Virus record (IMG/VR): IMGVR_UViG_3300045988_107080
DNA length: 56,542 bases
Source of the DNA: a virus
Direction: 5' to 3' (one strand)
The notes beneath the pieces are model-generated. The model worked only from the letters and a program-made list of their open reading frames with translations, was not told where the DNA came from and made no database searches. How positions within the stretch are numbered: the first letter of the stretch is position 1; every line of letters starts with the position of its first letter. The translations under genes were made by a program, and so were the position numbers. Below are positions 1-56,542 of the stretch, piece after piece.

Positions 1-85
1 ATTTTTTTTTCAAATTCTCCATAAAATTCGCGAAAATTACATTCCATATTATGAAGAGAAAGTTAGGATGAAACCGGAACGGTCG
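1..85. repeat. terminal redundancy copy 1 (identical to 56458-56542)
   Basis: Read directly: A-T9-CAAATTCTCC...GGATGAAACCGGAACGGTCG occurs at both ends of the window, and the window stops exactly at the end of copy 2. Confidence 0.95.
27..58 (+). promoter_or_regulatory. conserved bipartite promoter-like motif, copy A
   Basis: TTCGCGAAAA-TTACATTCCATA-TTATGAAGAG. Followed by a non-coding tandem-hairpin segment. Confidence 0.5.
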
Positions 86-175
86 TATACAGACATGTAT
101 GAATCCGTGTAATAAAGTGGATAAACCGGTTGGTGTCGTATGTAGGTATGCATGAATCACCATTCTCTTTTATAT
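59..175 (+). ncRNA. candidate short non-coding transcript with two tandem ~52-nt hairpin repeats
   Basis: No ORF longer than 13 codons. Repeat units lie at about 68-110 and 120-163, with conserved AAACCGG, GTCGTAT and ATGAATC blocks and covarying stems (79-82/105-108 versus 131-135/158-162; inner stems 87-91/96-100 versus 140-144/149-153). The segment sits between motif copy A and a T-rich TTTTATATTT block. Confidence 0.3.
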
Positions 176-177
176 TT

Positions 178-210
178 TTCCGCGAAAATCACATATCCTA
201 TTATGAAGAG
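178..210 (+). promoter_or_regulatory. conserved bipartite promoter-like motif, copy B
   Basis: TTCCGCGAAAA-TCACATATCCTA-TTATGAAGAG, 36 nt upstream of the ATG at 246. Confidence 0.5.
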
Positions 211-245
211 GAAACTCTAATATATTTTTAAAGGATTGACAGATT

Positions 246-446
246 ATGGAAAACAGAACAGTTCAAATCGAAGGTTTATTACTTACAGGTAAAAGTGCGA
301 GTATTATTTCTAGCTTGGCGATAGTCGGAGCTGCAAGTATTATTGGCGGGTTTACTTATGTAACTTATAAACTCGGTCAAAGATCTGCTGAAAAGAAAAG
401 TCTTAAAGATTCAATTAAAAAATTTATAGAGTTATTCGAGAAGTAA
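246..446 (+). CDS. small early membrane protein (one TM)
   Basis: ATG with an upstream AAAGGA. Hydrophobic stretch ASIISSLAIVGAASIIGGFTYVTY. A terminator follows. Confidence 0.6.
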   Translation: MENRTVQIEGLLLTGKSASIISSLAIVGAASIIGGFTYVTYKLGQRSAEKKSLKDSIKKFIELFEK

Positions 447-451
447 AAAGA

Positions 452-480
452 TTGAGCCAACTATGGCTCTTTCTTTTTTA
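452..480 (+). terminator. intrinsic terminator
   Basis: GAGCC-AACTAT-GGCTC stem-loop followed by a T-rich run. Confidence 0.55.
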
Positions 481-559
481 ATTTAGTTTTCATTTTCCGT
501 ACACAGATAACGGAATTTGTTTATATTTTTCTAAAGGATTTTAGAAAGGAGGAAGCAAA

Positions 560-778
560 ATGGAATATTTATTTGCTGTCGTAGGTGTACTTGTCGGGTC
601 GATTATTTCGAACATTATATTTTCTATTCGATACCGGAAGGCTGGAACTCTTAGGATCGATCATTCAAATCCTGAGAAGGATGTCTACAGAATAGAGATA
701 GACGATCTTGACGGATTATCTAAGAAAAAGCATGTCATCCTCAAAGTGGACAATAACGCAAACCTTTCGCAGAAATAA
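560..778 (+). CDS. small early membrane protein (N-terminal TM)
   Basis: RBS AGAAAGGAGGAAGCAAAATG. N-terminus is MEYLFAVVGVLVGSIISNIIF. Confidence 0.6.
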   Translation: MEYLFAVVGVLVGSIISNIIFSIRYRKAGTLRIDHSNPEKDVYRIEIDDLDGLSKKKHVILKVDNNANLSQK

Positions 779-833
779 CAGATCCTATTATGGAACATAT
801 TAGTTCACACAATTTTGAAAGGAGAAATGCAAA

Positions 834-1217
834 ATGAGCATTCCAACATTGTTAGAAGTAGAAATTGAGGATCAGTTCGAGCATTTAAGTAAGGTGGAGT
901 TCGGATCTGAACAGTACAAAGCAGGGGTAGATGGACTTACCAAGCTTCTTGACAGATCTATGGAGATGAACAAACTCGAATATGAGGCTGAGGAAGGACG
1001 AAAGAATCGAGAAATCGATAATGAGTTCAAACAGAAGCAAATGGACGAGGAGAAAAAATCTCGATGGGTTCAGCATGCGATAAGCGTGGCAAGTATAATA
1101 TTGCCAATAGCGGCAGCTGTTTGGGGAACGAAAGCATCATTTAAATTCGAAGAGACCGGAACAGTAACGACAATAATGGGAAGAGGCTGGATTAACAAAC
1201 TACTTCCAAAGAAGTGA
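834..1217 (+). CDS. tail-anchored coiled-coil membrane protein
   Basis: RBS GAAAGGAGAAATGCAAAATG. Charged helical N-terminal part and C-terminal TM ISVASIILPIAAAVWG. Confidence 0.6.
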   Translation: MSIPTLLEVEIEDQFEHLSKVEFGSEQYKAGVDGLTKLLDRSMEMNKLEYEAEEGRKNREIDNEFKQKQMDEEKKSRWVQHAISVASIILPIAAAVWGTKASFKFEETGTVTTIMGRGWINKLLPKK

Positions 1218-1279
1218 GGAACTTAATGTACCAGGGGAGGAGATTATGGAAACATATTCTCTTCCTCTTTATATTTAAA

Positions 1280-1312
1280 TTCGCAAAAAATACAATCGCT
1301 ATTATGAAGGAG
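1280..1312 (+). promoter_or_regulatory. conserved bipartite promoter-like motif, copy C (degenerate CGCAAAAA)
   Basis: TTCGCAAAAA-ATACAATCGCTA-TTATGAAGGAG. The RBS is embedded, and the ATG at 1325 follows. Confidence 0.45.
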
Positions 1313-1324
1313 GTGAAATGCTTT

Positions 1325-1480
1325 ATGCAAAAGCTTAATATCGATTTTGTCAAAGTATTGGGATATTTAGGAGCTGGACTTAGTGTGGCCGCAACGGTCG
1401 TATCAGGTATAGCTCAGAAAAAGTCAATGAATGAGACAATCGCAAAAGAAGTTGCAGAAGCAATGAAAAACCATCAGTAA
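1325..1480 (+). CDS. small membrane protein
   Basis: The track ORF 1214-1480 was trimmed to the ATG 11 nt after AAGGAGG. TM segment is VLGYLGAGLSVAATVVSGI. Confidence 0.5.
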   Translation: MQKLNIDFVKVLGYLGAGLSVAATVVSGIAQKKSMNETIAKEVAEAMKNHQ

Positions 1481-1486
1481 AATAGG

Positions 1487-1510
1487 AGAGGCTCAAAAGG
1501 CCTCTTTTAT
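1487..1510 (+). terminator. intrinsic terminator
   Basis: AGAGGC-TCAAAAG-GCCTCT followed by TTTT. Confidence 0.7.
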
Positions 1511-1541
1511 TTTTAATAGCGAATCTGAAAGGAGAAAACAA

Positions 1542-2330
1542 ATGGGTAAAGAAAATTTAACAAATGTCATTAAGAATATTCAGACGACATTAACAAAGCA
1601 TAGTCCTGAAATTCTTACTGGTCTCGGAATTGCTGGTATGGTGTCGACTACAGTTCTTGCTGTAAAGGCGACTCCGAAAGCTCTTAGGTTGATAGAAAAT
1701 GCTGAAAATGAATTGTCAAATGAGCGTTGCGAAGATGTTAAACTTAAGGTGCTTGATATAGTAAAACTTGTATGGCCTTGTTACATACCTGCCGTTATAA
1801 CTTGCGGAGTATCGATCGCTTGCCTTATAGGAGGAACTACAGTAAATGTTAAACGAACTGCTGCTCTGGCAACAGCTTACAAAATCTCCGAAACAGCTCT
1901 TAACGAGTATAAAGACGCTGTTGTTGAGACAATTGGAGAGAAAAAAGAGAAGGTTGTTAAGGACAAAGTTGCTGAAAAGAAGATTAAGAAAAACCCAGTT
2001 GGCAATAGCGAGGTCATTATAACAAAGAAAGGCGAAACTCTTTGCTATGATGGAGCATTCGGACGATATTTTAAGTCTGATATTGACACTATTAAGAAGG
2101 CCGTAAATGTTATCAACCGAAACATTATTACGGATATGTATGCTTCATTGAACGACTTTTATGACCTTATCGGTCTGAAACCTATCAATGTCGGATACGA
2201 TCTTGGTTGGAATATTGACGATGGAGAAATTGATATTTACTTTAGCTCGCAATTGGCAGAAGATGGCACGCCATGTCTTGTAATTGACTACAGCGTTGCG
2301 CCAAAATGCGATTTCTCAAGTTTTATGTAA
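1542..2330 (+). CDS. membrane-anchored early protein, paralog of 4012-5013
   Basis: Good RBS. N-terminal TM ILTGLGIAGMVSTTVLAVKATPKA and a second hydrophobic segment. AxAYK..EY...VVE..G core and a C-terminal LNDFYDLIGL...GW module, all shared with 4012-5013. Confidence 0.6.
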   Translation: MGKENLTNVIKNIQTTLTKHSPEILTGLGIAGMVSTTVLAVKATPKALRLIENAENELSNERCEDVKLKVLDIVKLVWPCYIPAVITCGVSIACLIGGTTVNVKRTAALATAYKISETALNEYKDAVVETIGEKKEKVVKDKVAEKKIKKNPVGNSEVIITKKGETLCYDGAFGRYFKSDIDTIKKAVNVINRNIITDMYASLNDFYDLIGLKPINVGYDLGWNIDDGEIDIYFSSQLAEDGTPCLVIDYSVAPKCDFSSFM

Positions 2331-2333
2331 AAA

Positions 2334-2366
2334 GACGCGAAAAAAACATTTCATATTATGAAGAAC
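2334..2366 (+). promoter_or_regulatory. conserved bipartite promoter-like motif, copy D
   Basis: GACGCGAAAA-AAACATTTCATA-TTATGAAGAAC, upstream of the gene at 2408. Confidence 0.5.
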
Positions 2367-2407
2367 GTACCACGTTTTTCGATATTTTGTAAAGGAGAGA
2401 CTTTATC

Positions 2408-2686
2408 ATGGAAGAAATCAAAAACGAGAACGTAAATGACATCGAGGAAATCGAAGAGGTTGAGGCAGAGCCTGAAGGATCAGGAGTTATTGAGGTCGCA
2501 GCAATCGTCGTCGGAGCTGTTGTTGCTGTAGGAGCGGGCATTGGAGCCCTCGTCTACAAGAACAGAGAAAAGATTGACGAATGGCGCATCAACAAACTTA
2601 GAAAAAAGGGCTATATGATCTCTAAAATCGAAGATGACAAATGCGTCAATATCGAAGATTCCGATGAAGTAGAAGAAGCGGAGTAA
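2408..2686 (+). CDS. acidic small membrane protein
   Basis: RBS AAAGGAGAG. Acidic N- and C-termini flank the TM VAAIVVGAVVAVGAGIGALVY. Confidence 0.6.
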   Translation: MEEIKNENVNDIEEIEEVEAEPEGSGVIEVAAIVVGAVVAVGAGIGALVYKNREKIDEWRINKLRKKGYMISKIEDDKCVNIEDSDEVEEAE

Positions 2687-2763
2687 AGAAAAACATAAGT
2701 TCTAAAAAGGGTAAGTACCTGTAACAGGGTGCTTTCCCTTTTCCTTTTTATAAGGAGAAAAGT

Positions 2764-3093
2764 ATGGATATTTCTTATGCAGGCTATCTCACGCCAAATT
2801 GTATCGGTTGTAGGCATTGGATGGATGGTACGAAGTACGATTTAGGTTGCGGACATCCAACTGGTGATTGCCGATATTTGAAGACAGATAAAACTAAAAG
2901 AAACCATTTATATTACTATGATGGTCCAGTAATGAGATTTGATGACTGTTTGGTTAGGTCTTGGAATGGAACAACAAGTGCTGTCTCTAAGGAGAAAGCA
3001 AGAGCAAATCTTACCTATCAATGGAAAATTGCTCATGGATATTCTCCAAGATCTAAAATCACATTACCTGGAACACTAATATTAATAGATTGA
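2764..3093 (+). CDS. Cys-rich hypothetical protein
   Basis: RBS TAAGGAGAAAAGTATG. Several Cys/His residues (CIGCRHW...GCGHPTGDC). Confidence 0.5.
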   Translation: MDISYAGYLTPNCIGCRHWMDGTKYDLGCGHPTGDCRYLKTDKTKRNHLYYYDGPVMRFDDCLVRSWNGTTSAVSKEKARANLTYQWKIAHGYSPRSKITLPGTLILID

Positions 3094-3109
3094 AAGGAGC
3101 AAACTGACA

Positions 3110-3721
3110 GTGGAAGACTATAAGCCTAATTCACACAGGTCAAAAGAAAAGGCAGCAGCTGCAGCAAAAACTGAGAAAAAGGTTGAAAAAGTTGTTAATG
3201 GAACTGTAAAAACCAAGAAGAAATCTGAGATGAATAAACTCAAAGACTTATTTATTTCAGAAGATGCGGCGAATGTAAAGTCTTATATTCTCATGGACGT
3301 TCTTGTACCTGCTGTGAAGAAAGCAATCTCGGATATTGTTACGGACGGTGTTTCGATGATTCTGTTCGGAACTACCGGAAATAGGTCAAGTAGAGGCAAT
3401 AGTTCATTTATATCATATGACAAATTTTCTCGAAGAGAAGACGATCGTCGATATGGAAGCGCTCGGACAAGATCGGGATATAATTTCGACGATATTTATC
3501 TCGAAAGCAGAGGCGAAGCAGAGGAAGTTCTGTCGAGAATGGACGAGCTTATTGACATGTACGGTGTAGTTTCTGTAGCAGATCTTTATGATCTTGTTGG
3601 AATAACTGGAAATTATACAGATAATAAATATGGTTGGACAAATATTCGTAATGCAGAACCGGTAAGAGCTATGGGCGGAGGTTACATGCTCAAACTGCCT
3701 AAGGCTCTGCCTATTAATTAA
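3110..3721 (+). CDS. hypothetical protein sharing a C-terminal module with 1542 and 4012
   Basis: GTG start 10 nt after GAAAGGAG. C-terminal VSVADLYDLVGITGNYTDNKYGW resembles the LxDxYDLxG...GW module of the two paralogs. Confidence 0.55.
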   Translation: MEDYKPNSHRSKEKAAAAAKTEKKVEKVVNGTVKTKKKSEMNKLKDLFISEDAANVKSYILMDVLVPAVKKAISDIVTDGVSMILFGTTGNRSSRGNSSFISYDKFSRREDDRRYGSARTRSGYNFDDIYLESRGEAEEVLSRMDELIDMYGVVSVADLYDLVGITGNYTDNKYGWTNIRNAEPVRAMGGGYMLKLPKALPIN

Positions 3722-3733
3722 AGGAGGATATTT

Positions 3734-4009
3734 ATGAGCATTGGATTCACAGATATGGACATTAGGCGGACAGACCCTATGGTAGAGCATCCGTCTCATT
3801 ATATTTCTGAAACTGGACTTGAGACGATCGATGTAATAGAGGCGTTTACATTTGATCTCAAGGGGATAGAAGCAACCGATACAGGCAATATTATTAAGTA
3901 TATTTGCCGTTGGAAACAGAAGAATGGCCTTCAGGATCTGAAGAAGGCAATGTGGTACTTAAATCATCTTATTAATCATGTCGAAAAAATGGAAAAGGAG
4001 AACGACTAA
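3734..4009 (+). CDS. DUF3310-like phage protein
   Basis: RBS AAAGGAGG. HPSHY...ETIDVIEA...GNIIKYICRWKQKNG..DLKKAMWYL matches my recollection of the DUF3310 pattern. Confidence 0.5.
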   Translation: MSIGFTDMDIRRTDPMVEHPSHYISETGLETIDVIEAFTFDLKGIEATDTGNIIKYICRWKQKNGLQDLKKAMWYLNHLINHVEKMEKEND

Positions 4010-4011
4010 CT

Positions 4012-5013
4012 ATGAAAAAGTTCGAAATCACTAAAAACATGACTAGAGCGTTTGGCAAGGCCGGACTTACTTGTAAGAAGTATGCCCCTGAAGCTCTTGT
4101 AATAGCTGGTATCGTAGGTGTCGTGACAAGTGCTGTCATGGCATGTAAGGCAACAACCAAGGTAAACGATATTATCGAAGAGACTAAAGAGAACACGCAT
4201 GATCTTCATCTTGTAGCCACTGCAGCAGGTCTAAAAGAGGCTACGGACGAGTTCTCGAATGAAGATATTCGAAAGATTGATATTCTTTCTTCAAAAGAGG
4301 ACGTCAAGAACTACACTGCACAGGACCTTAAGAAAGACACGACAATTATATATACTCAGACTGCTGTTAAGTTTATAAAGCTTTATGGTCCTTCTGTAGT
4401 ACTTGGCGCTCTGTCTATAACTAGCATACTCGCGTCTAACAATATTCTTCGTAAGAGAAATGTGGCTCTTGCAGCTGCGTATGCTACTGTCGATAAGGGC
4501 TTTAAGGAATATAGAAGCCGTGTTGTCGAACGTTTCGGAAAAGATATGGACCGAGAGCTTAAGTACAACATCAAGGCTAAAGAAATCGAAGAAACTACAA
4601 AAAATTCAAAGGGCAAAGAAAAGACTGTAAAAAAGTCGATAGAAGTCGCTGATGTAAATGAGCATAGTGATTATGCACGATTCTTTGACGAGCTTTGCAC
4701 AGGTTGGAAGAGGGACGCAGAGTATAACCTTATGTTCCTTAAGCATCAGCAGAATTATGCCAACGAAAAGCTGCAGAAGCAGGGATATTTGTTCCTCAAT
4801 GATGTGTATGATATGCTCGGTATTCCGAAAACAAAGGCCGGTCAGGTAGTAGGCTGGATTTATGACGAAGCGCATCCTGATATTTATGATAACTTCGTAG
4901 ACTTCGGAATTTATGATCTGTATAATGAAAAAGCACGCGACTTTGTGAATGGTCGTGAAAAGAGCATTCTTCTTGACTTCAATGTCGACGGCAATATTCT
5001 CGATCTCATCTGA
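4012..5013 (+). CDS. membrane-anchored early protein, paralog of 1542-2330
   Basis: RBS AAAAGGAG. TM ALVIAGIVGVVTSAVMACKATTK, core ALAAAYATVDKGFKEYRSRVVERFG, C-terminal LNDVYDMLGIPKTKAGQVVGW. Confidence 0.6.
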   Translation: MKKFEITKNMTRAFGKAGLTCKKYAPEALVIAGIVGVVTSAVMACKATTKVNDIIEETKENTHDLHLVATAAGLKEATDEFSNEDIRKIDILSSKEDVKNYTAQDLKKDTTIIYTQTAVKFIKLYGPSVVLGALSITSILASNNILRKRNVALAAAYATVDKGFKEYRSRVVERFGKDMDRELKYNIKAKEIEETTKNSKGKEKTVKKSIEVADVNEHSDYARFFDELCTGWKRDAEYNLMFLKHQQNYANEKLQKQGYLFLNDVYDMLGIPKTKAGQVVGWIYDEAHPDIYDNFVDFGIYDLYNEKARDFVNGREKSILLDFNVDGNILDLI

Positions 5014-5027
5014 AAGGGAGACAAATA

Positions 5028-5267
5028 ATGACTGGTAAAGAGTTAATCGTTTATATTTTGCAGAATGATCTCGAAGATGAAGTTATTTTTCAGAACAACC
5101 GTTTTATCGGATTTGCAAGTGAAGAAGAGCTGGCATCTAAATTTTCAGTCGGTGTGGAGACCATCAAATGGTGGTATTCACTCGGCTGGATAAAAGGGGT
5201 TAAAATCGGAAAATCTATATTTTTCCCGGCAGGAATAACCGATCCACGATTGCAAGAACATGAATAA
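5028..5267 (+). CDS. small DNA-binding protein (excisionase/MerR-like HTH)
   Basis: ELASKFSVGVETIKWWYSLGWIKGVKIGKSIFFP resembles an HTH_17-type winged helix. Confidence 0.4.
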   Translation: MTGKELIVYILQNDLEDEVIFQNNRFIGFASEEELASKFSVGVETIKWWYSLGWIKGVKIGKSIFFPAGITDPRLQEHE

Positions 5268-5293
5268 AAACGTTTAAAATGGAGGACTAAAGA

Positions 5294-5911
5294 ATGAACA
5301 GTAAACTGTTATCTTTTCTGGCATTTGTAATGGGTGCCTCAGTAGGTTCGCTTGTCACATGGAAGTGCATAGAGAAAAAGTATAAGCAGATCGCTCAGGA
5401 GGAGATTGATTCTGTTAAGGAAACGTATGCAAAGATGCGAAAGGACGACCTTGAGGCTAAGAAAGTAGATATTGAAGCAGCGAAAGCAAAACTTCATCCT
5501 GCTGAGTCTGAGAAGGCAGAAACTCCTGAAGTTCAGCCCGAAGAAGTAAAGGAGTATGAAGACGTTATAGCTAGACATAATTATACAAGTTATTCAAATA
5601 ATATTAATGAGAAAGGGGGAGACGTGATGACCGATAGACCTTATGTAATTTCTCCGGATGAGTTCGGCGATTATCCGGATTACGAGACGATAAGTCTCAC
5701 ATATTATAATGATAAAGTCCTTACTGACGAGTATAATGAAATCGTAGACGATATCGATGATCTTATTGGAGAGGACTCGCTTAACCATTTTGGTGAATAC
5801 GAGGACGACTCTGTATTCGTTAGAAACGATGCTTTGAAAGTTGATTATGAGATTTTGCTTGATTCTGCAAACTATAGTGATATTGCGCCTCAGAATCAGG
5901 TGGATGATTAA
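5294..5911 (+). CDS. membrane-anchored acidic protein
   Basis: N-terminal TM LLSFLAFVMGASVGSLVTW. Very acidic C-terminal domain (YVISPDEFGDYPDYE...GEYEDDSVFVRND). Confidence 0.55.
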   Translation: MNSKLLSFLAFVMGASVGSLVTWKCIEKKYKQIAQEEIDSVKETYAKMRKDDLEAKKVDIEAAKAKLHPAESEKAETPEVQPEEVKEYEDVIARHNYTSYSNNINEKGGDVMTDRPYVISPDEFGDYPDYETISLTYYNDKVLTDEYNEIVDDIDDLIGEDSLNHFGEYEDDSVFVRNDALKVDYEILLDSANYSDIAPQNQVDD

Positions 5912-6450
5912 TGACAATCGCAGATAAAATTCAAAACGAATATTTTGAATGGTTGTATGACTTAGTTTGCAAGGATAGATATTCAAAGCAAATTTCTTAC
6001 AGAAAGCTTTTGTCATGCTTACACAATACAGAGTTCACTTATATTTTACGAAGAGATAGAAATAGAGCTGAGGACGGATTAAATTTACGATATCGCTTTG
6101 CTCTTCGACATCACGGGGATGAAGAATCATATTTGGATGGCCCGTGTAGCGTTTTGGAAATGATGATTGCATTGGCTATACGCTGTGAGGAAAGCATCAT
6201 GGACAATCCTGCATATGGAGACAGAACTAAACAATGGTTCTGGGGGATGATAGTAAATATGGGTCTCAGCTCTATGACGGATGATGTATTTAACAGGCAG
6301 TACGTAGAAGCAGCGGTCACAAGGTTGCTTAATCGCGAGTATGAACCCGATGGCAAAGGCGGATTATTTACAATTAAGGATTGTGACCGTGATCTACGGA
6401 CGGTTGAAATTTGGTATCAGCTCTGCTGGTATTTGGATGAAATCGTATAA
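5911..6450 (+). CDS. hypothetical protein
   Basis: TAATG overlap with the upstream gene. Clean 179-aa ORF with no motif I recognise. Confidence 0.5.
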   Translation: MTIADKIQNEYFEWLYDLVCKDRYSKQISYRKLLSCLHNTEFTYILRRDRNRAEDGLNLRYRFALRHHGDEESYLDGPCSVLEMMIALAIRCEESIMDNPAYGDRTKQWFWGMIVNMGLSSMTDDVFNRQYVEAAVTRLLNREYEPDGKGGLFTIKDCDRDLRTVEIWYQLCWYLDEIV

Positions 6451-6494
6451 ATAAAAGCTGGAGAAGAGTCTAAGAAAGGAGATTAAATAATGAA

Positions 6495-9400
6495 ATGCTT
6501 GATTTCATGACGGTCTCGACCCGTAACACAAGGCGCGGTATTGTTGAAATCTATCCTACGTTCTTAATGAAGAAAAGCTCAGATCTAATGATTCGTGGTA
6601 GTGATTTCTATGCAGTATGGGACGAAGAACGCGGCTTGTGGTCTACGGAAGAGCAGGATGCATTGAGAATGATCGATGCAGAGCTGAAAAAGTATGCCGA
6701 AGAACATCGCAAAAATTTAGAGTCTGATACAAAGGTTCTATATATGTGGGACGCAGATTCGGGAATGATTGATAAATGGCATAAGTATTGTCAGAAGCAG
6801 ATGCGAGATAATTTTCACATGTTAGATGAGAAATTGATATTTTCAAATGCCAAAACTAACAAGAAAGATTATGCCAGCAAAAAACTCAGCTACCCATTAG
6901 AAAAAGGCGATATTTCAGCATACAACAAACTGATGTCTACTCTATATTCCGAAGAAGAGAGGCATAAGATAGAGTGGGCAATAGGCTCAATTGTGTCCGG
7001 AGATTCTAAAAAGATACAAAAATTCATGGTATTGTATGGCGCAGCAGGAACTGGTAAATCTACAATCTTAAATATTATTCAGCAGCTGTTCGAGGGATAT
7101 TATTCAGTGTTTGATGCTAAAGCACTAGGCTCATCGAATAACTCATTTGCCCTTGAAGCTTTCAAGACAAATCCACTTGTGGCAATTCAGCATGATGGTG
7201 ATTTGTCTAAGATTGAAGATAACACACGCCTTAACAGTCTTGTTTCGCATGAGCTCATGACTGTAAATGAGAAATTTAAGTCAACATATTCTAGTCGATT
7301 TAAATGTTTCTTATTTATGGGAACGAATAAACCGGTAAAGATTACAGACGGCAAATCGGGTCTTATTCGTAGACTTATTGACGTATCTCCTACTGGTAAT
7401 AAGCTTAGCGCGAAGGAGTATAAGGCTACCACTAAACAAATAGCATTTGAACTTGGAGCCATAGCATATCATTGTCAAGAAGTATATTTGAGTGACCCGG
7501 GCTATTATGACGATTATATTCCAATTGCAATGCTCGGAGCATCAAATGACTTCTACAACTTTATTATTGATTCATATCATGTATTCAAGAAAGAAGACGG
7601 TACAACTTTAAAGGCTGCATGGGAGATGTATAAGACATATTGTGAAGAGGCAAAAGTGCCTTATCCATACTCTCAGAGAAACTTTAAAGAAGAGCTGAAA
7701 AACTATTTTTGGGATTTCAAAGAACGTTTTACGGATGATGACGGTTCTAGACTTCGCAGTTACTATAGCGGGTTTAGAACTGACAAATTCGAAGATGGCG
7801 AGTCAGAAGAGAAAAAAGAAGAGCCTAAAACACACTTAATCAAGTTTGATGCTGCAGAATCTATATTTGATAAAGAGTGCGCTGACTGCTTTGCTCAATA
7901 TGCCACATCTAAAGAAACTCCTACTAAGCAATGGGATGAAGTAACTTCCAAACTAAGAGATCTGAATACTCGTAAGCTCCACTATGTAAGAATTCCTGAG
8001 AATCATATTGTCATAGACTTTGACATTAAAGATGAAAACGGTAATAAATCTTTTGAAAGAAACGTGGAAGAAGCTAGTAAATGGCCGGCTACGTACGCAG
8101 AACTTAGTAAGAGTGGAGCGGGTGTTCATCTTCATTATATTTATACCGGTGATCCTACAAAACTTAGTCGCATATATGATGATAATATTGAGATTAAGGT
8201 ATTCACTGGTAAGAGTTCTCTTCGAAGAAAACTTACGAAATGTAATGATCTCCCAATTGCAACTATCAGCTCTGGACTACCGCTGAAAGGAGAAAGTAAA
8301 GTGATAAATTTTGAAGGGGTGAAAAGCGAAAAGGCACTGAGGACTATCATAAAGCGGAATCTTAACAAGGAGTATCATGCTGCAACTAAGCCGAGCATAG
8401 ACTTTATTTATAAGACTCTAGAAGATGCATATTCTAGTGGGATGAAGTATGATGTCTCGGATCTCAAGAATGCAGTACTTGCATTTGGTGCCGGCAGTAC
8501 CAACAAGGCTGACTACTGTATAAAGCTTGTGAACAAGATGAAGTTTAAGTCTGAAGAGCCTTCTGCGCCATCCGATAGTAGTGATGCGAATCTTATATTC
8601 TATGACGTCGAGGTTTTTCCTAATCTGTTTTTGGTTAATTGGAAAGCAGCAGGTGAAGGAAATCCGGTTGTAAGAATGATCAATCCAACTCCTACTGAGA
8701 TCGAAGATCTTATGCGCTTCAAACTCGTAGGCTTCAACTGCAGACGCTATGATAATCATATTCTGTATGCTAGACTTATGGGCTATACGAATGAGCAGCT
8801 GTATAATCTTTCACAAAAAATTGTTATGGGAAGTAGAAACGCATTTTTTGGAGAGGCTTATAACGTATCGTATACGGACGTTTATGATTTTGCAGCTAAG
8901 AAGCAGTCGCTGAAAAAGTGGGAGATTGAACTTGGCATTCATCATCAGGAACTCGGTCTTCCTTGGGATCAGCCTGTGCCTGAAGAGATGTGGACGAAGG
9001 TCGCCGAATATTGTGATAACGATGTTATTGCAACTGAAGAGGTGTTTAATCATCTTAAAGGCGATTTTACAGCTCGTGAGATTCTGGCAAATCTGGCAGG
9101 TATGACAGTAAACGACACAACAAACAGCCTTACAACTCGAATTATATTTGGCAAAGAGCGTAATCCTGAACTGGTTTATACAGATTTGTCTGAGACATTT
9201 CCTGGATATTTTTTCGGAACATGGAAGGATTACTATAATCAGTATCCTGAATATATTCCTAATGATAAAAAGATATATGAGGAAAGACTTAGCGATCATA
9301 CGATGCGTAATCTATATCGCGGAACAGATCTTGGTTTTGGAGGCTATGTGTATGCTGAGCCGGGGATGTATGTAGATCTTGCGTTGCTTGATATTATGAG

Positions 9401-10568
9401 TCTACACCCTCATTCAATAATTGCTATGAACTGCTTCGGTAAGTATACAAAAAACTTCAAGGATATTCTTGATGCTCGCATATTCATTAAGCATGGAGAT
9501 TTCGCAGATGCCAGAGAAATGCTTGACGGAAAGCTTGCCCCATATTTGGATGACGAGTCTACGGCTAAAGATCTTGCTCAGGCACTGAAGATAGCAATAA
9601 ACTCTGTCTATGGACTTACCGCTGCTAATTTTGATAATCCGTTCCGTGATATTCGTAATAAAAACAATATTGTCGCTCTTCGTGGCGCATTGTTTATGCG
9701 AACTCTCCAGGACGAAGTATCAAATCGCGGATTTACTGTAGCGCATATTAAGACAGATAGTATTAAAATTCCGAATGCAACTCCGGAGATCATAGACTTC
9801 TGTATGAAATTCGCTAACAAGTACGGCTATACTTTCGAACATGAGGCTACGTACGACAGGATGTGCCTCGTGAATGACGCAGTTTATATTGCTAAGTATA
9901 AAGACGGAAAGCATGCTGGCGAATGGACAGCCACAGGAACGCAGTTCCAGATCCCTTATGTATTCAAGACACTCTTTAGTAAAGAGCCTATTGCGTTTGA
10001 GGATACATGCGAAACTAAAGAAGTTAAGTCCGCTTTATATTTGGATATGAACGAAAACCTTCCAGACGGTGAACATAATTATCAGTTCATAGGTAAGGTC
10101 GGTCAGTTCTGCCCTATTAAACCTGGATGTGGCGGAGGCGAGCTTCTTCGAGAAGGCAAAGACAAGGATGGAAATGTCAAATATTCTTCTGCAACTGGAG
10201 CCAAGGGATATCGTTGGCTTGAGTCTGAGATGGTAAAAACTCTTGGCAAACAGGACAGTATTGACAAAACTTATTATAGCAAACTTGTCGATGCTGCTGT
10301 CGATACCATATCTAATTATGGAGACTTTGAATGGTTTGTTTCAAATGATCCGCTCCCCAATATAGAAGAGCCGCCTTGGATTAGAGCATGCGGTGCAGAA
10401 TCCTGCATAGGATGCCCAAATTTCAGAGATCAGGACATGACTCTTCAGAGTGATGGGACACCAAAGTTAACATGCGGAGCGGGCTATGATATTTCTGATT
10501 TGGTTCCGCTCAACGAAGATGATGATTCTTTCAAGAAAAGACAAAAATTGTATTTAAAAGGAGATTAA
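6495..10568 (+). CDS. fused replicase: SF3 (D5/P4-like) helicase, AEP prim-pol-like domain and family B DNA polymerase with 3'-5' exonuclease
   Basis: Walker A YGAAGTGKST (~7040-7063), with a downstream GTNKP...RRL pattern of P4-type primase-helicases. VIDFDIKD ... SKSGAGVHLHY (~8010-8130) resembles AEP motifs I and II. Exonuclease motifs FYDVEVF, FNCRRYDNHILY and YCDNDV. PolB motif A DIMSLHPHS, motif B KIAINSVYG, motif C IKTDS. Confidence 0.85.
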   Translation: MLDFMTVSTRNTRRGIVEIYPTFLMKKSSDLMIRGSDFYAVWDEERGLWSTEEQDALRMIDAELKKYAEEHRKNLESDTKVLYMWDADSGMIDKWHKYCQKQMRDNFHMLDEKLIFSNAKTNKKDYASKKLSYPLEKGDISAYNKLMSTLYSEEERHKIEWAIGSIVSGDSKKIQKFMVLYGAAGTGKSTILNIIQQLFEGYYSVFDAKALGSSNNSFALEAFKTNPLVAIQHDGDLSKIEDNTRLNSLVSHELMTVNEKFKSTYSSRFKCFLFMGTNKPVKITDGKSGLIRRLIDVSPTGNKLSAKEYKATTKQIAFELGAIAYHCQEVYLSDPGYYDDYIPIAMLGASNDFYNFIIDSYHVFKKEDGTTLKAAWEMYKTYCEEAKVPYPYSQRNFKEELKNYFWDFKERFTDDDGSRLRSYYSGFRTDKFEDGESEEKKEEPKTHLIKFDAAESIFDKECADCFAQYATSKETPTKQWDEVTSKLRDLNTRKLHYVRIPENHIVIDFDIKDENGNKSFERNVEEASKWPATYAELSKSGAGVHLHYIYTGDPTKLSRIYDDNIEIKVFTGKSSLRRKLTKCNDLPIATISSGLPLKGESKVINFEGVKSEKALRTIIKRNLNKEYHAATKPSIDFIYKTLEDAYSSGMKYDVSDLKNAVLAFGAGSTNKADYCIKLVNKMKFKSEEPSAPSDSSDANLIFYDVEVFPNLFLVNWKAAGEGNPVVRMINPTPTEIEDLMRFKLVGFNCRRYDNHILYARLMGYTNEQLYNLSQKIVMGSRNAFFGEAYNVSYTDVYDFAAKKQSLKKWEIELGIHHQELGLPWDQPVPEEMWTKVAEYCDNDVIATEEVFNHLKGDFTAREILANLAGMTVNDTTNSLTTRIIFGKERNPELVYTDLSETFPGYFFGTWKDYYNQYPEYIPNDKKIYEERLSDHTMRNLYRGTDLGFGGYVYAEPGMYVDLALLDIMSLHPHSIIAMNCFGKYTKNFKDILDARIFIKHGDFADAREMLDGKLAPYLDDESTAKDLAQALKIAINSVYGLTAANFDNPFRDIRNKNNIVALRGALFMRTLQDEVSNRGFTVAHIKTDSIKIPNATPEIIDFCMKFANKYGYTFEHEATYDRMCLVNDAVYIAKYKDGKHAGEWTATGTQFQIPYVFKTLFSKEPIAFEDTCETKEVKSALYLDMNENLPDGEHNYQFIGKVGQFCPIKPGCGGGELLREGKDKDGNVKYSSATGAKGYRWLESEMVKTLGKQDSIDKTYYSKLVDAAVDTISNYGDFEWFVSNDPLPNIEEPPWIRACGAESCIGCPNFRDQDMTLQSDGTPKLTCGAGYDISDLVPLNEDDDSFKKRQKLYLKGD

Positions 10569-10572
10569 AACT

Positions 10573-11061
10573 ATGAACATTACTTTTGCACCGAGAGGCA
10601 TTCTTCAGATCGATGATGCCATAATTATTTATCGTAACTTTTCTGGAGCTCCCTCAAAGTTTAACCGAGAGGGAGACCGTAACTTTGCATTGGTTATTCC
10701 TGACCAGGAAACTGCTGATCATCTGATTGCAGATGGCTGGAATGTAAAGATCAAATCTCGTGGCGAGGATGAGGATCCGTTTATGTTCCTTCCTGTTAAG
10801 ATTAAGTTTAATGACCGTGGACCGAATGTATATCTTAAGACCGGTTCAAGAGTTAATAAACTTGACGAGGAGAGTGTGTCTTGCCTGGACGACGTTGATA
10901 TTATGTCAGTTGATCTTGACATACGTCCTTATGACTGGGATGTCAATGGCAAATCAGGACGAACTGCATATTTGCAGTCGATAAGTGTTACACAGAATAT
11001 TGATCGTTTTGCTGCAAGATTTGCAGAAGAAGAGTGTCCTGGTGAAGACTGCCCGTTCTAA
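10573..11061 (+). CDS. gp2.5-like single-stranded DNA-binding protein (putative)
   Basis: Immediately downstream of the polymerase. Acidic C-terminal tail ending in Phe (RFAEEECPGEDCPF), as in T7 gp2.5. Overall pattern resembles DUF2815-type SSBs. Confidence 0.45.
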   Translation: MNITFAPRGILQIDDAIIIYRNFSGAPSKFNREGDRNFALVIPDQETADHLIADGWNVKIKSRGEDEDPFMFLPVKIKFNDRGPNVYLKTGSRVNKLDEESVSCLDDVDIMSVDLDIRPYDWDVNGKSGRTAYLQSISVTQNIDRFAARFAEEECPGEDCPF

Positions 11062-11090
11062 TACTAGGCATTTTCATGTATTACAATAAA

Positions 11091-11135
11091 GAGAAGCAGT
11101 AATGGACTTTACTACCATGCTGTTTCTCTTTTATA
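11091..11135 (+). terminator. intrinsic terminator
   Basis: GAGAAGCAG (11091-11099) pairs with CTGTTTCTC (11120-11128) with one G-U, followed by TTTTATATTTTT. Confidence 0.55.
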
Positions 11136-11157
11136 TTTTTGAATTGGAGGCATACAA

Positions 11158-12102
11158 TTGAAAACATGGCAGGAAGCGGCGCTGGAATACGCTGCACAAG
11201 GGCTTAGACCTTGCGATGCAACTAGGAAGATAGAATCCGAATTGGGTCTTACTAACATGTACAACAAAGTTCAAAAGTACATGAAAAAACACGCAGATGC
11301 AGCGTCTAAGCATGAAGAAAAAAGAGCTGTTATTCAGAACCAAGAGCCAAGTTATCACTTGAGCAATTGGGGCGGAACTAAGACTATAAAGTTCGGTCTT
11401 ATGGGTGATACTCAGATCGGAAGTAAGTATACTCAGCTTACATGGCTTAATGTATATTATGACTATGCTAAATCACTTGGCATAAAAGATATTTATCATA
11501 CAGGCGACATTACGGACGGTCTTAAGATGAGGCCTGGTCACGAGTACGAATTGTATGAAATATCTGCTGATGAGATGAGAGACGATGTTGTAAAGAATTA
11601 TCCGAAACGTGATGGCATTACGACTCATTTTATTACAGGCAACCACGACGCAAGTATATATAAGCATGTCGGCTATGATATTGGTCAGGCTATAGCTAAC
11701 CTTAGACCCGACCTGGATTATCTTGGAAGAGACTGCGCTCTTGTGGAGTTGACTCCGCATTGCATACTTGAACTCAGGCATCCTTGGGACGGAACAGCTT
11801 ATGCTTTGAGCTATAAAGTTCAGAAGATGGTTGAGGCAATGGAGAGTGATTCAAAGCCGAATATTTTGGCAGTTGGTCACTATCATAAAGCCGAATATTT
11901 ATTCTATAGGAATGTTCACGTCTTTCAGACGGGTTGTTTCCAGTCTCAGACTCCATTCACAAGAGGCAAGGGAATCTCGGTACATATCGGTGGCTGGTTC
12001 ATCGAGGCTACAGTGGCTACGGACGGAACTATATTAATGATCAAACCTACATTCGTACCTTTTTATAACTCAATTAAGGACGATTATAAAAATTTTAAAT
12101 AA
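11158..12102 (+). CDS. calcineurin-like metallophosphoesterase (Mre11/SbcD-like nuclease candidate)
   Basis: TTG start after GGAGG. Motifs GDTQIG, HTGDITDG, GNHD and GHYH appear in canonical order. Confidence 0.75.
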   Translation: MKTWQEAALEYAAQGLRPCDATRKIESELGLTNMYNKVQKYMKKHADAASKHEEKRAVIQNQEPSYHLSNWGGTKTIKFGLMGDTQIGSKYTQLTWLNVYYDYAKSLGIKDIYHTGDITDGLKMRPGHEYELYEISADEMRDDVVKNYPKRDGITTHFITGNHDASIYKHVGYDIGQAIANLRPDLDYLGRDCALVELTPHCILELRHPWDGTAYALSYKVQKMVEAMESDSKPNILAVGHYHKAEYLFYRNVHVFQTGCFQSQTPFTRGKGISVHIGGWFIEATVATDGTILMIKPTFVPFYNSIKDDYKNFK

Positions 12103-12122
12103 TTTTAAGGAGGAAGCAAACA

Positions 12123-12557
12123 ATGAGGTATAACGATTACGAAGTAAATTATGTACCTTATAGTGATATCTATAACAGAATTGCATCTGACACACGAGCC
12201 GCAATTAAAAACGGAAGTTATATCAAAGATCCATCTCCAAAACAGAAGGCAATGAATTCTATAACTAAGGTCATATTTAACAATCCTGTAACAATAGTTA
12301 TTTGGTCTGACGGAACAAAGACTGTAGTCAAATGCGACGAAAGAGATGAATTTGATCCCGAGAAGGGACTTGCCATGGCAATTTGTAAGAAGCATTTTGG
12401 CGGTGGATTTTATAATGATATTTTTAAAAAGTGGATTCCTAAAGAAGAAACTCCTGAGATCGAAATCGATGGCCAGATAACGATGGACGACATATCTGAA
12501 AAATTCGAAAAACTTGCTAAAGCGGCTAAATCCATGTTCGGTCCATGGGATGACTAA
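12123..12557 (+). CDS. hypothetical phage protein
   Basis: RBS AAGGAGG. Conserved-looking core TIVIWSDGTKTVVKCDERDEFDPEKGLAMAICKK. Confidence 0.5.
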   Translation: MRYNDYEVNYVPYSDIYNRIASDTRAAIKNGSYIKDPSPKQKAMNSITKVIFNNPVTIVIWSDGTKTVVKCDERDEFDPEKGLAMAICKKHFGGGFYNDIFKKWIPKEETPEIEIDGQITMDDISEKFEKLAKAAKSMFGPWDD

Positions 12558-12559
12558 TT

Positions 12560-13768
12560 ATGGAAGACTTCCTTCGTGATTATCAAAGGGATGCAGTTGA
12601 AAGGATGCATAACGGCTGCATTTTAAATGGCGGAGTTGGTAGTGGTAAAAGTAGGACCGGATTATATTACTACTTTAAAGAGCAAGGTGGCAGTATTGAT
12701 CCGGACTACATCCCCATGAAGAATCCAAAAGATCTTTATATTATCACAACTGCCATGAAGCGTGACTCACTCGAATGGGAGGGAGAATTAGCTAATTTCC
12801 TAATCTCAAAAAATCCCGAGGTGAGTTTTTACAAAAACAAGATCATAATTGACAGCTGGAATAATATCCAAAAGTATAAAGGCGTGTATGATGCGTTCTT
12901 TATATTTGATGAAGATCGATTGACCGGTAAAGGTAAGTGGGTAAAAGCATTCTGGGATATTGCTAGAAAGAACGACTGGATTATCCTATCGGCAACACCA
13001 GGAGATACTTGGGAGCAATATTTTCCTGTGTTTAAGGCTAACGGATTCTACAAAACAAAAAGAGAATTCGAGCACGAGCATGTTGTATATTCTCCATATT
13101 CAAAGTATCCAAAGATCGATCGGTATATTAATACTGGCCGTCTAATTCGATTAAGGAATCAGATTCTTATTGACATGGACTTCTCTAGACAGACTATTCC
13201 GCATCATGAAGATATTTATGTTAGCTATGATATTTCAAAGTATAAGGAAGCTGTAAGGACTCGCTGGGATCCTTTTAAGAACGAACCTATCCAGCAAGCT
13301 TCTGGTCTTTGCTATGTTCTGAGAAGGATTGTTAACTCAGATGATTCCAGACAAATAGCTGTCATGGAACTGGCCGAGAAGCATCCTAAAATGATCATAT
13401 TTTATAACTTCGATTATGAACTTGATATTTTGAAAGGAATCTATTATGGAGAAAAAGTTCAAATCGCAGAATGGAACGGGCATGCACACCAACCTATCCC
13501 TACTAGCAAACGATGGGTGTATCTTGTGCAGTATACCGCTGGCGCCGAAGGTTGGAATTGCATCAAGACCGACACAATCGTATTTTACTCGCAGAATTAC
13601 AGCTATAAAGTCATGGCTCAGTCAGCCGGTAGAATAGATAGGCTCAATACTCCTTACACCGACTTATATTACTATCACTTGAAGTCAAGAAGCGGAATAG
13701 ATCTTGCTATCAGCAAGGCTTTAAGTCAAAAGAAAAAATTCAATGAGTCAAGGTGGGTCAAATGGTAA
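12560..13768 (+). CDS. SF2 (SNF2/DEAD-like) helicase
   Basis: DYQRDAV, Walker A GGVGSGKSRTG, Walker B FIFDEDR, SAT motif, motif VI QSAGRIDR. Confidence 0.75.
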   Translation: MEDFLRDYQRDAVERMHNGCILNGGVGSGKSRTGLYYYFKEQGGSIDPDYIPMKNPKDLYIITTAMKRDSLEWEGELANFLISKNPEVSFYKNKIIIDSWNNIQKYKGVYDAFFIFDEDRLTGKGKWVKAFWDIARKNDWIILSATPGDTWEQYFPVFKANGFYKTKREFEHEHVVYSPYSKYPKIDRYINTGRLIRLRNQILIDMDFSRQTIPHHEDIYVSYDISKYKEAVRTRWDPFKNEPIQQASGLCYVLRRIVNSDDSRQIAVMELAEKHPKMIIFYNFDYELDILKGIYYGEKVQIAEWNGHAHQPIPTSKRWVYLVQYTAGAEGWNCIKTDTIVFYSQNYSYKVMAQSAGRIDRLNTPYTDLYYYHLKSRSGIDLAISKALSQKKKFNESRWVKW

Positions 13769-13953
13769 TGTGTAAAGTAAGCATTCGAACTCGATCTAAG
13801 ATATTTTTCGGTAATGCCGATGGTACTAGAGCTGATGTGCTGTTCAACAATTGGCTAGAAGAACATCCTGATATTTTAATCAGAGAGTTTAGATACCAGC
13901 AGGCTAGATATGGTGATCACTCGATAGCTATATTGTACGAAGAGTATGAATGA
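13762..13953 (+). CDS. hypothetical protein (start uncertain: 13753, 13762 or 13768)
   Basis: Overlaps the helicase stop. AAGGTGG lies 6 nt upstream of the ATG at 13762. Confidence 0.4.
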   Translation: MVMCKVSIRTRSKIFFGNADGTRADVLFNNWLEEHPDILIREFRYQQARYGDHSIAILYEEYE

Positions 13954-13954
13954 G

Positions 13955-13988
13955 TTCGCGTAAAAAACATTCTCCTTTATGAAAGGAG
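13955..13988 (+). promoter_or_regulatory. conserved bipartite promoter-like motif, copy E
   Basis: TTCGCGTAAA-AAACATTCTCCT-TTATGAAAGGAG. The GGAG serves as RBS for the ATG at 13999. Confidence 0.5.
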
Positions 13989-13998
13989 ACGATTAAAA

Positions 13999-14271
13999 AT
14001 GCAAATCGTTATTTATGGAATCGGCGGACCGGAAGACAACTATAGAGTATTGAGGTATCGAGTAATCGATCAGGAGTTTATATCTATAGCCATTGTCAAA
14101 AACTTTGCTGAGATGATGAGGGACGAATACCCTAGCATCCAGGAGATATATGCAATGGACAACAGATGGGGACTCAGGAAAGATTGCACCGAGGCATTCA
14201 AGAAAAATTCTATGGCTGGATGGATCGAGTTCAAAGATTTGATAGAACGAGAAGGACTTAAGATCATCTAA
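13999..14271 (+). CDS. hypothetical protein
   Basis: The RBS is supplied by motif copy E. Clean 90-aa ORF. Confidence 0.55.
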   Translation: MQIVIYGIGGPEDNYRVLRYRVIDQEFISIAIVKNFAEMMRDEYPSIQEIYAMDNRWGLRKDCTEAFKKNSMAGWIEFKDLIEREGLKII

Positions 14272-14286
14272 TTACATAAAAAGTTT

Positions 14287-14320
14287 AAGACTCAATGGAA
14301 ACATTGGGTCTTTTACTTTT
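14287..14320 (+). terminator. intrinsic terminator
   Basis: AAGACTCAA (14287-14295) pairs with TTGGGTCTT (14304-14312) with one U-G, then a T-run and TTTTATATTTT. Confidence 0.65.
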
Positions 14321-14342
14321 ATATTTTAAGGAGGAAGCAGAC

Positions 14343-14507
14343 ATGTCAGACTATTCAAAATTCGAGACCGTCGCAAAAATTCAAGAAATACTTGAGGAAT
14401 CCGGACTTTATTGGTCATGTTCGTATTCACCTAGTAACGATTCATATAGCATATTTATTTGCGACGAAGACGGAGAAATAATTTCGAGGGGGTTAAATAA
14501 TGAATGA
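14343..14507 (+). CDS. hypothetical small protein
   Basis: Track ORF 14295 was trimmed because its first codons lie inside the terminator hairpin. AAGGAGGAAGCAGACATG gives the start at 14343. Confidence 0.5.
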   Translation: MSDYSKFETVAKIQEILEESGLYWSCSYSPSNDSYSIFICDEDGEIISRGLNNE

Positions 14508-14901
14508 GTACAAACTTAAAATCTATTACGCCCATCATCAGTGGAAGTACGGAACTAAGATCGAGGATTATGAACTCAGTCTTATACAATCATATTTTCC
14601 TAATGCAACGATATTTAATCCTTCTGCCGATCTCAACGTTGAAGGAAAAAGCGAAGACGAGATAATGAACATATGTCTCAATCAAATAAAGATATCCGAC
14701 ATGGTTGTATTTAGCAGTATGGACGGACTTGTCGGTATAGGCGTATTTAAAGAAGTAACACACGCTAAAGATCTCGGAATGCCCGTATATTACATATATA
14801 AAGACGAGCTCCGATATGACTTCGATATAACTGCTAATTGGAAATCTAATGGAAACGACCGAACATTTGGTCGTGTAGATCTTTTGGATATTAATCGATA
14901 A
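14500..14901 (+). CDS. nucleoside 2-deoxyribosyltransferase-like / DUF4406-like protein (tentative)
   Basis: KIYYAHH...IFNPS...SDMVVFSS..G.VGIGVFKEVTHAKDLGMPVYYI resembles the Rossmann-like NDT family pattern. Assigned by eye only. Confidence 0.3.
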   Translation: MNEYKLKIYYAHHQWKYGTKIEDYELSLIQSYFPNATIFNPSADLNVEGKSEDEIMNICLNQIKISDMVVFSSMDGLVGIGVFKEVTHAKDLGMPVYYIYKDELRYDFDITANWKSNGNDRTFGRVDLLDINR

Positions 14902-14915
14902 GGAGGAAGTAAACT

Positions 14916-15065
14916 ATGCAAACAATTGTATATTTCACAAAGGAAGAAATTCTTGATCTTAAGAACGGCAAAGAGGTTAAGATGCATGGAACGTTGCCTA
15001 ACGGACGAAGAAATGACTTTATATTTAAAGGAGATTTTGTCGATGAGAAAGCGAAAAGCAATTAA
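14916..15065 (+). CDS. small hypothetical protein (49 aa, below the track cutoff)
   Basis: AAGGAGGAAGTAAACTATG. Translates to MQTIVYFTKEEILDLKNGKEVKMHGTLPNGRRNDFIFKGDFVDEKAKSN. Confidence 0.4.
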   Translation: MQTIVYFTKEEILDLKNGKEVKMHGTLPNGRRNDFIFKGDFVDEKAKSN

Positions 15066-15387
15066 AATTGGGCAAAAAGTTATATTTGATCCGTTACAAT
15101 ATGGTATATGCTACATACCATGCTCGGCTCCGGAATACGTAATAGGAATTATAACAGAAATTTATGACGATCATCGATGGTTTTTAGTTGAATACGAAAC
15201 ACCAAGAAACGGTACTCTAAAAATGGGATTTAAATTTGATGATTTCGGTTTTAGAGGAAAAAATCGCAATTCAGTTGTTATTCCAATAAACAGTAGACGT
15301 GAAGAACTCATAATGAGGCATTATGTATATCACGGAGATCTTGCTCAATACTACATTTCTAAGAAAATTTCTATGAAAGGAAACTGA
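15043..15387 (+). CDS. hypothetical protein
   Basis: Track ORF 14926 was trimmed to the ATG after AAAGGAG (MRKRKAIKIGQKVIFDP...). Confidence 0.5.
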   Translation: MRKRKAIKIGQKVIFDPLQYGICYIPCSAPEYVIGIITEIYDDHRWFLVEYETPRNGTLKMGFKFDDFGFRGKNRNSVVIPINSRREELIMRHYVYHGDLAQYYISKKISMKGN

Positions 15388-15392
15388 TATTC

Positions 15393-15557
15393 ATGTTTAC
15401 TCAAATGTTTTTAGATCTTCTTGCCATTGTTGGGATTGTCATTCTCCTTGGCATAGGAATTATAGTTGCTATTGCAGTTATGACAGCGATAATCTTAACG
15501 GTAAACGCTGTTAAATCTGTTTTGCATGAAATTAAGGAGGAAACCAAGCATGAATGA
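15393..15557 (+). CDS. small hydrophobic membrane peptide (54 aa)
   Basis: Hand translation: MFTQMFLDLLAIVGIVILLGIGIIVAIAVMTAIILTVNAVKSVLHEIKEETKHE. It fits the + strand gene flow better than the antisense track ORF 15401-15667. Confidence 0.4.
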   Translation: MFTQMFLDLLAIVGIVILLGIGIIVAIAVMTAIILTVNAVKSVLHEIKEETKHE

Positions 15558-15717
15558 AGATGGAATGAAAGAAGTATATTTCGGCATATATTGCAAGACT
15601 TGCAAATATTTTGATATGGATGAAAATTCGCTTGATAGTCCTTGCGATGAATGCCTAAGTTACTCAAGCAATCTATATTCTCATAAACCTGTTAAATACA
15701 AAGAGGAGGAAAAGTAA
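15550..15717 (+). CDS. small zinc-ribbon-like protein
   Basis: AAGGAGGAAACCAAGCATG. Contains CKTCKYF...CDEC. Confidence 0.5.
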   Translation: MNEDGMKEVYFGIYCKTCKYFDMDENSLDSPCDECLSYSSNLYSHKPVKYKEEEK

Positions 15718-15957
15718 ATGGAAGACGATAACATGTTTCGCATAGATGCAGATAAAGATGCGCTTACTGAGATGCTAAAATTCAAAGCTTATATCGAACT
15801 GTTTTCATTATTTTGTCCAGAAGACGATTCGAACTTTAGAAAATTAAAAGCATGTCTAATGATATTTATGGAGCATGGAATACCTCTTAATACCGGTATC
15901 GATATATTAAAAGAGATGGTAGAAAAGATGAACAAGATAGATGAGGAGGAAAAGTAA
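15718..15957 (+). CDS. hypothetical protein
   Basis: TAAATG junction with GAGGAGG upstream. Confidence 0.5.
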   Translation: MEDDNMFRIDADKDALTEMLKFKAYIELFSLFCPEDDSNFRKLKACLMIFMEHGIPLNTGIDILKEMVEKMNKIDEEEK

Positions 15958-16305
15958 ATGGAAGACAGATGCATATCTTGTGGAGCGGTTGTTCCAGAGG
16001 GAACTATGGTTTGCCCGACATGCGAATACGAAGCTAAACATATTCAGGAAGAGTCTGCAGAGCATATGTCTGAAACAGAATCAAAAACACATAAACGTCT
16101 CGTTGAACTTGTAAAAGCTGCTGGTAGGCATCTGATTAATAATGCAGATAACATTGTCGGAGTTGACGATTTGATAACTGCTTTGTCAATTAATGTTGAT
16201 TTCTTTGTTGAAAGTTCGGATCCCACATTTCCGACAATCTCTGTTACTAGAGAGCATGCTTCAAGAGAGTTTATGTACGTATACGAAAATAAAGAATTAT
16301 TTTAA
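15958..16305 (+). CDS. hypothetical protein with N-terminal zinc ribbon
   Basis: CISCGAVVPEGTMVCPTCEY. TAAATG junction with GAGGAGG upstream. Confidence 0.5.
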   Translation: MEDRCISCGAVVPEGTMVCPTCEYEAKHIQEESAEHMSETESKTHKRLVELVKAAGRHLINNADNIVGVDDLITALSINVDFFVESSDPTFPTISVTREHASREFMYVYENKELF

Positions 16306-16319
16306 GGAGATATAAAACT

Positions 16320-16955
16320 ATGAAAAAGTTAAAGCTTAGAGACCAAGAAATAATTAAGGACACTCTTTCGGTAATCCTTTGTATGGCTATATTTTGCTTA
16401 TGTGCGCTTCAGTTTAATGTTGTAAATGCAAAGGCTATGGAGGCTACGCAAGGTGTTGGAATTCCCTATGTAACAAGAGTAGATATTCCTATCGACGATC
16501 CAGAACCTTCTGTTATATTTGAAGAGGATGTTGTAGAAAAACCAAAAGAAGAAATTGATGAGACATCCGATATTTCTGAAGAGGCTATAGAGAGCGGTCC
16601 GAGGTTTTATTTGTCCGACTACGAACGTTCAGAGCTTGAGTCACTTGTAATGGCTGAGTCTGGTGCAGAGTCTTATGAAGGACAAATGGGCGTTGCTCAG
16701 TGTATTTTAAATGCTTGCGAAAAAGAGAATAAGCAGCCCAGTGAGATCGCCATAATGTATCGCTATACGAAACATAGGCCAGCTCCGAACGAAAGCGTTA
16801 AAGAGGCCGTTCGTGCTGTATTCGATAGAGGTGAAGTAATTACGGATGCTAAAATTCTTTATTTTTATGCGCCGGCTCTCGTTTACAGTGCTTGGCATGA
16901 GTCGCAGACATATGTACTTACTGTCGGTGGTCACAAATTCTTTGCGGAGGCTTAA
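16320..16955 (+). CDS. exported SleB-like cell wall hydrolase (Hydrolase_2-like)
   Basis: N-terminal signal/TM LSVILCMAIFCLCALQFNVVNA. LESLVMAESGAESYEGQMGVAQCILNA resembles the SleB-family core. Confidence 0.55.
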   Translation: MKKLKLRDQEIIKDTLSVILCMAIFCLCALQFNVVNAKAMEATQGVGIPYVTRVDIPIDDPEPSVIFEEDVVEKPKEEIDETSDISEEAIESGPRFYLSDYERSELESLVMAESGAESYEGQMGVAQCILNACEKENKQPSEIAIMYRYTKHRPAPNESVKEAVRAVFDRGEVITDAKILYFYAPALVYSAWHESQTYVLTVGGHKFFAEA

Positions 16956-16961
16956 AATAAA

Positions 16962-17147
16962 ATGGATATGAGCATGGAATTTATTATAAGAACAGTTCTT
17001 GAATCGCTGTTAGTTATTTTACTAATCATCGGATTCATTCGTGAGAGAAAGTTGATAAATTACGAAATTATGATACATCAACGTTTGATACAGGTTGTCA
17101 AATATTGCCAAGAAATACTTTCTAAATTTTATTATAACAAATTATAA
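16962..17147 (+). CDS. small membrane protein
   Basis: TM LESLLVILLIIGFI. GCGGAGG lies 11 nt upstream. Confidence 0.4.
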   Translation: MDMSMEFIIRTVLESLLVILLIIGFIRERKLINYEIMIHQRLIQVVKYCQEILSKFYYNKL

Positions 17148-17159
17148 GGAGAAAGCAAA

Positions 17160-17885
17160 ATGCTTAAAATTGAAAATACTGAGGTGGTTGGCTGGGAAGC
17201 AGCCATAAGAGGAATGCGCAATCCTATGAATTCGTGGGATAAGAGTGACAGTCGTTTTAGTTTACTTGACGATTGCGGTGACTGTACTCATTGTAATCTT
17301 CGATTCGATGAATGCAACGAACAGCAAATCGGCCCAAATGATCTTGACCTTATGACTCGTCTACGCAATGCTGGCACAGACCATCGTAAATTTATGCGGA
17401 TGATTACGGTGTATCTTGATATCACTGCTCCGCTATATTGGTGGAAGGAGTTCGATACATATAAGGTAGGTACGGTTGCAAACTCTTGCTCGACGATGCA
17501 TAAGATTCATGCGAAGGAGTTTACTTTTGAGGATTTCTCGTGTGAACATTTAGTACTCGCTGGTCGATGTAATCTAAAGAACACTATTGGTCTTTTAAAT
17601 TCCGCACGAGAAATATACTTAGAGTGGGATTCTATGGATGAAGAAAGACGCGGATGTGTTGATCAAAACATTCACGAGAAAAAAGATTTATGGTGGCAGA
17701 TGATTCAGCTTCTTCCTAGCTCTTACAACCAAAAACGTACGGTCATGCTTAATTATGAGGTTCTAGCGAATATTTATAAGTCCCGTCGAAATCATAAGCT
17801 TGACGAGTGGCATACGTTCTGCGATTGGATCGAGAGTCTGCCATATTCGGAGTTGATTATAGGAAAAACGGATGGCGCGAACTAA
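17160..17885 (+). CDS. ThyX-like protein lacking the RHR signature
   Basis: By-eye alignment to Thermotoga ThyX: GTDHRKFMRMITVYLDITAPLYWWKEFDTYKVGTVANSCSTMH versus [41 protein letters not shown]. RHR is replaced by DTY, and SGRY by STMH. Confidence 0.45.
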   Translation: MLKIENTEVVGWEAAIRGMRNPMNSWDKSDSRFSLLDDCGDCTHCNLRFDECNEQQIGPNDLDLMTRLRNAGTDHRKFMRMITVYLDITAPLYWWKEFDTYKVGTVANSCSTMHKIHAKEFTFEDFSCEHLVLAGRCNLKNTIGLLNSAREIYLEWDSMDEERRGCVDQNIHEKKDLWWQMIQLLPSSYNQKRTVMLNYEVLANIYKSRRNHKLDEWHTFCDWIESLPYSELIIGKTDGAN

Positions 17886-17907
17886 ACATGCTCCTTTATG
17901 AAAGGAG
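17874..17907 (+). promoter_or_regulatory. conserved bipartite promoter-like motif, copy F
   Basis: GGCGCGAACT-AAACATGCTCCT-TTATGAAAGGAG. The 5' half overlaps the last codons and stop of the 17160-17885 gene. Confidence 0.5.
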
Positions 17908-17917
17908 TGTGATATTT

Positions 17918-18106
17918 ATGGCAAGAGAATATGTTGTTAAAGCTACTAAGTATGGAAGAGACTGGAAGAAAATCGGAGAAGGTTTGGATTTTCTAGAAGA
18001 TAATAAAAAATATCGACTAGAATTTCATGCTTACGGATTAATGCAGGCTATCCGAGCAAAAATAGCGTTTATACGAAATAAAAGATTTAAATATTACACT
18101 TATTAA
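17918..18106 (+). CDS. hypothetical protein
   Basis: Track ORF 17807 was trimmed to the ATG after motif copy F and its RBS (MAREYVVKATKYG...). Confidence 0.5.
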   Translation: MAREYVVKATKYGRDWKKIGEGLDFLEDNKKYRLEFHAYGLMQAIRAKIAFIRNKRFKYYTY

Positions 18107-18111
18107 GAGTG

Positions 18112-18145
18112 AGGCTCAGTGATAATGCTGGGCCTTTGCTCTTTT
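18112..18145 (+). terminator. intrinsic terminator
   Basis: AGGCTCAG (18112-18119) pairs with CTGGGCCT (18128-18135) with one wobble. T-rich tail and TTTTATATTTT follow. Confidence 0.55.
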
Positions 18146-18168
18146 ATATTTTGAAAGGAGAAAAAGTA

Positions 18169-18444
18169 ATGGCTACACTGAGTAACATCACAGTCAAGAA
18201 AGAACTCCGTTTATGTAAAGTAAACAAAGAACTTGGATATTTCCACTGCTGGGAGCAGTATGCTGATGTAATTGCTCCTGGTTTAGCGGTTGGTTCTCAT
18301 CCTGGAGGTCAATATTCACGGATATTTGGCATTATTGAATTTGATGACCGGATTGAGCGAGTTGACCCATCAAAAGTTCAGTTTGTTGACGAGACTCATA
18401 ATTTTTTACATATTATGACGGACGACATTTCGCACGCGAACTAA
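18169..18444 (+). CDS. hypothetical protein
   Basis: Track ORF 18109 was trimmed because its 5' part lies in the terminator. GAAAGGAGAAAAAGTAATG. Confidence 0.5.
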   Translation: MATLSNITVKKELRLCKVNKELGYFHCWEQYADVIAPGLAVGSHPGGQYSRIFGIIEFDDRIERVDPSKVQFVDETHNFLHIMTDDISHAN

Positions 18445-18467
18445 ACATCTCCTTTAATGAAAGGAGG
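18433..18467 (+). promoter_or_regulatory. conserved bipartite promoter-like motif, copy G
   Basis: CACGCGAACT-AAACATCTCCTT-TAATGAAAGGAGG. The 5' half overlaps the last codons and stop of the 18169-18444 gene. Confidence 0.5.
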
Positions 18468-18477
18468 TGCAATACTT

Positions 18478-18651
18478 ATGTCATTGGAAAAAACTATACT
18501 AAAACTGGCAACTCGTTATCATGCAAACTTAATTGATATTCACAATGCATTGCACGCTTTAGGTTTAAGAAGCGACGAACAAGCAGAGAAATTCAATAAG
18601 AAGCATATGATGAAGCTTGTTGAGATGTATAATAGAAGAGGCTTGATATAG
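18478..18651 (+). CDS. hypothetical protein
   Basis: ATG 8 nt after the AAAGGAGG of motif copy G. The ATG at 18457 is part of the motif itself. Confidence 0.5.
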   Translation: MSLEKTILKLATRYHANLIDIHNALHALGLRSDEQAEKFNKKHMMKLVEMYNRRGLI

Positions 18652-18672
18652 TATTACTAAAAGATGAGATTA

Positions 18673-18710
18673 AAGCCTTAGTTAAAATATACTAGGGCTT
18701 TTCTCTTTTT
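18673..18710 (+). terminator. intrinsic terminator
   Basis: AAGCCTTAG (18673-18681) pairs with CTAGGGCTT (18692-18700) with one U-G, then TTTCTCTTTTT. Confidence 0.65.
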
Positions 18711-18742
18711 CGCGAAAACGGCATTTCCTATTATGAAAGGAG
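18709..18742 (+). promoter_or_regulatory. conserved bipartite promoter-like motif, copy H
   Basis: TTCGCGAAAA-CGGCATTTCCTA-TTATGAAAGGAG, directly after the terminator at 18673-18710. Confidence 0.5.
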
Positions 18743-18751
18743 TGTTTGGTT

Positions 18752-18973
18752 ATGTTTAATTTTTTAAGAAAAAAGGTTAAAAAAGAAGATCCAATATTAA
18801 AAGAGATAGACAGGCAAACTGAAGAATTGAAAGCTATCAGTGATTCTATGCGTAAAAACAACGAATCAATAGAAGCTGATATTAAAGAGGCGGAAAGTTT
18901 ATTACTTAATATGGGATATTCAAAAGAAGATTTGGAGAAATTAAAAACTAAACCAAAACTTAAACTTTTATAA
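18752..18973 (+). CDS. hypothetical coiled-coil protein
   Basis: ATG 9 nt after the AAAGGAG of motif copy H. Confidence 0.5.
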   Translation: MFNFLRKKVKKEDPILKEIDRQTEELKAISDSMRKNNESIEADIKEAESLLLNMGYSKEDLEKLKTKPKLKLL

Positions 18974-18984
18974 AAATAAAGAGG

Positions 18985-19014
18985 GACTCAGAAAAATCTG
19001 AGTCTTTTCTTTTT
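18985..19014 (+). terminator. intrinsic terminator
   Basis: GACTCAGA-AAAA-TCTGAGTC perfect 8-bp stem followed by TTTTCTTTTT. Confidence 0.8.
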
Positions 19015-19044
19015 CGCGAAAAATGCATGCTCCTTTATGAAACA
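19013..19044 (+). promoter_or_regulatory. conserved bipartite promoter-like motif, copy I
   Basis: TTCGCGAAAA-ATGCATGCTCCT-TTATGAAACA, directly after the terminator at 18985-19014. Followed by ~200 nt without a credible ORF. Confidence 0.5.
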
Positions 19045-19240
19045 GAATAAGAAATGATATACAAAACCAGTATATAAGTCTTTTCGGGTAACGGGTGCCC
19101 GAATTAGGTAGTTAAACGAAACAAGAGGCGTGGTCGTCTATGTCGGCATTGCATAAATGTGAATGATAGAGGCAAACTACTGTGTGAAGCGTTGGGCACA
19201 GCTCTGGCTACGGACGAAAACTTATTCTATTTCTTTTATA
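19045..19240 (+). ncRNA. candidate non-coding transcript or structured leader downstream of motif copy I
   Basis: ~200 nt with no RBS-preceded ORF, and locally GC-richer. Hairpin TTCGGG-TAACGGGTG-CCCGAA at about 19084-19104. A degenerate third copy of the GTCGT...ATGT...GCAT...GAAT element lies at about 19133-19165. Confidence 0.25.
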
Positions 19241-19260
19241 TTTGGAAAGGAGAAAGATAC

Positions 19261-19452
19261 ATGAAATTTGTAGTGGATGAACTTCCGTACTATGAAGATT
19301 TTTGCCCATTTTGGGAGACATGTTATGATAATTCAAGCAATGATAAATGCCCTCAACACTGGAGCAAGTATAAAATCTGCTCTGATGACAATCCACATGA
19401 GTGTCATTTTCTTATTGAACTTGAAAGTAAACATTTGAAAGGAGAAACGTAA
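19261..19452 (+). CDS. Cys-rich small protein
   Basis: Track ORF 19159 was trimmed to the ATG after GGAAAGGAGAAAGATAC. Sequence begins MKFVVDELPYYEDFCPFWETCYDNSSNDKCPQHW... Confidence 0.5.
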   Translation: MKFVVDELPYYEDFCPFWETCYDNSSNDKCPQHWSKYKICSDDNPHECHFLIELESKHLKGET

Positions 19453-19743
19453 ATGAAATTCAAAACATATAAATGCAAACGAATTTCTAAAAAGCATTTC
19501 GACGAGATTAAAATTACAAAAGCATTTAAGAAGGCACAGCCGAAGTCCGAAAAGCTCTATGAAAAAGAGATGGAATTTGCCCTACATAAGAAGCTTAGCC
19601 CGATAATTGTTGACGAAAACATGTTCCTTGTGGACGGATATTGTGCTTGGATTATTGCAGACACTACTAAATATCGTGGGCGAAAACTTAAAATTTATAA
19701 AGCAATTGGTTTGGACGTTACTAAAAAGAAAGCAAAAAAGTAA
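19453..19743 (+). CDS. basic hypothetical protein (possible ParB/nuclease-like DGY motif)
   Basis: TAAATG junction. PIIVDENMFLVDGYCAWIIA loosely resembles the ParB N-terminal domain. Confidence 0.3.
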   Translation: MKFKTYKCKRISKKHFDEIKITKAFKKAQPKSEKLYEKEMEFALHKKLSPIIVDENMFLVDGYCAWIIADTTKYRGRKLKIYKAIGLDVTKKKAKK

Positions 19744-19749
19744 TGAAAG

Positions 19750-19786
19750 AAGAGGCTTGGAACAAACCGAGCCTCTTATTTTTATT
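19750..19786 (+). terminator. intrinsic terminator
   Basis: AAGAGGCTTGG-AACAAA-CCGAGCCTCTT followed by ATTTTTATT. Confidence 0.8.
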
Positions 19787-19858
19787 AAAATTGTATGAAA
19801 AAGACCACTTTTTGGCCAAAAACCCGGATATTACCCCTATTTATATTAGCTATGCGAT

Positions 19859-19878
19859 TTTACTAATATATTAGTAAA
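19859..19878. promoter_or_regulatory. perfect 20-bp palindrome, candidate operator
   Basis: TTTACTAATA|TATTAGTAAA read directly. It lies ~80 nt upstream of the XRE-family gene and overlaps TATATT/TAATAT -10-like hexamers. Confidence 0.5.
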
Positions 19879-19959
19879 GTAAGATAGCCGGTTAAAAACC
19901 CATATTTTTCTGGAAAAGTGGGCAGAAACAAAATTATTCAATTAGAGAGGTGCAAATTG

Positions 19960-20346
19960 ATGAATGACACAATATTCGACAGGTTTGAGATGTATTATCC
20001 TTCGATTGCTGCACAAGCAGCGTCGTTTAAGCAAAAAAGCAATTATGTTATTTTTATAACATTGTACGATGGTTCGGTTATTGAGTATAATGATTTGATG
20101 AACAGTTTCCGAACAGTTGTTCCTTATGATGGAAGCGAAGAAAGTTGGAAAAGAGAGTTCGCTCATAGATTAGTCGAACTGATGGTTGATAAGGGATTCG
20201 ATCAATCATATTTGTCCGAGGTATCAGGAGTCTCTCAGCAGAGCATCAGCAATTATATACATAGAAAAACTATGCCTACCGGATTTGTCATCGACAAGCT
20301 TGCAAGAGCATTAGGTTGCGATGTATCTGAGCTTACGGAATTTTAA
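19960..20346 (+). CDS. XRE-family HTH transcriptional regulator with N-terminal extension
   Basis: C-terminal QSYLSEVSGVSQQSISNYIHRKTMPTGFVIDKLARALGCDVSEL. Start taken as the ATG after AGAGAGG. Confidence 0.7.
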   Translation: MNDTIFDRFEMYYPSIAAQAASFKQKSNYVIFITLYDGSVIEYNDLMNSFRTVVPYDGSEESWKREFAHRLVELMVDKGFDQSYLSEVSGVSQQSISNYIHRKTMPTGFVIDKLARALGCDVSELTEF

Positions 20347-20373
20347 ACTACATATTTTTTGGAAGTTTTAAAA

Positions 20374-20405
20374 TTCGCGAAAAAAACATGGACTTTTATG
20401 AGAGG
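20374..20405 (+). promoter_or_regulatory. conserved bipartite promoter-like motif, copy J
   Basis: TTCGCGAAAA-AAACATGGACTT-TTATGAGAGG. Followed by hairpins, then the gene at 20539. Confidence 0.5.
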
Positions 20406-20538
20406 AAGAGAAAAAGTGCTATTTTTAAGCATACTTTTTCTTTTATGTTTTTAACTTGGTCCTAGCCGGTATGAACTTGCAGATTGCGTTAGTAAGAAAG
20501 CTAGGACTATATTTTTACAGAAAGGAGGCCTACTTATT

Positions 20539-20829
20539 ATGCTGGAGAATAAATTTCAGGCCAAATTAATAAAAGAGTTGAAAGAGACATTTCCGGGGTG
20601 CATTGTAATGAAGAATGACTCAAGTTATATTCAGGGTATTCCAGACTTGCTTGTGCTATACAAGGATAAGTGGGCCTCATTAGAATGCAAAAAGAGCGCG
20701 GATGAAAGAAAACGGCCTAACCAAGATCATTATGTTGAAAAGATGAATGAGATGTCATTTTCTAGTTTCATTTATCCAGAAAATAAGGAGGAGGTTTTGG
20801 ATGAACTTCATAAAGCATTCAAATCTTGA
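20539..20829 (+). CDS. VRR-NUC / PD-(D/E)xK nuclease
   Basis: GIPDLLVLYKDKWASLECKK gives the D...E-x-K arrangement. RBS AAAGGAGG. Confidence 0.6.
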   Translation: MLENKFQAKLIKELKETFPGCIVMKNDSSYIQGIPDLLVLYKDKWASLECKKSADERKRPNQDHYVEKMNEMSFSSFIYPENKEEVLDELHKAFKS

Positions 20830-21358
20830 AGGACTTCATGCGCCATTTAGTGCGAGCCAGTCTAGTTGGTTAAGGTATAGTGACGAGAAAGCAATTGAGG
20901 TGTATACAAACAAAAAAGCTGCAGAGATAGGAACAAGATTTCATCAATGGGCTAAAGACACCATAGATTTAGGAATAAAGCAGCCTCGTTCTAAAAAGAC
21001 CATTTATGCATATGTTAACGATGCAATCGGATTTAAGATGAGCACAGAGGTTGTTTTATATTATTCTGATCGATTTTTCGGAACAGCAGATTCTATATGT
21101 TTTAGAAATGGAATGCTTAGAATTCACGATTTAAAAACTGGAAAAACTCCAGTACATATGGAGCAGCTTGAAGTTTATGCTGCTCTTTTTTGTTTGGAAT
21201 ATAAAGTTAAACCTAGCGATATTGATATGGAACTAAGAATCTATCAGAATGATCAAATTCTGTATCATAATCCGACCGCAGAAGATATTGTTCCGATAAT
21301 GGATAAGATTGTCCATCTTAATAATTTGCTAGAAAAAATTGATTATGAGGAGAGTTGA
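20801..21358 (+). CDS. RecB/Cas4-like PD-(D/E)XK exonuclease
   Basis: Start trimmed to the ATG after AAGGAGGAGG. Motifs GTADSICF, IHDLKTGK and EQLEVYAALF. Confidence 0.6.
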   Translation: MNFIKHSNLEGLHAPFSASQSSWLRYSDEKAIEVYTNKKAAEIGTRFHQWAKDTIDLGIKQPRSKKTIYAYVNDAIGFKMSTEVVLYYSDRFFGTADSICFRNGMLRIHDLKTGKTPVHMEQLEVYAALFCLEYKVKPSDIDMELRIYQNDQILYHNPTAEDIVPIMDKIVHLNNLLEKIDYEES

Positions 21359-21360
21359 TC

Positions 21361-24300
21361 ATGAATCCTGTTGCAGAAGAGATTATGTCATATTTTGGTT
21401 GCAGCTTAGACGATGAAGAATCATTAGAGCATATTGGCATGCCTCGTCGTAGCGGACGATATCCTTGGGGCTCAGGCAAGGACCCTTATCAGCGTAATGC
21501 TGATTTTCTCGCTCGTATCGAGTTACTTAAAAAAGAAGGATGGGAAGAAACACCCGAGAATATCAAGAATGAGTTTGGATTGACCACAACTCAGTATCGT
21601 ACTCAAAAAGGACTGGCTAAAGATGAGCGAAGAATGCTCAAAGTATCTACTGCTAAATCTCTGAAAGAAGATGGTCTTGGTCCTACAGAGATCGCTAGAA
21701 AAATGAGCGAAAGATTTGGCGAAAATATAAACGAGTCAACGGTTCGTTCATTGCTTGATAGCAAATCTGAAAGTAGAATGCTAAAAGCAAAAGAAACCGC
21801 AGATTTTATAAAAAAGAACGTTGACGAAAAGGGAATGATTCTTCTTGGTACTGGCGTAGATGTCGAGCTTAATATTTCTAAAGAAAAACTTAATCAGGCT
21901 CTTGCTCTTCTTGAAGTAGAGGGATATCATGTCCTTGGAGGTCGAGTTCCGCAGGCAAGCAACCCTAGTCAGATGACAACTATAAAAGTTATAGCTCCTC
22001 CTGACACGCCATATAAAATCAACTCTAAAGGCCAAAAAGTTTCTAGCGCCGTTTACGACTATAATAATATTCATACACTTAAGGAATATATTTCTCGTGA
22101 CGGAGGAAACACGTTCGAAAAGAAATTCAACTATCCTGAAAGTATGGACTCAAATCGCCTTATGATTAGATATAAGGAAGACGGAGGAATCGATAAAGAT
22201 GGCATTGTTGAACTTCGTCCAGGAGTAGCAGATTTGTCGCTTGGAGAGTCACGATATTCTCAGGTTCGTATAATGGTTGATGGTAACAAATATATAAAAG
22301 GCATGGCTATTTATGGCGATCCAAAAGATTTTCCTGACGGCGTTGATGTTATTTTTAACACCAACAAATCTAAGAGTGTTCCGAAAATGGATGTTCTTAA
22401 AACTATAAAGGACGATCCCGACAATCCTTTTGGTTCGTTGATAAAAGATGCCGAGCAAGGAGGACAATATTGGTACGATCCTAAAACAGGAAAGCGCGTT
22501 AGCGCAACCGATCCTAATGTTAAAGATAAAAAACTTGGTCTTATAAATAAGAGAGCAGATGAAGGAGATTGGACAGAATGGAAAGATAAACTTCCTTCGC
22601 AGTTTTTATCTAAGCAGTCTGTAGAATTGGCTAAAAAGCAGCTAAATTTGGCTGAAGCAGATAAGGTAGCAGAGTTCGATGAGATTTGTTCATTTCCAAA
22701 TCCTACAGTTAAAAAACATTTGCTAACTAAATTTGCAGATGAATGTGACTCTGCAGCCGTTCATCTTCAGGCAGCTGCTTTGCCTGGTCAGAAATACCAT
22801 GTTATTATTCCAGTTAATACGCTTAAGGACAACGAGATTTATGCTCCTGGATACGAAGATGGAACTAAACTAGCTCTTATAAGATATCCTCATGCAGGCA
22901 CATTCGAAATACCTATACTAAAGGTAAACAATAAAAACGAATTGGCAAGAGATATTATAGGAACATCGTCCATTGACGCGGTTGGAATAAATAAGAATAA
23001 TGCTGATCGTTTGTCCGGAGCAGATTTTGATGGTGACACTGTTATGTGCATACCTACACATGATAGAAAAGGTAAAGTCAGAATCACATCAACAGATGAG
23101 CTTAAAGGATTAAAAGGGTTTGATCCCAAAGATGCTTATGGTCCAGATGAAGTGAAAAAAGATTCAAACGGAAAGCTTCATTATTATAGAAACGGTGTAG
23201 AATATCGTACAATGAGTGAAGCTCATAAGCAGCAGCAAATGGGTGTAGCTTCGAATCTTATTACTGATATGACTTTAAAAGGAGCGACACCAAGCGAAAT
23301 AGAAAGAGCTGTTCGTTATAGCATGGTTGTTATCGATGCTGAAAAACACCATCTTGATTATAAGCAATGCGAACTCGATAATAATATATCTGGCCTAAAA
23401 AAAGATTATCAAAACGGCGGTGCATCTACAATCATATCAAGAAGTAAGAGTATAGAGCCTGTTCCTAAAAGACAGGGAAGCCCTCTTATAAATTATAAAG
23501 ATAAAAAATGGTATGATCCTAGTAAACCAGAAGGTGCACTTATTTGGAAAACGGCAGATGATATATATTATCCAATTAAAAAATACGATAAAAAAAATAA
23601 TGAAATAGTTATTTCTACAGAAGATGGTAAAAAGATCAGGTATAAAGCCGATGATAAAGAAGCAGCTTCAAAATATGAGCCTATAAAAAATGTTGAGCCT
23701 GGAACTGGACGCGTATATTTCACTAACAAATACGGCGATATTGTTTATAAAACAAAGATTCGTACACAAGATAGTACAAAAATGGCAGAAACAAATGATG
23801 CCCGTACTCTTATTTCTGATGCAAATAACCCCATGGAAATGCTATATGCCGACTATGCAAATCATATGAAGTCCCTGGCTAACCAAGCTCGTAAGGAGAC
23901 CATGTCTGCCGGAAAAATTGCATATTCTAAGACGGCTAAGGAAGTATATCGTAAAGAAGTTTCAGACTTAAATATTAAACTCAATGAAGCTTTAAAAAAT
24001 GCTCCTCGTGAAAGGATGGCTAATATTAAGACAGCTGCCGAAATCGACAGAAAAATAAAAAATATAATGGACGCTAATCCTGGTATGACACGAAAAGAGG
24101 CTTCTAAGAAACTCGATATTAAGAAAGCAAATCAGAGAGCGCTAACTAAATATCGTTCAGAACTTGGAGCTGTGGCTAGAAGAGATCGTTCTATAAAAAT
24201 AACTGATCGTGAATGGGAAGCTATACAAGCAGGAGCTGTTAGCGAAACAACGTTAAAGAAAATACTTAACAATACCGATATTGATGATATTAAAGAAAGA

Positions 24301-24450
24301 GCAATGCCTCGTTCTAGAACGACTTTGAGTCCAGCTAAAGTTAATCAGATTAAAGCAATGAGAGATTCCAATTACACAATTGGAGAAATAGCAAAGAAAC
24401 TTGGTGTTTCAACATCAACAGTTTCTGCATATTTGAAAGGAGTGAACTGA
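21361..24450 (+). CDS. candidate single-subunit two-barrel RNA polymerase (YonO / crAss gp66 / RdRP-like) with HTH-like termini
   Basis: LALIRYPHAGTFEIPILKV...LSGADFDGDTVMCIP parallels beta-prime NRAPTLHRLG...NADFDGDQM; ADFDGD is encoded at 23020-23037. N-terminal HTH-like GLGPTEIARKMS..NESTVRSLL and C-terminal YTIGEIAKKLGVSTSTVSAYLKG. No other RNAP subunits are present. Confidence 0.55.
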   Translation: MNPVAEEIMSYFGCSLDDEESLEHIGMPRRSGRYPWGSGKDPYQRNADFLARIELLKKEGWEETPENIKNEFGLTTTQYRTQKGLAKDERRMLKVSTAKSLKEDGLGPTEIARKMSERFGENINESTVRSLLDSKSESRMLKAKETADFIKKNVDEKGMILLGTGVDVELNISKEKLNQALALLEVEGYHVLGGRVPQASNPSQMTTIKVIAPPDTPYKINSKGQKVSSAVYDYNNIHTLKEYISRDGGNTFEKKFNYPESMDSNRLMIRYKEDGGIDKDGIVELRPGVADLSLGESRYSQVRIMVDGNKYIKGMAIYGDPKDFPDGVDVIFNTNKSKSVPKMDVLKTIKDDPDNPFGSLIKDAEQGGQYWYDPKTGKRVSATDPNVKDKKLGLINKRADEGDWTEWKDKLPSQFLSKQSVELAKKQLNLAEADKVAEFDEICSFPNPTVKKHLLTKFADECDSAAVHLQAAALPGQKYHVIIPVNTLKDNEIYAPGYEDGTKLALIRYPHAGTFEIPILKVNNKNELARDIIGTSSIDAVGINKNNADRLSGADFDGDTVMCIPTHDRKGKVRITSTDELKGLKGFDPKDAYGPDEVKKDSNGKLHYYRNGVEYRTMSEAHKQQQMGVASNLITDMTLKGATPSEIERAVRYSMVVIDAEKHHLDYKQCELDNNISGLKKDYQNGGASTIISRSKSIEPVPKRQGSPLINYKDKKWYDPSKPEGALIWKTADDIYYPIKKYDKKNNEIVISTEDGKKIRYKADDKEAASKYEPIKNVEPGTGRVYFTNKYGDIVYKTKIRTQDSTKMAETNDARTLISDANNPMEMLYADYANHMKSLANQARKETMSAGKIAYSKTAKEVYRKEVSDLNIKLNEALKNAPRERMANIKTAAEIDRKIKNIMDANPGMTRKEASKKLDIKKANQRALTKYRSELGAVARRDRSIKITDREWEAIQAGAVSETTLKKILNNTDIDDIKERAMPRSRTTLSPAKVNQIKAMRDSNYTIGEIAKKLGVSTSTVSAYLKGVN

Positions 24451-24704
24451 TGATGGAAAGTAAGTTTATGCTGACAACAGTCGATAATCCTTTTAATCCA
24501 TTCGAACAGTTTGCTTCTTGGCTTATGTTCGACATTGGTAAAGGTTATAACTCTTGTGCATACTTAGCTAGAATAGCAAATCCTACAGATGATATGTCTG
24601 ATCAAGAAATCGATGCTGAAATTGAACGAGCAATCGATGAAATCATCAAATATGATTTTCTTGGTATTTACAAGAAAATAAAAAGAAATAACACCGATAC
24701 ATAA
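24450..24704 (+). CDS. hypothetical conserved phage protein
   Basis: TGATG coupling to the upstream gene. TTVDNPFNPFEQFASWLMFD is a pattern I recall from other Firmicutes phages; function unknown. Confidence 0.5.
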   Translation: MMESKFMLTTVDNPFNPFEQFASWLMFDIGKGYNSCAYLARIANPTDDMSDQEIDAEIERAIDEIIKYDFLGIYKKIKRNNTDT

Positions 24705-24711
24705 AAGGATA

Positions 24712-24739
24712 GGGGGGGGGTCGCTAAAATTGCACCCCC
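24712..24739 (+). terminator. G9...C5 hairpin at the end of the early/middle region
   Basis: The G9 run (24712-24720) can pair with CCCCC (24735-24739) across a 14-nt loop. There is no clear T-tail, so terminator function is uncertain. Confidence 0.3.
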
Positions 24740-24790
24740 TCTTCGCATCGCCGGCCTCCTCAAAAATTCTCCGGGGGTAATTTTTATATT

Positions 24791-24816
24791 TTCAAGACCA
24801 TGTTTAAAAGAGTTCA
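24791..24816. repeat. inverted repeat, left arm (26 nt)
   Basis: TTCAAGACCATGTTTAAAAGAGTTCA. Reverse complement of 24961-24986 except for 2 adjacent positions. Confidence 0.9.
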
Positions 24817-24960
24817 CACTGGAACTGAAAGCCAGTGGCAGGGTAGAGAAGCTAAGGAGTTCTCGTTATATTCTACCTTCATCTTTCAGAATCACCTCTT
24901 CTTTAATTGTTTGCTTTCTCCTTTCTTAAAAAGTACATACAATCTTCTTATAACTCCTTA

Positions 24961-24986
24961 TGAACTCTTTTAAATGTGGTCTTGAA
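24961..24986. repeat. inverted repeat, right arm (26 nt)
   Basis: TGAACTCTTTTAAATGTGGTCTTGAA. Confidence 0.9.
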
Positions 24987-25070
24987 GTGATTCTTTTATA
25001 TTTGAAACAAGCTGGAAAGTTAGCAAAAAGTATTACTACATAATAATTATCAAAGGAGGTTAATTATTAA

Positions 25071-25386
25071 ATGCGTGTTCTTAAATTCAATGTAACCGGC
25101 CAAATTCTTAAAGCCGACAACAAGTGCGACTTTGATAATATTGTTGCAGGAAGTAAAAATTATCTGATTGCAGATTTTACATTCGATGACGAATGGAGCA
25201 AGTATAAAAAAAGTTGCTGTCTTTATAAATGGCAAAATTGAATACCCAGTTTTAATAGAAGAAAACAAATGTATTATCGATAATAACGCTCTTACTTCTG
25301 GGTGGTTTTATGTCTATGTTGTTGGGCAGCTACAAAACGAAAGAATAAACACAAATTCGGTTGGAGTAAGGCAGGTGCTTAGATAA
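25071..25386 (+). CDS. tail-fibre-module protein interrupted by a +1 frame change at an A7 run
   Basis: Frame 0 (25071-25241) reads MRVLKFNVTGQ...DFTFDDEWSKYKK and then ends after 9 more codons. The +1 frame continues VAVFINGKIEYPVLIEENK...VRQVLR to 25386. The switch point is the A7 run at 25206-25212. The joined 104-aa product reads as one domain. Confidence 0.55.
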
Positions 25387-27047
25387 TGCCAACAGTTGAT
25401 GAATTACTTAATGCTTCAAATGAAGTAACAACCTGTACAATTAATCCTGATACTCGCGAAATAATTGTTCCGGAAAAGTATAAAATTTTAGGAGTATTCT
25501 CTGACGAGAAAGTAACAAAGATTCCTTTTACTTGTCCGAGAGTTGTCGGAAATAATGTTGATCTCACAGAGTATAATCTTTATATAAATTATCAAAACGC
25601 AAGTGGCGCGAGTAATGCTTACTTAATAGACGATCTTGTTGTATCAGGAGACAACATTACATTTTCATGGTTGCTTTCAAGATATGTTACGTTTTCGCAA
25701 GGAGTTGTTAAATATAGTTTCTGTGCAAAGAAATTAGATGGCGATACGATTTCTAACGAATGGAATACAACCATTGCAACGGGCTTAGTTATTCAAGGTC
25801 TGGAAGCAACGCGAGAAATCATAGAAGAGAATCCAGACATAATTGAATCACTTATTTCCAAAGCACATACGCATGAAAACAAGTCGGTTCTTGACAAGTT
25901 TTCTGAAACCGACGGAAAGCCGACCTATAACGGCATAGCCATTGGTAGCGGTGGTACTGGTGGGGCATCAACCGCCGAAGACGTCAATTATACCAACACG
26001 CAGTTGCCGAACGTCGACAATGTCAAAGGCGCACTCGACGAGCTTATCCCTAAATCCCACACGCACGACAACAAGTGGGTGCTTGATAAGTTTGATGAAT
26101 TTTTTGGTAAGCCAATCTATGACGGCAAGGTTTTAGGCGAAGGTGTTTTTATAATTAAGGCAACTGCTAGTATGAACGACGACGGAACATATGAAGTAAT
26201 CAATCCCACATCAACTTTAGCAGAAATTGAAGCAGCCGTTGAAGACGGAAAAGTTCCGATTGCCTTGGTAGAAATTTCGCGAACATCCACTGTTATTTTA
26301 CAGTTGAAAAGCTGTGGGGAAGGAACCTGTATCTTCAGCACTATGTTGTACGGTACTGAGGCTCAGTTACATGTTGTGCAAGAAGATCAAGAAAGATGGT
26401 ACTTTATAATGAGTAGCCAACCGATAAGTGCAGAGAACGTTACCTATTATGATAAATCGGTAGAAGGCGCACTCGACGAGCTCGTTCCCAAATCCCACAC
26501 GCACGCTAACAAAGGCACACTCGACAAGCTCTCCGACTCAAACGGAAAGCTCCAATATAACGGCTCTGATGTCGGCTTAAAGGGCGATAAGGGAGACCCT
26601 GGCTCGGATGCAAATGTGACAAAAGACAATGTTATAACTGCACTCGGCTATACGCCGGAAGCGGTATCGGCACAGGTCTCCACAGGCTCAAACGTAACCC
26701 TTGCCGATAACACCGAGTACCGCCTCACCGATGTCACGACATTGACACTGACATATCCTACAGGCAACTTCGAGTGTTGGATGCGCTTAACCTTCGCGGC
26801 AAGCGGAAATATTACCGTTACTTTACCAACTGGCACAGAATATCTTGGTCCGACTCCTAATTTCAAAAATGGTGAGACGTGGGAACTCAGTTTTAAGGAC
26901 AAGGTTCTAGTTGCTCAGAAGGTTGGCGACAGCGGGGCAATTAGTGCCCCTGTCAAAGGCGTAGACTATTGGACGGAGCAAGATAAGCAGGAGATTGTTA
27001 ATGACGTCATAGCTGCCCTGCCCGATGGCACGGAGGTGAGTTACTGA
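25386..27047 (+). CDS. tail fibre protein with three HxH-type repeats
   Basis: TAATG coupling. The N-terminus resembles baseplate/fibre anchor domains. Three repeats: KAHTHENKSVLDKFSETDGKPTYNG, KSHTHDNKWVLDKFDEFFGKPIYDG and KSHTHANKGTLDKLSDSNGKLQYNG. Confidence 0.6.
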   Translation: MPTVDELLNASNEVTTCTINPDTREIIVPEKYKILGVFSDEKVTKIPFTCPRVVGNNVDLTEYNLYINYQNASGASNAYLIDDLVVSGDNITFSWLLSRYVTFSQGVVKYSFCAKKLDGDTISNEWNTTIATGLVIQGLEATREIIEENPDIIESLISKAHTHENKSVLDKFSETDGKPTYNGIAIGSGGTGGASTAEDVNYTNTQLPNVDNVKGALDELIPKSHTHDNKWVLDKFDEFFGKPIYDGKVLGEGVFIIKATASMNDDGTYEVINPTSTLAEIEAAVEDGKVPIALVEISRTSTVILQLKSCGEGTCIFSTMLYGTEAQLHVVQEDQERWYFIMSSQPISAENVTYYDKSVEGALDELVPKSHTHANKGTLDKLSDSNGKLQYNGSDVGLKGDKGDPGSDANVTKDNVITALGYTPEAVSAQVSTGSNVTLADNTEYRLTDVTTLTLTYPTGNFECWMRLTFAASGNITVTLPTGTEYLGPTPNFKNGETWELSFKDKVLVAQKVGDSGAISAPVKGVDYWTEQDKQEIVNDVIAALPDGTEVSY

Positions 27048-29035
27048 TGGCGAAGAAGCTATATGAAGAATCGTTAATTCAGGATATTGCTAACGCCATT
27101 CGTGAGAAAAATGGCGAGACAACCACCTACAAAATTGGAGAGATGGGAGCAGCAATAAAGGCTCTCTCGGGAGAAACAGAGACTTATACATTTAGTCAAG
27201 AACGCACAGAAGTCAGTAAGTTTTTAAGAGAAGTTACTTATAACCCTGCTGATTATACAATATCATCAATACCCAACTATGTCACTACCACTTCCTCTAA
27301 TCATCCCGAAGGTGTTTCTATTCAAATAAAAAAAGCAGGTAGTTTAGTTATAACTGATGGTAATACAAATAATACCATTACAAAAGCCGTTCAAGCCGGG
27401 GCAATTAAAATTTACAATTTGACCCCGAATATAATTTCTACCTTTTTTGTAATTGACTCTAATAACAAAATAATCCAACAAGGCACCATTAAGCCGACAG
27501 GAACTTGCCGCATGATCTATATGACAAATGTTGATAACGTACGCGATATTGGCGGATGGTCTTGTGATGGTGGCACAATAAAATATGGTAAGCTTTTTCG
27601 TGGCGGAGATGTTTATGGAGTTTTAACCGAGGATGGAGCTACACAGGCTCTTGATATGCTTGGAATTGAAAAAGAGATAGATTTAAGATTTGACTCAGAT
27701 TTAAATGGTAGAACTGAAAGTGGTTTTGGCAACTCTGTGGATATGCTTCATGTTGATATGACATGGAATGACTTAAATTACCAGAAAAATAGTGGCAATA
27801 TCAAAAAGATATTTGACCAATTATTTGACTATGTAATTGCGGGACATCCTACATACTTCCATTGTTCTGCTGGAGCTGATAGAACTGGAGTTGTTGCTCT
27901 TCTTTGTGAAGCGGTACTTGGTATGTCACAGTCAGATATGGATAAAGAATATGAGCTAACTTGCTTTTATTCCGGCGTGGAAAATGATAGTCAAGCCCGC
28001 CGAAGAAATGAGGCTATATGGACGAGAGAAATAAATATTATTAACTCTTATTCAGGAGCCACTTTTAGAGACAAAGCAGTTAATTATATGGTGTCATGCG
28101 GCATTACAATCGAGAAAATTAATGCTTTTAGAGCAGCAATGATTAACGGCACACCAGATATCCTAACAGCAGATATTAATACCTATACGGTAACAAAGAC
28201 ATTAACCAATATAACAACGGACAATAATGCAACGTCTGCGAAACAATATCAGCCATATATAGCGAAAATACTACCTGACGATGGGAAGATAATCGAAAAT
28301 GTTAAAGTAACAATGGGCGGAACAGATATTACCAGCGCGGTATTTGATGGTAATGTGACCGTACTAAGACGAGTAATAACAAAAAATCTTACACAATGTA
28401 CAAGTAGTAATACACGCACATATGCAATTAGTGGGCAGTCTTATGTAACAAATTTAACCGCCAATGAGGGGTATGACATTGATAGTGTAAGTATAACAAT
28501 GGGAGGTGTGGATGTGTCCACATTTTATAAAGACGGGATTGTTTCTATCCCAGAAGTAACAGGAGATATTGTAATAACAGCAACTGCAATTACACAAGGT
28601 CCCGCCTATACGAATCAGATTCCAATTAGTACGGATTCCACTGGCGCGATTTATAATAATATTGGATATAAAGATGGGTATCAAATAAGTGACAGTGGTG
28701 TTGATGAGGAACTGGGTCATAAATCTGTTACAGGGTTTATACCGATTAAGAAGGGCGATACAATTCGCATAAAAGGAGTCTACAACAATGATGTAACTTC
28801 ATGCCGAATGTGCGCTTATAATAGTTCTAAAGCTTTTGAAACGGCACGAAATGGAACAATATTTGCCTCAACTGGAGTCTATTCTTTATCAGGAGATGTA
28901 ATGACATATACTCCTAACGAGTATTTCGTGACTGATACCACTCGTTATTTTCGCTTTTCTTGTGACACCGGTGCGCACACAGGGGAAGAAGATGGCTCAA
29001 AGTTAATTATTACTATAAACGAAGAAATCGTCTAA
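27047..29035 (+). CDS. fibre-cluster protein with embedded protein-tyrosine-phosphatase-like (CX5R) domain and C-terminal Ig-like/binding domains
   Basis: NVRDIGGW...KLFRGGD...GIEKEIDLRFDSD...YFHCSAGADRTG (HCSAGADRTG is encoded at 27860-27889) matches the Y_phosphatase3-type P-loop. Two repeats of the form VxxTMGGxDxxS follow. Confidence 0.65.
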   Translation: MAKKLYEESLIQDIANAIREKNGETTTYKIGEMGAAIKALSGETETYTFSQERTEVSKFLREVTYNPADYTISSIPNYVTTTSSNHPEGVSIQIKKAGSLVITDGNTNNTITKAVQAGAIKIYNLTPNIISTFFVIDSNNKIIQQGTIKPTGTCRMIYMTNVDNVRDIGGWSCDGGTIKYGKLFRGGDVYGVLTEDGATQALDMLGIEKEIDLRFDSDLNGRTESGFGNSVDMLHVDMTWNDLNYQKNSGNIKKIFDQLFDYVIAGHPTYFHCSAGADRTGVVALLCEAVLGMSQSDMDKEYELTCFYSGVENDSQARRRNEAIWTREINIINSYSGATFRDKAVNYMVSCGITIEKINAFRAAMINGTPDILTADINTYTVTKTLTNITTDNNATSAKQYQPYIAKILPDDGKIIENVKVTMGGTDITSAVFDGNVTVLRRVITKNLTQCTSSNTRTYAISGQSYVTNLTANEGYDIDSVSITMGGVDVSTFYKDGIVSIPEVTGDIVITATAITQGPAYTNQIPISTDSTGAIYNNIGYKDGYQISDSGVDEELGHKSVTGFIPIKKGDTIRIKGVYNNDVTSCRMCAYNSSKAFETARNGTIFASTGVYSLSGDVMTYTPNEYFVTDTTRYFRFSCDTGAHTGEEDGSKLIITINEEIV

Positions 29036-29093
29036 ACTTGAAAACTCCCCAAAGGACGGCGCAAAATACGACGAATAACAGGAGGTATAGAAC

Positions 29094-29696
29094 ATGACCA
29101 GACGTCGGTTAATGATGCTTAAAAAATCAGGTGGTGGACTGCCCGAAGGCTATACCGCAGTCAATTATCTTGAAAGCACTGGTAGACAATATATTGATAC
29201 GGAAATAAGCGCTGCAATAGATTTGGGTGTGAAAATCAATTTTATGCCCAAATCTTCAGGACAGGCTTTCGGCGCGATAACATCTTTGAGAAAAGGATAC
29301 TATGGTGTAGAGTTTTCGCCAAGTAGAGGCATTACTGCTTACTGGGGAGCTGGTGGTATAGATATTAGAAAGAATTGGGAGGCAGGAGCTACTTACGAAA
29401 TTGATTTTAACTATCAAAATTCTGGCATAGCAATATTTAATGATGCTACTTTAGCGCTGCCATCGAACGGTGAAATAACACAAAATACCGTACATCTATT
29501 TAAGTTAAACGAGGGTACCACCCCTTACACCCAGTACATCAGCGGGCAAGCTTACGGAATGAAAATGACAAAGGGGCATGAAATTGTTCTTGATTTCCTA
29601 CCCGCTCTTAATCCTGACGGAGTACCTTGTATGTATGATGTTATTCGAAAAAAAGCATTTTATAATGCTGGAACGGGTGATTTCTTATGGGGGTGA
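29094..29696 (+). CDS. hypothetical fibre-associated protein
   Basis: RBS CAGGAGG. LPEGYTAVNYLESTGRQYIDTE is an N-terminal pattern I recall from many uncharacterised gut-phage proteins. Confidence 0.4.
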   Translation: MTRRRLMMLKKSGGGLPEGYTAVNYLESTGRQYIDTEISAAIDLGVKINFMPKSSGQAFGAITSLRKGYYGVEFSPSRGITAYWGAGGIDIRKNWEAGATYEIDFNYQNSGIAIFNDATLALPSNGEITQNTVHLFKLNEGTTPYTQYISGQAYGMKMTKGHEIVLDFLPALNPDGVPCMYDVIRKKAFYNAGTGDFLWG

Positions 29697-29700
29697 TTAA

Positions 29701-29982
29701 ATGTACGGAAAACTTATAGACGGCGAGCTTCGCGGTGCGCCGAGACCGATAAGAACGGCGGACGGAGACGTGTTTACAAACGCCCCGTCAATATATCTCG
29801 CTAATGGCTATAAGCCAATAATTTTAACCGATTGTCCATCCGATGGAAAGAATTACATAAGCTCGTGGACAGAAACAGAGACCGAAATCACGCAGGTGTG
29901 GACGGAAGTCCAGCAGACGGACGATGACCCGATATCAGACTCCGAGGCGCTTGAAATAATCACAGGGGGTACCGATGCATGA
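29701..29982 (+). CDS. hypothetical protein (GC-rich island)
   Basis: Clean ORF with GGGGG upstream. GC content is far above the genome background. Confidence 0.45.
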   Translation: MYGKLIDGELRGAPRPIRTADGDVFTNAPSIYLANGYKPIILTDCPSDGKNYISSWTETETEITQVWTEVQQTDDDPISDSEALEIITGGTDA

Positions 29983-30413
29983 CGCGAGCAGAAGCAAAAG
30001 CTTATCGTGACAAGATAGATGGCGTGTTGACTAAGGTCACTACAGACGCAGAAGCTTTACAATACGCAGAGCTTTATCCGCTTTGGAGCGGGTATATTGA
30101 TTATGCTGTCGGCAGTATAGTCCGCAGACCGAACGGGCTGTATAAGTGTTACAACGCAATAACGGCAAATCCGACATGGTTGCCGGAAAACACAGCTGCG
30201 CACTGGGAGCCTATCACGGTCGGCGAAGACGGCACGATAGATAACCCGATAATCGCTGCCGCTGGTATGAGGTATTTCAAGGGCAAGTACTATCTTGACG
30301 GCGGCAAAATTTACAGATGCACGCGCGATGACAGTAACGGTCAAGGAACTATAATGCAATATGTACCGTCGCAGCTTGTTGGAATTTACTTTGAAGAGGC
30401 GACCCAAAGTTAA
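29979..30413 (+). CDS. CBM5/12-like carbohydrate-binding protein (tentative)
   Basis: YAVGSIVRRPNGLYKCYNAITANPTWLPENTAAHWEPI resembles the chitin-binding W...Y..G..V...G..Y.C....W.P....W pattern. Confidence 0.4.
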   Translation: MTRAEAKAYRDKIDGVLTKVTTDAEALQYAELYPLWSGYIDYAVGSIVRRPNGLYKCYNAITANPTWLPENTAAHWEPITVGEDGTIDNPIIAAAGMRYFKGKYYLDGGKIYRCTRDDSNGQGTIMQYVPSQLVGIYFEEATQS

Positions 30414-30444
30414 TAAAAATCAAAATGGAGAGGAGGCGGGATAG

Positions 30445-30771
30445 GTGGCGAAAGTTAAGAAGTCAGAACCAACTAAAAAATTAAGACCGGGTCTGACACC
30501 AGAATCGAGAGAAAATCAGATGATAGCTCTAGCCGTCGATCTTGCTGAAAAACAGTTACTAGAAGGAACCGCCTCTTCTCAGGTTATAACTCATTTTTTA
30601 AAGCTTGGTTCTACAAAGGAGCGGCTTGAAAAAGAAAAACTGGAAGAGGAAAACAAACTACTTCGAGCTAGGACAGAAGCTCTTCAGTCTGCTAAGAGAG
30701 TCGAGGAATTGTACTCAGACGCTATTGCAGCAATGAGAAAGTATAGCGGAAACGGTGATTTGAATGAGTAA
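30445..30771 (+). CDS. putative small terminase subunit
   Basis: GTG start after GAGGAGG. Small helical protein (LAEKQLLEGTASSQVITHFLKLGS) directly upstream of the HNH gene and near TerL. The call rests mainly on position. Confidence 0.35.
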   Translation: MAKVKKSEPTKKLRPGLTPESRENQMIALAVDLAEKQLLEGTASSQVITHFLKLGSTKERLEKEKLEEENKLLRARTEALQSAKRVEELYSDAIAAMRKYSGNGDLNE

Positions 30772-31213
30772 TAGATCATATTTGGAATTAATCACCATTC
30801 CAACCTTTGAAGAGCGATTTGATTATCTTAGGCTCAAGGGAGCAGTTGGAAAAGAGACATTCGGATACGATAGATACCTTAACCAAGTCCTTTACAACTC
30901 CAGAGAGTGGAAAAGATTTAGGGACCAAATAATAGTTCGAGATAATGGATGCGATTTAGCATGCGAGGATCACGAAATACTTGGTGCTAGAGATAAAGAT
31001 GGAAAACTTCACAGACCAAAGATTATAGTCCATCACATGAACCCGATTACAGTTGAAGACGTACTTGATCGTAATCCAATGGTATTCGATCCGAACAACG
31101 TCATAACTACTACAATGAACACACACAATGCTATTCACTACGGAGATGAAACTCTGTTAGTCGCATCTCCTGTTGAACGAAGCAAGAACGACACTTGTCC
31201 TTGGCGACATTAA
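30764..31213 (+). CDS. HNH endonuclease (packaging-associated)
   Basis: WKRFRDQIIVRDNGCDLAC...IVHHMNPIT...NTHNAIH. Confidence 0.8.
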   Translation: MSNRSYLELITIPTFEERFDYLRLKGAVGKETFGYDRYLNQVLYNSREWKRFRDQIIVRDNGCDLACEDHEILGARDKDGKLHRPKIIVHHMNPITVEDVLDRNPMVFDPNNVITTTMNTHNAIHYGDETLLVASPVERSKNDTCPWRH

Positions 31214-31226
31214 AGGAGGTATTAAT

Positions 31227-31571
31227 TTGGATAGCATATTGACATCAGTTAAAAAGATGCTCGGAATTACAGAAGATTATGAGCATTTCGATGCTGATCT
31301 GATCATGCACATTAATTCAGTGTTTATGATCCTAACGCAACTTGGTGTCGGTCCTTCTGAAGGCTTCAGTATAGAGGGTAAATCGGATACTTGGGATGAC
31401 TTTATCTCAACCGGTTCAAATCTCGAAGCTGTAAAGTCGTATGTATATTTGAAGGTAAAACTTTTGTTTGATCCGCCTCTCAGTTCTGCTGTGATGGAAT
31501 CGATGAATCGGATGATTAGCGAACTTGAGTGGAGGTTGAACGTGTCAGTTGACCCTGGCGAATCTGATTAA
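31227..31571 (+). CDS. conserved phage structural protein (head-tail connector-like, tentative)
   Basis: TTG start after AAAGGAGG. KKMLGITEDYEHFDADLIMHINSVF...YVYLKVKLLFDPP...ELEWRLNV resembles gp6-type connector proteins. Confidence 0.35.
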   Translation: MDSILTSVKKMLGITEDYEHFDADLIMHINSVFMILTQLGVGPSEGFSIEGKSDTWDDFISTGSNLEAVKSYVYLKVKLLFDPPLSSAVMESMNRMISELEWRLNVSVDPGESD

Positions 31572-31586
31572 AAGGAGGTGCAACAA

Positions 31587-31691
31587 ATGATTACAGCAAT
31601 ACTTTTTAATCTTATGAACCAGCTTGGTCTCTATGGTGCAATGTTTTATGTTGCGGCTATAAAGATTCTTCAGATGCTCGGCATAATATGA
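31587..31691 (+). CDS. 34-aa hydrophobic peptide
   Basis: AAAGGAGGTGCAACAAATG. Translates to MITAILFNLMNQLGLYGAMFYVAAIKILQMLGII. Confidence 0.3.
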   Translation: MITAILFNLMNQLGLYGAMFYVAAIKILQMLGII

Positions 31692-31721
31692 ACAATTTGA
31701 TATTCGAGGAGGAAAATCAAA

Positions 31722-32135
31722 ATGGATAATAATGAACTCTATCATTATGGCGTCCTCGGTATGAAGTGGGGTGTAAGACGATCGCCATCTCAGCTCGGTC
31801 ATAAAATCAGAATAAAAAGGAAGAAGAAACCTTCTGAACCGATTCATGAAGATTATAAGAAAGCTCATAGTAAAAAGAGCGTTTCAAGTATGAGCGATGC
31901 TGAACTTCGAAACCGCAATAATCGTCTTCAAATGGAAAGACAATATGCTCAATTAACTAAAAAGAATAGCAAAGGAAAGAAAATAGTGTCCGGTCTTATA
32001 GCCACAGCAGGAACAATTGCTGCAGCAGAAGGAGCCTATAAAACTTATAAAAGAGTTGGTAATCAAATTTTAGACAAGCTTGGCGATTATGCTGTTCGCG
32101 ATATTATGCGCAAAAACATAGGGCGTGCACTATAA
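31722..32135 (+). CDS. GMKWGxRR-motif protein, paralog 1
   Basis: N-terminus is MDNNELYHYGVLGMKWGVRR. The remainder is basic. Confidence 0.55.
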   Translation: MDNNELYHYGVLGMKWGVRRSPSQLGHKIRIKRKKKPSEPIHEDYKKAHSKKSVSSMSDAELRNRNNRLQMERQYAQLTKKNSKGKKIVSGLIATAGTIAAAEGAYKTYKRVGNQILDKLGDYAVRDIMRKNIGRAL

Positions 32136-32151
32136 AAGGAGGCGTCGAGAT

Positions 32152-33897
32152 ATGGCATTATCAAACACAGCCGTTCCAAAGTATTACGGTCAGTTTCGTG
32201 ATGCCGTAATCAGAGGCGAAATACCTGTATGTAAAGAAATCTCTATGGAGATGAACCGAATAGACGACCTTATTGCTAATCCTGCTGTCTATTACGATGA
32301 TCAGGCTGTTGAAGGTTTTATCGATTATTGTGAGAGTGAATTAACTCTAACTGACGGTGAAGATTTGAATCTACTGGATTCATTCAAACTGTGGGCAGAG
32401 GAGATATTCGGTTGGTATTACTTTGTTGAAAGAAGCGTGTATGAACCGTCTCCAGATGGTCATGGTGGACATTATGTTACAAAGTCGATAAAGAAGAGAC
32501 TGATAAACAAACAGTATTTGATCGTGGCCAGAGGTGCGGCGAAATCAATGTATGGCTCTTGCATTCAGAACTTCTTTTTGAACGTCGATACTTCTACAAC
32601 TCACCAAATTACTACGGCTCCTACAATGAAGCAAGCAGAAGAAGTTATGTCGCCAATTCGAACCGCTATAACAAGAGCTAGAGGGCCTCTTTATAAATTC
32701 CTTACTGATGGTTCTTTGCAGAATACTACAGGTTCAAAAGCGAATCGTGTGAAACTGGCATCTACTAAAAAGGGTGTCGAAAATTTCTTAACAGGTTCTT
32801 TACTTGAGATTAGACCTATGAGTATTGATAAGCTCCAGGGTCTTAGATGTAAGATTGCTACTGTTGATGAATGGCTGTCCGGAGACATAAGAGAAGATGT
32901 CATAGGTGCAATAGAGCAGGGCGCTTCTAAGAACGATGATTATCTCATCGTTGCTATAAGCTCAGAAGGTACGGTACGTAATGGAAGCGGCGATACAATC
33001 AAAATGGAGTTAATGGACATCCTTAAGGGCGAGTATATAAATCCACATGTTTCGATTTGGTGGTACAAGCTCGATTCTATCGACGAGGTTGCGCATCCTG
33101 AGATGTGGTTAAAAGCTAATCCGAATCTCGGTAAGACGGTTACCTATGAGACGTATCAGTTAGACGTTGATAGAGCCGAGAATGCACCAGCGACTAGAAA
33201 TGAAATTTTGGCTAAGCGTTTCGGCATACCTATGGAGGGTTATACATATTACTTTACTTATGAAGAAACCCTTCCTCATCGTAAAAGAGACTTTTGGAGA
33301 ATGCCGTGCTCGATGGGAGCGGATCTTTCACAGGGAGATGACTTCTGTGCGTTTACATTTATGTTCCCGCTTGCTAGAGGTGAGTTTGGTGTTAAGACTC
33401 GAAACTATATAACCGAATTAACCCTCATGAAACTTCCGTCTGCTATGAGAAGCAAGTACGACGAGTTTATAAAAGAGGGCAGCTTGATAGTCATGCCGGG
33501 AACTATTCTGGACATGATGCAGGTTTACGAAGATTTGGATAATCATATAGCTCAGTGTGAGTATGATGTACGCTGCTTTGGATTCGACCCATATAATGCG
33601 AGGGAATTCGTAGAGAGATGGGAACGAGAAAACGGACCGTTTGGTATTGAGAAAGTTATACAGGGAGCTAAGACAGAGTCGGTTCCTTTGGGTGAACTTA
33701 AGAAGCTTGCCGAAGAAAGAATGCTTTTGTTCGATGAGGAGCTTATGACTTTTGCGATGGGTAACTGCATTACTCTTGAAGATACCAATGGAAATAGAAA
33801 ACTTTTAAAGAAGCGATATGATCAGAAGATAGATGCTGTTGCAGCTATGATGGATGCTTTTATCGCTTATAAGATTAACAGCGAAGCATTTGAGTAA
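32152..33897 (+). CDS. terL: terminase large subunit
   Basis: Start at the ATG after AAAAGGAGG. Walker A-like VARGAAKS, Walker B ATVDEW, C-terminal nuclease-like region. Size and position are typical. Confidence 0.8.
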   Translation: MALSNTAVPKYYGQFRDAVIRGEIPVCKEISMEMNRIDDLIANPAVYYDDQAVEGFIDYCESELTLTDGEDLNLLDSFKLWAEEIFGWYYFVERSVYEPSPDGHGGHYVTKSIKKRLINKQYLIVARGAAKSMYGSCIQNFFLNVDTSTTHQITTAPTMKQAEEVMSPIRTAITRARGPLYKFLTDGSLQNTTGSKANRVKLASTKKGVENFLTGSLLEIRPMSIDKLQGLRCKIATVDEWLSGDIREDVIGAIEQGASKNDDYLIVAISSEGTVRNGSGDTIKMELMDILKGEYINPHVSIWWYKLDSIDEVAHPEMWLKANPNLGKTVTYETYQLDVDRAENAPATRNEILAKRFGIPMEGYTYYFTYEETLPHRKRDFWRMPCSMGADLSQGDDFCAFTFMFPLARGEFGVKTRNYITELTLMKLPSAMRSKYDEFIKEGSLIVMPGTILDMMQVYEDLDNHIAQCEYDVRCFGFDPYNAREFVERWERENGPFGIEKVIQGAKTESVPLGELKKLAEERMLLFDEELMTFAMGNCITLEDTNGNRKLLKKRYDQKIDAVAAMMDAFIAYKINSEAFE

Positions 33898-33910
33898 GGG
33901 AGGGATTATA

Positions 33911-34510
33911 ATGTGGAAATACAATTATACGCCTAGTACCTACGAGCTTTGCCACCACGGTATTAAAGGTATGAAGTGGGGCGTTAGACGTTATCAGAAT
34001 GCTGACGGTTCACTTACTGATGCTGGTAAGAAGAAATATGGTAAAATGTCTAATGATAAATTATCTAAGACGTTGAAGAAACAAGTGCAAAAGAAAAGAG
34101 CAGAAATTCATGGTGGAGCAAATCGTTGGATGAGTTATGGCGATATCGGAGAAAATTCGAAAAAAGCCATTAAAAAGTTTAGAGAAGACCATAATAAGTA
34201 TAGAAACTCTGATGCTTATAAAAAAGCAGAAAAACAATTTATAGAATTAGACAAAAAGCTCGAAGCTGGAAAAATTGACATTGAAAAGTACGATGCCGAG
34301 TCCAAAAAGATACATGAATCAATATACAATCCTAAATTTGATACAAGTATAACGTATACTGACAAAGGTCGTAAATACGCAAAAGAATATGTAAACGGTT
34401 ATGGTAAAGACATAACTGTCGGTTATCTACAGGATTTAGGGTATAATAAACAAGTATCTGAAGAGTTTGCAAAACGTATAATCAAATCAAATAGAAAAAC
34501 GATATTCTAA
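33911..34510 (+). CDS. GMKWGxRR-motif protein, paralog 2
   Basis: MWKYNYTPSTYELCHHGIKGMKWGVRR, Lys-rich. Start at the ATG after AAGGGAGG. Confidence 0.55.
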   Translation: MWKYNYTPSTYELCHHGIKGMKWGVRRYQNADGSLTDAGKKKYGKMSNDKLSKTLKKQVQKKRAEIHGGANRWMSYGDIGENSKKAIKKFREDHNKYRNSDAYKKAEKQFIELDKKLEAGKIDIEKYDAESKKIHESIYNPKFDTSITYTDKGRKYAKEYVNGYGKDITVGYLQDLGYNKQVSEEFAKRIIKSNRKTIF

Positions 34511-34521
34511 TGCCAAAAAAT

Positions 34522-34552
34522 AAAAGAGCATGCATATTTTGCACACTCTTTT
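34522..34552. terminator. bidirectional hairpin between convergent genes
   Basis: AAAAGAG..TGCA-TATTT-TGCA..CTCTTTT, between the + gene ending at 34510 and the - gene ending at 34559. Confidence 0.55.
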
Positions 34553-34558
34553 AATCTG

Positions 34559-34777
34559 TTAGTACATTATTTTTTTAAATAATTTACCTATTTTTGCTAA
34601 CGGTGCTTTCATATAAGGATCACCATATTTTGCTACTCTTTTTGCATAAGTTCTTTTTGTACAAGAAAACATGTTCATAAATTCTTGTTCTGTAAGTATA
34701 TTATACAAATTTTTAACATTTTTTGTGACCTTAGAATCAGAAGCATCAACTATCAATTTTTTAGGTTGTATAAACAA
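34559..34777 (-). CDS. small basic protein, the only minus-strand gene (moron-like insert)
   Basis: TTG start 9 nt after AAGGAGGTG on the minus strand. 72 aa, Lys-rich. TEQEFMNMFSCTKRTYAKRVAKYG may be an HTH. Confidence 0.5.
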   Translation of the reverse strand: MFIQPKKLIVDASDSKVTKNVKNLYNILTEQEFMNMFSCTKRTYAKRVAKYGDPYMKAPLAKIGKLFKKIMY

Positions 34778-34842
34778 TTTAATGCACCTCCTTCATTAAA
34801 GGAGTTGCAAATAATGCGAACGAATATAAAGGAGGAATATTT

Positions 34843-35406
34843 GTGTGGGAATATAATTATACACCGAGTCCCGACGAACTTTATCATTATGGTGTTCCAG
34901 GAATGAAGTGGGGACGAAGAAAAGCTAGAAGATTTGAAGCAAGGGCAACTAGAAGATTACAAAAAGCTGGACAAATTTATGGACGATCTGAGTACTATAG
35001 AGCCAAAGGTAAAAAAGCTGCTCGACAGCATAATGAAGTGGCAAACGCTTTTAATAAACAAGCAAAAACATATGATGCTCAGGGAAAGGCTTTAAAAGCA
35101 GAAGCAGCACGAAGAGCAGCATCGGCAATAAAGGCAAGAGGTGCCAACGTTCAAGCTCAGAACGATTCCGTAGCTAACAGCTATGAGAAGAGAGCAAATA
35201 AAAAAAGCGAAAAAGCTAAAGCATATGCCACAAAAAAGCATCTTAATATGGGCACAAAAGCAGTAAACAAGATTATATCTGGTTCAAAGCAAAAAGGTTA
35301 CGATAAAGCTAAACGCCGTGATGACAATATTAGAGAGGCTAAACTTAATGATATGCTTGGCGATGGTAATTATAATACTCTTAATAAAATTCGCGGACGA
35401 AGATAA
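34843..35406 (+). CDS. GMKWGxRR-motif protein, paralog 3
   Basis: GTG start after AAGGAGG. MWEYNYTPSPDELYHYGVPGMKWGRRK, followed by an Ala/Lys/Arg-rich helical tail. Confidence 0.55.
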   Translation: MWEYNYTPSPDELYHYGVPGMKWGRRKARRFEARATRRLQKAGQIYGRSEYYRAKGKKAARQHNEVANAFNKQAKTYDAQGKALKAEAARRAASAIKARGANVQAQNDSVANSYEKRANKKSEKAKAYATKKHLNMGTKAVNKIISGSKQKGYDKAKRRDDNIREAKLNDMLGDGNYNTLNKIRGRR

Positions 35407-35444
35407 AATGTCGCGACTAATAAACTAGAGAGGAGAAATTCAAA

Positions 35445-36821
35445 ATGGAGCAAACACTTGGATCTAGGCTGAGACATGCCTGGAATGCTTTTCGGAGTCG
35501 AGCTCCCACGGAAGAATTTAGAGATGTTGGGCAAGGATATTACTATCGTCCAGATAGAGTAAGGCTCACTAGAGGAAACGAGCGTTCTATTGTCACGTCC
35601 ATTTATAATAGAATTGCAATTGACGTTGCATCTGTGGATATTAAACATTGCCGTCTGGATGATAATGGCCGATTCATATCAGAAATAGATTCTGGTCTTA
35701 ATTCTTGCTTGACACTTGAAGCAAATCTCGACCAGACAGCGAGAGCGTTTAAACAGGATATTGTCATGTCTATGTTCGACGAAGGTTGTGTGGCAATAGT
35801 TCCGGTTGACACGACCCTCGATCCAAATAAAACCAGCTCATATGATATTTTGACAATGAGAACTGGTAAGATTCTTGAATGGTATCCGCAGCATGTAAAA
35901 GTAAGAGTTTACAATGAGAAGACTGGAAAGAAAGAAGATATAAAAGTTCCAAAAAGTACAGTCGGCATAATTGAGAATCCTCTCTACGCAATAATTAATG
36001 AGCCGAACTCAACCATGCAGCGTCTCATAAGAAAACTTAGTTTGCTGGATATTACAGATGAACAAACTGCTTCAGGTAAACTGGACTTAATAATTCAGTT
36101 GCCTTATGTAATAAAAACAGAAGCAAGACGTCAGCAAGCTGAAAATAGGCGAAAAGACATCGAAATGCAGTTAGCAAGTTCTAAGTATGGTATAGCTTAT
36201 ACCGATGGTACTGAGCGTATCACACAGTTGAATCGTTCTGTCGAGAACAATCTGTTGAAGCAGATCGAATCTCTAACGAGTACGCTATACAGCCAGTTAG
36301 GAATCACTCAGGCTATCTTAGATGGAACGGCAGACGAAAAGACAATGCTCAACTACAATAATCGAACGATTGAGCCAATTGTGTCAGCTATAGTTGACGA
36401 AATGAAACGAAAGTTTCTAACCAAAACTGCTCGGTCACAAAAGCAGTCAATCTTGTCATTTAGAGACCCGTTTAAACTTGTTCCAGTAAACAACATCGCT
36501 GATATTGCAGATAAGTTTACTAGAAATGAGGTTCTCACTTCGAACGAGATTAGGCAAATTATTGGATTTAAACCTTCTGATGATCCAAAGGCTGATGAGC
36601 TTATCAATAGCAATATATCTCAGCCGAATCAGGGAATGGAGATGCCATACGAAGATCCTTATGCTGAGGAACCTTATGCTGAGGAACCTTATGCTGAGGA
36701 ACCATATGCTGAGGAACCATATGGCGATGAAGTTCCTTATGAAGAAGAGTCAGAAGATTCAATTCCATTAGGTCAAAGACCGTACAGTGAAATTGCTAAA
36801 AAATTCAATGAAGGAGGATAA
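35445..36821 (+). CDS. portal protein
   Basis: 458 aa, lying between the terminase and the protease-capsid gene. Acidic repetitive C-terminus. Confidence 0.65.
   Translation: MEQTLGSRLRHAWNAFRSRAPTEEFRDVGQGYYYRPDRVRLTRGNERSIVTSIYNRIAIDVASVDIKHCRLDDNGRFISEIDSGLNSCLTLEANLDQTARAFKQDIVMSMFDEGCVAIVPVDTTLDPNKTSSYDILTMRTGKILEWYPQHVKVRVYNEKTGKKEDIKVPKSTVGIIENPLYAIINEPNSTMQRLIRKLSLLDITDEQTASGKLDLIIQLPYVIKTEARRQQAENRRKDIEMQLASSKYGIAYTDGTERITQLNRSVENNLLKQIESLTSTLYSQLGITQAILDGTADEKTMLNYNNRTIEPIVSAIVDEMKRKFLTKTARSQKQSILSFRDPFKLVPVNNIADIADKFTRNEVLTSNEIRQIIGFKPSDDPKADELINSNISQPNQGMEMPYEDPYAEEPYAEEPYAEEPYAEEPYGDEVPYEEESEDSIPLGQRPYSEIAKKFNEGG
36657..36731 (+). repeat. 15-bp tandem repeat x5 (CCTTATGCTGAGGAA) inside the portal gene
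   Basis: Three identical units, one with a single change, and one degenerate. Encodes PYAEE x4 followed by PYGDE. Confidence 0.9.
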
Positions 36822-36828
36822 AATCAAA

Positions 36829-38574
36829 ATGGAAAGATTTGATTTTAGCGGATGGGCTACCAAAGCTAATCTCAAATGCTCTGATGGCAGAACCATCATG
36901 AAAGATGCATTTAAGCATAATGATGGACAGACTGTTCCTCTTGTATGGAACCATCAGCACAACGATCCGAATGAAGTTCTAGGTCATGCTCTTCTTGAGA
37001 ACCGAGACGAAGGCGTTTATGCCTATTGCACCTTCAACGATACTGAATCCGGAAAGACTGCAAAGCTGCTTGTTCAGCATGGAGATGTTAATGCACTCTC
37101 TATCTATGCAAACCAGCTTAAACAGAAGATGTCCAATGTGCTGCATGGAAACATTCGTGAAGTTAGTCTGGTTCTTGCTGGAGCTAATCCTGGAGCTTCT
37201 ATCGATTCTATCATTATGCATGGTGAAGAGTCGGACGAAGAAGCAATTATTTATACCGGAGAAGAGATTACTCTTGCTCATTCAAGCGACGCTAAAGATA
37301 GCAAAGGAACTACAAAGGAGGATAATAAAATGGCAGACGATATTAAGAAGACAGACGGTGAAGAGACCGTTGCTGATGTATTTAATACTCTCAGCGAAAA
37401 GCAGAAGACTGTGGTCTATGCGATGATTGGTCAGGCACTCGAAGATGCCGGTGTGACCGATGACGATGATGAAGATTATGAAGACGAAATGGGACATTCG
37501 GAAGGAGACGATTACATGAAAAGAAACGTATTTGACAACGATGAGCAGCAGGAAGATGTTCTTTCTCATGCTGCAATGGAAACAATTATTGGTGATGCTA
37601 AGCGCTTCGGCAGCCTGAAGGAGAGCTTCCTTGCACATGCCGATGAGTACGGTATCGAGCAGATCGACTATCTGTTCCCCGAGGCGAAGACACTCAACAA
37701 TCCGCCTGAGTTCATTAAGAGAGACACTGGCTGGGTTAGCACAGTTATGGGTGCTGTCCATCACACTCCGTTCTCTCGTATTAAGTCGGTATTTGCAAAT
37801 ATAACCGAGGATGAGGCTCGTGCAAAGGGTTATATTAAGGGTAACCTTAAGAAGGAGGAGGTCTTCTCGCTGCTTAAGAGAACTACTACTCCTACTACGA
37901 TTTACAAAAAGCAGAAGCTTGATCGTGACGACGTCATTGACATCACCGATTTCGATGTTGTTGCTTGGCTGAAGTCTGAGATGCGTATTATGCTTGACGA
38001 GGAAATTGCTCGTGCGATCCTTATCGGTGACGGTCGCCTTTCTTCTAGCGATGACAAGATCAACGAGTCCAACATTCGTCCTGTCGTTTCCGATGCTGAG
38101 CTTTATACCATCCGTCAGAAGGTTAGCGTTGCTACTAATGCTACTGATGACGATAAGGCCAAGGCTATGATTAAGGCTGCTGTTAAGGCTCGTAAGAACT
38201 ATAAGGGTTCTGGTAATCCTACTTTCTTCACTACTGAAGATTGGCTGACTAATGCACTTCTTCTTGAGGACGCTCAGGGCCATCGTCTGTACAAGAATGA
38301 TAGTGAAGTTGCTGCTGCTATGCGTGTCAGCAAGATCGTTACTGTTCCGGTTATGGAAGGCGTTAAGGGCCCCGAGGGTGGCGATCTGATCGGTATCATC
38401 GTTAACCTTGCAGACTATAATGTTGGTGCTGATAAGGGCGGTGCCGTCAACATGTTTGACGACTTCGACATCGATTACAACCAGCAGAAGTACCTGATTG
38501 AGACTCGTTGCTCTGGCGCGCTCATTAAGCCTTACTCCGCTATTGAGCTTGAGCTTGATGTCGCTGCTGGTTAA
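36829..38574 (+). CDS. prohead serine protease (HK97/S78-like) fused to the major capsid protein
   Basis: N-terminus FSGWATKAN...VPLVWNHQHNDPNEVLGHA...ALSIYA...IREVSLVLAGANPGASI matches the S78 protease pattern. An acidic linker follows, then a ~330-aa HK97-fold-like capsid region. Confidence 0.7.
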   Translation: MERFDFSGWATKANLKCSDGRTIMKDAFKHNDGQTVPLVWNHQHNDPNEVLGHALLENRDEGVYAYCTFNDTESGKTAKLLVQHGDVNALSIYANQLKQKMSNVLHGNIREVSLVLAGANPGASIDSIIMHGEESDEEAIIYTGEEITLAHSSDAKDSKGTTKEDNKMADDIKKTDGEETVADVFNTLSEKQKTVVYAMIGQALEDAGVTDDDDEDYEDEMGHSEGDDYMKRNVFDNDEQQEDVLSHAAMETIIGDAKRFGSLKESFLAHADEYGIEQIDYLFPEAKTLNNPPEFIKRDTGWVSTVMGAVHHTPFSRIKSVFANITEDEARAKGYIKGNLKKEEVFSLLKRTTTPTTIYKKQKLDRDDVIDITDFDVVAWLKSEMRIMLDEEIARAILIGDGRLSSSDDKINESNIRPVVSDAELYTIRQKVSVATNATDDDKAKAMIKAAVKARKNYKGSGNPTFFTTEDWLTNALLLEDAQGHRLYKNDSEVAAAMRVSKIVTVPVMEGVKGPEGGDLIGIIVNLADYNVGADKGGAVNMFDDFDIDYNQQKYLIETRCSGALIKPYSAIELELDVAAG

Positions 38575-38606
38575 TTTAGCTATTTAATTACAGGAGGTAA
38601 TTTATA

Positions 38607-38894
38607 ATGGATAAGATTTTTGATCAGGCAAAAGACAAGAACGTTGCAGCTCTTGTGATTTATGGTAAGAATAATGATACGAAGGCATATACTGATTCCG
38701 CTTGCACTGTCCAGTTTAAGACTAGTGAGCTTCAGGATGCATTCCTTAAGCGCGCGGTTATCAAGATTGGCGAAGCTTATTTCATTCCGACTGGTTTCGC
38801 TGTTTCGAGCAACATCGGAACAATTACTTATGCTAAGGCTGGATCTAGTTCCGGAAGCGCAGCAACAGCTACTCTTGTCTCTGTTGCTGATTAA
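38607..38894 (+). CDS. hypothetical head-associated protein
   Basis: RBS CAGGAGG. Position directly after the capsid gene. Confidence 0.4.
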   Translation: MDKIFDQAKDKNVAALVIYGKNNDTKAYTDSACTVQFKTSELQDAFLKRAVIKIGEAYFIPTGFAVSSNIGTITYAKAGSSSGSAATATLVSVAD

Positions 38895-38917
38895 ATAAAT
38901 CGAGGTGAAAATTCAAA

Positions 38918-39232
38918 ATGGCGAAATGGTTCGGTAAAATAGGTTTTGCTGAGACAAAAGAAACAAAGCCTGGAGTATGGGAAGAGATCATAACAGTACG
39001 AGAGTATTACGGAGACGTTACTCGAAATACTCGTAGGTTTCAATCATCTGAAAATCTCAATGATAATATAGTAGTTTCAAATGATATTTCTATTGTGGCC
39101 GATCCGTATGCCATTCAGAACTTTCATTCGATTCGTTACATTGAGTTTATGGGTACGAAATGGAAGATTGATAATGTCGAAGTTTCGTACCCGAGACTAA
39201 TACTGACTTTGGGGGAGATTTATAATGTCTAG
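38918..39232 (+). CDS. head-tail joining (head closure-like) protein
   Basis: Position and size. Loosely resembles the gp16-type pattern. Confidence 0.35.
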   Translation: MAKWFGKIGFAETKETKPGVWEEIITVREYYGDVTRNTRRFQSSENLNDNIVVSNDISIVADPYAIQNFHSIRYIEFMGTKWKIDNVEVSYPRLILTLGEIYNV

Positions 39233-39530
39233 TAGGATTGAACTACAGGATGAGCTGGAAAATTTGCTCGGATCAAAAAACGTATATTATCAGCCTCCAG
39301 AGTCAGTAAAAATGGAATATCCAGCGATTGTCTATCGTCGCAGCAATATAAAGAACGACTTTGCTGATAATTTAGCATATAGGCAGTCGCATTCTTATGA
39401 GCTAATAGTGATTGATAAGAATCCCGATAGCGAGATTGTAGAAGAAGTTTCAAAGTTACCGTCTTGCAGATATGATCGTCATTATACCGCGGACAATCTC
39501 AATCACGATGTGTTTACTATATATTATTAA
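39225..39530 (+). CDS. neck / tail-completion protein
   Basis: Position. VYYQPPESVKMEYPAIVY...YELIVIDKNPDS pattern recalled from siphovirus neck proteins. Confidence 0.35.
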   Translation: MSSRIELQDELENLLGSKNVYYQPPESVKMEYPAIVYRRSNIKNDFADNLAYRQSHSYELIVIDKNPDSEIVEEVSKLPSCRYDRHYTADNLNHDVFTIYY

Positions 39531-39543
39531 GGAGGAAAATTTA

Positions 39544-40224
39544 ATGGCAAGACTTGTATGGGATCAGACCGGTGAGCATTTTTATGAAACCGGTGTAAAG
39601 CAGGGTGTTTTCTACCCTCAGACAAATGGCACATATACCAACGGTGTTGCTTGGAATGGCCTTACGGCTGTTACTGAAAGCCCGTCTGGAGCCGAGGCAA
39701 CTGCACTTTATGCAGACGATATTAAGTATCTGAGCCTTTATTCAACAGAGGAGTTTGGCGCTACTATTGAGGCATATACTTATCCGGAGGAGTTCGCTAA
39801 GTGCGACGGTTCGGCAGCGCTTGTTGACGGTGTTTATGTCGGTCAGCAGACTCGTAAGCCGTTTGGCCTGTGCTATAAGACCACGCTTGGTAACGATACT
39901 GATGGTAACGATCATGGCTATAAGCTTCATATTATTTATGGTGCAATGGCATCTCCTTCAGAGAAGGCATATGCTACTATAAATGATAGCCCCGAGGCAA
40001 TAACATTCTCTTGGGAGCTTACAACTACCCCTGTTAGCGTTTCTGGTATGAAGCCTACTGCTACAGTTGTTATTGATTCGACTAAGGCTGACGAAACTAA
40101 ACTCGCTGCTCTGGAGGATATCCTTTATGGCAAGGATCCGTCTACTAATGGCGGAAGTGATGGCGTAGAACCTCGCCTGCCTCTTCCGGATGAGATAAAG
40201 ACTCGCATGACGGCAGCAGGCTAA
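39544..40224 (+). CDS. major tail (tube) protein
   Basis: Start at the ATG after AAGGAGG. ARLVWDQTGEHFYETGVKQGVFYP...VAWNGLTAVTESPSGAE resembles Phage_tail_2-type tube proteins. A strong terminator follows. Confidence 0.6.
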   Translation: MARLVWDQTGEHFYETGVKQGVFYPQTNGTYTNGVAWNGLTAVTESPSGAEATALYADDIKYLSLYSTEEFGATIEAYTYPEEFAKCDGSAALVDGVYVGQQTRKPFGLCYKTTLGNDTDGNDHGYKLHIIYGAMASPSEKAYATINDSPEAITFSWELTTTPVSVSGMKPTATVVIDSTKADETKLAALEDILYGKDPSTNGGSDGVEPRLPLPDEIKTRMTAAG

Positions 40225-40244
40225 TAAAAACGAATTTATTTTAT

Positions 40245-40288
40245 GGGAACCGTATTCAGGGATATTGGCTGGCGGTTCCCTCTTTTTT
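40245..40288 (+). terminator. intrinsic terminator after the major tail gene
   Basis: GGGAACCG (40245-40252) pairs perfectly with CGGTTCCC (40273-40280), followed by TCTTTTTT. Confidence 0.8.
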
Positions 40289-40309
40289 AATTGAAAGGAG
40301 AAACTTATT

Positions 40310-40708
40310 ATGCTTAAAAAGACTATTACTTACACTGATTATAACGGAGTTGAGAGAACCGAAGACTTCTGGTTTAATCTGTCAAAGGCTGAAATTATGG
40401 AGATGGAAATGAGCACTTCTGGCGGTCTCGCTGAGATGATTCAGAAGATTGTTGCAGCCCAGGATGCACCGGCGATAATTAAGGTTTTCAAAGATCTTGT
40501 GCTTAAGGCATATGGCGAGAAGAGTCCCGATGGCAAGAGATTCATCAAATCAGAAGAGATCGCCACTTCGTTCTCACAGACAGAGGCGTACTCTAATCTA
40601 TTTATGGAACTTGCTACAGATGCTGATGCAGCAGCTAAGTTTGTGAACGGTATTATTCCCCAGGCTGATAGGACTGCTAATAATACTGTTGCACCTGCTG
40701 CGAAGTAA
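40310..40708 (+). CDS. tail assembly chaperone (putative)
   Basis: Position between the tube gene and the tape measure gene; small and acidic. Confidence 0.4.
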   Translation: MLKKTITYTDYNGVERTEDFWFNLSKAEIMEMEMSTSGGLAEMIQKIVAAQDAPAIIKVFKDLVLKAYGEKSPDGKRFIKSEEIATSFSQTEAYSNLFMELATDADAAAKFVNGIIPQADRTANNTVAPAAK

Positions 40709-40743
40709 AATATTAAATAGAAAACTAATGAGAGGCATGAGCT

Positions 40744-41286
40744 ATGCTTGAAATTACTATACCAGCTACCGAGTTGTGGGATGAAATAAATGAAGAATTC
40801 ATTACAACTAAAGAACAGACGTTAAGATTAGAGCATTCTCTTGTCTCTCTTTCAAAATGGGAATCAAAATGGTGCAAACCTTTTCTCTCAAAAACAAATA
40901 AAACGGATGAAGAAATGCTCGATTACGTCAGATGCATGACACTTACACAAAATGTCCATGACGAAGTATATAGATGCTTAACGGATGATAACATCCGTAA
41001 AATTTATGAATATATAGATGCTCCGATGACTGCTACTTGGTTTAACGATGATAAGACCAAAGGAACAAGTAGAGAACAGACTACATCAGAGCTAATTTAT
41101 TATTGGATGATAGCTTTAAACATTCCATTTGAATGCCAGAAATGGCATCTTAATCGTCTCCTTACTCTGATTAGAGTATGTAATATTAAGAATCAGCCTC
41201 CTAAGAAGATGAGTAAGAGAGACATCATGAGTCGAAACGCAGCACTTAATGCTGCTAGAAGAAATAAATTGCATACGAAAGGATGA
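40744..41286 (+). CDS. Gp15-like tail assembly protein (putative)
   Basis: LEHSLVSLSKWESKWCKPFL resembles the bacteriophage Gp15 family as I recall it. Confidence 0.4.
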   Translation: MLEITIPATELWDEINEEFITTKEQTLRLEHSLVSLSKWESKWCKPFLSKTNKTDEEMLDYVRCMTLTQNVHDEVYRCLTDDNIRKIYEYIDAPMTATWFNDDKTKGTSREQTTSELIYYWMIALNIPFECQKWHLNRLLTLIRVCNIKNQPPKKMSKRDIMSRNAALNAARRNKLHTKG

Positions 41287-41293
41287 AACGGTC

Positions 41294-41413
41294 ATGAACG
41301 AAGAAATCAAGAATGCTGAAACTCAGGAAGAGTTTGCGGAAGAGATTTTTGAAGAAGAGCTGTCACCTGAAGCTCTTGAAGAACTTTCAAATAATAAAGG
41401 AGATGAGGACTAA
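41294..41413 (+). CDS. 39-aa highly acidic peptide
   Basis: Hand translation: MNEEIKNAETQEEFAEEIFEEELSPEALEELSNNKGDED. TAATG junction with the amidase gene. Confidence 0.3.
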   Translation: MNEEIKNAETQEEFAEEIFEEELSPEALEELSNNKGDED

Positions 41414-42402
41414 TGGGATTTTCTAATAGCCCATTGGTTAATTATACCAAAATCTCACCTAATAAGAATATAAATCGAAATCACAAAATTGATACGATTA
41501 CAATTCATTGTGTCGTTGGTCAGTGTTCTGTCGAGACTATAGGAAATGTGTTTGCACCTAAAAGTAGACAGGCATCATCTAATTATGGAATAGGGCCGGA
41601 TGGAAGAATAGGCATGTATGTTGAAGAGAAGGATCGTTCTTGGTGCTCTTCTTCAGCTTCTAACGATCATCGTGCTGTAACTATTGAGGTTGCTTCAGAT
41701 AGGAAAGAGCCTTATGCGGTTACGGCTAAGGCTTATGCGTCGCTTATAAATCTTGTTGCTGATATATGTAAGAGAAACGGTATTAAGGAGCTTAAGTGGA
41801 AGGCTGACAAATCTCTCATTGGCCAGGTCGATAAGCAGAACATGACCGTTCATAGGTGGTTCTCTAATAAATCATGCCCCGGAACTTATCTTTATAATCA
41901 CATGGGGGATATAGCGGCAAAAGTAAATAAGAAACTCGGTGCAACAGGTCATAATACCGAACCCATAAAGGAAACCGCTTCCACTTCGAAGATAAAAGTA
42001 GGCAGCACAGTAAAAATCTCTAATGGAGCAACATATTACAACGGCAAGAAAGTCCCTGCCTGGGTAATTAAAAAGAACTGGATTGTCGACGAGGTTAAAG
42101 GCGACAGAGCCGTAATCGATAAGTCTGTTGATGGTGAAAACTCCATTTCAAGTGCAATTAATACAAAATTCCTTAGCGTAGTTAATGCTACAGTTAAACC
42201 AGCGGAAACAAATTTCAAACCATATACTGTTAAGATAACTGCTTCAGCACTTAATATTCGTAAGGGTCCTGGCATGAATTATAATATCGTCGGATGTATA
42301 AGCGATCGTGGTGTATATACGATTGTCGACGAATCTTCTGGTTGGGGGAAGCTCAAATCCGGTGCTGGTTGGATTGCGCTGAATTATACAAAACGAGTTT
42401 AA
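41413..42402 (+). CDS. N-acetylmuramoyl-L-alanine amidase (Amidase_2/PGRP-type) with two C-terminal binding domains
   Basis: IDTITIHCVVG...SSNYGIGPDGRIGMYVEE..RSW...NDHRAVTIEV. C-terminal SH3b-like YTVKITASALNIRKGPGMNYNIVG...GWGKL. Confidence 0.8.
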   Translation: MGFSNSPLVNYTKISPNKNINRNHKIDTITIHCVVGQCSVETIGNVFAPKSRQASSNYGIGPDGRIGMYVEEKDRSWCSSSASNDHRAVTIEVASDRKEPYAVTAKAYASLINLVADICKRNGIKELKWKADKSLIGQVDKQNMTVHRWFSNKSCPGTYLYNHMGDIAAKVNKKLGATGHNTEPIKETASTSKIKVGSTVKISNGATYYNGKKVPAWVIKKNWIVDEVKGDRAVIDKSVDGENSISSAINTKFLSVVNATVKPAETNFKPYTVKITASALNIRKGPGMNYNIVGCISDRGVYTIVDESSGWGKLKSGAGWIALNYTKRV

Positions 42403-42414
42403 GAGGTGTAGGCA

Positions 42415-42792
42415 ATGATAAGTTTCAGACAAAAGGGCGACTTTTCTAACTTGACTCGTTATTTGGAGAGAGCAAAAAATGTCACTAAAATTGGCGATCT
42501 TGACAAGTATGGTCGAGAGGGTGTAGCCGCCCTTGCGTCTGCGACACCTGTCGATTCTGGTTTAACCGCTAGTTCATGGTATTACAAGATCGAACATCAA
42601 AATGGATCTGTAACTATATCTTTTTATAACTCAAATGTTAATAAAGGAGTCCCGATCGCTATAATTTTACAATATGGTCACGGAACTCGGAATGGAGGCT
42701 GGGTAGAAGGGATAGATTATATCAATCCTGCAATCCAGCCTATTTTTGATAGAATTGCCGACGCTGCGTGGAAGGAGGTAACTAAAGCATGA
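42415..42792 (+). CDS. HK97 gp10-family tail/neck component
   Basis: ATPVDSGLTASSW...ILQYGHGT...INPAIQPIFDRI matches the gp10-family pattern. Confidence 0.5.
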   Translation: MISFRQKGDFSNLTRYLERAKNVTKIGDLDKYGREGVAALASATPVDSGLTASSWYYKIEHQNGSVTISFYNSNVNKGVPIAIILQYGHGTRNGGWVEGIDYINPAIQPIFDRIADAAWKEVTKA

Positions 42793-45700
42793 GCAAAACC
42801 ATTGATCAAAAAGTTGTTGAAATGCGATTTGATAATGCTCAGTTTGAAAAGAATGTTTCGACCAGCATGTCGACTCTTGATAAACTAAAGAGAAGTTTGA
42901 AACTCGATGGTGCAGCTAAAGGTTTGGAAAGTGTCAACGCTGCTGCTAAAAACTTTGACGTATCAAACGTTAGCAATGGCGTCGAAACGATAAAAGCAAA
43001 ATTCTCAGCATTGCAAGTTGTAGCCGCAACCGCTCTTGGTAATATTACTAATTCCGCAGTTAATGCTGGCAAAAGGATAGCTTCTGCTTTAACAATAGAA
43101 CCAATAAAAGCGGGTTTCAATGAGTATGAAACTCAGATGAATGCCGTTCAGACTATTTTGGCTAATACCCAAAAAGAGGGTACAAATGTTAAGATTGTCA
43201 ATAAAGCACTCGATGAACTTAATACTTATGCAGATAAGACGATATACAACTTCACCGAGATGACCCGTAATATTGGTACCTTTACTGCTGCAGGTGTTAA
43301 GCTTAACACGTCAGTTAGTTCAATTAAGGGTATCGCAAACTTAGCAGCTGTGTCAGGTTCATCATCCATGCAGGCATCTACAGCTATGTATCAGTTATCT
43401 CAGGCAATAGCATCTGGCACAGTTAGACTTATGGACTGGAACTCAGTTGTTAATGCTGGTATGGGTGGACAGGTATTTCAGGATGCACTTATACGAACCT
43501 CAGAGCATTTGAAGACTGGAGCAAAATCAGCTATTAAAGCAAATGGCTCCTTTAGAGAATCGTTGCAAACTGGATGGCTTACGACGGAAGTTCTTACTCA
43601 AACGCTTGATCAATTTGCGACGGCAGCGGATACGCAAGAAGAATATGAAGCTGCTATCAAAAAGTTTATTGATCAGGGCTATACTGCAGAACAAGCAAAA
43701 CAAATGGCTGATATGGCAAGAACTGCTGGCAATGCAGCTACAAAAGTTAAGACTTTTACACAGTTAATCAGCACTTTAAAAGAGGCTCTCGGTTCTGGAT
43801 GGGCTGCAACATGGAGATTGATAATAGGCGACTTTGAAGAGGCTAAGGAACTTTGGACGTCTGTTTCCGATGTACTTAGCGAAATGATTAATAACTCGTC
43901 AGAAGCTCGTAACAAAATCGTCGGAGATTGGGCTAAAGGCGGAGGCCGAACAATGCTCATAGAATCTCTCAAGAATTCTTTTGAGGGTTTGGTGAGTATT
44001 ATAAAGCCAATTAAAGAGGCCTTTAGTGAGATATTTCCTCCGATCACAGCTAAACAGTTAATCGAAATCACAGAGCGTATTCGAGATCTTACTTCGAAGT
44101 TTAAATTAAATAACAAGCAATCTGCTAAACTAAAATCAACATTTAAAGGTCTTTTCTCGGTTATAAAACTCGGCGTTAGCGTCGTGACAAAGATTGTTTC
44201 TGCAGTTGCTACGCTAGTCGGAAAGTTATTTGGCTTCACCGGTAGTGTTTTAAATATCACAGGATCTCTTGGAGATTTTATTAGTGGAATAGCAACATCA
44301 ATAACCAAAGCCAATTTATTTGGTAAGTCTGTAGATAAAATCACGGGTTTTCTCGGAAAAGCTATCGACAAAACAAAAGAGTTTACAGAAGCAATTACAA
44401 ATAAAATAAAACTTCCTAACTACTTTGATAAATTTGTTAATGTTATTAAGAAAATTGGAGAAGTAATAAGTAAAGTTGCTAAGAAAGTATCATCTGTTGC
44501 CTCTGGAATCGGTAAAGCTATTTGGGATATTTTTTTAAATGGCGGACTCGATAATTTAGTAGGTCTCGTTAATGGAGGCATATTCACTTCTGTTCTTTTA
44601 GATCTTAAAAAATTTGTAAAAGGTCTAAAAGATGTTAAGAAAGAATTAAAAGATAGCGGTAAAATAAAAGACGGCATAAAAAAAGTATTAGATGGCGTAA
44701 AAGATTGTCTTGAAGATTTTCAGAAAAATATAAAAGCTGGAACGATTCTTAAAATAGCAATTGCTGTAGCGGTCTTAGCAGCCGCTCTTCTCATTATATC
44801 TAAAGTTCCGGTAGAAAAATTAGGAGCGTCTCTCGGTGCTGTAACAGCTCTTTTTGGAGAAACTCTTGGTGCTCTCGCGTTATTTGAGAAGATCAATGGC
44901 GAGTATAACGGTGCATTTAGAGCTGTCAGTATTATAGTAGCGATGTCGCTGTCACTCCTGATTCTTGCTTCTGCTGTAAAGAAATTGTCTGATTTGGGCT
45001 GGGAAGGACTGGCCGAAGGAGTTATAGGCGTATCAGCTTTGATGTATGCACTTGTCGGTGCAGCTAAGCTTATGTCAAAAGGCGGAAAAGATATTTCTAA
45101 AGGTGCTTATCAGCTAGTCATAATGGCTGTAGCCCTTAAGTTAATGGCATCAGTATGTAAAGATTTGTCTAAACTCAGTTTGGAAGATTTAGGCAAAGGC
45201 GTCTCTAGTGTAGCTGTTATATTACTCGAATTTGCCGGTTTTGCCGCGTTAATGGAGCGTATAGATACCGATGAATTAATGAGGTCATCATTCTCTCTTA
45301 TTCTCATTGGTGTTGCCATGGAGATATTTGCTGACGCATGTGCCAAATTTGGAAATATGGAATGGGTCGATTTAGGAAAAGCAGGCGCTGCTATAGCAGG
45401 CATTTTACTAATCGCTTCTGGATTCGGGAAACTATCTGAATATTCTGGCGACATAGAAAAGAGCTCTATAGCGCTGATTCTTATCGGGGCAGCTATGGAG
45501 ATATTTGCTGATGTATGTACCAAATTCGGACAGTTAGAATGGGAGCAGTTGGCAAAAGCAGGGGCTGCAATTGCTGGCATATTAATGCTCGTAAACGACT
45601 TTAATTCTATATCTGAAGAATCTGGCGATGATATTATAAAATCCGCAATAAGTCTTGCTATAATTGGAGTAGCTCTCGAAATACTTCAGAATGCTCTTGG

Positions 45701-48413
45701 CAAGATGGGAAATATTTCTTGGGAAGAATACGGCAAGCAAATGGCTGTTCTTGGCGGATCTTTGGTAATACTGTCAATTGCTCTAAGGGCTATGAAGGAG
45801 TCTATTGCAGGCGCAGCTGCTCTAATAATTGCATCAGTCGCTTTAACTATATTGGCTGGAGCGCTTGCAATTCTAGGCGCTATGAGTTGGGGTTCTGTAA
45901 TAAAAGGACTCATTTCGATAGCAGGAACATTAGCAATTCTTGGTGTAGCCGGATATCTTCTTGAACCGGTAGTTCCTGTCATTGTTGCTCTTACCGGAGC
46001 CGTCGCGTTGTTTGGTCTTGGCTGTTTAGCTGCTGGAGCTGGTGTAGTAATATTGTCGGCAGGTTTGACTGCTTTATCAGGAGCATTAGTAGCGGCAGCG
46101 ACTGGTATAATTTCTGCGTTAACAATTATAGTTGTCGGGGTTTTTAAAATTCTCCCGTCAATCATAGAGGTGCTCACCGATACAATTGTAGTAATATGCG
46201 AGGTCATAACTAGAAGTGCTTCTGCAATTGGAAAAGCTTTGAAGACGCTTATTCTCGCGCTAGTTGATGTAATTGTCGAGTGTGTACCGGCAATAGCACT
46301 CGGTGCCCTCAAATTGCTACTAGGTGTATTAGAAGCGCTTGCTAAATATACTCCGCAGATAATAAATTTGCTATTTAAGTTTTTAATCGGATTACTTGAA
46401 GGAGTCGCTAAGAATCTTCCTCAACTTATTCAAGCTGCTGTCGATGTATTTATGTCATTTTTCTCTGGTGTTGTAGAAGCGCTTAAGAAAATAGATAAAG
46501 AAACTCTTATAAAAGGAATAGCCGCTGTTGGTATATTAGCAGCTTTGATGACAGCTCTTGCGGCAACAGCATTGCTTGCTCCGGCCGCTATGATCGGAGT
46601 ATTTGCGATGGGCACTATCGTAACAGAATTGGCGTTTGTTCTGGCTACTCTCGGTGGATTGGCTCAGATACCAGGATTAGAATGGTTCATTTCGCAAGGC
46701 GGAAACCTGTTGCAAAAAATAGGTACCGCTATCGGACAGTTTATCGGAGGTCTTATAGGCGGCATATCAAAAGGAATAACCAGTTCACTTCCAGAAATAG
46801 CGACAGATTTGTCAAACTTTATGACAAACCTTACGCCGTTTATAGATGGTGCAAAGCTGATCGACTCATCAGTACTTGAAAATGTCGGAACTCTTGCTAA
46901 AGTAATACTTCTTCTTACAGCGGCGGATATTGTTAACGGCATTGCTTCGTTTATAAGCGGAGGATCGTCGTTAGCAGGCTTTGCAGAGCAGTTGGTTCCT
47001 TTTGGTGAGGGAATGAAAAAATATGCTGCTGCTGTTAGTGGCATAAATGCCTCTGATATTCAAGCATCTGCAAATGCGGCTAAAGCGATTTCTGATGTAG
47101 CAAACGCTATTCCTAAAAGCGGCGGCTTAGCCCAGTTGATATTTGGAGGAAACGACCTTGGAGATTTTGCTACTAAACTTACTGACTTCGGCAGTGCTCT
47201 GAAGGGGTACGGTGAAGCTGTAACAGGCTTAAATGTCGAAGGAATTGCAAATTCAGTTATAGTTGCAAAAGGTTTGTCTGATGTAGCAAACGCTCTTCCA
47301 GAAACAGGTGTCATGCAGACATTATTTGGATCGAAGAATATTAGCTCATTTGGCGATAAGATCGCAAAGTTCGGCGAAAGTATGAAAAAATACAGCGAAT
47401 CTGTTTCTGGAATAAATGCTGCAAGTATTGCAGCTTCGGCAACAGCATTTAAGTCGCTTGTTAGCTTAGCTAAAGAATCAGAAGGAGTCGATTTCGGAAA
47501 TCTGAAATCGCTCGGAAAGAACCTTAAAAGTATAAGTAAATCAGCTGTTGATAAATTTATAAGCGCATTTAATGACTCAAGTTCGAAGGTATCTTCTGCC
47601 GGTAGTAAAATGACTGATTCTTTCATCAAGGGAGTTGAATCAAAAGAGTCGTTGCTTGTCGGTGTTGGAAAAAATATGGCTAGCAAATTTGCATCAGGCA
47701 TATCACAAAACACGAAAGCCATAAAAGACAGCTTTTCTGCAGTTCTTAAAGCTGCGATATCGTTGATAAAGTCTTATTACTCTCAGTTCCGTGAAGCTGG
47801 TAAGTATGCTGTTGATGGTTTTGCAGATGGTATTAGTGCTAATACCTACAAAGCTAGAGCTAAAGCTAAAGCGATGGCTGACGCTGCTTCGAAAGCAGCA
47901 AGAAAAGCTCTTGACGAGCGTTCGCCGTCGAAGGTGTTTTATGGAATTGGCGATTATGCAGGTGTCGCGTTTGTAAATGCACTTAAAGACCATACGACAA
48001 AAGCATATAAAGCAAGCTTTGAAATGGCATCTAAAGCTAAATCTGGTTTGAGTGATGCTGTAGCTAAGATTTCAGACGTTATCAATTCTGATATTGATGC
48101 ACAGCCGACTATCAGACCGGTTCTTGATCTCAGTGATGTTAGAGCCGGAGCCAGTTCAATAAGTAGAATGTTTGGTGCCAATCCGTCCATTGGCGTAATG
48201 TCAAATGTACGGGCAATTACTTCAATGATGAATGGAAATCAAAATGGAGGTAACGACGACGTTATTTCCGCAATAAAAGATCTAGGTAATAAGATATCTG
48301 GCAAGACTGGTGACACATATCAGATTAACGGAATTACTTATAATGATGATAGTAACGTTTCTGACGCTGTGGCCACTCTTGTTAGAGCTGTTAGAGTTGA
48401 AAGGAGGAGATAA
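42789..48413 (+). CDS. tape measure protein
   Basis: 1874 aa. N-terminal TMP-like region (YETQMNAVQTILANT), a long Ala/Gly/Ile-rich hydrophobic centre with ~58-aa internal repeats, and position upstream of Dit/Tal-like genes. Confidence 0.9.
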   Translation: MSKTIDQKVVEMRFDNAQFEKNVSTSMSTLDKLKRSLKLDGAAKGLESVNAAAKNFDVSNVSNGVETIKAKFSALQVVAATALGNITNSAVNAGKRIASALTIEPIKAGFNEYETQMNAVQTILANTQKEGTNVKIVNKALDELNTYADKTIYNFTEMTRNIGTFTAAGVKLNTSVSSIKGIANLAAVSGSSSMQASTAMYQLSQAIASGTVRLMDWNSVVNAGMGGQVFQDALIRTSEHLKTGAKSAIKANGSFRESLQTGWLTTEVLTQTLDQFATAADTQEEYEAAIKKFIDQGYTAEQAKQMADMARTAGNAATKVKTFTQLISTLKEALGSGWAATWRLIIGDFEEAKELWTSVSDVLSEMINNSSEARNKIVGDWAKGGGRTMLIESLKNSFEGLVSIIKPIKEAFSEIFPPITAKQLIEITERIRDLTSKFKLNNKQSAKLKSTFKGLFSVIKLGVSVVTKIVSAVATLVGKLFGFTGSVLNITGSLGDFISGIATSITKANLFGKSVDKITGFLGKAIDKTKEFTEAITNKIKLPNYFDKFVNVIKKIGEVISKVAKKVSSVASGIGKAIWDIFLNGGLDNLVGLVNGGIFTSVLLDLKKFVKGLKDVKKELKDSGKIKDGIKKVLDGVKDCLEDFQKNIKAGTILKIAIAVAVLAAALLIISKVPVEKLGASLGAVTALFGETLGALALFEKINGEYNGAFRAVSIIVAMSLSLLILASAVKKLSDLGWEGLAEGVIGVSALMYALVGAAKLMSKGGKDISKGAYQLVIMAVALKLMASVCKDLSKLSLEDLGKGVSSVAVILLEFAGFAALMERIDTDELMRSSFSLILIGVAMEIFADACAKFGNMEWVDLGKAGAAIAGILLIASGFGKLSEYSGDIEKSSIALILIGAAMEIFADVCTKFGQLEWEQLAKAGAAIAGILMLVNDFNSISEESGDDIIKSAISLAIIGVALEILQNALGKMGNISWEEYGKQMAVLGGSLVILSIALRAMKESIAGAAALIIASVALTILAGALAILGAMSWGSVIKGLISIAGTLAILGVAGYLLEPVVPVIVALTGAVALFGLGCLAAGAGVVILSAGLTALSGALVAAATGIISALTIIVVGVFKILPSIIEVLTDTIVVICEVITRSASAIGKALKTLILALVDVIVECVPAIALGALKLLLGVLEALAKYTPQIINLLFKFLIGLLEGVAKNLPQLIQAAVDVFMSFFSGVVEALKKIDKETLIKGIAAVGILAALMTALAATALLAPAAMIGVFAMGTIVTELAFVLATLGGLAQIPGLEWFISQGGNLLQKIGTAIGQFIGGLIGGISKGITSSLPEIATDLSNFMTNLTPFIDGAKLIDSSVLENVGTLAKVILLLTAADIVNGIASFISGGSSLAGFAEQLVPFGEGMKKYAAAVSGINASDIQASANAAKAISDVANAIPKSGGLAQLIFGGNDLGDFATKLTDFGSALKGYGEAVTGLNVEGIANSVIVAKGLSDVANALPETGVMQTLFGSKNISSFGDKIAKFGESMKKYSESVSGINAASIAASATAFKSLVSLAKESEGVDFGNLKSLGKNLKSISKSAVDKFISAFNDSSSKVSSAGSKMTDSFIKGVESKESLLVGVGKNMASKFASGISQNTKAIKDSFSAVLKAAISLIKSYYSQFREAGKYAVDGFADGISANTYKARAKAKAMADAASKAARKALDERSPSKVFYGIGDYAGVAFVNALKDHTTKAYKASFEMASKAKSGLSDAVAKISDVINSDIDAQPTIRPVLDLSDVRAGASSISRMFGANPSIGVMSNVRAITSMMNGNQNGGNDDVISAIKDLGNKISGKTGDTYQINGITYNDDSNVSDAVATLVRAVRVERRR

Positions 48414-48415
48414 GT

Positions 48416-50974
48416 TTGCCAACTGTTTCTAAGTTAACTATAAAAAAGCAAACCGGTACTGATAATACCTATTATGCAACATGGGCATTTAGTGGTCAAG
48501 GAAAGGCTACAACATCTTCCTCTGGTGCGATAAAAGCCGGAAACCTAGTATCAATAAAGTCGGAGGCGACAAAGTATTACAACGGAGTCGCCATTCCGGC
48601 TTGGGTTAAAAAAGAGAAATGGTACGTTACACAGGTTAAAGGTGATAGAGCCGTTCTCGGAAAGTGCCAGAAAGGCGATCATAATATTCAAAGCGCCATC
48701 GCTGTTAAGTATTTATCTGGCGGAACTGGTTCGTCTACTTCAACTTCATCTGGTAGTGAAGACAAACTCGACTTTTACAGAGTTACATGGTATTACGACA
48801 CCGGCGATTCTGTATGGTTTAAAGCCAGTACGTCTGAAATTAAAGAAAAGCAGTCAACTTATAGCCCCCCATCAAATGCTATAAGAATATGCCTTGGCGT
48901 AAAACCGGTGTCAAAGACTTATACAACAGGCTCAAATAACAAGACGGCTTATTATTGGACAGGCACTGAAGCATGGGCTAGCTATGCTATTTCAGCTACG
49001 CAAATTCCGGATAAGCCGCCTGTTCCTACTGTCGAAATTGAAAAGTATAAGCTTACGGCATCAGTTGATAACATATCAGATTCGAAGGTCGCAGATATAG
49101 AGTTCCAAGTATATAACGGAACAAAACTTATAAATAGCGGAACAGCTCCTGTTTTGGCTTGCCAAGCGTCGTTTACTTGTGGAGTCGATGCAGGTGGCGA
49201 GTATAGAGTTAGATGTCGAGCTATTGGAATTGCTGGAACAGCTAAAGCTTACAGCGAATGGTCTGATTTCTCTAGTTCTAATAAAGCGATACCGTCTCCT
49301 CCAAAGGGAATAACGATATGCCGAGCCAGTTCAGAAACTTCTGTATATTTGGAATGGACTGCGGTAAGTACCGCTAAGACATACGACATTGAATACACAA
49401 CAAAGAAAAAATATTTTGACGGTTCGGATCAGACGACCACAGTTACCGGAATCGAGTTTACTCACTATGAAAAGACGGGCCTTACATCTGGTCAGGAATA
49501 TTTCTTCAGAGTTCGTTCTGTCAATGAAAAAGGTGAATCAACATGGTCGCCTATAGCCTCAACCATAGTAGGTAAAGCTCCTTCAGCTCCTACTACTTGG
49601 TCATCGACTACGACAGCTATTGTTGGTGATCCTTTGAACTTATATTGGGTTCATAATTCAGAAGATGGGTCTAGTCAGACATATGCAGAGCTAGAGATAT
49701 ATTTCAATAATACGAAATATACCTACACAATAAAGAATACGACTGATCCTGACTTAAAAGATAAAACAAGTTCATATTCTGTGGATACGTCAACATATTC
49801 AGAAGGGACTAAGATAAAGTGGCGAGTTCGAACAGCTGGCGTTACTAAAAAATATGGCGATTGGTCTGTTCAGAGAACAATTGACGTTTATGCGACACCA
49901 ACTCTTGCGCTAAGTGTTATAAATAGTGCTGGAACAGCCATAAGTACTCTAACCACATTCCCGTTTTATGTTTCGGCATTGGCTGGACCTAATACTCAAG
50001 CACCAATAGGTTACTATGTATCTATCGCATCAAATCAGGCATATGAGACGGTCGACAACATCGGAAATCCTAAAACGGTTAATGAAGGCGAAGAAGTATA
50101 TTCTAAATATTTTGACACATCAGATGCTTTGATGGTTGAATTATCGGCTGGAAATGTCGATTTAGCTAACGGCATGGAATATAAAATAACGTGTGTCGTT
50201 TCTATGAATTCTGGATTAACAGCAGAAGCAAGCACAACGATATCTGTGTCTTGGGCTGAGGTTTCATATGAACCAGATGCGGCAGTATCGATCGACGACG
50301 AAGCATATGTTGCTTATATTACTCCGTGCTGTAAAGATGAAAACGACGATTTTATAGAAGGAGTCACGCTTTCTGTCTATCGCAGAGAATTCGATGGATC
50401 ATTTACAGAACTTGCTTCTGGGCTTGATAATGTGAAAAATGTGTCTATAACGGATCCTCATCCGGCACTCGATTATGCTCGCTATAGAGTAGTAGCGACT
50501 ACTACGTCAACCGGAACAGTAAGTTATTACGATCTTCCTGGATTTCCTGTTGGATGCAATTCAGTTATAATTCAGTGGGATGATGACTGGTCAGACTTTG
50601 ATGTTAGCGATGATGACTTACCAACAGAGCCTACGTGGACTGGATCGATGCTTAAATTACCTTATAATATAGACGTGTCCGATAGTAATTCTATCGACGT
50701 TTCTCTTGTTGAGTATATAGGTCGAAAGCATCCTGTAAGTTATTACGGATCTCAGTTAGGAGTCACATCAACATGGAATGTTGAGATACCAAAATATGAT
50801 AAGGAAACTCTCTATGCTATTCGTCGTCTATCAATATGGACAGGTGACGTTTACGTTAGAGAACCTTCTGGAAGCGGATATTGGGCTAATATTTCGGTTT
50901 CTTACAGTCAGAAGCATCTCGACTTGACAATACCAATTTCTTTTAACGTAACAAGAGTCGAAGGAGGCGCATAA
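48416..50974 (+). CDS. extended distal tail protein (Dit-like C-terminus) with N-terminal wall-binding-like domain and FN3 domain
   Basis: TTG start after AAAGGAGGAG. The N-terminal domain is shared with the amidase. FN3-like PSPPKGITICRASSETSVYLEWTAV...YFFRVRSVNEKGESTWSP. The C-terminal ~250 aa are Sipho_tail-like. Confidence 0.55.
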   Translation: MPTVSKLTIKKQTGTDNTYYATWAFSGQGKATTSSSGAIKAGNLVSIKSEATKYYNGVAIPAWVKKEKWYVTQVKGDRAVLGKCQKGDHNIQSAIAVKYLSGGTGSSTSTSSGSEDKLDFYRVTWYYDTGDSVWFKASTSEIKEKQSTYSPPSNAIRICLGVKPVSKTYTTGSNNKTAYYWTGTEAWASYAISATQIPDKPPVPTVEIEKYKLTASVDNISDSKVADIEFQVYNGTKLINSGTAPVLACQASFTCGVDAGGEYRVRCRAIGIAGTAKAYSEWSDFSSSNKAIPSPPKGITICRASSETSVYLEWTAVSTAKTYDIEYTTKKKYFDGSDQTTTVTGIEFTHYEKTGLTSGQEYFFRVRSVNEKGESTWSPIASTIVGKAPSAPTTWSSTTTAIVGDPLNLYWVHNSEDGSSQTYAELEIYFNNTKYTYTIKNTTDPDLKDKTSSYSVDTSTYSEGTKIKWRVRTAGVTKKYGDWSVQRTIDVYATPTLALSVINSAGTAISTLTTFPFYVSALAGPNTQAPIGYYVSIASNQAYETVDNIGNPKTVNEGEEVYSKYFDTSDALMVELSAGNVDLANGMEYKITCVVSMNSGLTAEASTTISVSWAEVSYEPDAAVSIDDEAYVAYITPCCKDENDDFIEGVTLSVYRREFDGSFTELASGLDNVKNVSITDPHPALDYARYRVVATTTSTGTVSYYDLPGFPVGCNSVIIQWDDDWSDFDVSDDDLPTEPTWTGSMLKLPYNIDVSDSNSIDVSLVEYIGRKHPVSYYGSQLGVTSTWNVEIPKYDKETLYAIRRLSIWTGDVYVREPSGSGYWANISVSYSQKHLDLTIPISFNVTRVEGGA

Positions 50975-50975
50975 C

Positions 50976-52034
50976 ATGCCCGATTGGACTAAATCTATGG
51001 AACAGACATTCGAATATTATATTGTAGATCCAGGAACTTGGATGGACAGCAAGCGTTTAACTACTGTTAAGTCATCGTCTATTTCCAGGGATATCGAAGC
51101 AGACACTCTCGGATCTGCAACGATTGATATAACGAATTCTGTTGGAGAATGTTACATAAGAATATATCTTATAACAATTCAAAATGGATTAAAAGAGAAG
51201 CATCCTTTGGGGACATTTCTTGTTCAGACACCATCGTCAACTTTTACAGGTAAGACTTTGGACGTATCTATGGATGCTTATACTCCTTTACTCGAATTGA
51301 AAGAAAATCCACCTCCTTTAGGTTATTATGTTGGCAAGAATGAAAATATCATGCAGAATGCCTATATGATAACCAGAGATCATGTCAGAGCTCCTGTCGT
51401 TGAACCAGCGAGCTCTGATAAGCTCTTTAGAGATTTTGTTGCAGATACAAGTGATACTTGGCTAACATATGTTAGAGATCTTATTTCAAATGCGAAATAC
51501 AGATTTGATCTCGATGAGTTAGGTAGAATACTGTTTGCCCCAAAACAGGCGACAGCGTCTCTTCAGCCTGTATGGGAGTATAATGACGACAACAGTTCAA
51601 TATTATATCCAGAATTAACTATGAATCATGATCTGTATGGAATTCCGAATGTCGTTGAAGTGATATATTCTAGCGGAAACGACTACTATGAAGCTAGGGT
51701 TGTTAATAATGATTCTAATAGTCCTATTTCTGTAGAGAATCGTGGAAGAGAAATTATTCATAGGGTAAATAATCCAGATCTTATAGGAGATCCGACCGAA
51801 AATCAAATAAAAGAGTATGCCGAAAGTCTATTAAAAGAGCTTTCTTCTTTAGAGTATACCATTTCTTATACTCACGCTTATTGCCCAGTTAGACTAGGGG
51901 ATTGCGTCCGACTAAATTATTCAAGAGCCGGATTAACGAACATTAAAGCGAGAGTAATAAGCCAGACAATTAAGTGTGAACCTGGTTGTCCGGTTACTGA
52001 AAAAGCGATATTTACTACTAAATTGTGGGGGTGA
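50976..52034 (+). CDS. tail-associated (Tal/baseplate hub N-terminal-like) protein
   Basis: Position directly after the Dit-like gene. FEYYIVDPGTW...GECYIRIYL...HPLGTFLVQTP pattern of minor structural proteins. Confidence 0.45.
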   Translation: MPDWTKSMEQTFEYYIVDPGTWMDSKRLTTVKSSSISRDIEADTLGSATIDITNSVGECYIRIYLITIQNGLKEKHPLGTFLVQTPSSTFTGKTLDVSMDAYTPLLELKENPPPLGYYVGKNENIMQNAYMITRDHVRAPVVEPASSDKLFRDFVADTSDTWLTYVRDLISNAKYRFDLDELGRILFAPKQATASLQPVWEYNDDNSSILYPELTMNHDLYGIPNVVEVIYSSGNDYYEARVVNNDSNSPISVENRGREIIHRVNNPDLIGDPTENQIKEYAESLLKELSSLEYTISYTHAYCPVRLGDCVRLNYSRAGLTNIKARVISQTIKCEPGCPVTEKAIFTTKLWG

Positions 52035-52042
52035 TATTTTCT

Positions 52043-53815
52043 ATGGCTTTATCAAACGAACTTATATCTCAGTTTGCAAAAATTACAACAGAAAAAGAAG
52101 AGACTAAAACAGAAGAAGTTGTTTATGGAACAACCGTAAGTTATAATGACACGGTTTATGTCAAACTTGACGGATCTGACCGGCTTACTCCTATAACGTC
52201 TACAACTGTTGTTAAGCCTGACGAAAGAGTTACAGTTATGATCAAAGATCATTCTGCGATTGTCACAGGAAACATATCATCCCCTTCCGCTAGAAATAGC
52301 GACGTAGAGGAATTAGGTACTCAGATATCCGAGTTCGATACGATAATCGCAAATAAAGTTGACACAGAAGAACTTAATGCAACAAACGCTAGAATCGATA
52401 CGTTAAATACCGATACTGTCAACATAAGAAAAGATCTTAATGCTGCTAATGCAAATATTGAGGCATTGACAGCTGATAATGTAACTATCAATGAAACATT
52501 AAATGCGCAGTCTGCTAGCATTGATAATCTCGAAGTAAATAAGCTAAGCGTTGAAATTGCCGACGCAAAATATGCTACTATAGAGAATCTAGAAGCTACA
52601 AACGTCAGTGTTAATAATTTGTCTAGTACTTATGCCGATTTCAAGAATACTACTACAACTAAATTAGCAGCAGTAGATGCTTCTATCGAGAACTTGGAAA
52701 CTAATAAATTATCTGCCGCTTCTGCAGATCTTAAGTACGCCAATATTGATTTCTCGAATATCGGACAGGCTGCAATAGAAGAGTTCTATGCTAAATCCGG
52801 TATAATAAAAGATCTTACAATCGAAGGCGGAACTATTACTGGCGAATTAGTTGGTGTTACAATCAAGGGCGACTTGATTGAGGGCGGTACTGTCGTAGCA
52901 GATAAGCTTGTTGTAAAAGGCGAAAACGGCCTATATTACAAGCTGAATACGGACGGTGTTACAACTGAAGCTCAGCAGACAGAGTACAACAGTCTTAACG
53001 GTAGTGTCATAACAGCTAAGTCAATAACTGCTACAAAGATTAGCGTTACCGATCTTGTTGCATTTGATGCTACTATCGGCGGCTTTAAAATTACCGAAAA
53101 TTCCATATATTCTGGAACTAAGGAATCTGCTTCTAATACAACTAGAGGTATATATTTGGATAATGACGGTCAGGCTGTTTTCGGCGATGCCAGTAATTAT
53201 CTAAAATATTATAAGGACACTGATAATACTTATAAACTCGCTATTTCGGCGAGTAGTATATATTTAAGCTCAAGCAATAAAGATATTGAGACGATGATAT
53301 CTGAAACAAACGATAAAATCGATTCAACAGCGGACGACTTAGAGCTTTCCATAGCTAGTCAGTCAGCATCAATTACGAACGACGTACATGGTATTGTTCT
53401 CAATGCCTTAGAGGATTATGTCGAGAAGGATGAGTACAATACTTATAAGAGCTCGACAAAAAGTCAGTTAGAAGTTCTATCCAATCAGATAGAAATGAAT
53501 TTTACATCGACCAATTCATCAATAGAGACAGTTGATGGAAAAGTTGATACTAAATTCGAAGAACTTACTAAGTATATTCGATTTAGTACAGACGGTATTG
53601 AAATCGGAAAAGATGAAAACAGTCTTAAATTAAAACTTGACAATGATATGATACAGTTCACAAAAAACGGAACTCCTATCGGATGGTGGGATGGAAACGA
53701 TTTTCATACTGGTAATATTGTTGTCGAAGTTAATGAGCGAGCTCAGTTTGGTAACTTTGCATTCACTCCCAGAAGTGATGGATCACTGATGCTATTAAAG
53801 GTTAAGGAGGCATAA
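52043..53815 (+). CDS. tail fibre / minor structural protein with long repetitive coiled-coil
   Basis: Repetitive xxxIxxLxxxxV segments (IDTLNTDTVNIRKDLNAANANIEALTADNVTINETLNAQSASIDNLEVNKL...). Confidence 0.55.
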   Translation: MALSNELISQFAKITTEKEETKTEEVVYGTTVSYNDTVYVKLDGSDRLTPITSTTVVKPDERVTVMIKDHSAIVTGNISSPSARNSDVEELGTQISEFDTIIANKVDTEELNATNARIDTLNTDTVNIRKDLNAANANIEALTADNVTINETLNAQSASIDNLEVNKLSVEIADAKYATIENLEATNVSVNNLSSTYADFKNTTTTKLAAVDASIENLETNKLSAASADLKYANIDFSNIGQAAIEEFYAKSGIIKDLTIEGGTITGELVGVTIKGDLIEGGTVVADKLVVKGENGLYYKLNTDGVTTEAQQTEYNSLNGSVITAKSITATKISVTDLVAFDATIGGFKITENSIYSGTKESASNTTRGIYLDNDGQAVFGDASNYLKYYKDTDNTYKLAISASSIYLSSSNKDIETMISETNDKIDSTADDLELSIASQSASITNDVHGIVLNALEDYVEKDEYNTYKSSTKSQLEVLSNQIEMNFTSTNSSIETVDGKVDTKFEELTKYIRFSTDGIEIGKDENSLKLKLDNDMIQFTKNGTPIGWWDGNDFHTGNIVVEVNERAQFGNFAFTPRSDGSLMLLKVKEA

Positions 53816-53818
53816 AAT

Positions 53819-55804
53819 ATGGCGCTAAGCGGAACTGTTAAAACAAATGCGGATAGCAACGGTCGATATTATCAGCTGTCATGGACTGCAACTCAGTCTA
53901 CAGCGAATAATACGTCTACGATTTCCTGGACCTTATCGGCGCAAGGATATAGCGGAAATTGGGTTGCTGAACGTACTCTTTATGTTACCATTGATGGCGC
54001 AACTGTCTATAGCAAGAGTGATCGTGTAGAGAGAAAGGTAGGAACCATAAAAACCGGAACTAAAACTATTACGCATAATAGTAATGGTTCTAGATCATTC
54101 ACTATTACACTTGGTGCTGCTGTTTATGGCACATCTGTTAACTGCAAAGGCTCTGGAACGTTCGCTCTAAATACAATCGGACGAGCGTCTACATTAAACG
54201 TTAGTGGCGGAACACTAGGGGTGGCTCAGACAATAACCGCTGATAGGAAAGTTTCAAGTTTTACGCATACATTAACATGGGAGTGCGGTTCATATTCCGG
54301 TACAATTGCTACTAAATCGACGGCAACGTCATGGTCGTTTACTCCTCCGTTAGAATTAGCCAATACTGCTACACAACTCTTTCCAGCGGGTGTGTATTTT
54401 AAATTGACCACATACAATGGATCAACCGTTGTTGGAACTTCTGATCAAACTGTTGTCATGAAGATACCAACATCGATAAAGCCTACGTGTACCGTGAATA
54501 TAACCGATCCAACTGGATATTTGGCTACATACGGTGGTTACGTTCAGAATAAGTCAAAAATGAAAATCACGGTCACTGCGACACCAGCATATGGTTCTCC
54601 GATTACGGGTTACAGTATTATTGCAAATGGAAATACATATAGTGATAATCCAGCAACCACTGGTGTTATTACTGCTTCCGGTACAAATACTATTATTGGT
54701 AAAGCGACTGACAAACGTAATAGAACGGGGTCAGCAACTACTACTATAAATGTTCTTGCATATAGCTCTCCTAAAATAACATTTACTATGCACCGATGCG
54801 ATCAAGACGGTACAGAAAATATGACAGGGTCCTACTGTAAAGTTTCATATAAAGCAGTAATAACGTCATTGTCAAATAAAAACTCGAAGTCTATTAAGCT
54901 ACGATATAAAAAAACGAGTGATACGACATACACGTTTCGAACAATTAATATGGGATCTTATACTCAAGAAGGATCCGAGATATTTTCTGCAGAAGACGGA
55001 AGTTCATACAATGTACAGATGCAAGCAATAGACTCTTTTGAGACGTCTACAACTACTGCTGAACTTTCGACCGGCTTTTCGATTATGCATATTGCAGCAT
55101 CCGGAAAAGGACTTGCCATTGGTAAGATAAGCCAGGCGGATGAGTTTGAAGTTGGTATGGATGCAAAATTTTATAGTGGTGCGCATTTTAATAAAGGGTT
55201 TACAGAAGATATTCCAAACATTGCAAACAGCGATTGCAACACTATCGTTGCCAGCGGTCATTATTATGCTTATACTGATACTGCTAATAAACCAGAGAAT
55301 AAAAATGGATGGTTAACAGTAAAATCGCATAGCGATAACGCATGGTGCTATCAAGAATTCGTAACATATGATGGCCATCGATATTTTCGTCATAAATCCG
55401 GAGGTTCTTGGTACGGTTGGGAACGACTTGATGTAGATTATATTTCGGAAACGGGTAAAACTGTAAAGGGATGGAACTATCGGAAGTGGGCTAATGGAAA
55501 TATCGAATTGTGGTATACAAAAGGACTGACTGATTTTGCTATAACCAGTAGATTTTATAGATCTGCATCAGGAACTACGGTTCCGGCCGGTCTTTGGTAT
55601 TATGGAAACGCTTCTGTGGATTTTGATAGCGGTCTATTAACTAACGTTAAAAATGTACAAATTACGTTGGACAGATCAGCGGGACTATATTTCTGTAATA
55701 CAAATGGCTACAGTACTTCAAAGATAAACTTTCGTGTTATCGGAATAAATTCTGAAACAGTTGCGGTCGCCGCGAACATATATGTCATAGGTACTTGGAA
55801 ATAA
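53819..55804 (+). CDS. DUF859-like siphovirus tail protein (candidate receptor-binding protein)
   Basis: N-terminus GTVKTNADSNGRYYQLSWTATQSTANNTSTISWTLSAQG...YVTIDGATVY resembles DUF859. It is the last large gene of the tail module. Confidence 0.45.
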   Translation: MALSGTVKTNADSNGRYYQLSWTATQSTANNTSTISWTLSAQGYSGNWVAERTLYVTIDGATVYSKSDRVERKVGTIKTGTKTITHNSNGSRSFTITLGAAVYGTSVNCKGSGTFALNTIGRASTLNVSGGTLGVAQTITADRKVSSFTHTLTWECGSYSGTIATKSTATSWSFTPPLELANTATQLFPAGVYFKLTTYNGSTVVGTSDQTVVMKIPTSIKPTCTVNITDPTGYLATYGGYVQNKSKMKITVTATPAYGSPITGYSIIANGNTYSDNPATTGVITASGTNTIIGKATDKRNRTGSATTTINVLAYSSPKITFTMHRCDQDGTENMTGSYCKVSYKAVITSLSNKNSKSIKLRYKKTSDTTYTFRTINMGSYTQEGSEIFSAEDGSSYNVQMQAIDSFETSTTTAELSTGFSIMHIAASGKGLAIGKISQADEFEVGMDAKFYSGAHFNKGFTEDIPNIANSDCNTIVASGHYYAYTDTANKPENKNGWLTVKSHSDNAWCYQEFVTYDGHRYFRHKSGGSWYGWERLDVDYISETGKTVKGWNYRKWANGNIELWYTKGLTDFAITSRFYRSASGTTVPAGLWYYGNASVDFDSGLLTNVKNVQITLDRSAGLYFCNTNGYSTSKINFRVIGINSETVAVAANIYVIGTWK

Positions 55805-55808
55805 AGGG

Positions 55809-56060
55809 GTGAACAAACTAGTGGATTGGGCAACTATTGTAGTAGGAGTTTTAGCATTTATAGGCACTCTTGTTGGTGCATATTGTTCGAATAATAAAAC
55901 AGTTGCACTTGTTACTTATAGATTACAGGCACTGGAAAAGAAAGTAGAACAACACAACAAAGTAGTAGAAAGAATGCTTATTGCCGAAAATGAGATTAAA
56001 ACAATGAAAAAAGAGATCGAAAAAGTAGAAGTAGAAATGCATGACTTTGAATATAAATAA
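55809..56060 (+). CDS. N-terminal-TM coiled-coil protein (lysis accessory or holin-like); start 55809 or 55821
   Basis: TM WATIVVGVLAFIGTLVGAY followed by a charged coiled coil. Adjacent to the holin gene. Confidence 0.4.
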   Translation: MNKLVDWATIVVGVLAFIGTLVGAYCSNNKTVALVTYRLQALEKKVEQHNKVVERMLIAENEIKTMKKEIEKVEVEMHDFEYK

Positions 56061-56073
56061 GGAGGATTTAAAT

Positions 56074-56334
56074 ATGGAGAAGAAAATAGATGTTAATCTT
56101 ATCGTTAGAACTATAGTTAGTATTATAGCTCTTATAAATTTCATAGCTGCTCAGAGAGGCTTTAATCCTCTCAATATAGACGAGCAGTCAATTTACGTTG
56201 TTGTTTCGACAATCGTAGCCATTATTACTTGGGCTTGGGGCTTCTGGAAGAACAATAACTTCACTGATGCTGCTAAGCAGGGACAGGAACTCATTGACAA
56301 GCTGAAAGCTGAAAAGAAAGAAAATAAGGGCTAA
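56074..56334 (+). CDS. holin (Phage_holin_1 / phi-LC3-like)
   Basis: ATG after TAAGGAGG. Two TM segments, and the motif WGFWKNNNFTDAAKQG typical of this holin family. Confidence 0.65.
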   Translation: MEKKIDVNLIVRTIVSIIALINFIAAQRGFNPLNIDEQSIYVVVSTIVAIITWAWGFWKNNNFTDAAKQGQELIDKLKAEKKENKG

Positions 56335-56457
56335 TCATCACCATAGCCTTTTGCATGTATTTCTTTTACTAACGATCTCTAGAAGCGTCTTTTGTCTTAG
56401 GCATATTCTGTCTGGTCAATAGGCGCTTCTTTTATATTCGCGATTTATACTTTGTCT

Positions 56458-56542
56458 ATTTTTTTTTCAAATTCTCCATAAAATTCGCGAAAATTACATT
56501 CCATATTATGAAGAGAAAGTTAGGATGAAACCGGAACGGTCG
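56458..56542. repeat. terminal redundancy copy 2 (identical to 1-85)
   Basis: Same 85 nt as positions 1-85. Consistent with circular assembly overlap or a short direct terminal repeat. Confidence 0.95.
56484..56515 (+). promoter_or_regulatory. conserved bipartite promoter-like motif (duplicate of copy A inside the terminal redundancy)
   Basis: Identical to 27-58. Confidence 0.5.

Follow-up and report, generated by a model that had tools for sequence, protein, structure and literature searches.

The roughly 32-base motif that stands before the early genes of this gut phage is very probably a promoter. The best explanation for it is that its copies are promoters for the RNA polymerase that the phage itself encodes in ORF 21361-24450, and that transcription starts inside their TTATGA block; there being no transcript, binding or in vitro data for any phage of this family, we hold this view with only a little better than even confidence. 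That the motif is a promoter for a phage-encoded polymerase had been proposed in a sequence-only reading of the same DNA. All the tests that could be run agree with it, and it is supported by the promoter anatomy of the sites, the identity of the polymerase, the co-occurrence of the two and a geometry that is not that of sigma-70, recognition of the motif by the enzyme being inferred.

The pattern CGCGAAAA-N12-TTATGAA has 10 matches with at most two mismatches in the window, i.e. the whole stretch of 56,542 nucleotides that was analysed. All are on the + strand (starts at 29, 181, 1282, 2336, 13957, 17876, 18711, 19015, 20376 and 56486), against 0.38 expected, and none of 100 shuffles reached this number. 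The dispersed copies described earlier, with coordinates lower by the two or three flanking Ts, are thus real, as are the ACAT sub-block within the spacer and the constant spacing of 12 nt, which is kept in the TAATGAA variant at 18435. The window ends in the same 85 bases with which it begins, which indicates the overlap of a circular assembly, so that the copy at 56484..56515 repeats the first one and is not independent. Scanning the window with a position-weight matrix (PWM) built from 10 copies added two more, neither of them in the sequence-only reading: a degenerate one on the + strand, at 768-794, and one on the minus strand, at 34792-34820 (CGCATTAT-N12-TTAATGAA, score 25.4). The former (CGCAGAAA-N12-TTATGGA, 766..797, score 12.1) sits between ORFs 560-778 and 834-1217. 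The scan found no copy on the + strand of the 30-kb late block. The statement that all copies are on the + strand and in the early half of the genome is therefore nearly true, the minus-strand copy depriving it of strictness.

The sites lie at gene boundaries, often straight after intrinsic terminators, and always face the next gene. On the + strand, the copy at 27..58 (PWM score 44.8) has no adjacent ribosome site and is separated by 125 nt of apparently non-coding DNA from that at 179..210, which precedes ORF 246-446. The copy at 1280..1311 lies 3' of a terminator-like hairpin and is immediately followed by GGAGG, the ORF behind it probably starting at 1325; that at 2334..2365 heads the long replication operon 2408-13953, which encodes DUF6353 proteins, a primase-polymerase, a nuclease and a helicase. 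Beyond a further copy at 13955..13986, two overlap stop codons (17874..17905, that of ORF 17160-17885, and the TAATGAA copy 18433..18464, that of ORF 18109-18444) and two stand immediately 3' of the terminators 18672-18701 and 18981-19008 (18709..18740 and 19013..19044, respectively), the second of these having no adjacent ribosome site and a leader of about 115 nt. The positionally conserved copy, at 20374..20405, heads an operon made up of a small ORF, an exonuclease and the RNA polymerase; directly behind it comes a hairpin with a T-run (20397..20452; -14.6 kcal/mol, z -2.6), whose 5' arm begins inside TTATGA; among 84 unique leaders, 71 have this arm starting 1-5 nt into that block. The claim that several copies directly follow hairpin terminators is borne out. 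Indeed, terminator-like sites number 26 between 1 and 20 kb (11.0 +/- 3.5 expected) and are at background elsewhere, so that they are enriched only in the region of the window that holds the motif. The minus-strand copy, too, heads an isolated, self-contained cassette (34521..34777, minus strand), with its own ribosome site, a 72-aa ORF (34777-34559) and a strong terminator (34553-34521).

It had also been suggested that the 3' end of the motif supplies the GGAG ribosome-binding site of the next gene, which is the case for about half of the window copies only. At 13955..13986, the spacer CTCCTTT pairs with the ribosome site AAAGGAG (-8.4 kcal/mol, z -3.4), and hairpins of this type also form at 17874..17905 (-12.6 kcal/mol, z -5.6) and 18433..18464 (-12.7 kcal/mol). 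One could therefore imagine that the conserved element is this RNA structure, a translational operator, processing site or stabiliser, and not a promoter. Sites with an adjacent ribosome site do fold at a mean of -7.6 kcal/mol, as against -3.0 for shuffles, the z values of window copies run from -3.4 to -5.6, and the CA(T)n bases of the motif covary with those adjoining GGAG. We nevertheless consider this very improbable: all three blocks are kept in the 20 of 69 unique sites that lack a hairpin (-3.1 versus -2.6 kcal/mol), and the best-conserved block, CGCGAAAA, lies outside it. Moreover, little upstream RNA would reach those motifs that directly follow terminators, the minus-strand cassette needs a promoter, and a search of Rfam gave no family match.

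ORF 21361-24450 (+ strand), the candidate reader of the motif, is a single-chain two-barrel RNA polymerase. Its product matches phrog_4291 (E=0) and contains the catalytic loop GADFDGD, within an invariant SGADFDGD; the best PDB matches found by Foldseek with its AF2 model (mean pLDDT 74.8) are all two-barrel RNA polymerases, namely QDE-1 (E 2e-4), P74-26 gp62 (E 6e-4) and RDR2. Helix-turn-helix (HTH) domains are found at both termini, the N-terminal one conserved and the C-terminal one weakly similar to sigma region 4. The polymerase is among the few genes common to this phage supercluster, and it alone of these was described with HTH domains (bioRxiv 10.1101/842583).

Motif and polymerase co-occur across phages of Firmicutes and Actinobacteria. 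Among 80 loci in bacterial genomes, the motif stands 0.6-1.6 kb upstream of the polymerase gene in 75, and over the same loci (1.44 Mb) the PWM gave 140 matches on the strand of that gene and none on the other. IMG/VR relatives whose polymerases are 49-74% identical also carry the motif. In the first 8.7 kb of the Faecalibacterium prophage FP_oengus (polymerase 42% identical, GC 50%) the PWM detects 11 copies, to which one seen by eye can be added, and two more lie beyond; the spacing is the same. Arthrobacter phage Mudcat has five copies in its early region and one before the polymerase operon, (T/G)CGCG(T/A)AAATTACAYGGGCTATAAT, again spaced as in the window. The copy ahead of the polymerase operon is kept in Gordonia and Streptomyces phages and in MT835495. 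A point against recognition by this enzyme is that in Lactococcus phage 1706 the HTH sequences of the polymerase are retained but the upstream box differs. Integrated prophages are numerous among the relatives, found inside large genome contigs such as those of [Ruminococcus] torques, Blautia faecis and Cuneatibacter caecimuris; FP_oengus encodes an integrase.

The strict orientation seen in these loci bears on another possibility, namely that a phage DNA-binding protein switches the early units from the CGCG-centred box, the promoter elements proper being weak and unrecognised. The protein could be one of XRE type, whose gene is probably 19918-20346, or else the polymerase itself, its HTH acting as repressor. 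The CGCG core is palindromic, the early region encodes one Cro/C1-type HTH protein, and a repeat cluster conserved in many relatives lies just upstream of the polymerase-operon copy. The complete palindrome TTCGCGAA, on which the sequence-only reading had based its alternative of a dimeric regulator, occurs in only 4 of the 10 independent copies, and the two bases that precede CGCG contribute only 0.8 and 0.3 bits to the PWM; the left half not being conserved, that alternative finds no support. An operator would account neither for the strong asymmetry of the motif (140 versus 0), nor for conservation over about 30 nt in three blocks at fixed spacing and at a fixed distance from the ribosome site, nor for a whole motif before an isolated minus-strand gene, and we give it little credence.

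If the motif is a promoter, the main question is which polymerase reads it. Host RNA polymerase might do so, through T(A/T)T(A/T)AT alone or with an unidentified phage activator or sigma-appropriating factor bound to CGCGAAAA and ACAT. In that case the phage polymerase, itself made early, would serve the late genes from another, single promoter located downstream of its gene, as YonO does in SPbeta. The motif had been called a poor sigmaA promoter, and it does lack a -35 box, no hexamer being conserved 16-18 bp upstream of the -10-like block. The added argument from a missing final T in the -10-like hexamer fails for half of the copies: TATTAT occurs in five of them, and the downstream block is likewise a good -10 hexamer (TATAAT, TATAGT or TATTAT) in Mudcat and phage 1706, so that the host enzyme could yet recognise some of the copies at least. 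Setting the hexamer at -12 to -7 places the upstream box at -30 to -23. This recalls the middle promoters of T4, in which a MotA box centred at -30 is combined with a sigma-70 -10 element and no -35; here too a phage-specific box stands about 10-13 bp upstream of a -10-like hexamer. The likeness is incomplete, since homologues of MotA and AsiA were not found, a T stands at position -11 in half of the window copies and nearly all those of FP_oengus, and the box is conserved across host phyla. Furthermore, in 36 of the 49 sites with an adjacent ribosome site the distance from the first T of TTATGA to the start of GGAG is 8 nt, and there a sigma-70-type start, 7 +/- 2 nt past the hexamer, would fall on or beyond the ribosome site and remove it from the message. 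This geometry is thus at odds with a sigma-70 promoter. The window shows no excess of sigma-70-like matches, and 39 small ORFs yielded neither a sigma-factor domain nor an activator candidate. Lastly, upstream blocks common to phages of Actinobacteria and Firmicutes would not be explained by a host-specific element.

Other observations favour the host enzyme. In 75 of 80 loci a copy of the motif precedes the polymerase operon itself, and the phages are often temperate, which means that host polymerase must start the programme (PMC5883640), although a phage activator would meet the same bootstrapping problem. The absence of the motif from the + strand of the late block agrees with the pattern of SPbeta, whose early genes are transcribed by the host polymerase and only the late ones by YonO (PMC5467207). 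The canonical intrinsic terminators flanking the units suit the host enzyme at least equally, and the phage polymerase may lack a flap domain. On balance, we regard transcription of the motif units by host polymerase as unlikely, while keeping it as the main rival.

In the preferred explanation, promoters read by the phage polymerase, the HTH domains would contact the duplex blocks CGCGAAAA and ACAT. These and TTATGA begin about 10 bp apart (positions 1, 11 and 21), which puts all three on the same face of the helix. Melting would affect the AT-rich T(A/T)T(A/T)ATG block, and RNA synthesis would begin inside or right at TTATGA, a start position inferred from the arrangement of the sites, giving messages whose 5' end is the purine-rich GA(A/G)AGGAG, ribosome-binding site included. 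Every early transcription unit would then be delimited by one such promoter and the terminator before it. The spacer CAnCTCCT can pair with the ribosome-binding site in about 70% of sites, so that read-through RNA would hide this site in a hairpin, while RNA begun at the promoter would keep it free. The 20374 copy, with its leader hairpin and T-run, would drive the nuclease/polymerase operon in positive feedback. This position behind the motif leaves unresolved where the first polymerase molecules come from; they may result from read-through transcription begun at host promoters or from weak initiation by the host enzyme, or may arrive with the virion, and the many integrated relatives imply that host polymerase must be able to start the cascade.

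Promoters of the T7 and SP6 type are long, asymmetric, highly conserved, present in many copies in one orientation and specific for the phage enzyme. The window motif resembles them and, like them, probably continues across the start site into initial transcribed sequence rich in purines; T7-type enzymes, however, are right-handed single-subunit polymerases unrelated to the two-barrel enzyme, and T7 has its polymerase gene transcribed from host promoters, whereas here that gene lies behind the motif itself. The early promoters of the N4 virion polymerase contain a short inverted repeat with a 5-7 bp stem and a 3-nt loop. In the window, three copies show a stem of 7-11 bp with a 3-nt loop centred on the ATG of the motif, but this hairpin, missing in 20 of 69 sites and always involving the ribosome site, is not a defining promoter feature, and the N4 enzyme is T7-like and not of the two-barrel type. 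YonO of the temperate Firmicute phage SPbeta is, like the window enzyme, a single chain distantly related to multisubunit polymerases; its promoter lies upstream of yonK and its sequence is undefined (PMC5467207). BLASTP detects no pairwise similarity between the two proteins (E = 0.9), the motif was not found in the SPbeta yonK-yonO region, and YonO has one mapped start site, for late genes, whereas the window motif is multi-copy in early regions.

A precedent is Thermus phage P23-45, with conserved promoter motifs clustered upstream of early genes and monomeric two-barrel polymerases, the virion enzyme gp96 and the non-virion enzyme gp64 (PMC10770324); the homologue P74-26 gp62 is the second-best structural match to the window polymerase. 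Relatives that lack the fusion of the virion polymerase also lack its AT-rich motif (PMC10770324). The P23-45 motif is unrelated in sequence to that of the window, two polymerase genes are present instead of the one seen here, HTH domains fused at both ends are a feature of the window enzyme, and the window family is without experimental start sites. In that family, the same motif travels with the polymerase in related phages of very different bacteria.

The pattern CGCGAAAA-N12-TTATGAA, allowing up to two mismatches, is found ten times in the window, always on the + strand, where 0.38 matches are expected; none of 100 shuffles reached ten matches. The early-gene motif and its fixed 12-nt spacing, first proposed in a sequence-only reading, are thus real, and the spacing is unchanged even in the copy at 18435, which carries the variant TAATGAA. 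The first 85 bases of the window (1-85) are identical to the last 85 (56458-56542). The window is therefore a circularly closed assembly with a true length of 56457 bp, and the copy at 56486 is the copy at 29 counted twice. A position weight matrix (PWM), 42 nt wide and built from the ten independent copies, added a degenerate copy on the + strand (768-794) and another on the minus strand (34818-34792). The earlier statement that all copies lie on the + strand of the early half thus holds for the strand of the ten pattern matches, but not for the minus-strand copy, which lies in the late region.

Three blocks hold most of the information in the PWM: CGCGAAAA; ACAT; and (C)T-T(A/T)ATGA followed by purines. 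Because the upstream box can form the palindrome TTCGCGAA, the motif had also been considered as the binding site of a dimeric regulator of the helix-turn-helix (HTH) type. Such an operator should show two-fold symmetry, and it does not: the palindrome is full in only 4 of the 10 copies, conservation is weak at the two bases left of CGCG and the motif as a whole is asymmetric. A long, asymmetric, conserved element, present in many copies in a single orientation upstream of genes, is what a promoter specific to a phage polymerase would be expected to look like.

The position of the copies points the same way. All long ORFs of the window are on the + strand, and every motif copy stands at a gene border and points at the next gene; two of them (17876 and 18435) overlap the stop codon of the preceding gene. 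As had been noticed at the outset, several directly follow intrinsic terminators (18672-18701, 18981-19008 and a hairpin before the copy at 1282). Terminator-like sites number 26 between 1 and 20 kb (11.0 ± 3.5 expected) and are at background level from 20 to 56 kb, so that their enrichment is limited to the motif-bearing region. The clearest internal evidence comes from the minus-strand copy, since an isolated gene on the opposite strand needs a promoter of its own. This copy opens a compact minus-strand cassette (34521-34820) in which it is followed by GGAGG, a 72-aa ORF (34777-34559) and a strong terminator with a 14-bp stem (34553-34521). That the motif functions as a promoter is, in our judgment, well supported.

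The cassette contains the sole minus-strand gene found in the late region of the window. It comes after ORF 33854-34510, itself next after ORF 32125-33897, which is taken as the large terminase by its position only. The Faecalibacterium prophage FP_oengus likewise has a minus-strand gene, gp68, right behind its terminase.

Some observations concern the genes behind the motif. At 18457-18651, the motif's own ATG (TAATGAA) shares the reading frame of the downstream gene, and mechanical ORF calling therefore begins the gene inside the promoter; the true start is probably the ATG at 18478, behind AGGAGG. The copy at 2336 begins a long operon whose replicative enzyme is a 1357-aa fused primase-polymerase (6495-10568; phrog_4210, E = 0; DUF5906). 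Paralogous DUF6353 proteins are encoded in the early region at 1542-2330 and 4012-5013 (E 4e-85 and 4e-81), and FP_oengus has several (gp15, gp18, gp22). Behind two copies that lack an adjacent ribosome site, more than 100 nt follow without a convincing ORF (56-180 and 19042-19158), and relatives have similar stretches with small hairpins. Small RNAs or long leaders are both possible; Rfam at gathering thresholds gave no match in the window, and the fold of the 125-nt stretch 56-180 is not significantly more stable than those of its shuffles (z -1.5).

Which polymerase reads such a promoter? A sigma-70/sigma-A promoter should have a TTGACA-like hexamer 16-18 bp upstream of its -10 element. No such hexamer is present, as the initial inspection had reported: the corresponding positions hold at most 0.8 bits in the 10 window sites, no consensus emerges from 69 unique sites, and the distance from TTCGCG to TATTAT is just 14 bp. 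The accompanying remark that the best -10-like hexamer lacks its final T has to be corrected, since TATTAT occurs in 5 window copies; the others have CTTTAT, TTTAAT or TTTTAT. Among relatives, the Arthrobacter phage Mudcat has TATAAT and nearly all FP_oengus copies have CTTTAT. Half of the window copies, and nearly all those of FP_oengus, have a T at position -11. Taking T(A/T)T(A/T)AT as a -10 element places the conserved box at -30 to -23, without a conserved -35. The ribosome-binding site raises a further difficulty. It directly follows the motif in 49 of the 69 unique sites, and in 36 of these 49 GGAG starts 8 nt past the first T of TTATGA, that is, 4-5 nt past the hexamer. Initiation 7 ± 2 nt beyond the hexamer would begin the RNA at GGAG or further downstream and so remove the ribosome site. 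The sigma-70 geometry thus does not seem to yield a translatable message, an inference from sequence, the start sites being unmapped. Sigma-70 consensus scans of the window showed no enrichment (83 vs 63 ± 9, 70 vs 55 ± 8 and 44 vs 47 ± 7).

The distribution of the motif among related phages bears directly on the question. An exact-pattern scan of viral contigs gave mostly single matches, indistinguishable from chance, and was replaced by loci anchored on homologues of the window's RNA polymerase gene (21361-24450, +). Scans of these loci bore out the conservation and positional bias for which a check had been proposed: the motif accompanies the polymerase, on one strand and mostly with one copy at a similar distance upstream. 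In 17 IMG/VR loci (polymerases 49-99% identical) it is found only on the strand of the polymerase gene, in one to eight copies, counted over the available upstream sequence of up to 10 kb; most have one copy about 0.9-1.0 kb before the polymerase start. In 80 bacterial-genome loci (1.44 Mb, PWM >= 20), there are 140 matches on the gene strand and 0 on the other, and in 75 of the 80 a copy precedes the polymerase by 600-1600 bp. Their hosts include Lachnospiraceae, [Ruminococcus] torques ATCC 27756, Blautia, Enterocloster and Cuneatibacter, and many loci lie inside large genome contigs, as expected of integrated prophages.

FP_oengus, which encodes a tyrosine integrase, has a GC content of 50% and a 42% identical polymerase. 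The PWM picks up 11 copies of GACGCGAAAAAnnCAnnnnnCTTTATGGA within the first 8.7 kb of this prophage; a further one, ahead of the gene at 4962, was recognized by eye, and two later copies follow, one of which precedes the endonuclease-exonuclease-polymerase operon. Mudcat has five early-region copies of (T/G)CGCG(T/A)AAATTACAYGGGCTATAAT and one before the polymerase operon, with identical block spacing. The polymerase-operon copy is also kept in Gordonia phage OhMyWard, Streptomyces phage Rima and MT835495; the last, an unverified scaffold (MT835495.1) that begins 2.4 kb before the polymerase gene, has two copies only and is uninformative. Lactococcus phage 1706 has three copies in which the downstream half is retained (ACA-N5-TATAGT-AGARAG) but the upstream box differs. 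No copy was found in about 29 kb of the SPbeta yonK-yonO region, where the polymerase YonO is unrelated, and megablast of window 1-20000 against GenBank phages gave no match. The motif and the phage RNA polymerase gene thus co-occur in the relatives scanned, none of which lacks the polymerase. Conservation of a non-canonical 30-nt sequence with one protein over two host phyla argues for a phage-encoded recognition factor.

The protein encoded by ORF 21361-24450 matches phrog_4291 ('RNA-dependent RNA polymerase') with E = 0. It has the DxDGD metal-binding loop (GADFDGDT, residues 555-562), and SGADFDGD is invariant in 16 aligned sequences from Firmicute and actinobacterial phages (Arthrobacter, Streptomyces, Gordonia, Lactococcus and Faecalibacterium). 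Searches of PDB sequences, with the protein alone or with the 16-sequence profile, gave no polymerase match, and only fold comparison succeeded. The best Foldseek match in the PDB of the AlphaFold2 model (mean pLDDT 74.8) is QDE-1 (7y7s; E 2.1e-4, probability 0.99), followed by P74-26 gp62 (8f5m; E 6.1e-4), with plant RDR2 and, much weaker, Pol II Rpb1 among further matches. All are two-barrel RNA polymerases, and the predicted structure matches this fold, with the reservation that TM-scores are low (0.2-0.3). Profile match, catalytic loop and fold together identify the protein as an RNA polymerase. The C-terminal HTH resembles Sigma70_r4_2 (E 1e-4, under the Pfam cut-off), many homologues have precomputed sigma-r4 matches, and the N-terminal HTH is also conserved. 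A search for covariation of the two HTH recognition helices with the upstream box gave no signal, since 1706 retains both helices despite its different box. Koert et al. (bioRxiv 10.1101/842583) proposed this protein as a putative polymerase and as a signature gene of a supercluster of Actinobacteria and Firmicutes phages. It is among the few supercluster-wide genes and the sole one described with HTH domains; the word 'promoter' is absent from that paper.

The best-supported reading, which we favour with some reserve in the absence of initiation data, is that the motif is the promoter of the phage's own polymerase. RNA would then start inside TTATGA, and the ribosome site would be kept within a short leader rich in purines. 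T7-type promoters run through +1, and such a start would give the motif the same geometry. The main rival, which we consider doubtful, is that the host polymerase reads the motif with an unknown phage factor, the phage enzyme being left to transcribe late genes, as YonO of SPbeta does (PMC5467207). By sequence, the window enzyme is not a member of the YonO family (BLASTP against SPbeta YonO, E = 0.9); the two are separate families of a shared superfamily. A Pfam scan of 39 small ORFs found no sigma or activator domain, and only one Cro/C1-type HTH protein.

RNA structure around the motif was also considered. In sites with an adjacent ribosome site, the spacer CAnCTCCT pairs with AGGAGnTG; this class folds with a mean MFE of -7.6 kcal/mol vs -3.0 when shuffled (window examples, z -3.4 to -5.6), and the bases flanking GGAG covary with the CA(T)n bases of the motif. 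Sites without an adjacent ribosome site are unstructured (-3.1 vs -2.6 kcal/mol) and keep all three blocks, which means that the hairpin is unnecessary for the motif itself. A hairpin promoter of the N4 type was rejected, the stem-loop being missing from 20 of the 69 unique sites. Presumably, the hairpin acts on read-through RNA, by covering the ribosome site or by termination; RNA started at the promoter would lack the 5' arm.

Directly after the copy at 20376, which heads the polymerase operon, lies a leader hairpin with a T-run (20397-20452, +; -14.6 kcal/mol, z -2.6), formed by the pairing of a purine run, GAAGAGAGAGG, with CTTTCTCTTTT. Hairpin and T-run are conserved in nearly all of 84 unique relatives, and in 71 of the 84 the 5' arm starts 1-5 nt into TTATGA. 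This suggests an attenuator of the polymerase operon, or an insulator against read-through only, depending on where the RNA starts. The arrangement resembles lambda PR'-tR'. It cannot be used as proof of the start site, since the hairpin could act equally on read-through RNA.

If the polymerase reads the motif, something must make its first molecules. Host-promoter read-through might supply them (the sequence ahead of the first early gene of FP_oengus is a different one), as might weak host initiation at TATAAT-like copies or delivery with the virion. The 1706 homologue, orf75 (19968-23057), is a 'structural protein' in GenBank EU081845.1, a label that rests on the record alone and that is also given to two small early-region products, orf62 and orf71. 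Should the label of orf75 rest on virion mass spectrometry, the polymerase may be packaged.

The genome ends are relevant here. Many IMG/VR contigs stop 200-330 bp past the polymerase gene (window ~24660-24780). Mudcat has 9-base 3' cohesive ends (PMC5513430), and its polymerase gene is about 0.3 kb from the right end. Taken together, contig ends and Mudcat layout indicate that the polymerase operon is probably at the physical right end of the genome. In other cos and pac siphoviruses, it is usually the end packaged last that leads the way into the cell; here, that end would carry the polymerase operon. One may go further and imagine a virion-borne polymerase injected with the DNA, the motif being the early promoter of a self-sufficient, sigma-independent single-chain enzyme whose fused HTHs read duplex promoters, with the embedded hairpins silencing or terminating read-through RNA. 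As a whole, this scheme is unlikely and remains speculative. For the motif as a phage-polymerase promoter, the closest precedent is P23-45, with two monomeric two-barrel polymerases that have their own conserved promoter motifs (PMC10770324).

Other sequences were noticed near the polymerase operon. A G/C-rich block at 24705-24790 (GGGGGGGGGTCGCTAAAATTGCACCCCC ... CCGGCCTCCTCAAAAATTCTCCGGGGG), conserved down to a relative with a 58% identical polymerase, lies about where the many IMG/VR contigs stop. It is probably a cos site or the physical genome end, and the polymerase gene would then be rightmost, an arrangement known from Arthrobacter phages. A cluster of short repeats (AGTGGGCA/TGCCCACT and TGGCCAAAA; up to nine copies in relatives), which could be origin iterons or regulator sites, closely precedes the polymerase-operon promoter in both Firmicute and actinobacterial phages. 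The cluster is located at 19810-19924 in the window, where it is reduced to TTTTGGCCAAAA and AAAAGTGGGCAG, at 18320-18490 in FP_oengus (L138), and at L135 7888-8162, L132 7844-8102, L131 8153-8915, L140 18683-18908 and L144 1216-1513 in other relatives, designated by their locus numbers; 1706 has another triple repeat (CTATCACGAAAAAAC...) at this position. In FP_oengus 8588-51344, TGATATTT occurs 27 times on the + strand and 0 times on the - strand (0.5 expected), mostly within genes and several times directly before start codons.

We found no published description of the motif, nor of a promoter for the family of HTH-fused two-barrel polymerases, and to our knowledge no member of this family has been characterised biochemically. 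At least 8000 proteins are homologous at E <= 1e-10, and members of the family occur both in prophages of the human gut (Lachnospiraceae and Faecalibacterium) and in hundreds of actinobacteriophage isolates. The motif is thus best interpreted, by inference, as the specific promoter of an uncharacterised and very widespread family of phage polymerases. If the consensus is indeed the promoter, it supplies a defined template for in vitro transcription, ChIP and structural studies, so that the family can be tested directly, and it may offer a case in which a minimal single-chain relative of cellular RNA polymerases carries its own means of promoter recognition. It would also provide a simple rule for annotating early transcription units in many gut phages, and might provide an orthogonal expression pair for Gram-positive hosts.

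Follow-up and report, generated by a model that had tools for sequence, protein, structure and literature searches.

Comparison of sequence profiles indicates that a single-chain, two-barrel RNA polymerase encoded by a siphophage carries, close to its N-terminus, a diverged copy of DUF7211, a short peptide common to otherwise unrelated proteins. We put at about even the chance that motifs of this type act as tags that load their carriers, including the polymerase, into the phage head for delivery to the next host. The window, by which we mean the whole stretch of 56,542 nucleotides analysed here, is the complete genome of a siphophage resembling Lactococcus phage 1706 and Faecalibacterium phage FP_oengus, which belong, with several actinophage clusters, to its supercluster.

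The polymerase and its N-terminal segment

The polymerase gene (21361..24450, + strand) encodes a protein of 1029 aa and 115.5 kDa from the 1706-orf75 family of YonO/QDE-1-like enzymes. We take ATG 21361 to be the true start because a GAGGAG ribosome-binding site lies upstream and because homologues are also 1029 aa long. The chain is composed, in order, of an N-terminal motif, an HTH region, the catalytic core and a C-terminal HTH, the last of which gave matches in a Pfam search. The preliminary description of this DNA had named the protein an RNA polymerase candidate, and we recognize it as a genuine two-barrel homologue by its DxDGD loop, its match to phrog_4291 ('RNA-dependent RNA polymerase', E=0) and a fold match to QDE-1. 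The catalytic DFDGD loop (D555-D559; 23023..23037, + strand) lies inside GADFDGDT, which is invariant across all aligned homologues, and the peptide pattern GADFDGD recovered 506 related loci. Searching with an AF2 model of the polymerase (mean pLDDT 75), Foldseek returned QDE-1 (7y7s; E 5.9e-4, probability 0.99) and RDR2 (7w82; E 1.8e-3) as the best PDB matches, with Pol II Rpb1 chains following next. The Pfam RdRP model gave no match to the window polymerase at E<=1; an HHpred match to PF05183 at P=95.7% has been reported for such a polymerase in work that also noted a motif link between crAss and YonO (bioRxiv 10.1101/842583). Taken together, the conserved catalytic loop and the likeness in sequence and fold indicate that the protein belongs to the YonO/QDE-1 branch of two-barrel polymerases, with RNA synthesis as its predicted activity.

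The protein encoded by phage 1706 was placed in one of five YonO-like families by Ruprich-Robert and Thuriaux (PMC2919709), and the window polymerase resembles YonO in being a single-chain two-barrel enzyme with a DxDGD loop. However, the N-terminal motif and the HTH domains that flank it are found in the 1706-like family alone, and YonO was not recovered when phage genomes were searched by tblastn at E<=1e-5.

The N-terminal motif, LEHIGMPRRSGRYPWGSG, occupies residues 22-39 counted from ATG 21361 (21424..21477, + strand) and sits in a conserved block at 21409..21492 (D17-Q44) that ranks among the most conserved parts of the polymerase. Across 54 homologues, twelve of its positions (H24, G26, R29, S31, G32, R33, G37, S38, G39, P42, Y43 and Q44) never vary, and from Firmicutes phages to actinophages the motif stays for the most part unchanged. 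In the AF2 model, residues 15-46 have pLDDT below 50 and are without secondary structure, with the motif segment lying outside the folded HTH and core.

Relationship of the polymerase motif to DUF7211

The preliminary description had seen a common motif in the polymerase and in three 'paralogs', small basic proteins of the head module. The motif is real in all three small proteins; it is not new, being already filed in Pfam as DUF7211 (PF23847), a 25-position family that has no recorded function and no polymerase link in that database. Their genes, all on the + strand, do sit in the head module, among the connector, large terminase (TerL), portal and protease-capsid genes. The first (31722..32135; 137 aa, pI 10.3) lies directly upstream of TerL (32125..33897, + strand) and overlaps it, has its motif ELYHYGVLGMKWGVRR at 31734..31781 (+ strand) and a hydrophobic stretch close to its C-terminus, and matches DUF7211 with 42.9 bits (E 3.1e-11). 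The second (33911..34510; 199 aa, pI 9.7; motif ELCHHGIKGMKWGVRR at 33944..33991, + strand; 38.8 bits, E 5.9e-10) falls between TerL and the portal gene, so that TerL is flanked by DUF7211 genes, and the third (34843..35406; 187 aa, pI 10.4; motif ELYHYGVPGMKWGRRK at 34876..34923, + strand; 42.2 bits, E 5.3e-11) is immediately upstream of the portal gene. All three exceed the Pfam gathering cutoff of 27 bits and are true members of the family, and the motif is the sole conserved element of these small proteins. PF23847 is present in 96/96 homologues of the third protein, whose AF2 model is a three-helix bundle (pLDDT >90). In this model residues 1-18 have pLDDT <50, and no structure is confident until the opening helix begins at residue 26. 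Searched with Foldseek, the model returned generic helical bundles and a P092 relative only.

Because the 31722 protein is encoded directly upstream of TerL, we also considered whether it is a small terminase. As a general explanation of the motif this was rejected, since further motif copies follow TerL and the portal gene, and it is also opposed by the 'structural' label of orf7 in phage 1706 and by enzyme domains in orthologues; the 31722 protein alone may nevertheless have a TerS role. A DUF7211 protein occupies the same position in SheRa (gp6), Bilo (gp6, with two motifs), Kerry (gp12), ReqiPepy6 (gp013) and phage 1706 (orf7).

Within the window, the loose pattern [LIMVF]xHxG-x(2-10)-WG, which was picked after the data had been seen, occurs only in the polymerase and the three small proteins among 850 six-frame segments, compared with 0.06 matches on average, and at most two, over 2000 shuffles of residues within segments. 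The reading frames of the three small proteins start as the preliminary description had quoted them, and in all four proteins the motif begins within 40 residues of the N-terminus. Matched singly, the window polymerase is the weakest of its family: Pfam DUF7211 gave no match to it at E<=1, and a custom HMM of the DUF7211 motif scored only 1.0 bit, because H-I-G stands where DUF7211 has H-Y-G. In the reverse direction, an HMM of the polymerase motif returned the 34843 and 31722 proteins, at the motif, as its top non-self matches among the 850 segments (E 0.099 and 0.37).

At the level of families the similarity is significant. Aligned by hhalign, 152 unique DUF7211 motifs and 108 unique polymerase N-terminal motifs matched with a probability of 92.9% and P=3.7e-7, and the observed score of 25.1 lay above those of all 800 column-permuted controls (maximum 19.8, median 7.3); we therefore regard the polymerase motif as related to DUF7211, though not filed as a member. 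The profile-profile comparison of N-termini that the preliminary description had suggested is thus positive between the two families, while its concern that the similarity might be non-significant holds for the window polymerase taken alone. When ten relatives' polymerase N-termini were searched against 24,736 Pfam models, DUF7211 was the sole match for five of them (E 4e-4 to 0.07; 13-20 bits, below the 27-bit cutoff) at profile positions 5-14. PF23847 is absent from all precomputed Pfam lists of polymerase homologues.

The resemblance is concentrated in the first half of the motif, [DE][DE]-L-x-H-Y-G-[VIM]-[KP], and the hhalign alignment spans only 11 columns (D-E-L-x-H-Y-G-V-K-G). It was the full E-L-x-H...W-G pattern that had been proposed as common to the four proteins; the first half stands at the family level, whereas the second half, G-[MR]-[KY]-(P)-W-G, can be aligned only with a 3+1 residue loop insertion in the polymerase. 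The deletion of this loop scores best among 126 four-residue deletions, with a gain of only ~5 bits. The loop before W-G is longer in the polymerase, reading RRSGRYP as against GMK in DUF7211, and its length differs among members of the polymerase family (e.g. YLAHVGKPHEGSKPHSGRYPWG). Bridging polymerases with a canonical GMKWG were absent from the 120 listed homologues, 80 loci and best 150 DUF7211 representatives. The closest pairs come from actinophages, where DUF7211 and polymerase motifs match nearly residue for residue in ReqiPepy6 (DDFLAHYGVKGMKWG and DDYLAHYGILRRSGRYPWG) and SheRa (DDVLAHYGIKGMKWG and EEALAHYGVLRRSGRYPWG). Narrow HMMs built from close gut-phage relatives only and cross-searched gave 4-9 bits, too weak alone. 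We also asked whether the residue x of L-x-H varies in step in the polymerase and the DUF7211 proteins of a genome. It seemed to do so in actinophages and phage 1706 (A/A and Q/Q), but not across 80 gut-phage loci, and we place no weight on it.

These data bear on the reading that the likeness is convergent or fortuitous and that the polymerase motif is family-specific, for instance a part of an N-terminal DNA-binding region. Such a reading would suit the low scores of the window polymerase and of its relatives, as well as the RSGRYPWGSG half for which DUF7211 has no counterpart; furthermore, all these polymerases descend from one ancestor, so that the match to DUF7211 amounts to a single evolutionary event. 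Nevertheless, we judge it improbable, in view of the permuted controls and the return of DUF7211 alone out of the whole of Pfam. In addition, K and P replace each other at one shared position in the two families, which also have an acidic lead-in in common and occur in the same genomes, and AF2 sets the segment apart from the folded HTH and core.

Distribution and architectures of DUF7211 proteins

The DUF7211 consensus extends over ~17-20 residues, [DE][DE]-L-x-H-[YH]-G-[VI]-[KPL]-G-[MQ]-[KR]-W-G-[VR]-R-[RK]. The preliminary description had suggested looking for co-occurrence of the motif with DFDGD proteins in related phages, and the two are indeed found in the same genera, the polymerase in 250 and DUF7211 in 244 of 50,697 phage genome records, with identical counts per genus (Arthrobacter 95/95, Gordonia 55/55, Streptomyces 54/54, Curtobacterium 7/7). 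This co-occurrence is confounded by common descent, since all carriers belong to one supercluster. Every relative examined encodes 1-8 motif proteins around TerL and the portal gene, and a layout like that of the window, with TerL_nuclease, is seen in relatives. Where 9 kb or more of sequence follows the polymerase, 28 of 29 loci contain one or more motif proteins, always on the same strand.

The proteins that carry the motif are diverse. Architectures include DUF5662 with DUF7211 and DUF6883, a 2H phosphoesterase with DUF7211, two DUF7211 copies with a GNAT domain, and two copies with GNAT and a sub-threshold match to a papain-fold glutamine deamidase (23.7 bits; cutoff 24.1). The motif profile has matches in 38,419 representative proteins, of which many hold 2-5 copies, and there are polyproteins in which 3-5 copies lie 150-370 aa apart and every unit begins with the motif. 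Of 67 cases, 59 have the motif beginning at one of the first 40 residues of the reading-frame segment; copies that are internal, duplicated or repeated also occur. An N-terminal position accordingly holds for the four proteins of the window, and does not extend to the internal, duplicated and repeated copies of relatives. In the polymerase and the third small protein alike, AF2 predicts the motif to be disordered ahead of a folded body.

The frequent internal and repeated copies fit a processing site or module boundary as well as they fit a tag. The motif could mark the recognition or cleavage site of the prohead protease, or a boundary between modules, with polyproteins, fusions and the polymerase N-terminus being cut alongside. 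Its placement between domains (DUF5662-[motif]-DUF6883; 2H phosphoesterase-[motif]-C-terminal module; [motif]-GNAT-[motif]-C-terminal module) and at the head of each polyprotein unit agrees with such a role, as does the fusion of an S78 protease to the capsid protein in all these phages. However, phage protease sites are typically much shorter and less conserved, and cleavage alone gives no reason for a block of 17 residues to stay invariant in two phyla. The motif is, moreover, mostly at the extreme N-terminus, where an adjacent cut would free only a few residues. We consider this reading unlikely, while recognizing that cutting and targeting can go together: in T4 the prohead protease removes the targeting peptide.

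The T4 system offers a close comparison, in that the CTS found on the internal proteins IPI-III and Alt is a short peptide that directs unrelated proteins into the prohead, and the cargo consists of enzymes and anti-defence proteins ejected with the DNA (PMC3012670, PMC9026906). Like DUF7211, the T4 CTS is common to otherwise unrelated proteins, but it measures ~10 residues, is strictly N-terminal and is removed at an LxE site by gp21, whereas DUF7211 covers ~17-20 residues, may be internal or repeated, has no sequence similarity to the CTS, and is putative in both targeting and cleavage.

Capsid loading and early transcription as a proposed role

The DUF7211 motif thus heads proteins that have little else in common and whose genes surround those for terminase and portal, and the polymerase bears a diverged copy of it at its N-terminus (first half D/E-x-L-x-H-Y-G-[MVI]-[PK]). 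In the mechanism that we propose, the motif, disordered by itself, would dock on a conserved surface within the assembling procapsid, for which the candidates are the portal protein (35445..36821, + strand; phrog_12, E 8.6e-46) or the protease-scaffold part of the fusion between prohead protease (S78) and major capsid protein (36787..38574, + strand; phrog_3270, E 2.6e-238, and phrog_7080). In relatives this fusion consists of Peptidase_S78 and Phage_capsid, and it is a candidate as binding partner or as processing enzyme. Acidic EEPYA repeats at the portal C-terminus were considered as a docking partner and rejected, being lineage-specific and not conserved. All carriers of the motif, the polymerase among them, would be packed in the head and ejected with the DNA, after which the polymerase would transcribe early genes from a promoter-like motif of 28 bp, in the manner of the virion polymerases of N4 and crAss-like phages; we infer the docking partner, the ejection and the use of this promoter by the polymerase. 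An encapsidation tag is plausible given the relatedness of the motifs, their modularity, the co-occurrence with the polymerase, the predicted disorder and the annotation of phage 1706. A point against it is that a 115-kDa protein would need to pass through a long siphovirus tail.

The virion location of the polymerase and the DUF7211 proteins is indicated indirectly, through the GenBank annotation of phage 1706. Both orf75, the polymerase homologue, and orf7, which has two DUF7211 motifs and lies just before TerL, are labelled 'structural protein', and so are orf62 and orf71 of the non-structural region, which suggests that the labels derive from experimental detection and not from gene position. 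Literature searches found no link joining the motif (DUF7211, GMKWG), the polymerase (YonO-like, 1706) and the virion.

The early motif-driven units that had been described in this genome are consistent with the presence of a 28-bp DNA motif (TTCGCGAAAA-N3-CAT-N6-TTATGA) in 8 copies, all on the + strand and within the 1..20.4 kb early region, against 0.05 expected by chance. Its TTCGCG-14 nt-TATTAT spacing differs from that of a sigma-70 promoter, and 45 related loci retain it ahead of the polymerase gene. Another possible reader of this motif is the host polymerase assisted by a phage factor.

Alternatively, the motif could be a protein-protein interaction module with no virion role, acting within a transcription or replication complex or on a host factor, with the polymerase made after infection like T7 RNAP or YonO. 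YonO of the Bacillus prophage SPbeta is made inside the cell, where it transcribes late genes (PMC5467207), and by analogy the window polymerase could be expressed after infection. The position of its gene as the last of the early/replication block agrees with this, as do its strict co-occurrence with DUF7211 and the small proteins themselves, which are predicted to form strongly basic bundles of helices, with a potential for nucleic-acid binding. We regard this alternative as rather unlikely, because in each lineage that we examined the DUF7211 genes lie among those for connector, TerL, portal and capsid, and orf7 and orf75 of phage 1706 are labelled structural, while the GNAT, phosphoesterase and possibly toxin-like fusions would suit delivered effectors better than transcription factors. 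Moreover, the restriction of the promoter-like motif to the early region, with no late copies, is the opposite of the YonO pattern.

Precedents for the proposed loading of a polymerase are known. N4 gp50 and gp66 of the crAss-like phage phi14:2 are large single-chain RNA polymerases packed in the virion and injected for the transcription of early genes, and the crAss enzyme is a two-barrel (DxDGD) polymerase. These are podoviruses of Gram-negative or Bacteroidota hosts, whereas the phage described here is a long-tailed siphovirus of a group infecting Firmicutes and Actinobacteria, in which packaging is suggested by the phage 1706 annotation. To our knowledge, virion-delivered RNA polymerases have come from N4-like, crAss-like and jumbo phages and none from ordinary siphoviruses of Firmicutes or Actinobacteria, and we know of no targeting peptide that N4 or crAss-like polymerases share with other cargo. 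Attachment of varied proteins to a capsid is also familiar from the cargo-loading peptides of encapsulins, usually C-terminal, which fix diverse enzymes inside an HK97-fold shell, and from MuF-type polymorphic toxins or 'polyvalent proteins', in which variable effectors are attached to the head for delivery by a folded domain of ~100 residues. DUF7211 differs from both in sequence and in position within the protein, and its binding is putative.

More broadly, and with less confidence than we attach to the tag itself, DUF7211 could tentatively be seen as a cargo-loading peptide of general use, portable between proteins, in a very large siphophage supercluster, docking its carriers inside an HK97-type head, so that a two-barrel polymerase with its own HTH for promoter recognition would be co-injected with a changing set of effectors (acetyltransferases, 2H phosphoesterases and possibly toxin-like deamidases). 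This group of phages is abundant and spans human-gut Clostridia phages, dairy lactococcal phages and hundreds of SEA-PHAGES phages of Arthrobacter, Gordonia and Streptomyces. If the proposed role is correct, infection by its members would start with the injection of their own polymerase and of an enzyme cocktail. They would be the first long-tailed phages of Gram-positive bacteria in which a polymerase brought in with the DNA transcribes the early genes, and the way they regulate those genes and counter host defences would have to be read anew. It would also give a function to DUF7211 and to many of the 'hypothetical proteins' encoded between terminase and portal, offer a 20-residue handle for finding phage proteins that are delivered into cells, and serve as an existing tag with which proteins could be loaded into capsids of this kind.

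Polymerase identity and genomic setting

All long ORFs of the window lie on the + strand, and comparison of its ends revealed that positions 1-~85 are identical to 56458-56542; because these first bases recur at the end, the window represents an entire phage genome of about 56.5 kb, assembled as a circle or with terminal redundancy. Among its relatives are Faecalibacterium phage FP_oengus and Lactococcus phage 1706, together with large clusters of Arthrobacter, Gordonia, Streptomyces, Curtobacterium, Microbacterium and Rhodococcus phages; a supercluster containing these relatives has already been described (bioRxiv 10.1101/842583).

The polymerase gene (21361..24450, +) starts at ATG 21361 after a GAGGAG ribosome-binding site and has homologues of 1029 aa. 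Its product matches phrog_4291 'RNA-dependent RNA polymerase' with E=0, carries a GADFDGDT loop that is invariant in alignments of homologues, and has HTH domains at its C-terminus. An AlphaFold model (mean pLDDT 75, pTM 0.63) has QDE-1 (E 5.9e-4, probability 0.99) and plant RDR2 as its top PDB matches, with Pol II Rpb1 chains ranking next. Ruprich-Robert and Thuriaux (PMC2919709) had earlier noted a '1706 family' of YonO-like two-barrel polymerases, to which this protein belongs; the label of RNAP candidate used in the preliminary description is therefore, in keeping with these matches, sound.

The polymerase ORF ends less than 600 bp from the contig end in 36 of 75 related IMG/VR contigs (loci L008-L087), and in actinophage records it is the final large gene before the right end, which together place a physical genome end (cos) just downstream. 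The 680-bp non-coding gap at 24704-25386 of the window is likely the equivalent of that end. Beyond it, in a fibre-like block between the polymerase and an HNH gene, a 662-aa protein (27047-29035, +) contains a tyrosine-phosphatase domain (Y_phosphatase3, E 1.2e-23, HCSAGADRTG).

Relatedness of the polymerase motif and DUF7211

The N-terminal motif of the polymerase (21424-21477, residues 22-39) translates exactly as first described, and the small basic proteins at 31722..32135, 33911..34510 and 34843..35406 (+) begin as quoted there. All three are members of Pfam DUF7211 (PF23847; E 3e-11, 6e-10 and 5e-11), and thus the motif common to them is a catalogued domain to which no function is assigned. 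The polymerase motif is not filed under this family: the window protein has no DUF7211 match in Pfam at E<=1, and its peptide scores 1.0 bit against our own DUF7211 motif HMM, mainly because H-I-G replaces the H-Y-G of nearly all homologues. The polymerase-motif HMM, compared with all 850 segments of the six-frame translation of the window, gave as its two best non-self matches the 34843 and 31722 proteins, both at the motif (E 0.099 and 0.37), and a loose regular expression matched only the four motif sites, against 0.06 expected. Within the window alone, the four-protein alignment originally drawn by eye is suggestive but lacks significance.

At the family level, profiles were built from unique motifs, 152 of DUF7211 and 108 from polymerase N-termini, drawn from the window, 216 database proteins and 87 related loci. 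Comparison of the two motif sets with hhalign upheld the resemblance (probability 92.9%, P=3.7e-7) over 11 columns, (D/E)(D/E)-L-x-H-Y-G-[VIM]-[KP]-x, in which the acidic lead-in is common to both families and K and P alternate at the same position. None of 800 column-permuted controls reached the observed score of 25.1 (maximum 19.8, median 7.3). The curated Pfam model, which is independent of our motif extraction, was the sole match among 24,736 Pfam models for five of ten polymerase N-terminal peptides of relatives (E 4e-4 to 0.07; 13-20 bits, short of the 27-bit cutoff). In ReqiPepy6, eight proteins carry DDFLAHYGVKGMKWGV and the polymerase DDYLAHYGILRRSGRYPWGSG, while in SheRa DDVLAHYGIKGMKWG compares with EEALAHYGVLRRSGRYPWGSG; in these actinophages the resemblance is close to identity. 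Set against these comparisons, a fortuitous or convergent origin of the likeness seems to us quite improbable.

The common pattern proposed in the preliminary description aligned in its first half, whereas its second half, G-[MR]-[KY]-(P)-W-G, needs a 3+1 residue insertion in the polymerase. This arrangement scores best of 126 possible four-residue deletions, with a gain of only about 5 bits, and loop length is variable within the polymerase family too. Judged by sequence, the two motifs are related in the first half and plausibly over the whole length.

DUF7211 as a portable module

Each of the relatives examined has one to eight motif proteins, all encoded on one strand and clustered around TerL and portal, and at least one was found in 28 of the 29 loci that extend 9 kb or more beyond the polymerase on its downstream side. 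Smaller 41-kb phages, which also encode a polymerase homologue, and a 95-kb contig, in which none was found within the locus examined, likewise have DUF7211 genes flanking TerL and portal. Among 50,697 phage genomes, the polymerase occurs in 250 records and the DUF7211 peptide in 244, at about 3.8 motif sites per genome, with equal counts for Arthrobacter (95/95), Gordonia (55/55), Streptomyces (54/54), Curtobacterium (7/7), Microbacterium (4/4) and Faecalibacterium (2/2); this association is strong, though confounded by shared ancestry. The window's portal (35445-36821) ends in an acidic tail with four tandem EEPYA repeats (36640-36760); these are lineage-specific, and the portals of 1706, FP_oengus, SheRa, ReqiPepy6 and Kerry lack them.

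DUF7211 is a portable module. In the small proteins the motif is the sole conserved element, while elsewhere it is joined to unrelated domains, as in DUF5662 + motif + DUF6883, 2H phosphoesterase + motif (ReqiPepy6 gp013, Kerry gp12, Secretariat gp12) and motif + GNAT + motif (Bilo gp6, and Secretariat gp15, which also has a just sub-threshold match to a papain-fold glutamine deamidase, 23.7 bits against a cutoff of 24.1). A motif-only profile matched 38,419 representative proteins out of 1.84 billion, many of these being polyproteins in which 3-5 copies occur at intervals of 150-370 aa; given these repeats and fusions, the motif is usually, not always, N-terminal. Its placement between domains and in repeats would suit a protease-processing or module-boundary signal, which is compatible with targeting and which we consider unlikely as the explanation of the motif.

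Fusions of DUF5662, DUF7211 and DUF6883 or another C-terminal domain (L031 1421-2371, L032 2445-3470, L067 2354-3334) are encoded 7-8 kb ahead of the polymerase gene, within the early/replication region and outside the head module, so some DUF7211 genes are not beside TerL and portal. At its C-terminus, the DUF7211 protein encoded immediately before TerL (window 31722-32135; P0079, P0044, ReqiPepy6 gp013, Bilo gp6) carries a conserved module, LSNxELxxxxxRMxLExxY, and then a hydrophobic stretch rich in glycine, which in an ejected protein might act on membranes.

Proposed virion incorporation and early transcription

The GenBank record of phage 1706 labels as 'structural protein' both orf75, the polymerase homologue, and orf7, which has two DUF7211 motifs and lies directly upstream of TerL. 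The same label is given to orf62 and orf71, amid non-structural genes, which implies that it reflects experimental detection rather than position; the structural proteins of 1706 were reportedly identified by mass spectrometry by Garneau et al. in 2008. Alternatively, the motif could be a non-virion interaction module on a polymerase made after infection, like YonO, a possibility we rate as decidedly unlikely.

AlphaFold predicts polymerase residues 15-46, which include the protein's most conserved residues, to be unstructured (pLDDT below 50). The 34843 protein is modelled as a confident three-helix bundle (pLDDT above 90), with residues 1-18 below 50 and confident structure only from the first helix, at residue 26. 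Linear motifs that take up their fold on a partner typically combine strong conservation with the lack of a fold of their own. Head-module genes in which the motif is fused to domains of acetyltransferase, phosphoesterase and possibly toxin-like type resemble known capsid protein-delivery systems, such as T4 CTS cargo and MuF-type toxins. We hypothesize that the motif is a shared tag that would bring its carriers into the virion, and that the polymerase, through a diverged copy, would be delivered together with the DNA, a proposal whose chances we put at about even.

A 28-bp motif, TTCGCGAAAA-N3-CAT-N6-TTATGA, was found by pattern search in eight distinct copies (0.05 expected), all on the + strand and confined to the early 20 kb: 27-54, 179-206, 1280-1307, 2334-2361, 13955-13982, 18709-18736, 19013-19040 and 20374-20401, the first being repeated at 56484-56511. 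Its spacing differs from that of a sigma-70 promoter, making it a candidate phage-specific early promoter, and 45 of 91 related loci share its exact core, for the most part 0.9-1 kb ahead of the polymerase gene. A separate element, CTTTTATATTT, recurs at 11128, 14316, 18141, 19233 and 24993 (+), each time immediately behind a GC-rich sequence resembling a hairpin and closely ahead of a ribosome-binding site; a possible role is that of a terminator or transcription-unit junction in the early/middle region.

DUF7211 as a catalogued family without an assigned function, capsid-targeting peptides and virion polymerases are already known, and literature searches returned nothing connecting motif, polymerase and virion. 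If true, the proposed tag would be new in being a different motif, in a siphovirus of Gram-positive hosts, with a single tag serving both polymerase and effector enzymes. Should the phage polymerase read the 28-bp sites, it would be needed before any phage gene expression, which is the logic of N4 and crAss phages.

Follow-up and report, generated by a model that had tools for sequence, protein, structure and literature searches.

The window, the whole 56,542-nt stretch of viral DNA analysed here (IMG/VR record IMGVR_UViG_3300045988_107080), is the circularly permuted genome of a cos phage from the Lactococcus 1706 / Faecalibacterium Oengus / Arthrobacter AU supercluster. An 85-nt terminal overlap indicates that the assembly is circular, and all genes of the window lie on the + strand. 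The features on either side of the cos are listed in Table 1.

The penultimate gene of the right arm of the mature genome encodes a homologue of the two-barrel single-subunit RNA polymerases. Its catalytic motif GADFDGD is located at residues 555-561, and HTH domains are detected. A PDB sequence search with this protein gives no match, and NCBIfam is uninformative. The polymerase gene is described as the signature gene of the 1706/Oengus/AU/BI supercluster (bioRxiv 10.1101/842583). The following phrog_4303 gene is kept in all relatives, after which the contig or the record ends. The late region, about 31 kb long, is read rightward. Its first gene is split into two halves (25071-25241 and 25168-25386), both of which match phrog_19695. 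The genes from 25071 to 30413 look fibre-like (collagen-like, repeated KSHTHxNK motifs, a CBM_5_12 domain) and are without family annotation. The terminase genes come next, and in most relatives the terminase small-subunit-like (TerS-like) gene lies directly 3' of the element described below. The phage also encodes a primase-polymerase fusion and a helicase.

Cluster AU phages have defined ends with a 9-base 3' extension, 5'-CGCCGGCCT (PMC5679793). The record of Arthrobacter phage Arcadia ends with ...GCATCGCCGGCCT and starts with CCCCAAAAAATCCCCGGGGG. The cos of the window is assigned by homology to phages whose ends were determined by experiment and by contig ends. Six IMG/VR contigs end at, or a few bases short of, the ...CAT/AT that precedes the cohesive end, as expected if 3' overhangs are blunted. 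By this assignment, the mature left end of the window starts at 24758.

Two hairpins accompany the cut. The G/C hairpin on the right-end side, GGGAGGGGG-loop-CCCCCTCCC, is kept in all relatives down to 49% polymerase identity, Arcadia included, and phage 1706 has a weaker version (GGGGGG-loop). The hairpin that spans the junction resembles a terminator and may act as one; folding of the window and of three relatives predicts it in all but FP_oengus. It is contained in a conserved cos block, ATCGnnnGCCTCCyTnAAAAwTyyCCGGnGG, which served as the pattern for retrieving relatives.

Table 1 Features around the cos junction of the window.
Feature	Position	Strand	Basis or remark
Two-barrel (YonO/RdRP-like) single-subunit RNA polymerase homologue, C-terminal HTH	21355..24450	+	phrog_4291, 1112 bits
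84-aa conserved protein, phrog_4303, function not assigned	24450..24704	+	Last gene before the right genome end
cos-proximal G/C hairpin (G9 ... TCGCTAAAATTGCA ... CCCCC)	24712..24742	+	Right-end side of the cut; folded
Cohesive end, 9-nt 3' overhang CGCCGGCCT	24749..24757	+	Mature right end stops at 24757
Terminator-like hairpin GCCUCC (24754-24759) / GGGGGU (24773-24778) with U-rich tract UAAUUUUUAUAUUUU	24754..24792	+	Spans the cos junction
5' arm of closing helix, TTCAAGACCATGTTTAAAAGAGTTCA	24791..24816	+	Repeat search; family consensus ..AGTnTTTAAAnGAGCTCATAnGG..
Covariance-model match (R1)	24793..24984	+	58.2 bits, E = 8e-11; sole copy in the window
Pyrimidine-rich interior with sub-hairpins	24817..24960	+	Predicted fold
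Anti-Shine-Dalgarno-like octamer CTCCTTTC	24918..24925	+	12-nt apical loop, stem UGCUUU/AAAGUA, predicted fold
3' arm of closing helix, TGAACTCTTTTAAATGTGGTCTTGAA	24961..24986	+	Repeat search; family consensus GGGTTCnTTTAAATACT
TTTTATATTT tract	24994..25003	+	7 nt beyond the 3' arm; possible attenuating U-tract, window-type element only
Shine-Dalgarno AAAGGAGG (25052-25059) and first late-region gene	25052..25386	+	Two overlapping ORFs
TerS-like gene, phrog_4259, motif RPGLTPESRENQ	30445..30771	+	Followed by HNH, TerL
HNH gene; TerL gene	30764..31213; 32125..33897		Downstream of the TerS-like gene

The inverted repeat inside the left genome end

A 26-bp inverted repeat lies between the cos and the first late gene, as an earlier note on this DNA had described. 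Its arms are complementary at 24 of 26 positions (92%) and enclose 144 nt. Because the cohesive end is at 24749-24757, the 5' arm begins 34 nt inside the mature left end, a context that the earlier note had missed. The note had placed the repeat just upstream of the tail-fibre genes, which is only loosely right; the canonical tail module, however, is located at 42789-55804, and the more telling neighbour is the cos upstream. The repeat scores 44 under strand-neutral scoring, whereas the best repeats in shuffled 390-nt stretches reach 16 in the median and 24 at most.

Read from the sequence, the two adjacent mismatches become U·G and G·U pairs in a transcript of the + strand but C·A / A·C mismatches in one of the - strand. 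The + strand folds with -61.5 kcal/mol (z = -6.4), but the two strands of the window's own sequence fold almost equally well. Therefore, the two wobbles are insufficient by themselves to argue for a selected + strand helix, as the earlier note had done, although they pointed in the right direction. Among the interior pairings proposed at the same time, CTGAAAG/CTTTCAG is present in the minimum-energy fold, whereas CACTGG/CCAGTG and TAAGGAGTT/AACTCCTTA are absent from it. The three CTCCTT-type blocks are found as described, one coinciding with the octamer of Table 1 and the others at 24954-24959 and, as CACCTCT, at 24893-24899.

Copies of TTTTATATT do flank the repeat, at 24782-24790 and 24994-25002. 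They are not private to it: the motif is intergenic and genome-wide, with 11 copies in the window compared with 2.9 expected, usually 3' of terminator-like hairpins. The overlapping TTTTATATTT motif likewise follows terminator-like hairpins at 11129, 14317, 18142 and 56430. The repeat itself does not have the form of an intrinsic terminator, a GC-rich hairpin with a short loop and an abutting U-tract: its loop would be 144 nt long and the U-tract begins 7 nt past the stem. Nor would such a reading hold generally, as most other family members have no U-tract after the 3' arm. The repeat lies in the longest ORF-free stretch of the window (24705-25070, ~366 nt). Its description as the largest non-coding feature thus holds, but it is nearly tied with the 56335-to-245 region when the 85-nt assembly overlap is removed.

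No RNA family of Rfam 15 accounts for the locus. At gathering thresholds, the whole window has no match in Rfam 15 (searched as the earlier note had suggested), and the element is left unmatched by pRNA, 6S, c4 and the known leaders, among others. At E <= 10, the segment 24500-25300 has chance-level matches only, none of which overlaps the element. Scans for tRNA and tmRNA find none. A retron msr-msd RNA is rejected, as the neighbours are the 84-aa protein, phrog_19695 and TerS-like genes and not a reverse transcriptase.

Conservation and covariation of the element

Nucleotide searches of GenBank phages with the region find no homologue, and relatives were therefore reached through the polymerase protein and the degenerate cos pattern. 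An equivalent inverted repeat, counted as such at a score of at least 30 (the shuffle maximum being 24), is present in 176 of 216 unique cos-downstream stretches (72 sequence clusters). These repeats are 21-44 bp long and enclose ~20-150 nt. Each genome has one copy, constantly located at the cos, at 0 to 215 nt from the cos block; the gap is just 4 nt in some relatives. The first start codon follows at a median of 52 nt beyond the 3' arm.

To assess covariation, 34 cluster representatives were aligned by sequence only with MAFFT (alignment A1). The consensus helix is 28 bp long, and covariation, which the earlier note had proposed to look for in homologous regions, takes the form of double compensatory changes at all 28 pairs. 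The helix cells are paired in 92.8% of cases, compared with 68.2% in shuffles (none of 500 reaching the observed value) and 36-50% in slid registers. The outer arm segments differ freely between clusters yet stay complementary. Micro-evolution within clusters provides 9 events, too few to use.

The helix is also strand-specific. Over the 72 clusters, the stem mismatches comprise 178 G·U and 37 A·C on the + strand and 40 transversions, G·U pairs occupying about 1 in 10 stem positions. The covariance model scores 58-99 bits in sense and 31-48 bits in antisense, about twofold in favour of the cos-sense strand. In the window, the antisense shadow of the match scores 31.4 bits, and the next-best matches have E > 0.3. 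Other intergenic hairpins of the window likewise carry + strand wobbles. The inverted repeat is thus the closing helix of a conserved, strand-specific folded element, absent from Rfam, in the cos-proximal non-coding region of a large phage group (Lactococcus 1706, Faecalibacterium Oengus and numerous relatives from gut metagenomes). At the family level, covariation, the G·U excess and the strand-biased model scores strongly support the structured RNA that the earlier note had offered as one of two readings.

At E <= 1, the covariance model has no match in Arcadia or phage 1706, and the yonN-yonK gap of SPbeta shows no similarity to it. In phage 1706, an analogous repeat with CTCC-type motifs inside can be read by eye. 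A catalogue of ~10,000 candidate viral structured RNAs may contain the motif, although no passage identifying it was found there (PMC10690425).

The other reading of the earlier note, an inverton or a tail-fibre switch of the Mu G / P1 C type, is not supported by these data: none of the 177 unique assembled elements is inverted, no recombinase is found and nothing conserved is encoded in the 144-nt interior. Four near-identical copies (99-100% to the window) are co-oriented with it. The architecture, 26-bp repeats around 144 bp with TTTTATATT outside both, and the cassette-like behaviour in mosaic genomes would fit an invertible DNA switch or a miniature transposon with terminal inverted repeats. 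However, no invertase, integrase, transposase or resolvase domain is present among the ORFs scanned, in agreement with the earlier note's remark that no invertase is encoded. The recombinase-like matches are confined to the C-terminal HTH of the polymerase (a weak one to phrog_125 'DNA invertase', and Pfam HTH_7 at 23.5 bits, with a cutoff of 23.8). The interior has no conserved ORF, and its one weak (9/12) sigma-70-like match, at 24844-24872, is no more than shuffles yield. As for transposition, the element is single-copy and always at the same locus, the right-hand TTTTATATT stands 7 nt off the arm, and other members are without a flanking duplication. We consider either kind of mobile segment extremely unlikely.

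Hardly better is the prospect of a small protein gene on the minus strand (MKVEYNENSLASLPCHWLSVPV), with GAAAGGAG/GAGGTGAT as its ribosome-binding sites, which we consider very unlikely. The 22-codon ORF reported by the earlier note exists, and on the minus strand the window has GAGGTGAT, 8 nt and then an ATG, but the ORF is not conserved in relatives. An ATG lies 4-10 nt past a minus-strand AARGGAG in 19 of 79 cases, compared with 12% by chance; 76% of the sites are without a start codon, and the ORFs, of 3 to 34 codons, share no conserved peptide. In addition, the stem mismatches would be A·C on the minus strand, and every other gene is on the + strand.

A DNA packaging signal deserves closer comparison. 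In lambda cosB, the inverted sites R3 and R2 flank an IHF bend next to cosN. By analogy, the arms of the element would be inverted TerS binding sites and its T-rich interior a bendable spacer. The element has the position of lambda cosB relative to the cut and the terminase genes: it lies on the first-packaged side of the cut and, in most relatives, between the cos and the TerS-like gene. It also consists of inverted elements around a spacer, differs between related phages and travels with the cos. In two relatives (L013 and L126), both the element (100%) and the neighbouring left-end part of the cos block are identical to those of the window, inside a background of 53-85% identity. Part of each arm is conserved in sequence (TTTAAAnGAGCTCAT). 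Arm similarity tracks TerS similarity, but both follow phylogeny and the comparison does not discriminate. Other observations are not expected of such a signal. With double-stranded protein sites, there is no reason for G·U to outnumber A·C by 178 to 37 on the + strand, nor for complementarity unbroken over 21-44 bp, freely diverging outer segments included. The distance to the cos block varies widely, some relatives with the same cos block (L038 and L043) are without the element, and the invariant CTCCTTTC is strand-fixed in predicted loops. Taken together, the covariation with its strand-specific G·U bias, the long helices (up to 44 bp) and the variable cos distance speak for a single strand that folds and against protein sites in a duplex. 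We therefore regard a cosB-like function as rather unlikely.

Packaging by an RNA was considered as well. Like phi29 pRNA, the element lies at the left end of a linear genome, measures ~120-170 nt and has its 5' and 3' ends paired in a terminal helix. Unlike it, the element has no Rfam pRNA match and an unrelated interior, and the phage packages via cos, TerS-like protein, HNH and TerL and not terminal-protein DNA. A phi29-type packaging RNA is therefore rejected.

A putative leader RNA of the late operon

The interior of the element is pyrimidine-rich throughout the family, with an average GC skew of -0.16 and AT skew of -0.26, compared with genome averages of roughly +0.13 and +0.09. The octamer CTCCTTTC is at least 90% invariant in alignment A1 and occurs in 65 of the 72 clusters (164 of 177 elements). 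Its mean probability of being unpaired is 0.74, compared with 0.52 for the interiors. Many members have further ACCUCC/CUCCUU blocks. The loop motif pairs with the cognate downstream ribosome-binding site no better than with non-cognate ones, and the complementarity is of the generic SD:anti-SD kind only.

The consensus of the 3' arm, GGGTTCnTTTAAATACT, resembles boxA (consensus GYTCTTTAANA; PMC5725501; TGTTCTTTGAAAACT in Firmicutes rrn leaders and spacers), from which it differs by one substituted and one extra base. We take this as resemblance only; the boxA-like stretch is base-paired in the helix, and the window's own arm reads GAACTCTTTTAAATG.

In our preferred reading, to which we give a probability of about one half, the element is a structured RNA of the + strand, the leader of the late operon, that serves RNase III-type processing or expression control. 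When the cohesive ends join, the element comes to lie between the right-arm genes, for the YonO-like polymerase and the 84-aa protein, and the first late gene. Rightward transcription would make it the first, untranslated part of the late transcript. This transcript would fold into a double-stranded stem of 26-45 bp with a pyrimidine-rich interior, and the invariant CUCCUUUC would be displayed in a loop. Processing of the stem would then process or insulate the 5' end of the late mRNA, and possibly set free a stable RNA closed by the stem. Contacts with ribosome-binding sites or with the transcription elongation/antitermination machinery may be made by the anti-Shine-Dalgarno loop and by the boxA-like sequence of the 3' strand.

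We propose RNase III-type processing because long stems of this kind are the type of substrate that the enzyme cleaves, as in the early mRNA sites of T7, the lambda leaders and the stems flanking 16S rRNA. Such substrates have at least about 20 bp of nearly uninterrupted double-stranded RNA; the window, if transcribed, would provide 26 bp and the family 21-44 bp, kept by covariation. The sequences show that the element exists, where it stands relative to the cos, and that it is conserved, covarying, strand-biased, single-copy and fixed in orientation. We infer that it is transcribed and functions as RNA rather than as single-stranded DNA, that RNase III would cleave it, and what it would regulate. 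Between the cos and the 5' arm, no acceptable sigma-70-type promoter is found. Transcription would therefore arise by read-through of the terminator-like hairpin at the cos, from a promoter that overlaps the cos, or from an unrecognised one used by the phage polymerase.

The strand bias alone is no proof of RNA, as G·T pairs are tolerated in single-stranded DNA, with which the wobbles are equally compatible. Hairpins of about this size, long and imperfect, also form the single-strand origins of plasmids. The + DNA strand might thus form the hairpin when single-stranded, for lagging-strand priming (sso/ssi-like) during rolling-circle concatemer synthesis, or as an initiation site for the YonO/RdRP-like polymerase or the primase-polymerase. 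The phage does encode a helicase, a primase-polymerase fusion and a polymerase that looks promoter-less, and no sigma-70-type promoter feeds the element. On the other hand, there are no iterons, AT-rich unwinding element or recognisable sso signatures; wobble pairs as frequent as those in the stem are much better tolerated in RNA; and the constant place before the first late gene, together with the anti-SD octamer, better fits a role at the mRNA level. We consider a single-stranded DNA signal unlikely.

The common ribosome-binding site GAAAGGAG is exactly complementary to CUCCUUUC, which is invariant and for the most part unpaired. Firmicutes have small RNAs with C-rich loops, of the RsaE/RoxS type. 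On this model, the element might be a trans-acting small RNA whose CU-rich loops pair with the Shine-Dalgarno regions of host or phage mRNAs. The RNA, closed by the stem, would be excised or terminated, and in the window would be ~200 nt long, ending at the TTTTATATTT tract. The extra ACCUCC/CUCCUU blocks, the U-rich tract after the window's 3' arm and a long helix that protects the ends are consistent with this model. The octamer, however, would not separate host from phage messages, most members have no terminator after the 3' arm and no co-variation with targets is observed. This makes a trans-acting RNA quite unlikely in our judgement.

The leader reading agrees in several respects with known systems. 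Like the R0.3-type sites of T7 and the long-range stems around 16S rRNA, the element would place a near-perfect helix of more than 20 bp in untranslated RNA just ahead of the first gene of a polycistronic message. The rrn operons, too, build their helix from distant 5' and 3' strands, around an RNA with CUCCUUUC in its 3' part, beside a boxA-like sequence. Unlike in rRNA, the enclosed RNA is only ~20-150 nt long and, apart from the octamer, not rRNA-like, cleavage is predicted, and the boxA-like sequence is on the base-paired 3' strand and not on the 5' side as in rrn leaders. A bolder and quite improbable idea is that the element is a phage-made miniature mimic of the 16S rRNA precursor, combining a processing stem formed over a long range with a boxA-like 3' strand and, close to the 3' side, an accessible copy of the anti-Shine-Dalgarno octamer. 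If so, the phage would borrow the host rRNA antitermination and processing machinery for its 31-kb late operon or, alternatively, the excised RNA would be an anti-SD decoy that adjusts translation initiation in the late phase of infection. A related idea, likewise improbable, is that the element marks the region where the YonO-like polymerase initiates.

A leader RNA would also be comparable to the lambda nut boxA-boxB, HK022 put and lambda pR'-tR' 6S leaders, in which ~100-200 nt of untranslated structured RNA start a very long operon. As in phage leader and antitermination RNAs, the operon has internal terminator-like hairpins and the 3' strand resembles boxA (TGTTCTTTGAAAACT). Unlike in these systems, there is no N, Q or put homology (none among the family-scan matches) and no Rfam match, and the boxA-like stretch is one nucleotide longer and sequestered in a helix. 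In addition, the late-gene polymerase here may be the phage's YonO-like enzyme, and Nus factors have no known importance for that enzyme.

A parallel in position is SPbeta, in which an unannotated non-coding RNA lies at the start of the YonO-dependent late operon (PMC5467207). In both phages, a non-coding RNA (a putative one here) opens the late transcription unit, with the two-barrel polymerase gene on one side and the structural genes on the other. The parallel does not extend to detectable similarity in sequence or structure, and the SPbeta gap is 1.7 kb long.

The element is a well-supported structure, new to Rfam and present at about 180 distinct cos sites among gut and dairy phages of an abundant group. 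Together with the conserved cos block, it offers a practical way to mark where genomes of this group truly end in metagenomic assemblies. It is directly testable, since cultured members exist (Lactococcus phage 1706 and Faecalibacterium phage FP_oengus). It occupies a strategic site, the junction of the joined genome ends between the YonO-like polymerase gene and the late genes, and is therefore a candidate control point for the targeting of the late operon by the YonO-like polymerase and for the insulation of late expression in genomes read in one direction.

Gene order and the cohesive end

Every gene of the window lies on the + strand. Positions 1-85 are identical to 56458-56542, indicating a circularised, arbitrarily permuted assembly; the 85-nt stretch is a circular-assembly overlap rather than a terminal repeat of the phage, whose real ends are at the cos site. 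Upstream of the element (the structured region closed by the inverted repeat) lies the gene of the two-barrel RNA polymerase homologue, described in bioRxiv 10.1101/842583 as the signature of the Lactococcus 1706 / Faecalibacterium Oengus / actinophage AU-BI supercluster. In relatives, the genome closes with the polymerase gene and, after it, the gene for an 84-aa protein.

About 12 of 17 IMG/VR contigs stop roughly 200-435 nt past the polymerase gene, and six stop at, or a few bases short of, the ...CAT/AT preceding the overhang. The record of Arthrobacter phage Arcadia, whose ends are experimentally defined, finishes in ...GGGGGAGGGGGTCTCGCAAAAGGTACCCCCCCTCTGCATCGCCGGCCT and starts with CCCCAAAAAATCCCCGGGGG; joined, the two give the sequence of 24711-24778 in the window. 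Lactococcus phage 1706 has the same arrangement, and 9-base 3' extensions, 5'-CGCCGGCCT, are reported for Cluster AU phages (PMC5679793). From these ends, extensions and contig stops we assign, by sequence comparison, the cohesive end of the window to 24749-24757 and the mature left end to 24758 onward. The inverted repeat starts 34 nt inside this left end. In most relatives a terS-like gene directly follows the element. Therefore, the element keeps to cos and not to a particular gene.

Features of the window, in genome order
Feature	Position	Strand	Remarks
Promoter-like motif sites	28-42 (= 56485-56499), 180-194, 18710-18724, 19014-19028, 20375-20389	+	
DUF6353 paralogue pair	1542-2330, 4012-5013		phrog_2152; early region
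Hairpins followed by (C)TCTTTTATATTT(T)	11090-11140, 14285-14330, 18105-18155, 56380-56440		probable terminators
Two-barrel RNA polymerase homologue	21355-24450	+	phrog_4291 match, catalytic GADFDGD, C-terminal HTH; upstream of element
Junction-straddling hairpin	24754-24759 with 24773-24778		terminator-like; then U-rich tract
Arms of inverted repeat	24791-24816, 24961-24986		
CTCCTTTC	24918-24925		
Split first late-region gene	25071-25241, 25168-25386		match consecutive parts of phrog_19695
553-aa protein	25386-27047		
662-aa protein	27047-29035		fibre-like cluster
Fibre-like genes, 5-kb set	right of element		no family annotation
terS-like gene (30445), then HNH, TerL, portal	right of fibre-like set		
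595-aa ORF	36787-38574		apparent protease-capsid fusion; phrog_3270 match, 794 bits
Tail tube protein, tape measure, tail genes	further right		

The two ORFs of the first late-region gene overlap. Their split is close to a run of A at about 25211 and might reflect programmed slippage, a pseudogene, or a frameshift introduced in sequencing or assembly. The 553-aa protein carries three PKSHTHxNKxxLDKF repeats and a collagen-like GLKGDKGDPG stretch, finds no match in Pfam or NCBIfam, and resembles fibre or receptor-binding proteins. The 662-aa protein contains a tyrosine-phosphatase domain (Pfam Y_phosphatase3, 1.2e-23), which is unusual for a structural or host-recognition neighbourhood. The single 595-aa ORF, which matches a head maturation protease and whose C-terminal part also matches a family of major head proteins, is apparently a fusion of protease and capsid protein. 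The public viral contig L014 (IMGVR_UViG_3300045988_068698) ends, in its last ~30 nt, in CTGTCTCTTATACACATCTGACGCTGCCG, an artefact consisting of Nextera adapter sequence that was left untrimmed.

The closing helix and its selected strand

A repeat search recovers the inverted repeat exactly where the earlier note had placed it, with 26-nt arms complementary at 24 positions and enclosing 144 nt. Its score under strand-neutral scoring is 44, whereas the best repeats in same-size shuffled stretches score 16 in the median and 24 at most. The surrounding stretch, 24705-25070, does top the list of ORF-free regions by size, as had been claimed, but shares that rank with the region across the window ends. 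As described before, the two neighbouring mismatches become U·G and G·U when the + strand is read, and C·A / A·C when the minus strand is. The window's own sequence folds nearly equally well on both strands (+ strand, -61.5 kcal/mol, z = -6.4; minus strand, -60.6 kcal/mol, z = -4.9) and therefore cannot tell which strand is relevant.

Scanning with a degenerate cos pattern yields at least 120 viral and at least 120 metagenomic loci. Among the matches listed, the best inverted repeat reaches a score of 30 or more in 176 of 216 unique cos-downstream stretches. These repeats form 72 sequence clusters; their arms measure 21-44 nt, they span 84-215 nt and they start 0-215 nt past the cos block, the conserved sequence around the cohesive end. 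When 34 cluster representatives are aligned plainly with MAFFT, the two arms fall into register, as does a motif of the interior. RNAalifold predicts one 28-bp closing helix with double compensatory changes in 28/28 pairs, so the conservation of pairing that the earlier note proposed to look for in relatives is borne out. Paired cells make up 92.8% of the alignment's helix, compared with 68.2 ± 0.9% in shuffles (0/500 reach it) and 36-50% in a slid-register control, and doubly changed cells number 259 versus 70 in shuffles. At column pair 24/221, 10 of the 34 sequences lack a standard pair and mostly have pyrimidine·pyrimidine mismatches (AAC|GAGC facing GCTC|Y|TT).

The covariance model derived from this alignment picks out a single copy in the window (24793-24984, 58.2 bits, E = 8e-11) and detects FP_oengus, which is absent from the seed, at 49.8 bits. 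It places one site each in about 78 of 100 further loci, on the cos-sense strand wherever coordinates were checked, and sense scores are about twice the antisense scores. Stem mismatches over the cluster representatives, among the matches listed, comprise 178 G·U and 37 A·C on the + strand and 40 transversions. On the minus strand, A·C mismatches would form wobbles. Base composition predicts a ratio of about 1.1; selection thus acts on the fold of the + strand.

A cosB-like packaging site is possible. The element's position matches that of lambda cosB, and its arm similarity tracks TerS similarity, both of them following phylogeny. Two relatives' loci, L013 and L126, share the element with the window at 100% identity, together with the part of the cos block next to it on the left-end side. 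A role in duplex DNA alone is made less likely by the strand-biased wobbles, the unbroken long complementarity across variable outer segments and the varying distance from cos. The element may have both roles. The wobble bias would also suit a hairpin of single-stranded + strand DNA that serves in priming or polymerase entry. Compared with window 23894-25694, the identity in L013/L126 covers 24794-24993 and the left-end side of the cos block from 24749; the left flank is only 53-85% identical, and the right flank, at about 55%, is unrelated. By sequence, this stretch is a sharply bounded mosaic cassette with its breakpoint just past TTTTATATTT.

Conserved motifs and rejected readings

The interior is pyrimidine-rich on the + strand (GC skew -0.16, AT skew -0.26), opposite to the rest of the genome. 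Within it, CTCCTTTC is at least 90% invariant in the 34-sequence alignment and occurs in 65 of the 72 clusters, never in inverted sense, among the matches listed. It is predicted unpaired at 0.74, versus 0.52 for its surroundings, and in the window lies within a 12-nt apical loop of the predicted fold. CTCCTTTC is the exact complement of the common ribosome-binding site GAAAGGAG; it also equals the core sequence at the 3' end of Firmicutes 16S rRNA. Specific sequestration of a downstream ribosome-binding site is rejected, as cognate loop/RBS duplexes (-12.6 kcal/mol) are no better than non-cognate ones (-12.3 kcal/mol, p = 0.18). The consensus of the 3' arm, GGGTTCnTTTAAATACT, resembles rrn boxA, being one base longer and paired; boxA reads TGTTCTTTGAAAACT in the Firmicutes rrn leaders and spacers compared, and its published consensus is GYTCTTTAANA (PMC5725501). 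This is a likeness rather than demonstrated membership.

The inverton suggested in the earlier note is contradicted by the orientation of the elements: 0 of 177 are inverted among the matches listed, the near-identical copies L002, L003, L013 and L126 are all oriented as in the window, and no recombinase is found among the window ORFs scanned. A transposon is rejected because the element is single-copy at a fixed locus with no abutting target duplication. Translation from the minus strand is rejected as well, since an ATG follows only 19 of 79 minus-strand SD-like sites and the micro-ORFs (3-34 codons) are mutually unrelated. Most members have no U-tract after the stem, and the window's TTTTATATTT, here 7 nt off the stem, is a genome-wide motif after ordinary terminator-like hairpins; the element is thus not an intrinsic terminator.

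The hairpins before (C)TCTTTTATATTT(T) are intergenic, directly precede the next Shine-Dalgarno and likewise have + strand G·U as stem mismatches; they are probably the phage's intrinsic terminators. TTTTATATT occurs in 11 copies (2.9 expected), nine on the + strand. A promoter-like motif, TCGCGAAAAnnnCAT + 5-6 nt + (T)ATTATGA(A/G)AG, has five distinct + strand sites. All of these fall within the early/middle half of the genome, and three, at 180, 18710 and 19014, come directly 3' of a T-rich tract. The 15-nt core of the motif has 7 matches in total (0.33 expected), its spacing does not suit sigma-70, and the cos G/C hairpin likewise carries the first half of the motif in its loop (24721-24735). 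The motif could be a recognition site for the phage polymerase HTH or another phage regulator. A search by sequence found no promoter for the element.

A putative late leader

With the ends joined, rightward transcription from the polymerase operon would reach the cos G/C hairpin and then the junction-straddling hairpin. Folding predicts the latter for the window and for two of three relatives, FP_oengus being the exception. The element lies directly after the cos hairpins, and its 3' arm is followed, at a median distance of 52 nt, by the start of the first late gene; on this basis we read the element as an untranslated leader of the late transcription unit, the most likely mechanism. RNase III cuts such stems at T7 early sites, in lambda leaders and in the stems flanking 16S rRNA. 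The long double-stranded stem could likewise be an RNase III-type substrate, displaying the CU-rich anti-SD loop and the boxA-like 3' strand. We infer that the element is transcribed, folds as RNA and is acted on by RNase III or Nus factors. Its role would be processing, insulation or gating of late-gene expression, to which the U-rich tract after the stem could add attenuation in window-type elements. SPbeta offers a functional parallel.

No family in Rfam 15 matches the element, and PMC5679793 and bioRxiv 10.1101/842583, on these phages, do not mention it; it may be hidden among the unnamed candidates of a large viral RNA catalogue (PMC10690425). The element is a new, well-supported structured element of putative function. 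It belongs to a familiar general kind, that of non-coding phage leaders or processing structures adjoining cos; the invariant anti-SD loop, the rRNA-precursor-like layout and the place between the YonO-like polymerase gene and the late genes give it added interest.

Follow-up and report, generated by a model that had tools for sequence, protein, structure and literature searches.

The open reading frame at positions 27047..29035 of the window, which is the whole 56,542-nucleotide stretch of viral DNA that was analysed, encodes on the plus strand, as do all the features given below, a modular protein of 662 aa with a complete Cys-based phosphatase domain of the Y_phosphatase3 type. The gene neighbourhoods and domain fusions of its homologs support its assignment as a tail-fibre or receptor-binding-type protein. 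It is rather probable that this protein forms the far end of a tail fibre or baseplate appendage, where it contacts the host, and that its cysteine phosphatase is catalytically active.

The phosphatase domain and its scaffold

The phosphatase domain occupies aa 156-372 (27512..28162) and was delineated by Pfam, AF2, Foldseek and homolog conservation. The match of the 662-aa protein to Pfam PF13350 (Y_phosphatase3) covers aa 159-324 (E=1.2e-23; 84.8 bits against a cutoff of 22.2) and is, as a sequence match, far above chance level; a profile match to PDB entry 8dhi was also obtained (E=5.8e-8, aa 165-308). The AF2 model of the region comprising the beta-sandwich and the PTP domain (pLDDT 93.9, pTM 0.92) has the PTP fold, and its best Foldseek matches were the C. 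difficile PTP (8dhj_B; E=3.8e-10, TMt 0.67) and M. tuberculosis PtpB (1ywf; E=8.7e-9), at only 17-20% identity to the solved structures. Thus, the catalytic domain proposed by the sequence-only reading, which had named AlphaFold as a check of the fold, is borne out by the sequence, the high-confidence model and the fold search, and all the motifs that it quoted are present: NVRDIGGW (aa 164-171), KLFRGGD (aa 182-188), EIDLRFDSD (aa 210-218) and HCSAGADRTG (aa 272-281), the last being the exact translation of nucleotides 27860..27889. A relationship to PTP-like phytases (Pfam PF14566, PhyA of Selenomonas type) was rejected, as no HMM match to this family was found and only PF13350 and a marginal PF00102 were detected at E<=0.1.

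The P-loop (HCSAGADRTG, 27860..27889) holds C273 as the nucleophile, D278 as the acid/base and R279, with A277 in place of the PtpB-type specificity Lys; these roles follow PMC6409689 and PMC13275282. None of the three catalytic residues varies among the 64 diverse homologs, down to about 30% identity, nor do N164, R166 and D167. Among 145 representatives of 50%-identity clusters of the PTP clade, the Cys and the Arg are invariant (145/145) and at least 90% have the in-loop Asp. The PTP core is also the most conserved segment of the protein (mean 84% identity among close homologs) and, as far as sequences can tell, the invariant catalytic residues and the conservation of the core speak for selection on catalysis. 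In the signature of the PtpB-type atypical lipid phosphatases (ALPs), HCXXGKDR[TA]G, the in-loop acid/base corresponds to Asp165 and the specificity Lys to Lys164 of PtpB (PMC6409689, PMC13275282). At the latter position the clade has Ala in 133 of 148 P-loops, Arg in five and never Lys, with HCxxGADRTG as its own consensus, which places the protein in the Pfam family but outside the strict ALP signature. The same PTP clade was also found in cellular proteins, some pilin-like and some in Bacteroidota-like chromosomes; hence the domain is not phage-specific.

The N-terminal region, previously described as fibre-like, is instead a helical adaptor of about 40 aa followed by a beta-sandwich that packs on the PTP domain. 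The adaptor (aa 1-44, 27047..27178; MAKKLYEE..IAxAIRxKNG..YK..M), delineated by homolog comparison and predicted to be helical, is common to proteins with different payloads (PTP, metallophosphoesterase or DUF285/LRR) and stands at the start of 33 of the 145 clade representatives. The beta-sandwich (aa 45-155, 27179..27511; strands E46-107 in the AF2 model) stands ahead of the PTP domain in every case within the clade, its YN..P..G motifs are conserved in at least 90% of the 145 representatives, and BFVD matches span both domains (TMq 0.80-0.91). Downstream of the catalytic domain, the two tandem Ig-like repeats reported earlier were recovered at aa 373-440 and 441-516 (28163..28594), both as an internal repeat (aa 382-439 against aa 444-501, 36% identity, E=1e-11) and in the full-length model, where they are beta-rich with pLDDT 73-92, the model as a whole being poor (pLDDT 59). 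The C-terminal beta-rich head (aa 517-662, 28595..29032) is presumed from homolog comparison to be the receptor-binding tip; it is hypervariable (mean identity 38%, minimum 21%, in homologs with 75-99% identity in the PTP core) and mosaic, with at least three exchange types.

A sister family, typified by the protein of L004, has the N-adaptor (68% identity over aa 1-40), the Ig part and the C-terminal head (35%) in common with the 662-aa protein, while a Metallophos domain replaces the PTP domain. The homologous repeat in L004 gave weak Big_12/Flg_new_2 matches, and the head type of the 662-aa protein recurs both in this protein and in L001. The family has more than 2,189 matches and keeps all five metallophosphoesterase motifs. 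That a catalytically intact metallophosphoesterase takes the place of the PTP domain within one scaffold suggests that what is selected for is the hydrolysis of phosphoesters.

These observations bear on the alternative that the PTP domain is a non-catalytic, phosphate-recognising adhesin, which would bind a phosphorylated ligand on the surface in the manner of a lectin, as a "substrate trap", and not turn it over. Ligand-binding pseudophosphatases do exist in the PTP superfamily (STYX-type), homologs in other phages are encoded in the receptor-binding position, and the Lys to Ala replacement in 133 of the 148 P-loops could alter catalysis. Pseudophosphatases, however, typically lose the nucleophilic Cys, which here is as invariant as the Arg, and binding alone needs no Asp, yet this residue is equally invariant among the 64 homologs and kept in at least 90% of the representatives. 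Moreover, the slot may alternatively hold a metallophosphoesterase with five intact motifs, pointing to hydrolysis, and the separate hypervariable head is already a binding module. We therefore regard an adhesin as unlikely and favour an active phosphatase.

Partner gene, fibre joint and genomic setting

The gene is preceded by an ORF (25386..27047) encoding a fibre-like protein of 553 aa, with three ALDELxPKSHTHxNKxxLDKF...GKxxYxG repeats (HxH at aa 161, 225 and 371) and a short collagen-like GLKGDKGDPGSD. This protein matches phrog_7946/10485, which are phrogs of unknown function, and no match to Pfam, including BppU_N, or to PDB sequences was found. Sequence comparison showed that its C-terminal 40 aa (...PVKGVDYWTEQDKQEIVNDVIAALPDGTEVSY; 26925..27044) form a "joint" that recurs in the upstream partners of other phages, whether these are of the BppU or collagen type or short, although the proteins are otherwise unrelated; it is 70% identical (E=8e-15) to the collagen protein of L024, 63% to the BppU_N protein of L031 and 70% to L001. 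The junction DGTEVSY*MAKKLYEE is kept behind unrelated upstream proteins. The translational coupling of the two genes proposed earlier agrees with the sequence, in which stop and start overlap in TGATG (27045..27049; ...GAG GTG AGT TAC TGA TG...) and a GGAGG Shine-Dalgarno motif lies 11 nt upstream of the ATG, within the last codons of the 553-aa gene; the junction is the same in L001 and near-identical in L025. Downstream are three small ORFs of 200, 93 and 144 aa (29094..30413). The product of the last matches CBM_5_12 (E=6.5e-6) and phrog_27545, while no matches were found for the 200-aa protein. These genes were absent beside the PTP gene in the other phage backgrounds examined, and it is uncertain whether they are part of the fibre module.

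In five other backgrounds (L023, L024, L025/26, L028 and L031) the tail genes end with the homolog, and the lysis cassette follows. In L031 the order is TMP-Dit-Tal-Gp10_C-BppU_N-PTP-Amidase_2, the PTP gene directly following BppU. In L024 a collagen-repeat protein and in L025 small proteins precede the PTP gene, which in both is followed by an Amidase_2/SLH endolysin and a holin. The order in L023 is GDSL esterase-PTP-holin-CHAP. In L028 the PTP gene comes after those for a 3744-aa giant and a 262-aa protein, and the next two genes encode 157 aa and a protein with PG_binding_1. The homologs in the receptor-binding protein (RBP) slot of other phages are 57-93% identical over the full length. 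Fusions to PF22337 Phage_fiber_rpt (P0398, P0366), to GDSL esterase domains (P0422, P0437) or to type IV pilin N-termini occur in other relatives. The location of homologs after BppU-, collagen- or GDSL-type fibre proteins, the fusions to phage tail fibre repeats and the mosaic tip are all in line with the assignment to tail fibres made in the sequence-only reading.

The cassette of the window itself is placed differently, outside the TMP-distal tail module and between an RNA polymerase gene and HNH/terminase (TerL) genes, about 13.8 kb upstream of TMP and away from the baseplate genes. The GC content is also heterogeneous: 0.437 in the fibre gene, 0.48-0.50 in the small downstream genes and 0.39 in the genome. 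Both points, as well as the cellular homologs of the PTP clade, would fit a non-structural, accessory (moron-like) module, serving for example in surface modification from within or in phosphate scavenging after lysis, with the likeness to fibres due to shared domains only. Yet the same full-length protein occupies the canonical RBP slot of several other phages, the exact fibre joint and the coupling are retained in this cassette, all genes are co-oriented with the cassette directly ahead of the late structural operon, and the missing export signal speaks against a secreted enzyme. An accessory role thus appears highly improbable, and a structural fibre protein is the preferred reading. An 89%-identical copy in an unrelated 109-kb phage-like contig points to transfer of the cassette.

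No signal peptide or transmembrane segment was found in the 662-aa protein. This accords with a fibre or receptor-binding role, but would also suit an effector carried by the virion, the phosphatase acting inside the host after ejection on Tyr/Ser/Thr phosphoproteins, such as capsule-synthesis BY-kinases or components of defence signalling. Protein dephosphorylation is the activity that gave the family its name, and PtpB is a secreted effector which works in another cell (PMC13275282). The combination of adaptor, Ig-like repeats and hypervariable tip is, by contrast, the architecture of an external fibre subunit; the fusions to Phage_fiber_rpt, GDSL esterases and type IV pilin N-termini all point to extracellular display, and ejected proteins are usually encoded near internal head or TMP genes rather than behind BppU. 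An intracellular effector is, in our opinion, quite unlikely compared with a displayed fibre enzyme.

Comparison with known enzymes and appendages

The phage domain has the same fold as the PtpB-type ALPs (PtpB, 1ywf; C. difficile PTP, 8dhi/8dhj; the soil enzyme Pho16B) and belongs to the same family, with the N[VF]RDxGG motif and the HCxxGxDR[TA]G loop carrying Cys, Arg and the in-loop Asp. Characterised PtpB-type enzymes accept non-protein phosphomonoesters, phosphoinositides and InsP6, and many members of the family are extracellular or secreted (PMC13275282, PMC6409689). The known members differ in being stand-alone proteins of about 250-300 aa with the specificity Lys, whereas the phage domain has Ala in this position (HCxxGADRTG) and is embedded in a 662-aa fibre protein behind an obligatory beta-sandwich.

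The glucan phosphatases laforin and SEX4 likewise have a beta-sandwich before an enzyme of the PTP fold, and laforin acts on phosphomonoesters of polysaccharides. Laforin (4rkk) was the best Foldseek match outside Y_phosphatase3 (E=1e-5, 345 columns over both domains), but with a TM of only 0.30 and an rmsd of 14.8 A, so the arrangement of the domains differs; the catalytic domains also come from different PTP subfamilies, and the comparison is one of analogy, not of membership. The beta-sandwich of the phage protein (aa 45-155) is possibly carbohydrate-binding; no CBM20/48 or other Pfam match was found for it.

Among phage appendages, a close parallel is the TP901-1-type baseplate of lactococcal siphophages, with its upper baseplate protein BppU and the RBP BppL. 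The L031 homolog is encoded exactly in the BppL slot, and the 662-aa protein resembles BppL in that its N-terminal docking segment is conserved while its C-terminal head can be exchanged. BppL is, however, a small, non-enzymatic, trimeric lectin-like protein, whereas the 662-aa protein holds an enzyme; furthermore, the upstream partner in the window has no BppU_N match and the cassette lies apart from the baseplate genes.

Receptor-modifying phage fibres with SGNH/GDSL acetyl-esterases are known, as are the teichoic-acid-degrading phi29 gp12 and GDPD-domain tail proteins of staphylococcal phages. By analogy with enzymatic tailspikes and fibres, the phage protein would carry its catalytic domain inside a receptor-binding protein and act on a small group attached to a glycopolymer of the surface. 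Those enzymes are Ser-hydrolase esterases, glycosidases/lyases or phosphodiesterases, in contrast to the Cys-thiophosphate phosphomonoesterase predicted here. GDSL esterases adjoin the PTP domain in L023 and are fused to it in P0422 and P0437. A search of the literature found no phage fibre described as bearing a phosphoesterase of the PTP fold or of the calcineurin-like type. The feature is not a rarity of one phage, as the family is very large, with thousands of relatives from uncultured viruses, and a prophage of Brotocaccenecus cirricatena CLA-AA-H272 encodes such a protein; among 50,697 GenBank phage records only unannotated faecal contigs matched, and no cultured phage with the gene was found.

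Possible role in host attachment

We infer the location of the 662-aa protein in the virion, its docking onto the partner, its enzymatic activity and the nature of its substrate from these comparisons. The protein would be made in the cytoplasm in translational coupling with the 553-aa fibre protein, and would dock onto it via the conserved joint, formed by the C-terminal ~40 aa of the upstream protein ending in DGTEVSY and the N-terminal helical adaptor of ~40 aa of the downstream one. The hypervariable head might then bind a strain-specific surface structure of the host, probably a gut Clostridia (Oscillospiraceae-like) bacterium, while the unit of beta-sandwich and PTP domain would hydrolyse a phosphomonoester on a cell-envelope polymer by a Cys273 thiophosphate mechanism with Arg279 and Asp278. 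In this way the unit may modify the receptor or destroy it, much as acetyl-esterases and depolymerases do on the fibres of other phages.

The sequence-only reading had considered phosphate-containing wall polymers as substrates, to be either cleaved or dephosphorylated. Teichoic acids, the common phosphate-bearing polymers of the wall, are phosphodiesters, and cleavage of phosphodiesters by CX5R enzymes is not known. The chemistry of these enzymes therefore favours a phosphomonoester over the diester of teichoic acid: removal of a phosphomonoester is plausible, whereas the cleavage of phosphodiester polymers is chemically unlikely. A suitable monoester substrate on the host wall is hypothetical.

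Taken together, the data suggest that viruses of gut bacteria remove phosphate groups from the cell surface during attachment. A broader proposal, which we put forward tentatively and hold to be slightly short of an even chance, is that phosphoesterases, either of the PTP clade with HCxxGADRTG or, interchangeably, of the calcineurin-like metallophosphoesterase type, form an unrecognised class of virion-associated receptor-modifying enzymes, by which thousands of phages of gut Clostridia would dephosphorylate an envelope polymer so that their receptor is unmasked, traversed or destroyed. On this view, the catalytic cysteine of these phages may tolerate exposure only because their habitat is anoxic. 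If this is true, such proteins would be the phosphate counterpart of the influenza neuraminidase/esterase or of the O-acetyl-esterase fibres of phages.

Phosphatase fold and catalytic loop

The reading frame at 27047-29035 (+ strand) is open over 662 aa and holds every motif quoted in the sequence-only reading, including HCSAGADRTG, which is the exact translation of nt 27860-27889. Its start overlaps the stop of the upstream 553-aa gene in a TGATG, as had been described, and its GGAGG Shine-Dalgarno sequence is embedded within the last codons of that gene. The assignment to Y_phosphatase3 was confirmed by Pfam (PF13350 over aa 159-324, E=1.2e-23, 84.8 bits vs the gathering score of 22.2), and the homologue profile matched the Y_phosphatase3 structure 8dhi over aa 165-308 (E=5.8e-8) as well as M. 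tuberculosis PtpB; the paper associated with PDB 8DHI was not found in the literature. Judged by these matches, the phosphatase signature is evidently no chance motif. The two Ig-like repeats reported earlier were also recovered (aa 382-439 vs 444-501, 36% identity, E=1e-11). An N-terminal region is present as well, but rather than being fibre-like, as first proposed, it consists of a helical adaptor of ~40 aa followed by a beta-sandwich. The protein tyrosine phosphatase (PTP) protein lacks both a signal peptide and TM segments, which fits assembly into virions in the cytoplasm. An NCBIfam search gave no match for it or its neighbours.

A full-length AF2 model built from 25 close homologues was poor (pLDDT 59, PTP core <50), and a Foldseek search with it returned nothing significant, the best hits being generic Ig-like matches (E=0.04). 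The model of aa 45-375, made from a 64-sequence alignment reaching down to ~30% identity, had a pLDDT of 93.9 and a pTM of 0.92, and supports the predicted PTP fold, an alpha/beta domain with the beta-sandwich packed against it. In the PDB, Foldseek matched this unit to the C. difficile PTP 8dhj (E=3.8e-10) and to PtpB 1ywf (E=8.7e-9), with Siw14, PTPMT1, VH1 and DUSPs ranking lower. Laforin, a glucan phosphatase of CBM+DSP architecture, was matched across both domains with E=1e-5, though with a TM of only 0.30. Among viral predicted structures, the whole two-domain unit was matched only by three 'tyrosine phosphatase family proteins' of ~600 aa from uncultured gut phages (TMq 0.80-0.91).

The PtpB-type signature, HCXXGKDR[TA]G, carries an in-loop acid/base Asp and a Lys that tunes substrate specificity (PMC6409689, PMC13275282). 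The loop of the PTP protein reads H-C-S-A-G-A-D-R-T-G. C273, D278 and R279 are invariant in 64/64 diverse homologues, as are N164, R166 and D167 of the N-terminal NxRDxGG motif, and the Cys and Arg of the loop are also invariant in 145 representatives of 50%-identity clusters. At the position of the specificity Lys, 133 of the 148 P-loops in these representatives have Ala and none has Lys. The clade thus lies within PF13350 but has its own diagnostic loop, HCxxGADRTG, suggesting a substrate preference unlike that of the phosphoinositide-directed atypical lipid phosphatases. D278 was assigned as the acid/base because the literature places this Asp of the family within the P-loop; a general acid on a WPD-like loop (D232, D237 or D242) was rejected, since these residues are not conserved in the wide alignment. 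Among close homologues, identity is highest in the PTP core (mean 84%, minimum 75%) and lowest in the C-terminal 146 aa (38%, minimum 21%). A second cysteine, Cys173 (27563-27565) in the motif GGWxCDGG, is invariant in 64/64 homologues and present in at least 90% of the 145 representatives; its role could be structural, or it could act as a redox 'backdoor' partner to the catalytic Cys273.

Gene neighbourhoods of the homologues and of the window

Homologues of equal length and 57-93% identity gave at least 3,360 matches, several with thousands of member sequences, and 344 clusters were found at E<=1e-30; the only annotations of the family are 'tyrosine phosphatase family protein' and 'hypothetical'. 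In a different 56.5-kb siphophage (L031), the gene order is TMP (tape measure protein), Dit, Tal, Gp10_C, BppU_N protein, PTP protein and Amidase_2 endolysin, which places the PTP protein in the slot of BppL or the receptor-binding protein (RBP). In four other loci, capsid and Gp15 genes come first; the PTP protein then follows a collagen-repeat protein in L024 and small proteins in L025-27, and is itself succeeded by an Amidase_2/SLH endolysin and a holin. In L023 the order is a 650-aa GDSL esterase, the PTP protein, a holin, a CHAP endolysin and an integrase, and in L028 a 3,744-aa giant, a 262-aa protein, the PTP protein, a 157-aa protein and a PG_binding_1 protein. A full-length copy, 89% identical, occurs at 10001-11989 of an unrelated ~109-kb phage-like contig (L036), which also encodes NrdD, dCMP deaminase, ClpP, PhoH and Amidase_3+CW_7, indicating recent transfer of the cassette between very different phages. 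More distant members of the clade are fused to Pfam 'Phage tail fiber repeats' or, in 1,750-aa giants, to GDSL esterases, and tandem arrays also occur. This comparative context bears out, at the level of sequence, the tail-fibre reading first suggested, and points to a protein of receptor-binding type. An effector ejected into the host cell and acting there is quite unlikely, given the fibre architecture and the extracellular-display fusions.

All genome-resolved relatives belong to Clostridia/Oscillospiraceae, including the cultured Brotocaccenecus cirricatena CLA-AA-H272. In the GenBank phage collection, only four weak matches were found at the protein level and no cultured phage carries the gene; the one 'cultured' match, in Enterococcus phage Efs 1-1-1, was set aside as irrelevant: here the PTP stands alone, at 250 aa, on a contig labelled UNVERIFIED_ORG. 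The HCxxGADRTG-type clade is also found in bacterial chromosomal proteins, suggesting that the domain is a general enzyme of extracellular filaments and surfaces that was recruited by phages. Two giants of the clade (P0456 and P0448 of L034/L035; 916 and 1,352 aa) have the N-methylation motifs of type IV pilins. Another protein, P0436 (L032/L033), combines Metallophos and two PTP domains in 1,184 aa; it was rejected as a phage diesterase/monoesterase relay, since it is encoded in a housekeeping gene neighbourhood on a Bacteroidota-like chromosome.

In the window, all genes lie on a single coding strand, and an exact 85-bp terminal direct repeat (1-85 and 56458-56542) indicates that the phage genome is complete and was assembled as a circle, with a length of ~56,457 bp (about 56.46 kb). 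Replication genes, including a 1,357-aa primase-polymerase, come first in gene order. A YonO-like RNA polymerase (21355-24450, +; 1,031 aa; phrog_4291, E=0), a single-subunit enzyme with DFDGD and a C-terminal helix-turn-helix domain, lies directly upstream of the cassette, which consists of the fibre-like gene (25386-27047) and the PTP gene. Three small genes follow, then HNH, TerL, portal, a protease-capsid fusion, major tail protein, chaperone, an endolysin, the TMP gene (42789-48413) and baseplate genes up to 55804. The cassette is thus situated outside the TMP-distal tail module and immediately upstream of the late operon. This unusual position is the sole pointer to the cassette being a non-structural accessory module in this genome, a reading that we regard as very improbable. 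A promoter/terminator scan of the window was uninformative, with 29 promoter-like sites vs 18.6 expected and none of them compelling ahead of the cassette.

PDB and phage searches with the 200-aa gene downstream of the PTP gene gave no match. The other two small genes overlap (93 and 144 aa; 29701-30413, +). Their GC is 0.48-0.50 vs 0.39 for the genome, and they could represent inserted foreign DNA or an accessory to the fibre; the 144-aa product matches phrog_27545 and contains a CBM_5_12 carbohydrate-binding module (E=6.5e-6). The endolysin (41413-42402, +; Amidase_2 + SH3_3) comes after the tail assembly chaperone (40310-40708) and before the TMP gene, an unusual site for a lysis gene, with no holin identified nearby; its domains give no hint on wall phosphate chemistry. 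Two paralogous genes (1542-2330 and 4012-5013, +) match phrog_2152, of unassigned function, with E about 1e-88 to 1e-90. A patch of 127-143 nt (~38390-38532) in the protease-capsid fusion gene (36787-38574) has 84-87% nucleotide identity to the capsid-protease fusion genes of 31 phages of Arthrobacter (Actinobacteria). This was the sole megablast match of a 24-kb query, and besides this patch (143 nt) the GenBank phage collection held no relative of the window at the nucleotide level.

A metallophosphoesterase sister family and the conserved joint

A 658-aa protein (L004 476-2452) matches the PTP protein in two regions only, the N-adaptor (68% identity) and the Ig repeat with the C-terminal head (35%, E=5e-24), while its middle is a calcineurin-like metallophosphoesterase (MPE, PF00149). 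This sister family, P0238-P0357 being among its members, comprises over 2,189 matches; in 39 diverse members, the GD, GNHD, GHYP histidine and GHxH motifs are invariant and DxH is retained in at least 90%. Some copies carry SLH cell-wall-anchoring domains, three of them in some members. Two 412-aa copies adjoining host genes (L017 and L021, 10001-11239), in which PGERD replaces GNHD, may be degenerate remnants. The presence of two unrelated phosphoesterase folds, both catalytically intact as far as their motifs tell, in the same scaffold slot appears to indicate that selection has acted on phosphoester hydrolysis at the cell surface, and this replacement is the strongest argument here. That the PTP domain serves as a non-catalytic, phosphate-binding adhesin is unlikely in view of the same replacement and of the invariant Cys, Asp and Arg.

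The first ~40 aa of the PTP protein (MAKKLYEE..IAxAIRxKNG..YK) are common to proteins with quite different payloads, namely DUF285/LRR in L007, MPE in L004, L017 and L021, and PTP in the window. Among the upstream partners are the HxH-repeat fibre of the window (553 aa), collagen proteins of 279-687 aa and a 370-aa BppU_N protein. Those aligned with the window fibre protein have in common with it only a C-terminal module of ~40 aa ending in (P)DGTEVSY; a (S/T/D)EV(S/A)Y tail ends every upstream partner read, and the partner's stop overlaps or abuts the downstream ATG. The joint would be where the distal subunit docks onto the shaft, and is probably also a recombination site for payload swapping.

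Possible role at the host surface

With its fold, conservation and gene context documented, we infer the virion location, activity and substrate of the PTP protein. It would be the distal subunit of a fibre or baseplate appendage, whose hypervariable head would bind a strain-specific envelope structure, while the unit of beta-sandwich and PTP domain would take a phosphomonoester off an envelope polymer, Cys273 forming the thiophosphate intermediate and Arg279 and Asp278 also taking part. The outcome might be receptor unmasking, passage through a charged polymer layer or receptor destruction. GDSL esterases are adjacent or fused in some homologues, and a 'substituent-removing' enzyme therefore fits better than a depolymerase. 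The substrates of CX5R enzymes are monoesters or terminal anhydrides, and cleavage of teichoic-acid phosphodiesters by the PTP domain, suggested earlier, is thus unlikely; such cleavage by the MPE sister is possible. In the anoxic gut, a catalytic cysteine could plausibly be exposed, which may be why all genome-resolved relatives found are Clostridia.

Enzymatic RBPs play a central part in phage host range and are a source of tools such as depolymerases. To our knowledge, the well-known ones are all glycosidases, lyases, esterases or peptidases. Databases already carry relatives under the name 'tyrosine phosphatase family protein [Caudoviricetes sp.]', so calling the domain is no novelty in itself. 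A literature search found no PTP-fold or calcineurin-like phosphoesterase described within a phage RBP or fibre; two apparent matches were dismissed, one being a reference title and the other a polymerase subunit. What we rate as new is the catalytic class of this putative enzymatic RBP, together with its distinct P-loop subfamily. If true, this would add a new chemistry to enzymatic RBPs, phosphate removal by two unrelated folds in one slot, and would be a rare case of a PTP-fold enzyme at work outside the cell, on a virus particle. The cultured lysogen B. cirricatena CLA-AA-H272 puts the reading of the PTP protein as a fibre within experimental reach. The phosphatase reading, if true, would also point to a phosphorylated surface receptor or glycopolymer, still unrecognised, in the abundant, poorly studied gut Oscillospiraceae/Clostridia, and the hypervariable head together with the enzyme would be a ready-made probe of the cell-wall chemistry of these bacteria.
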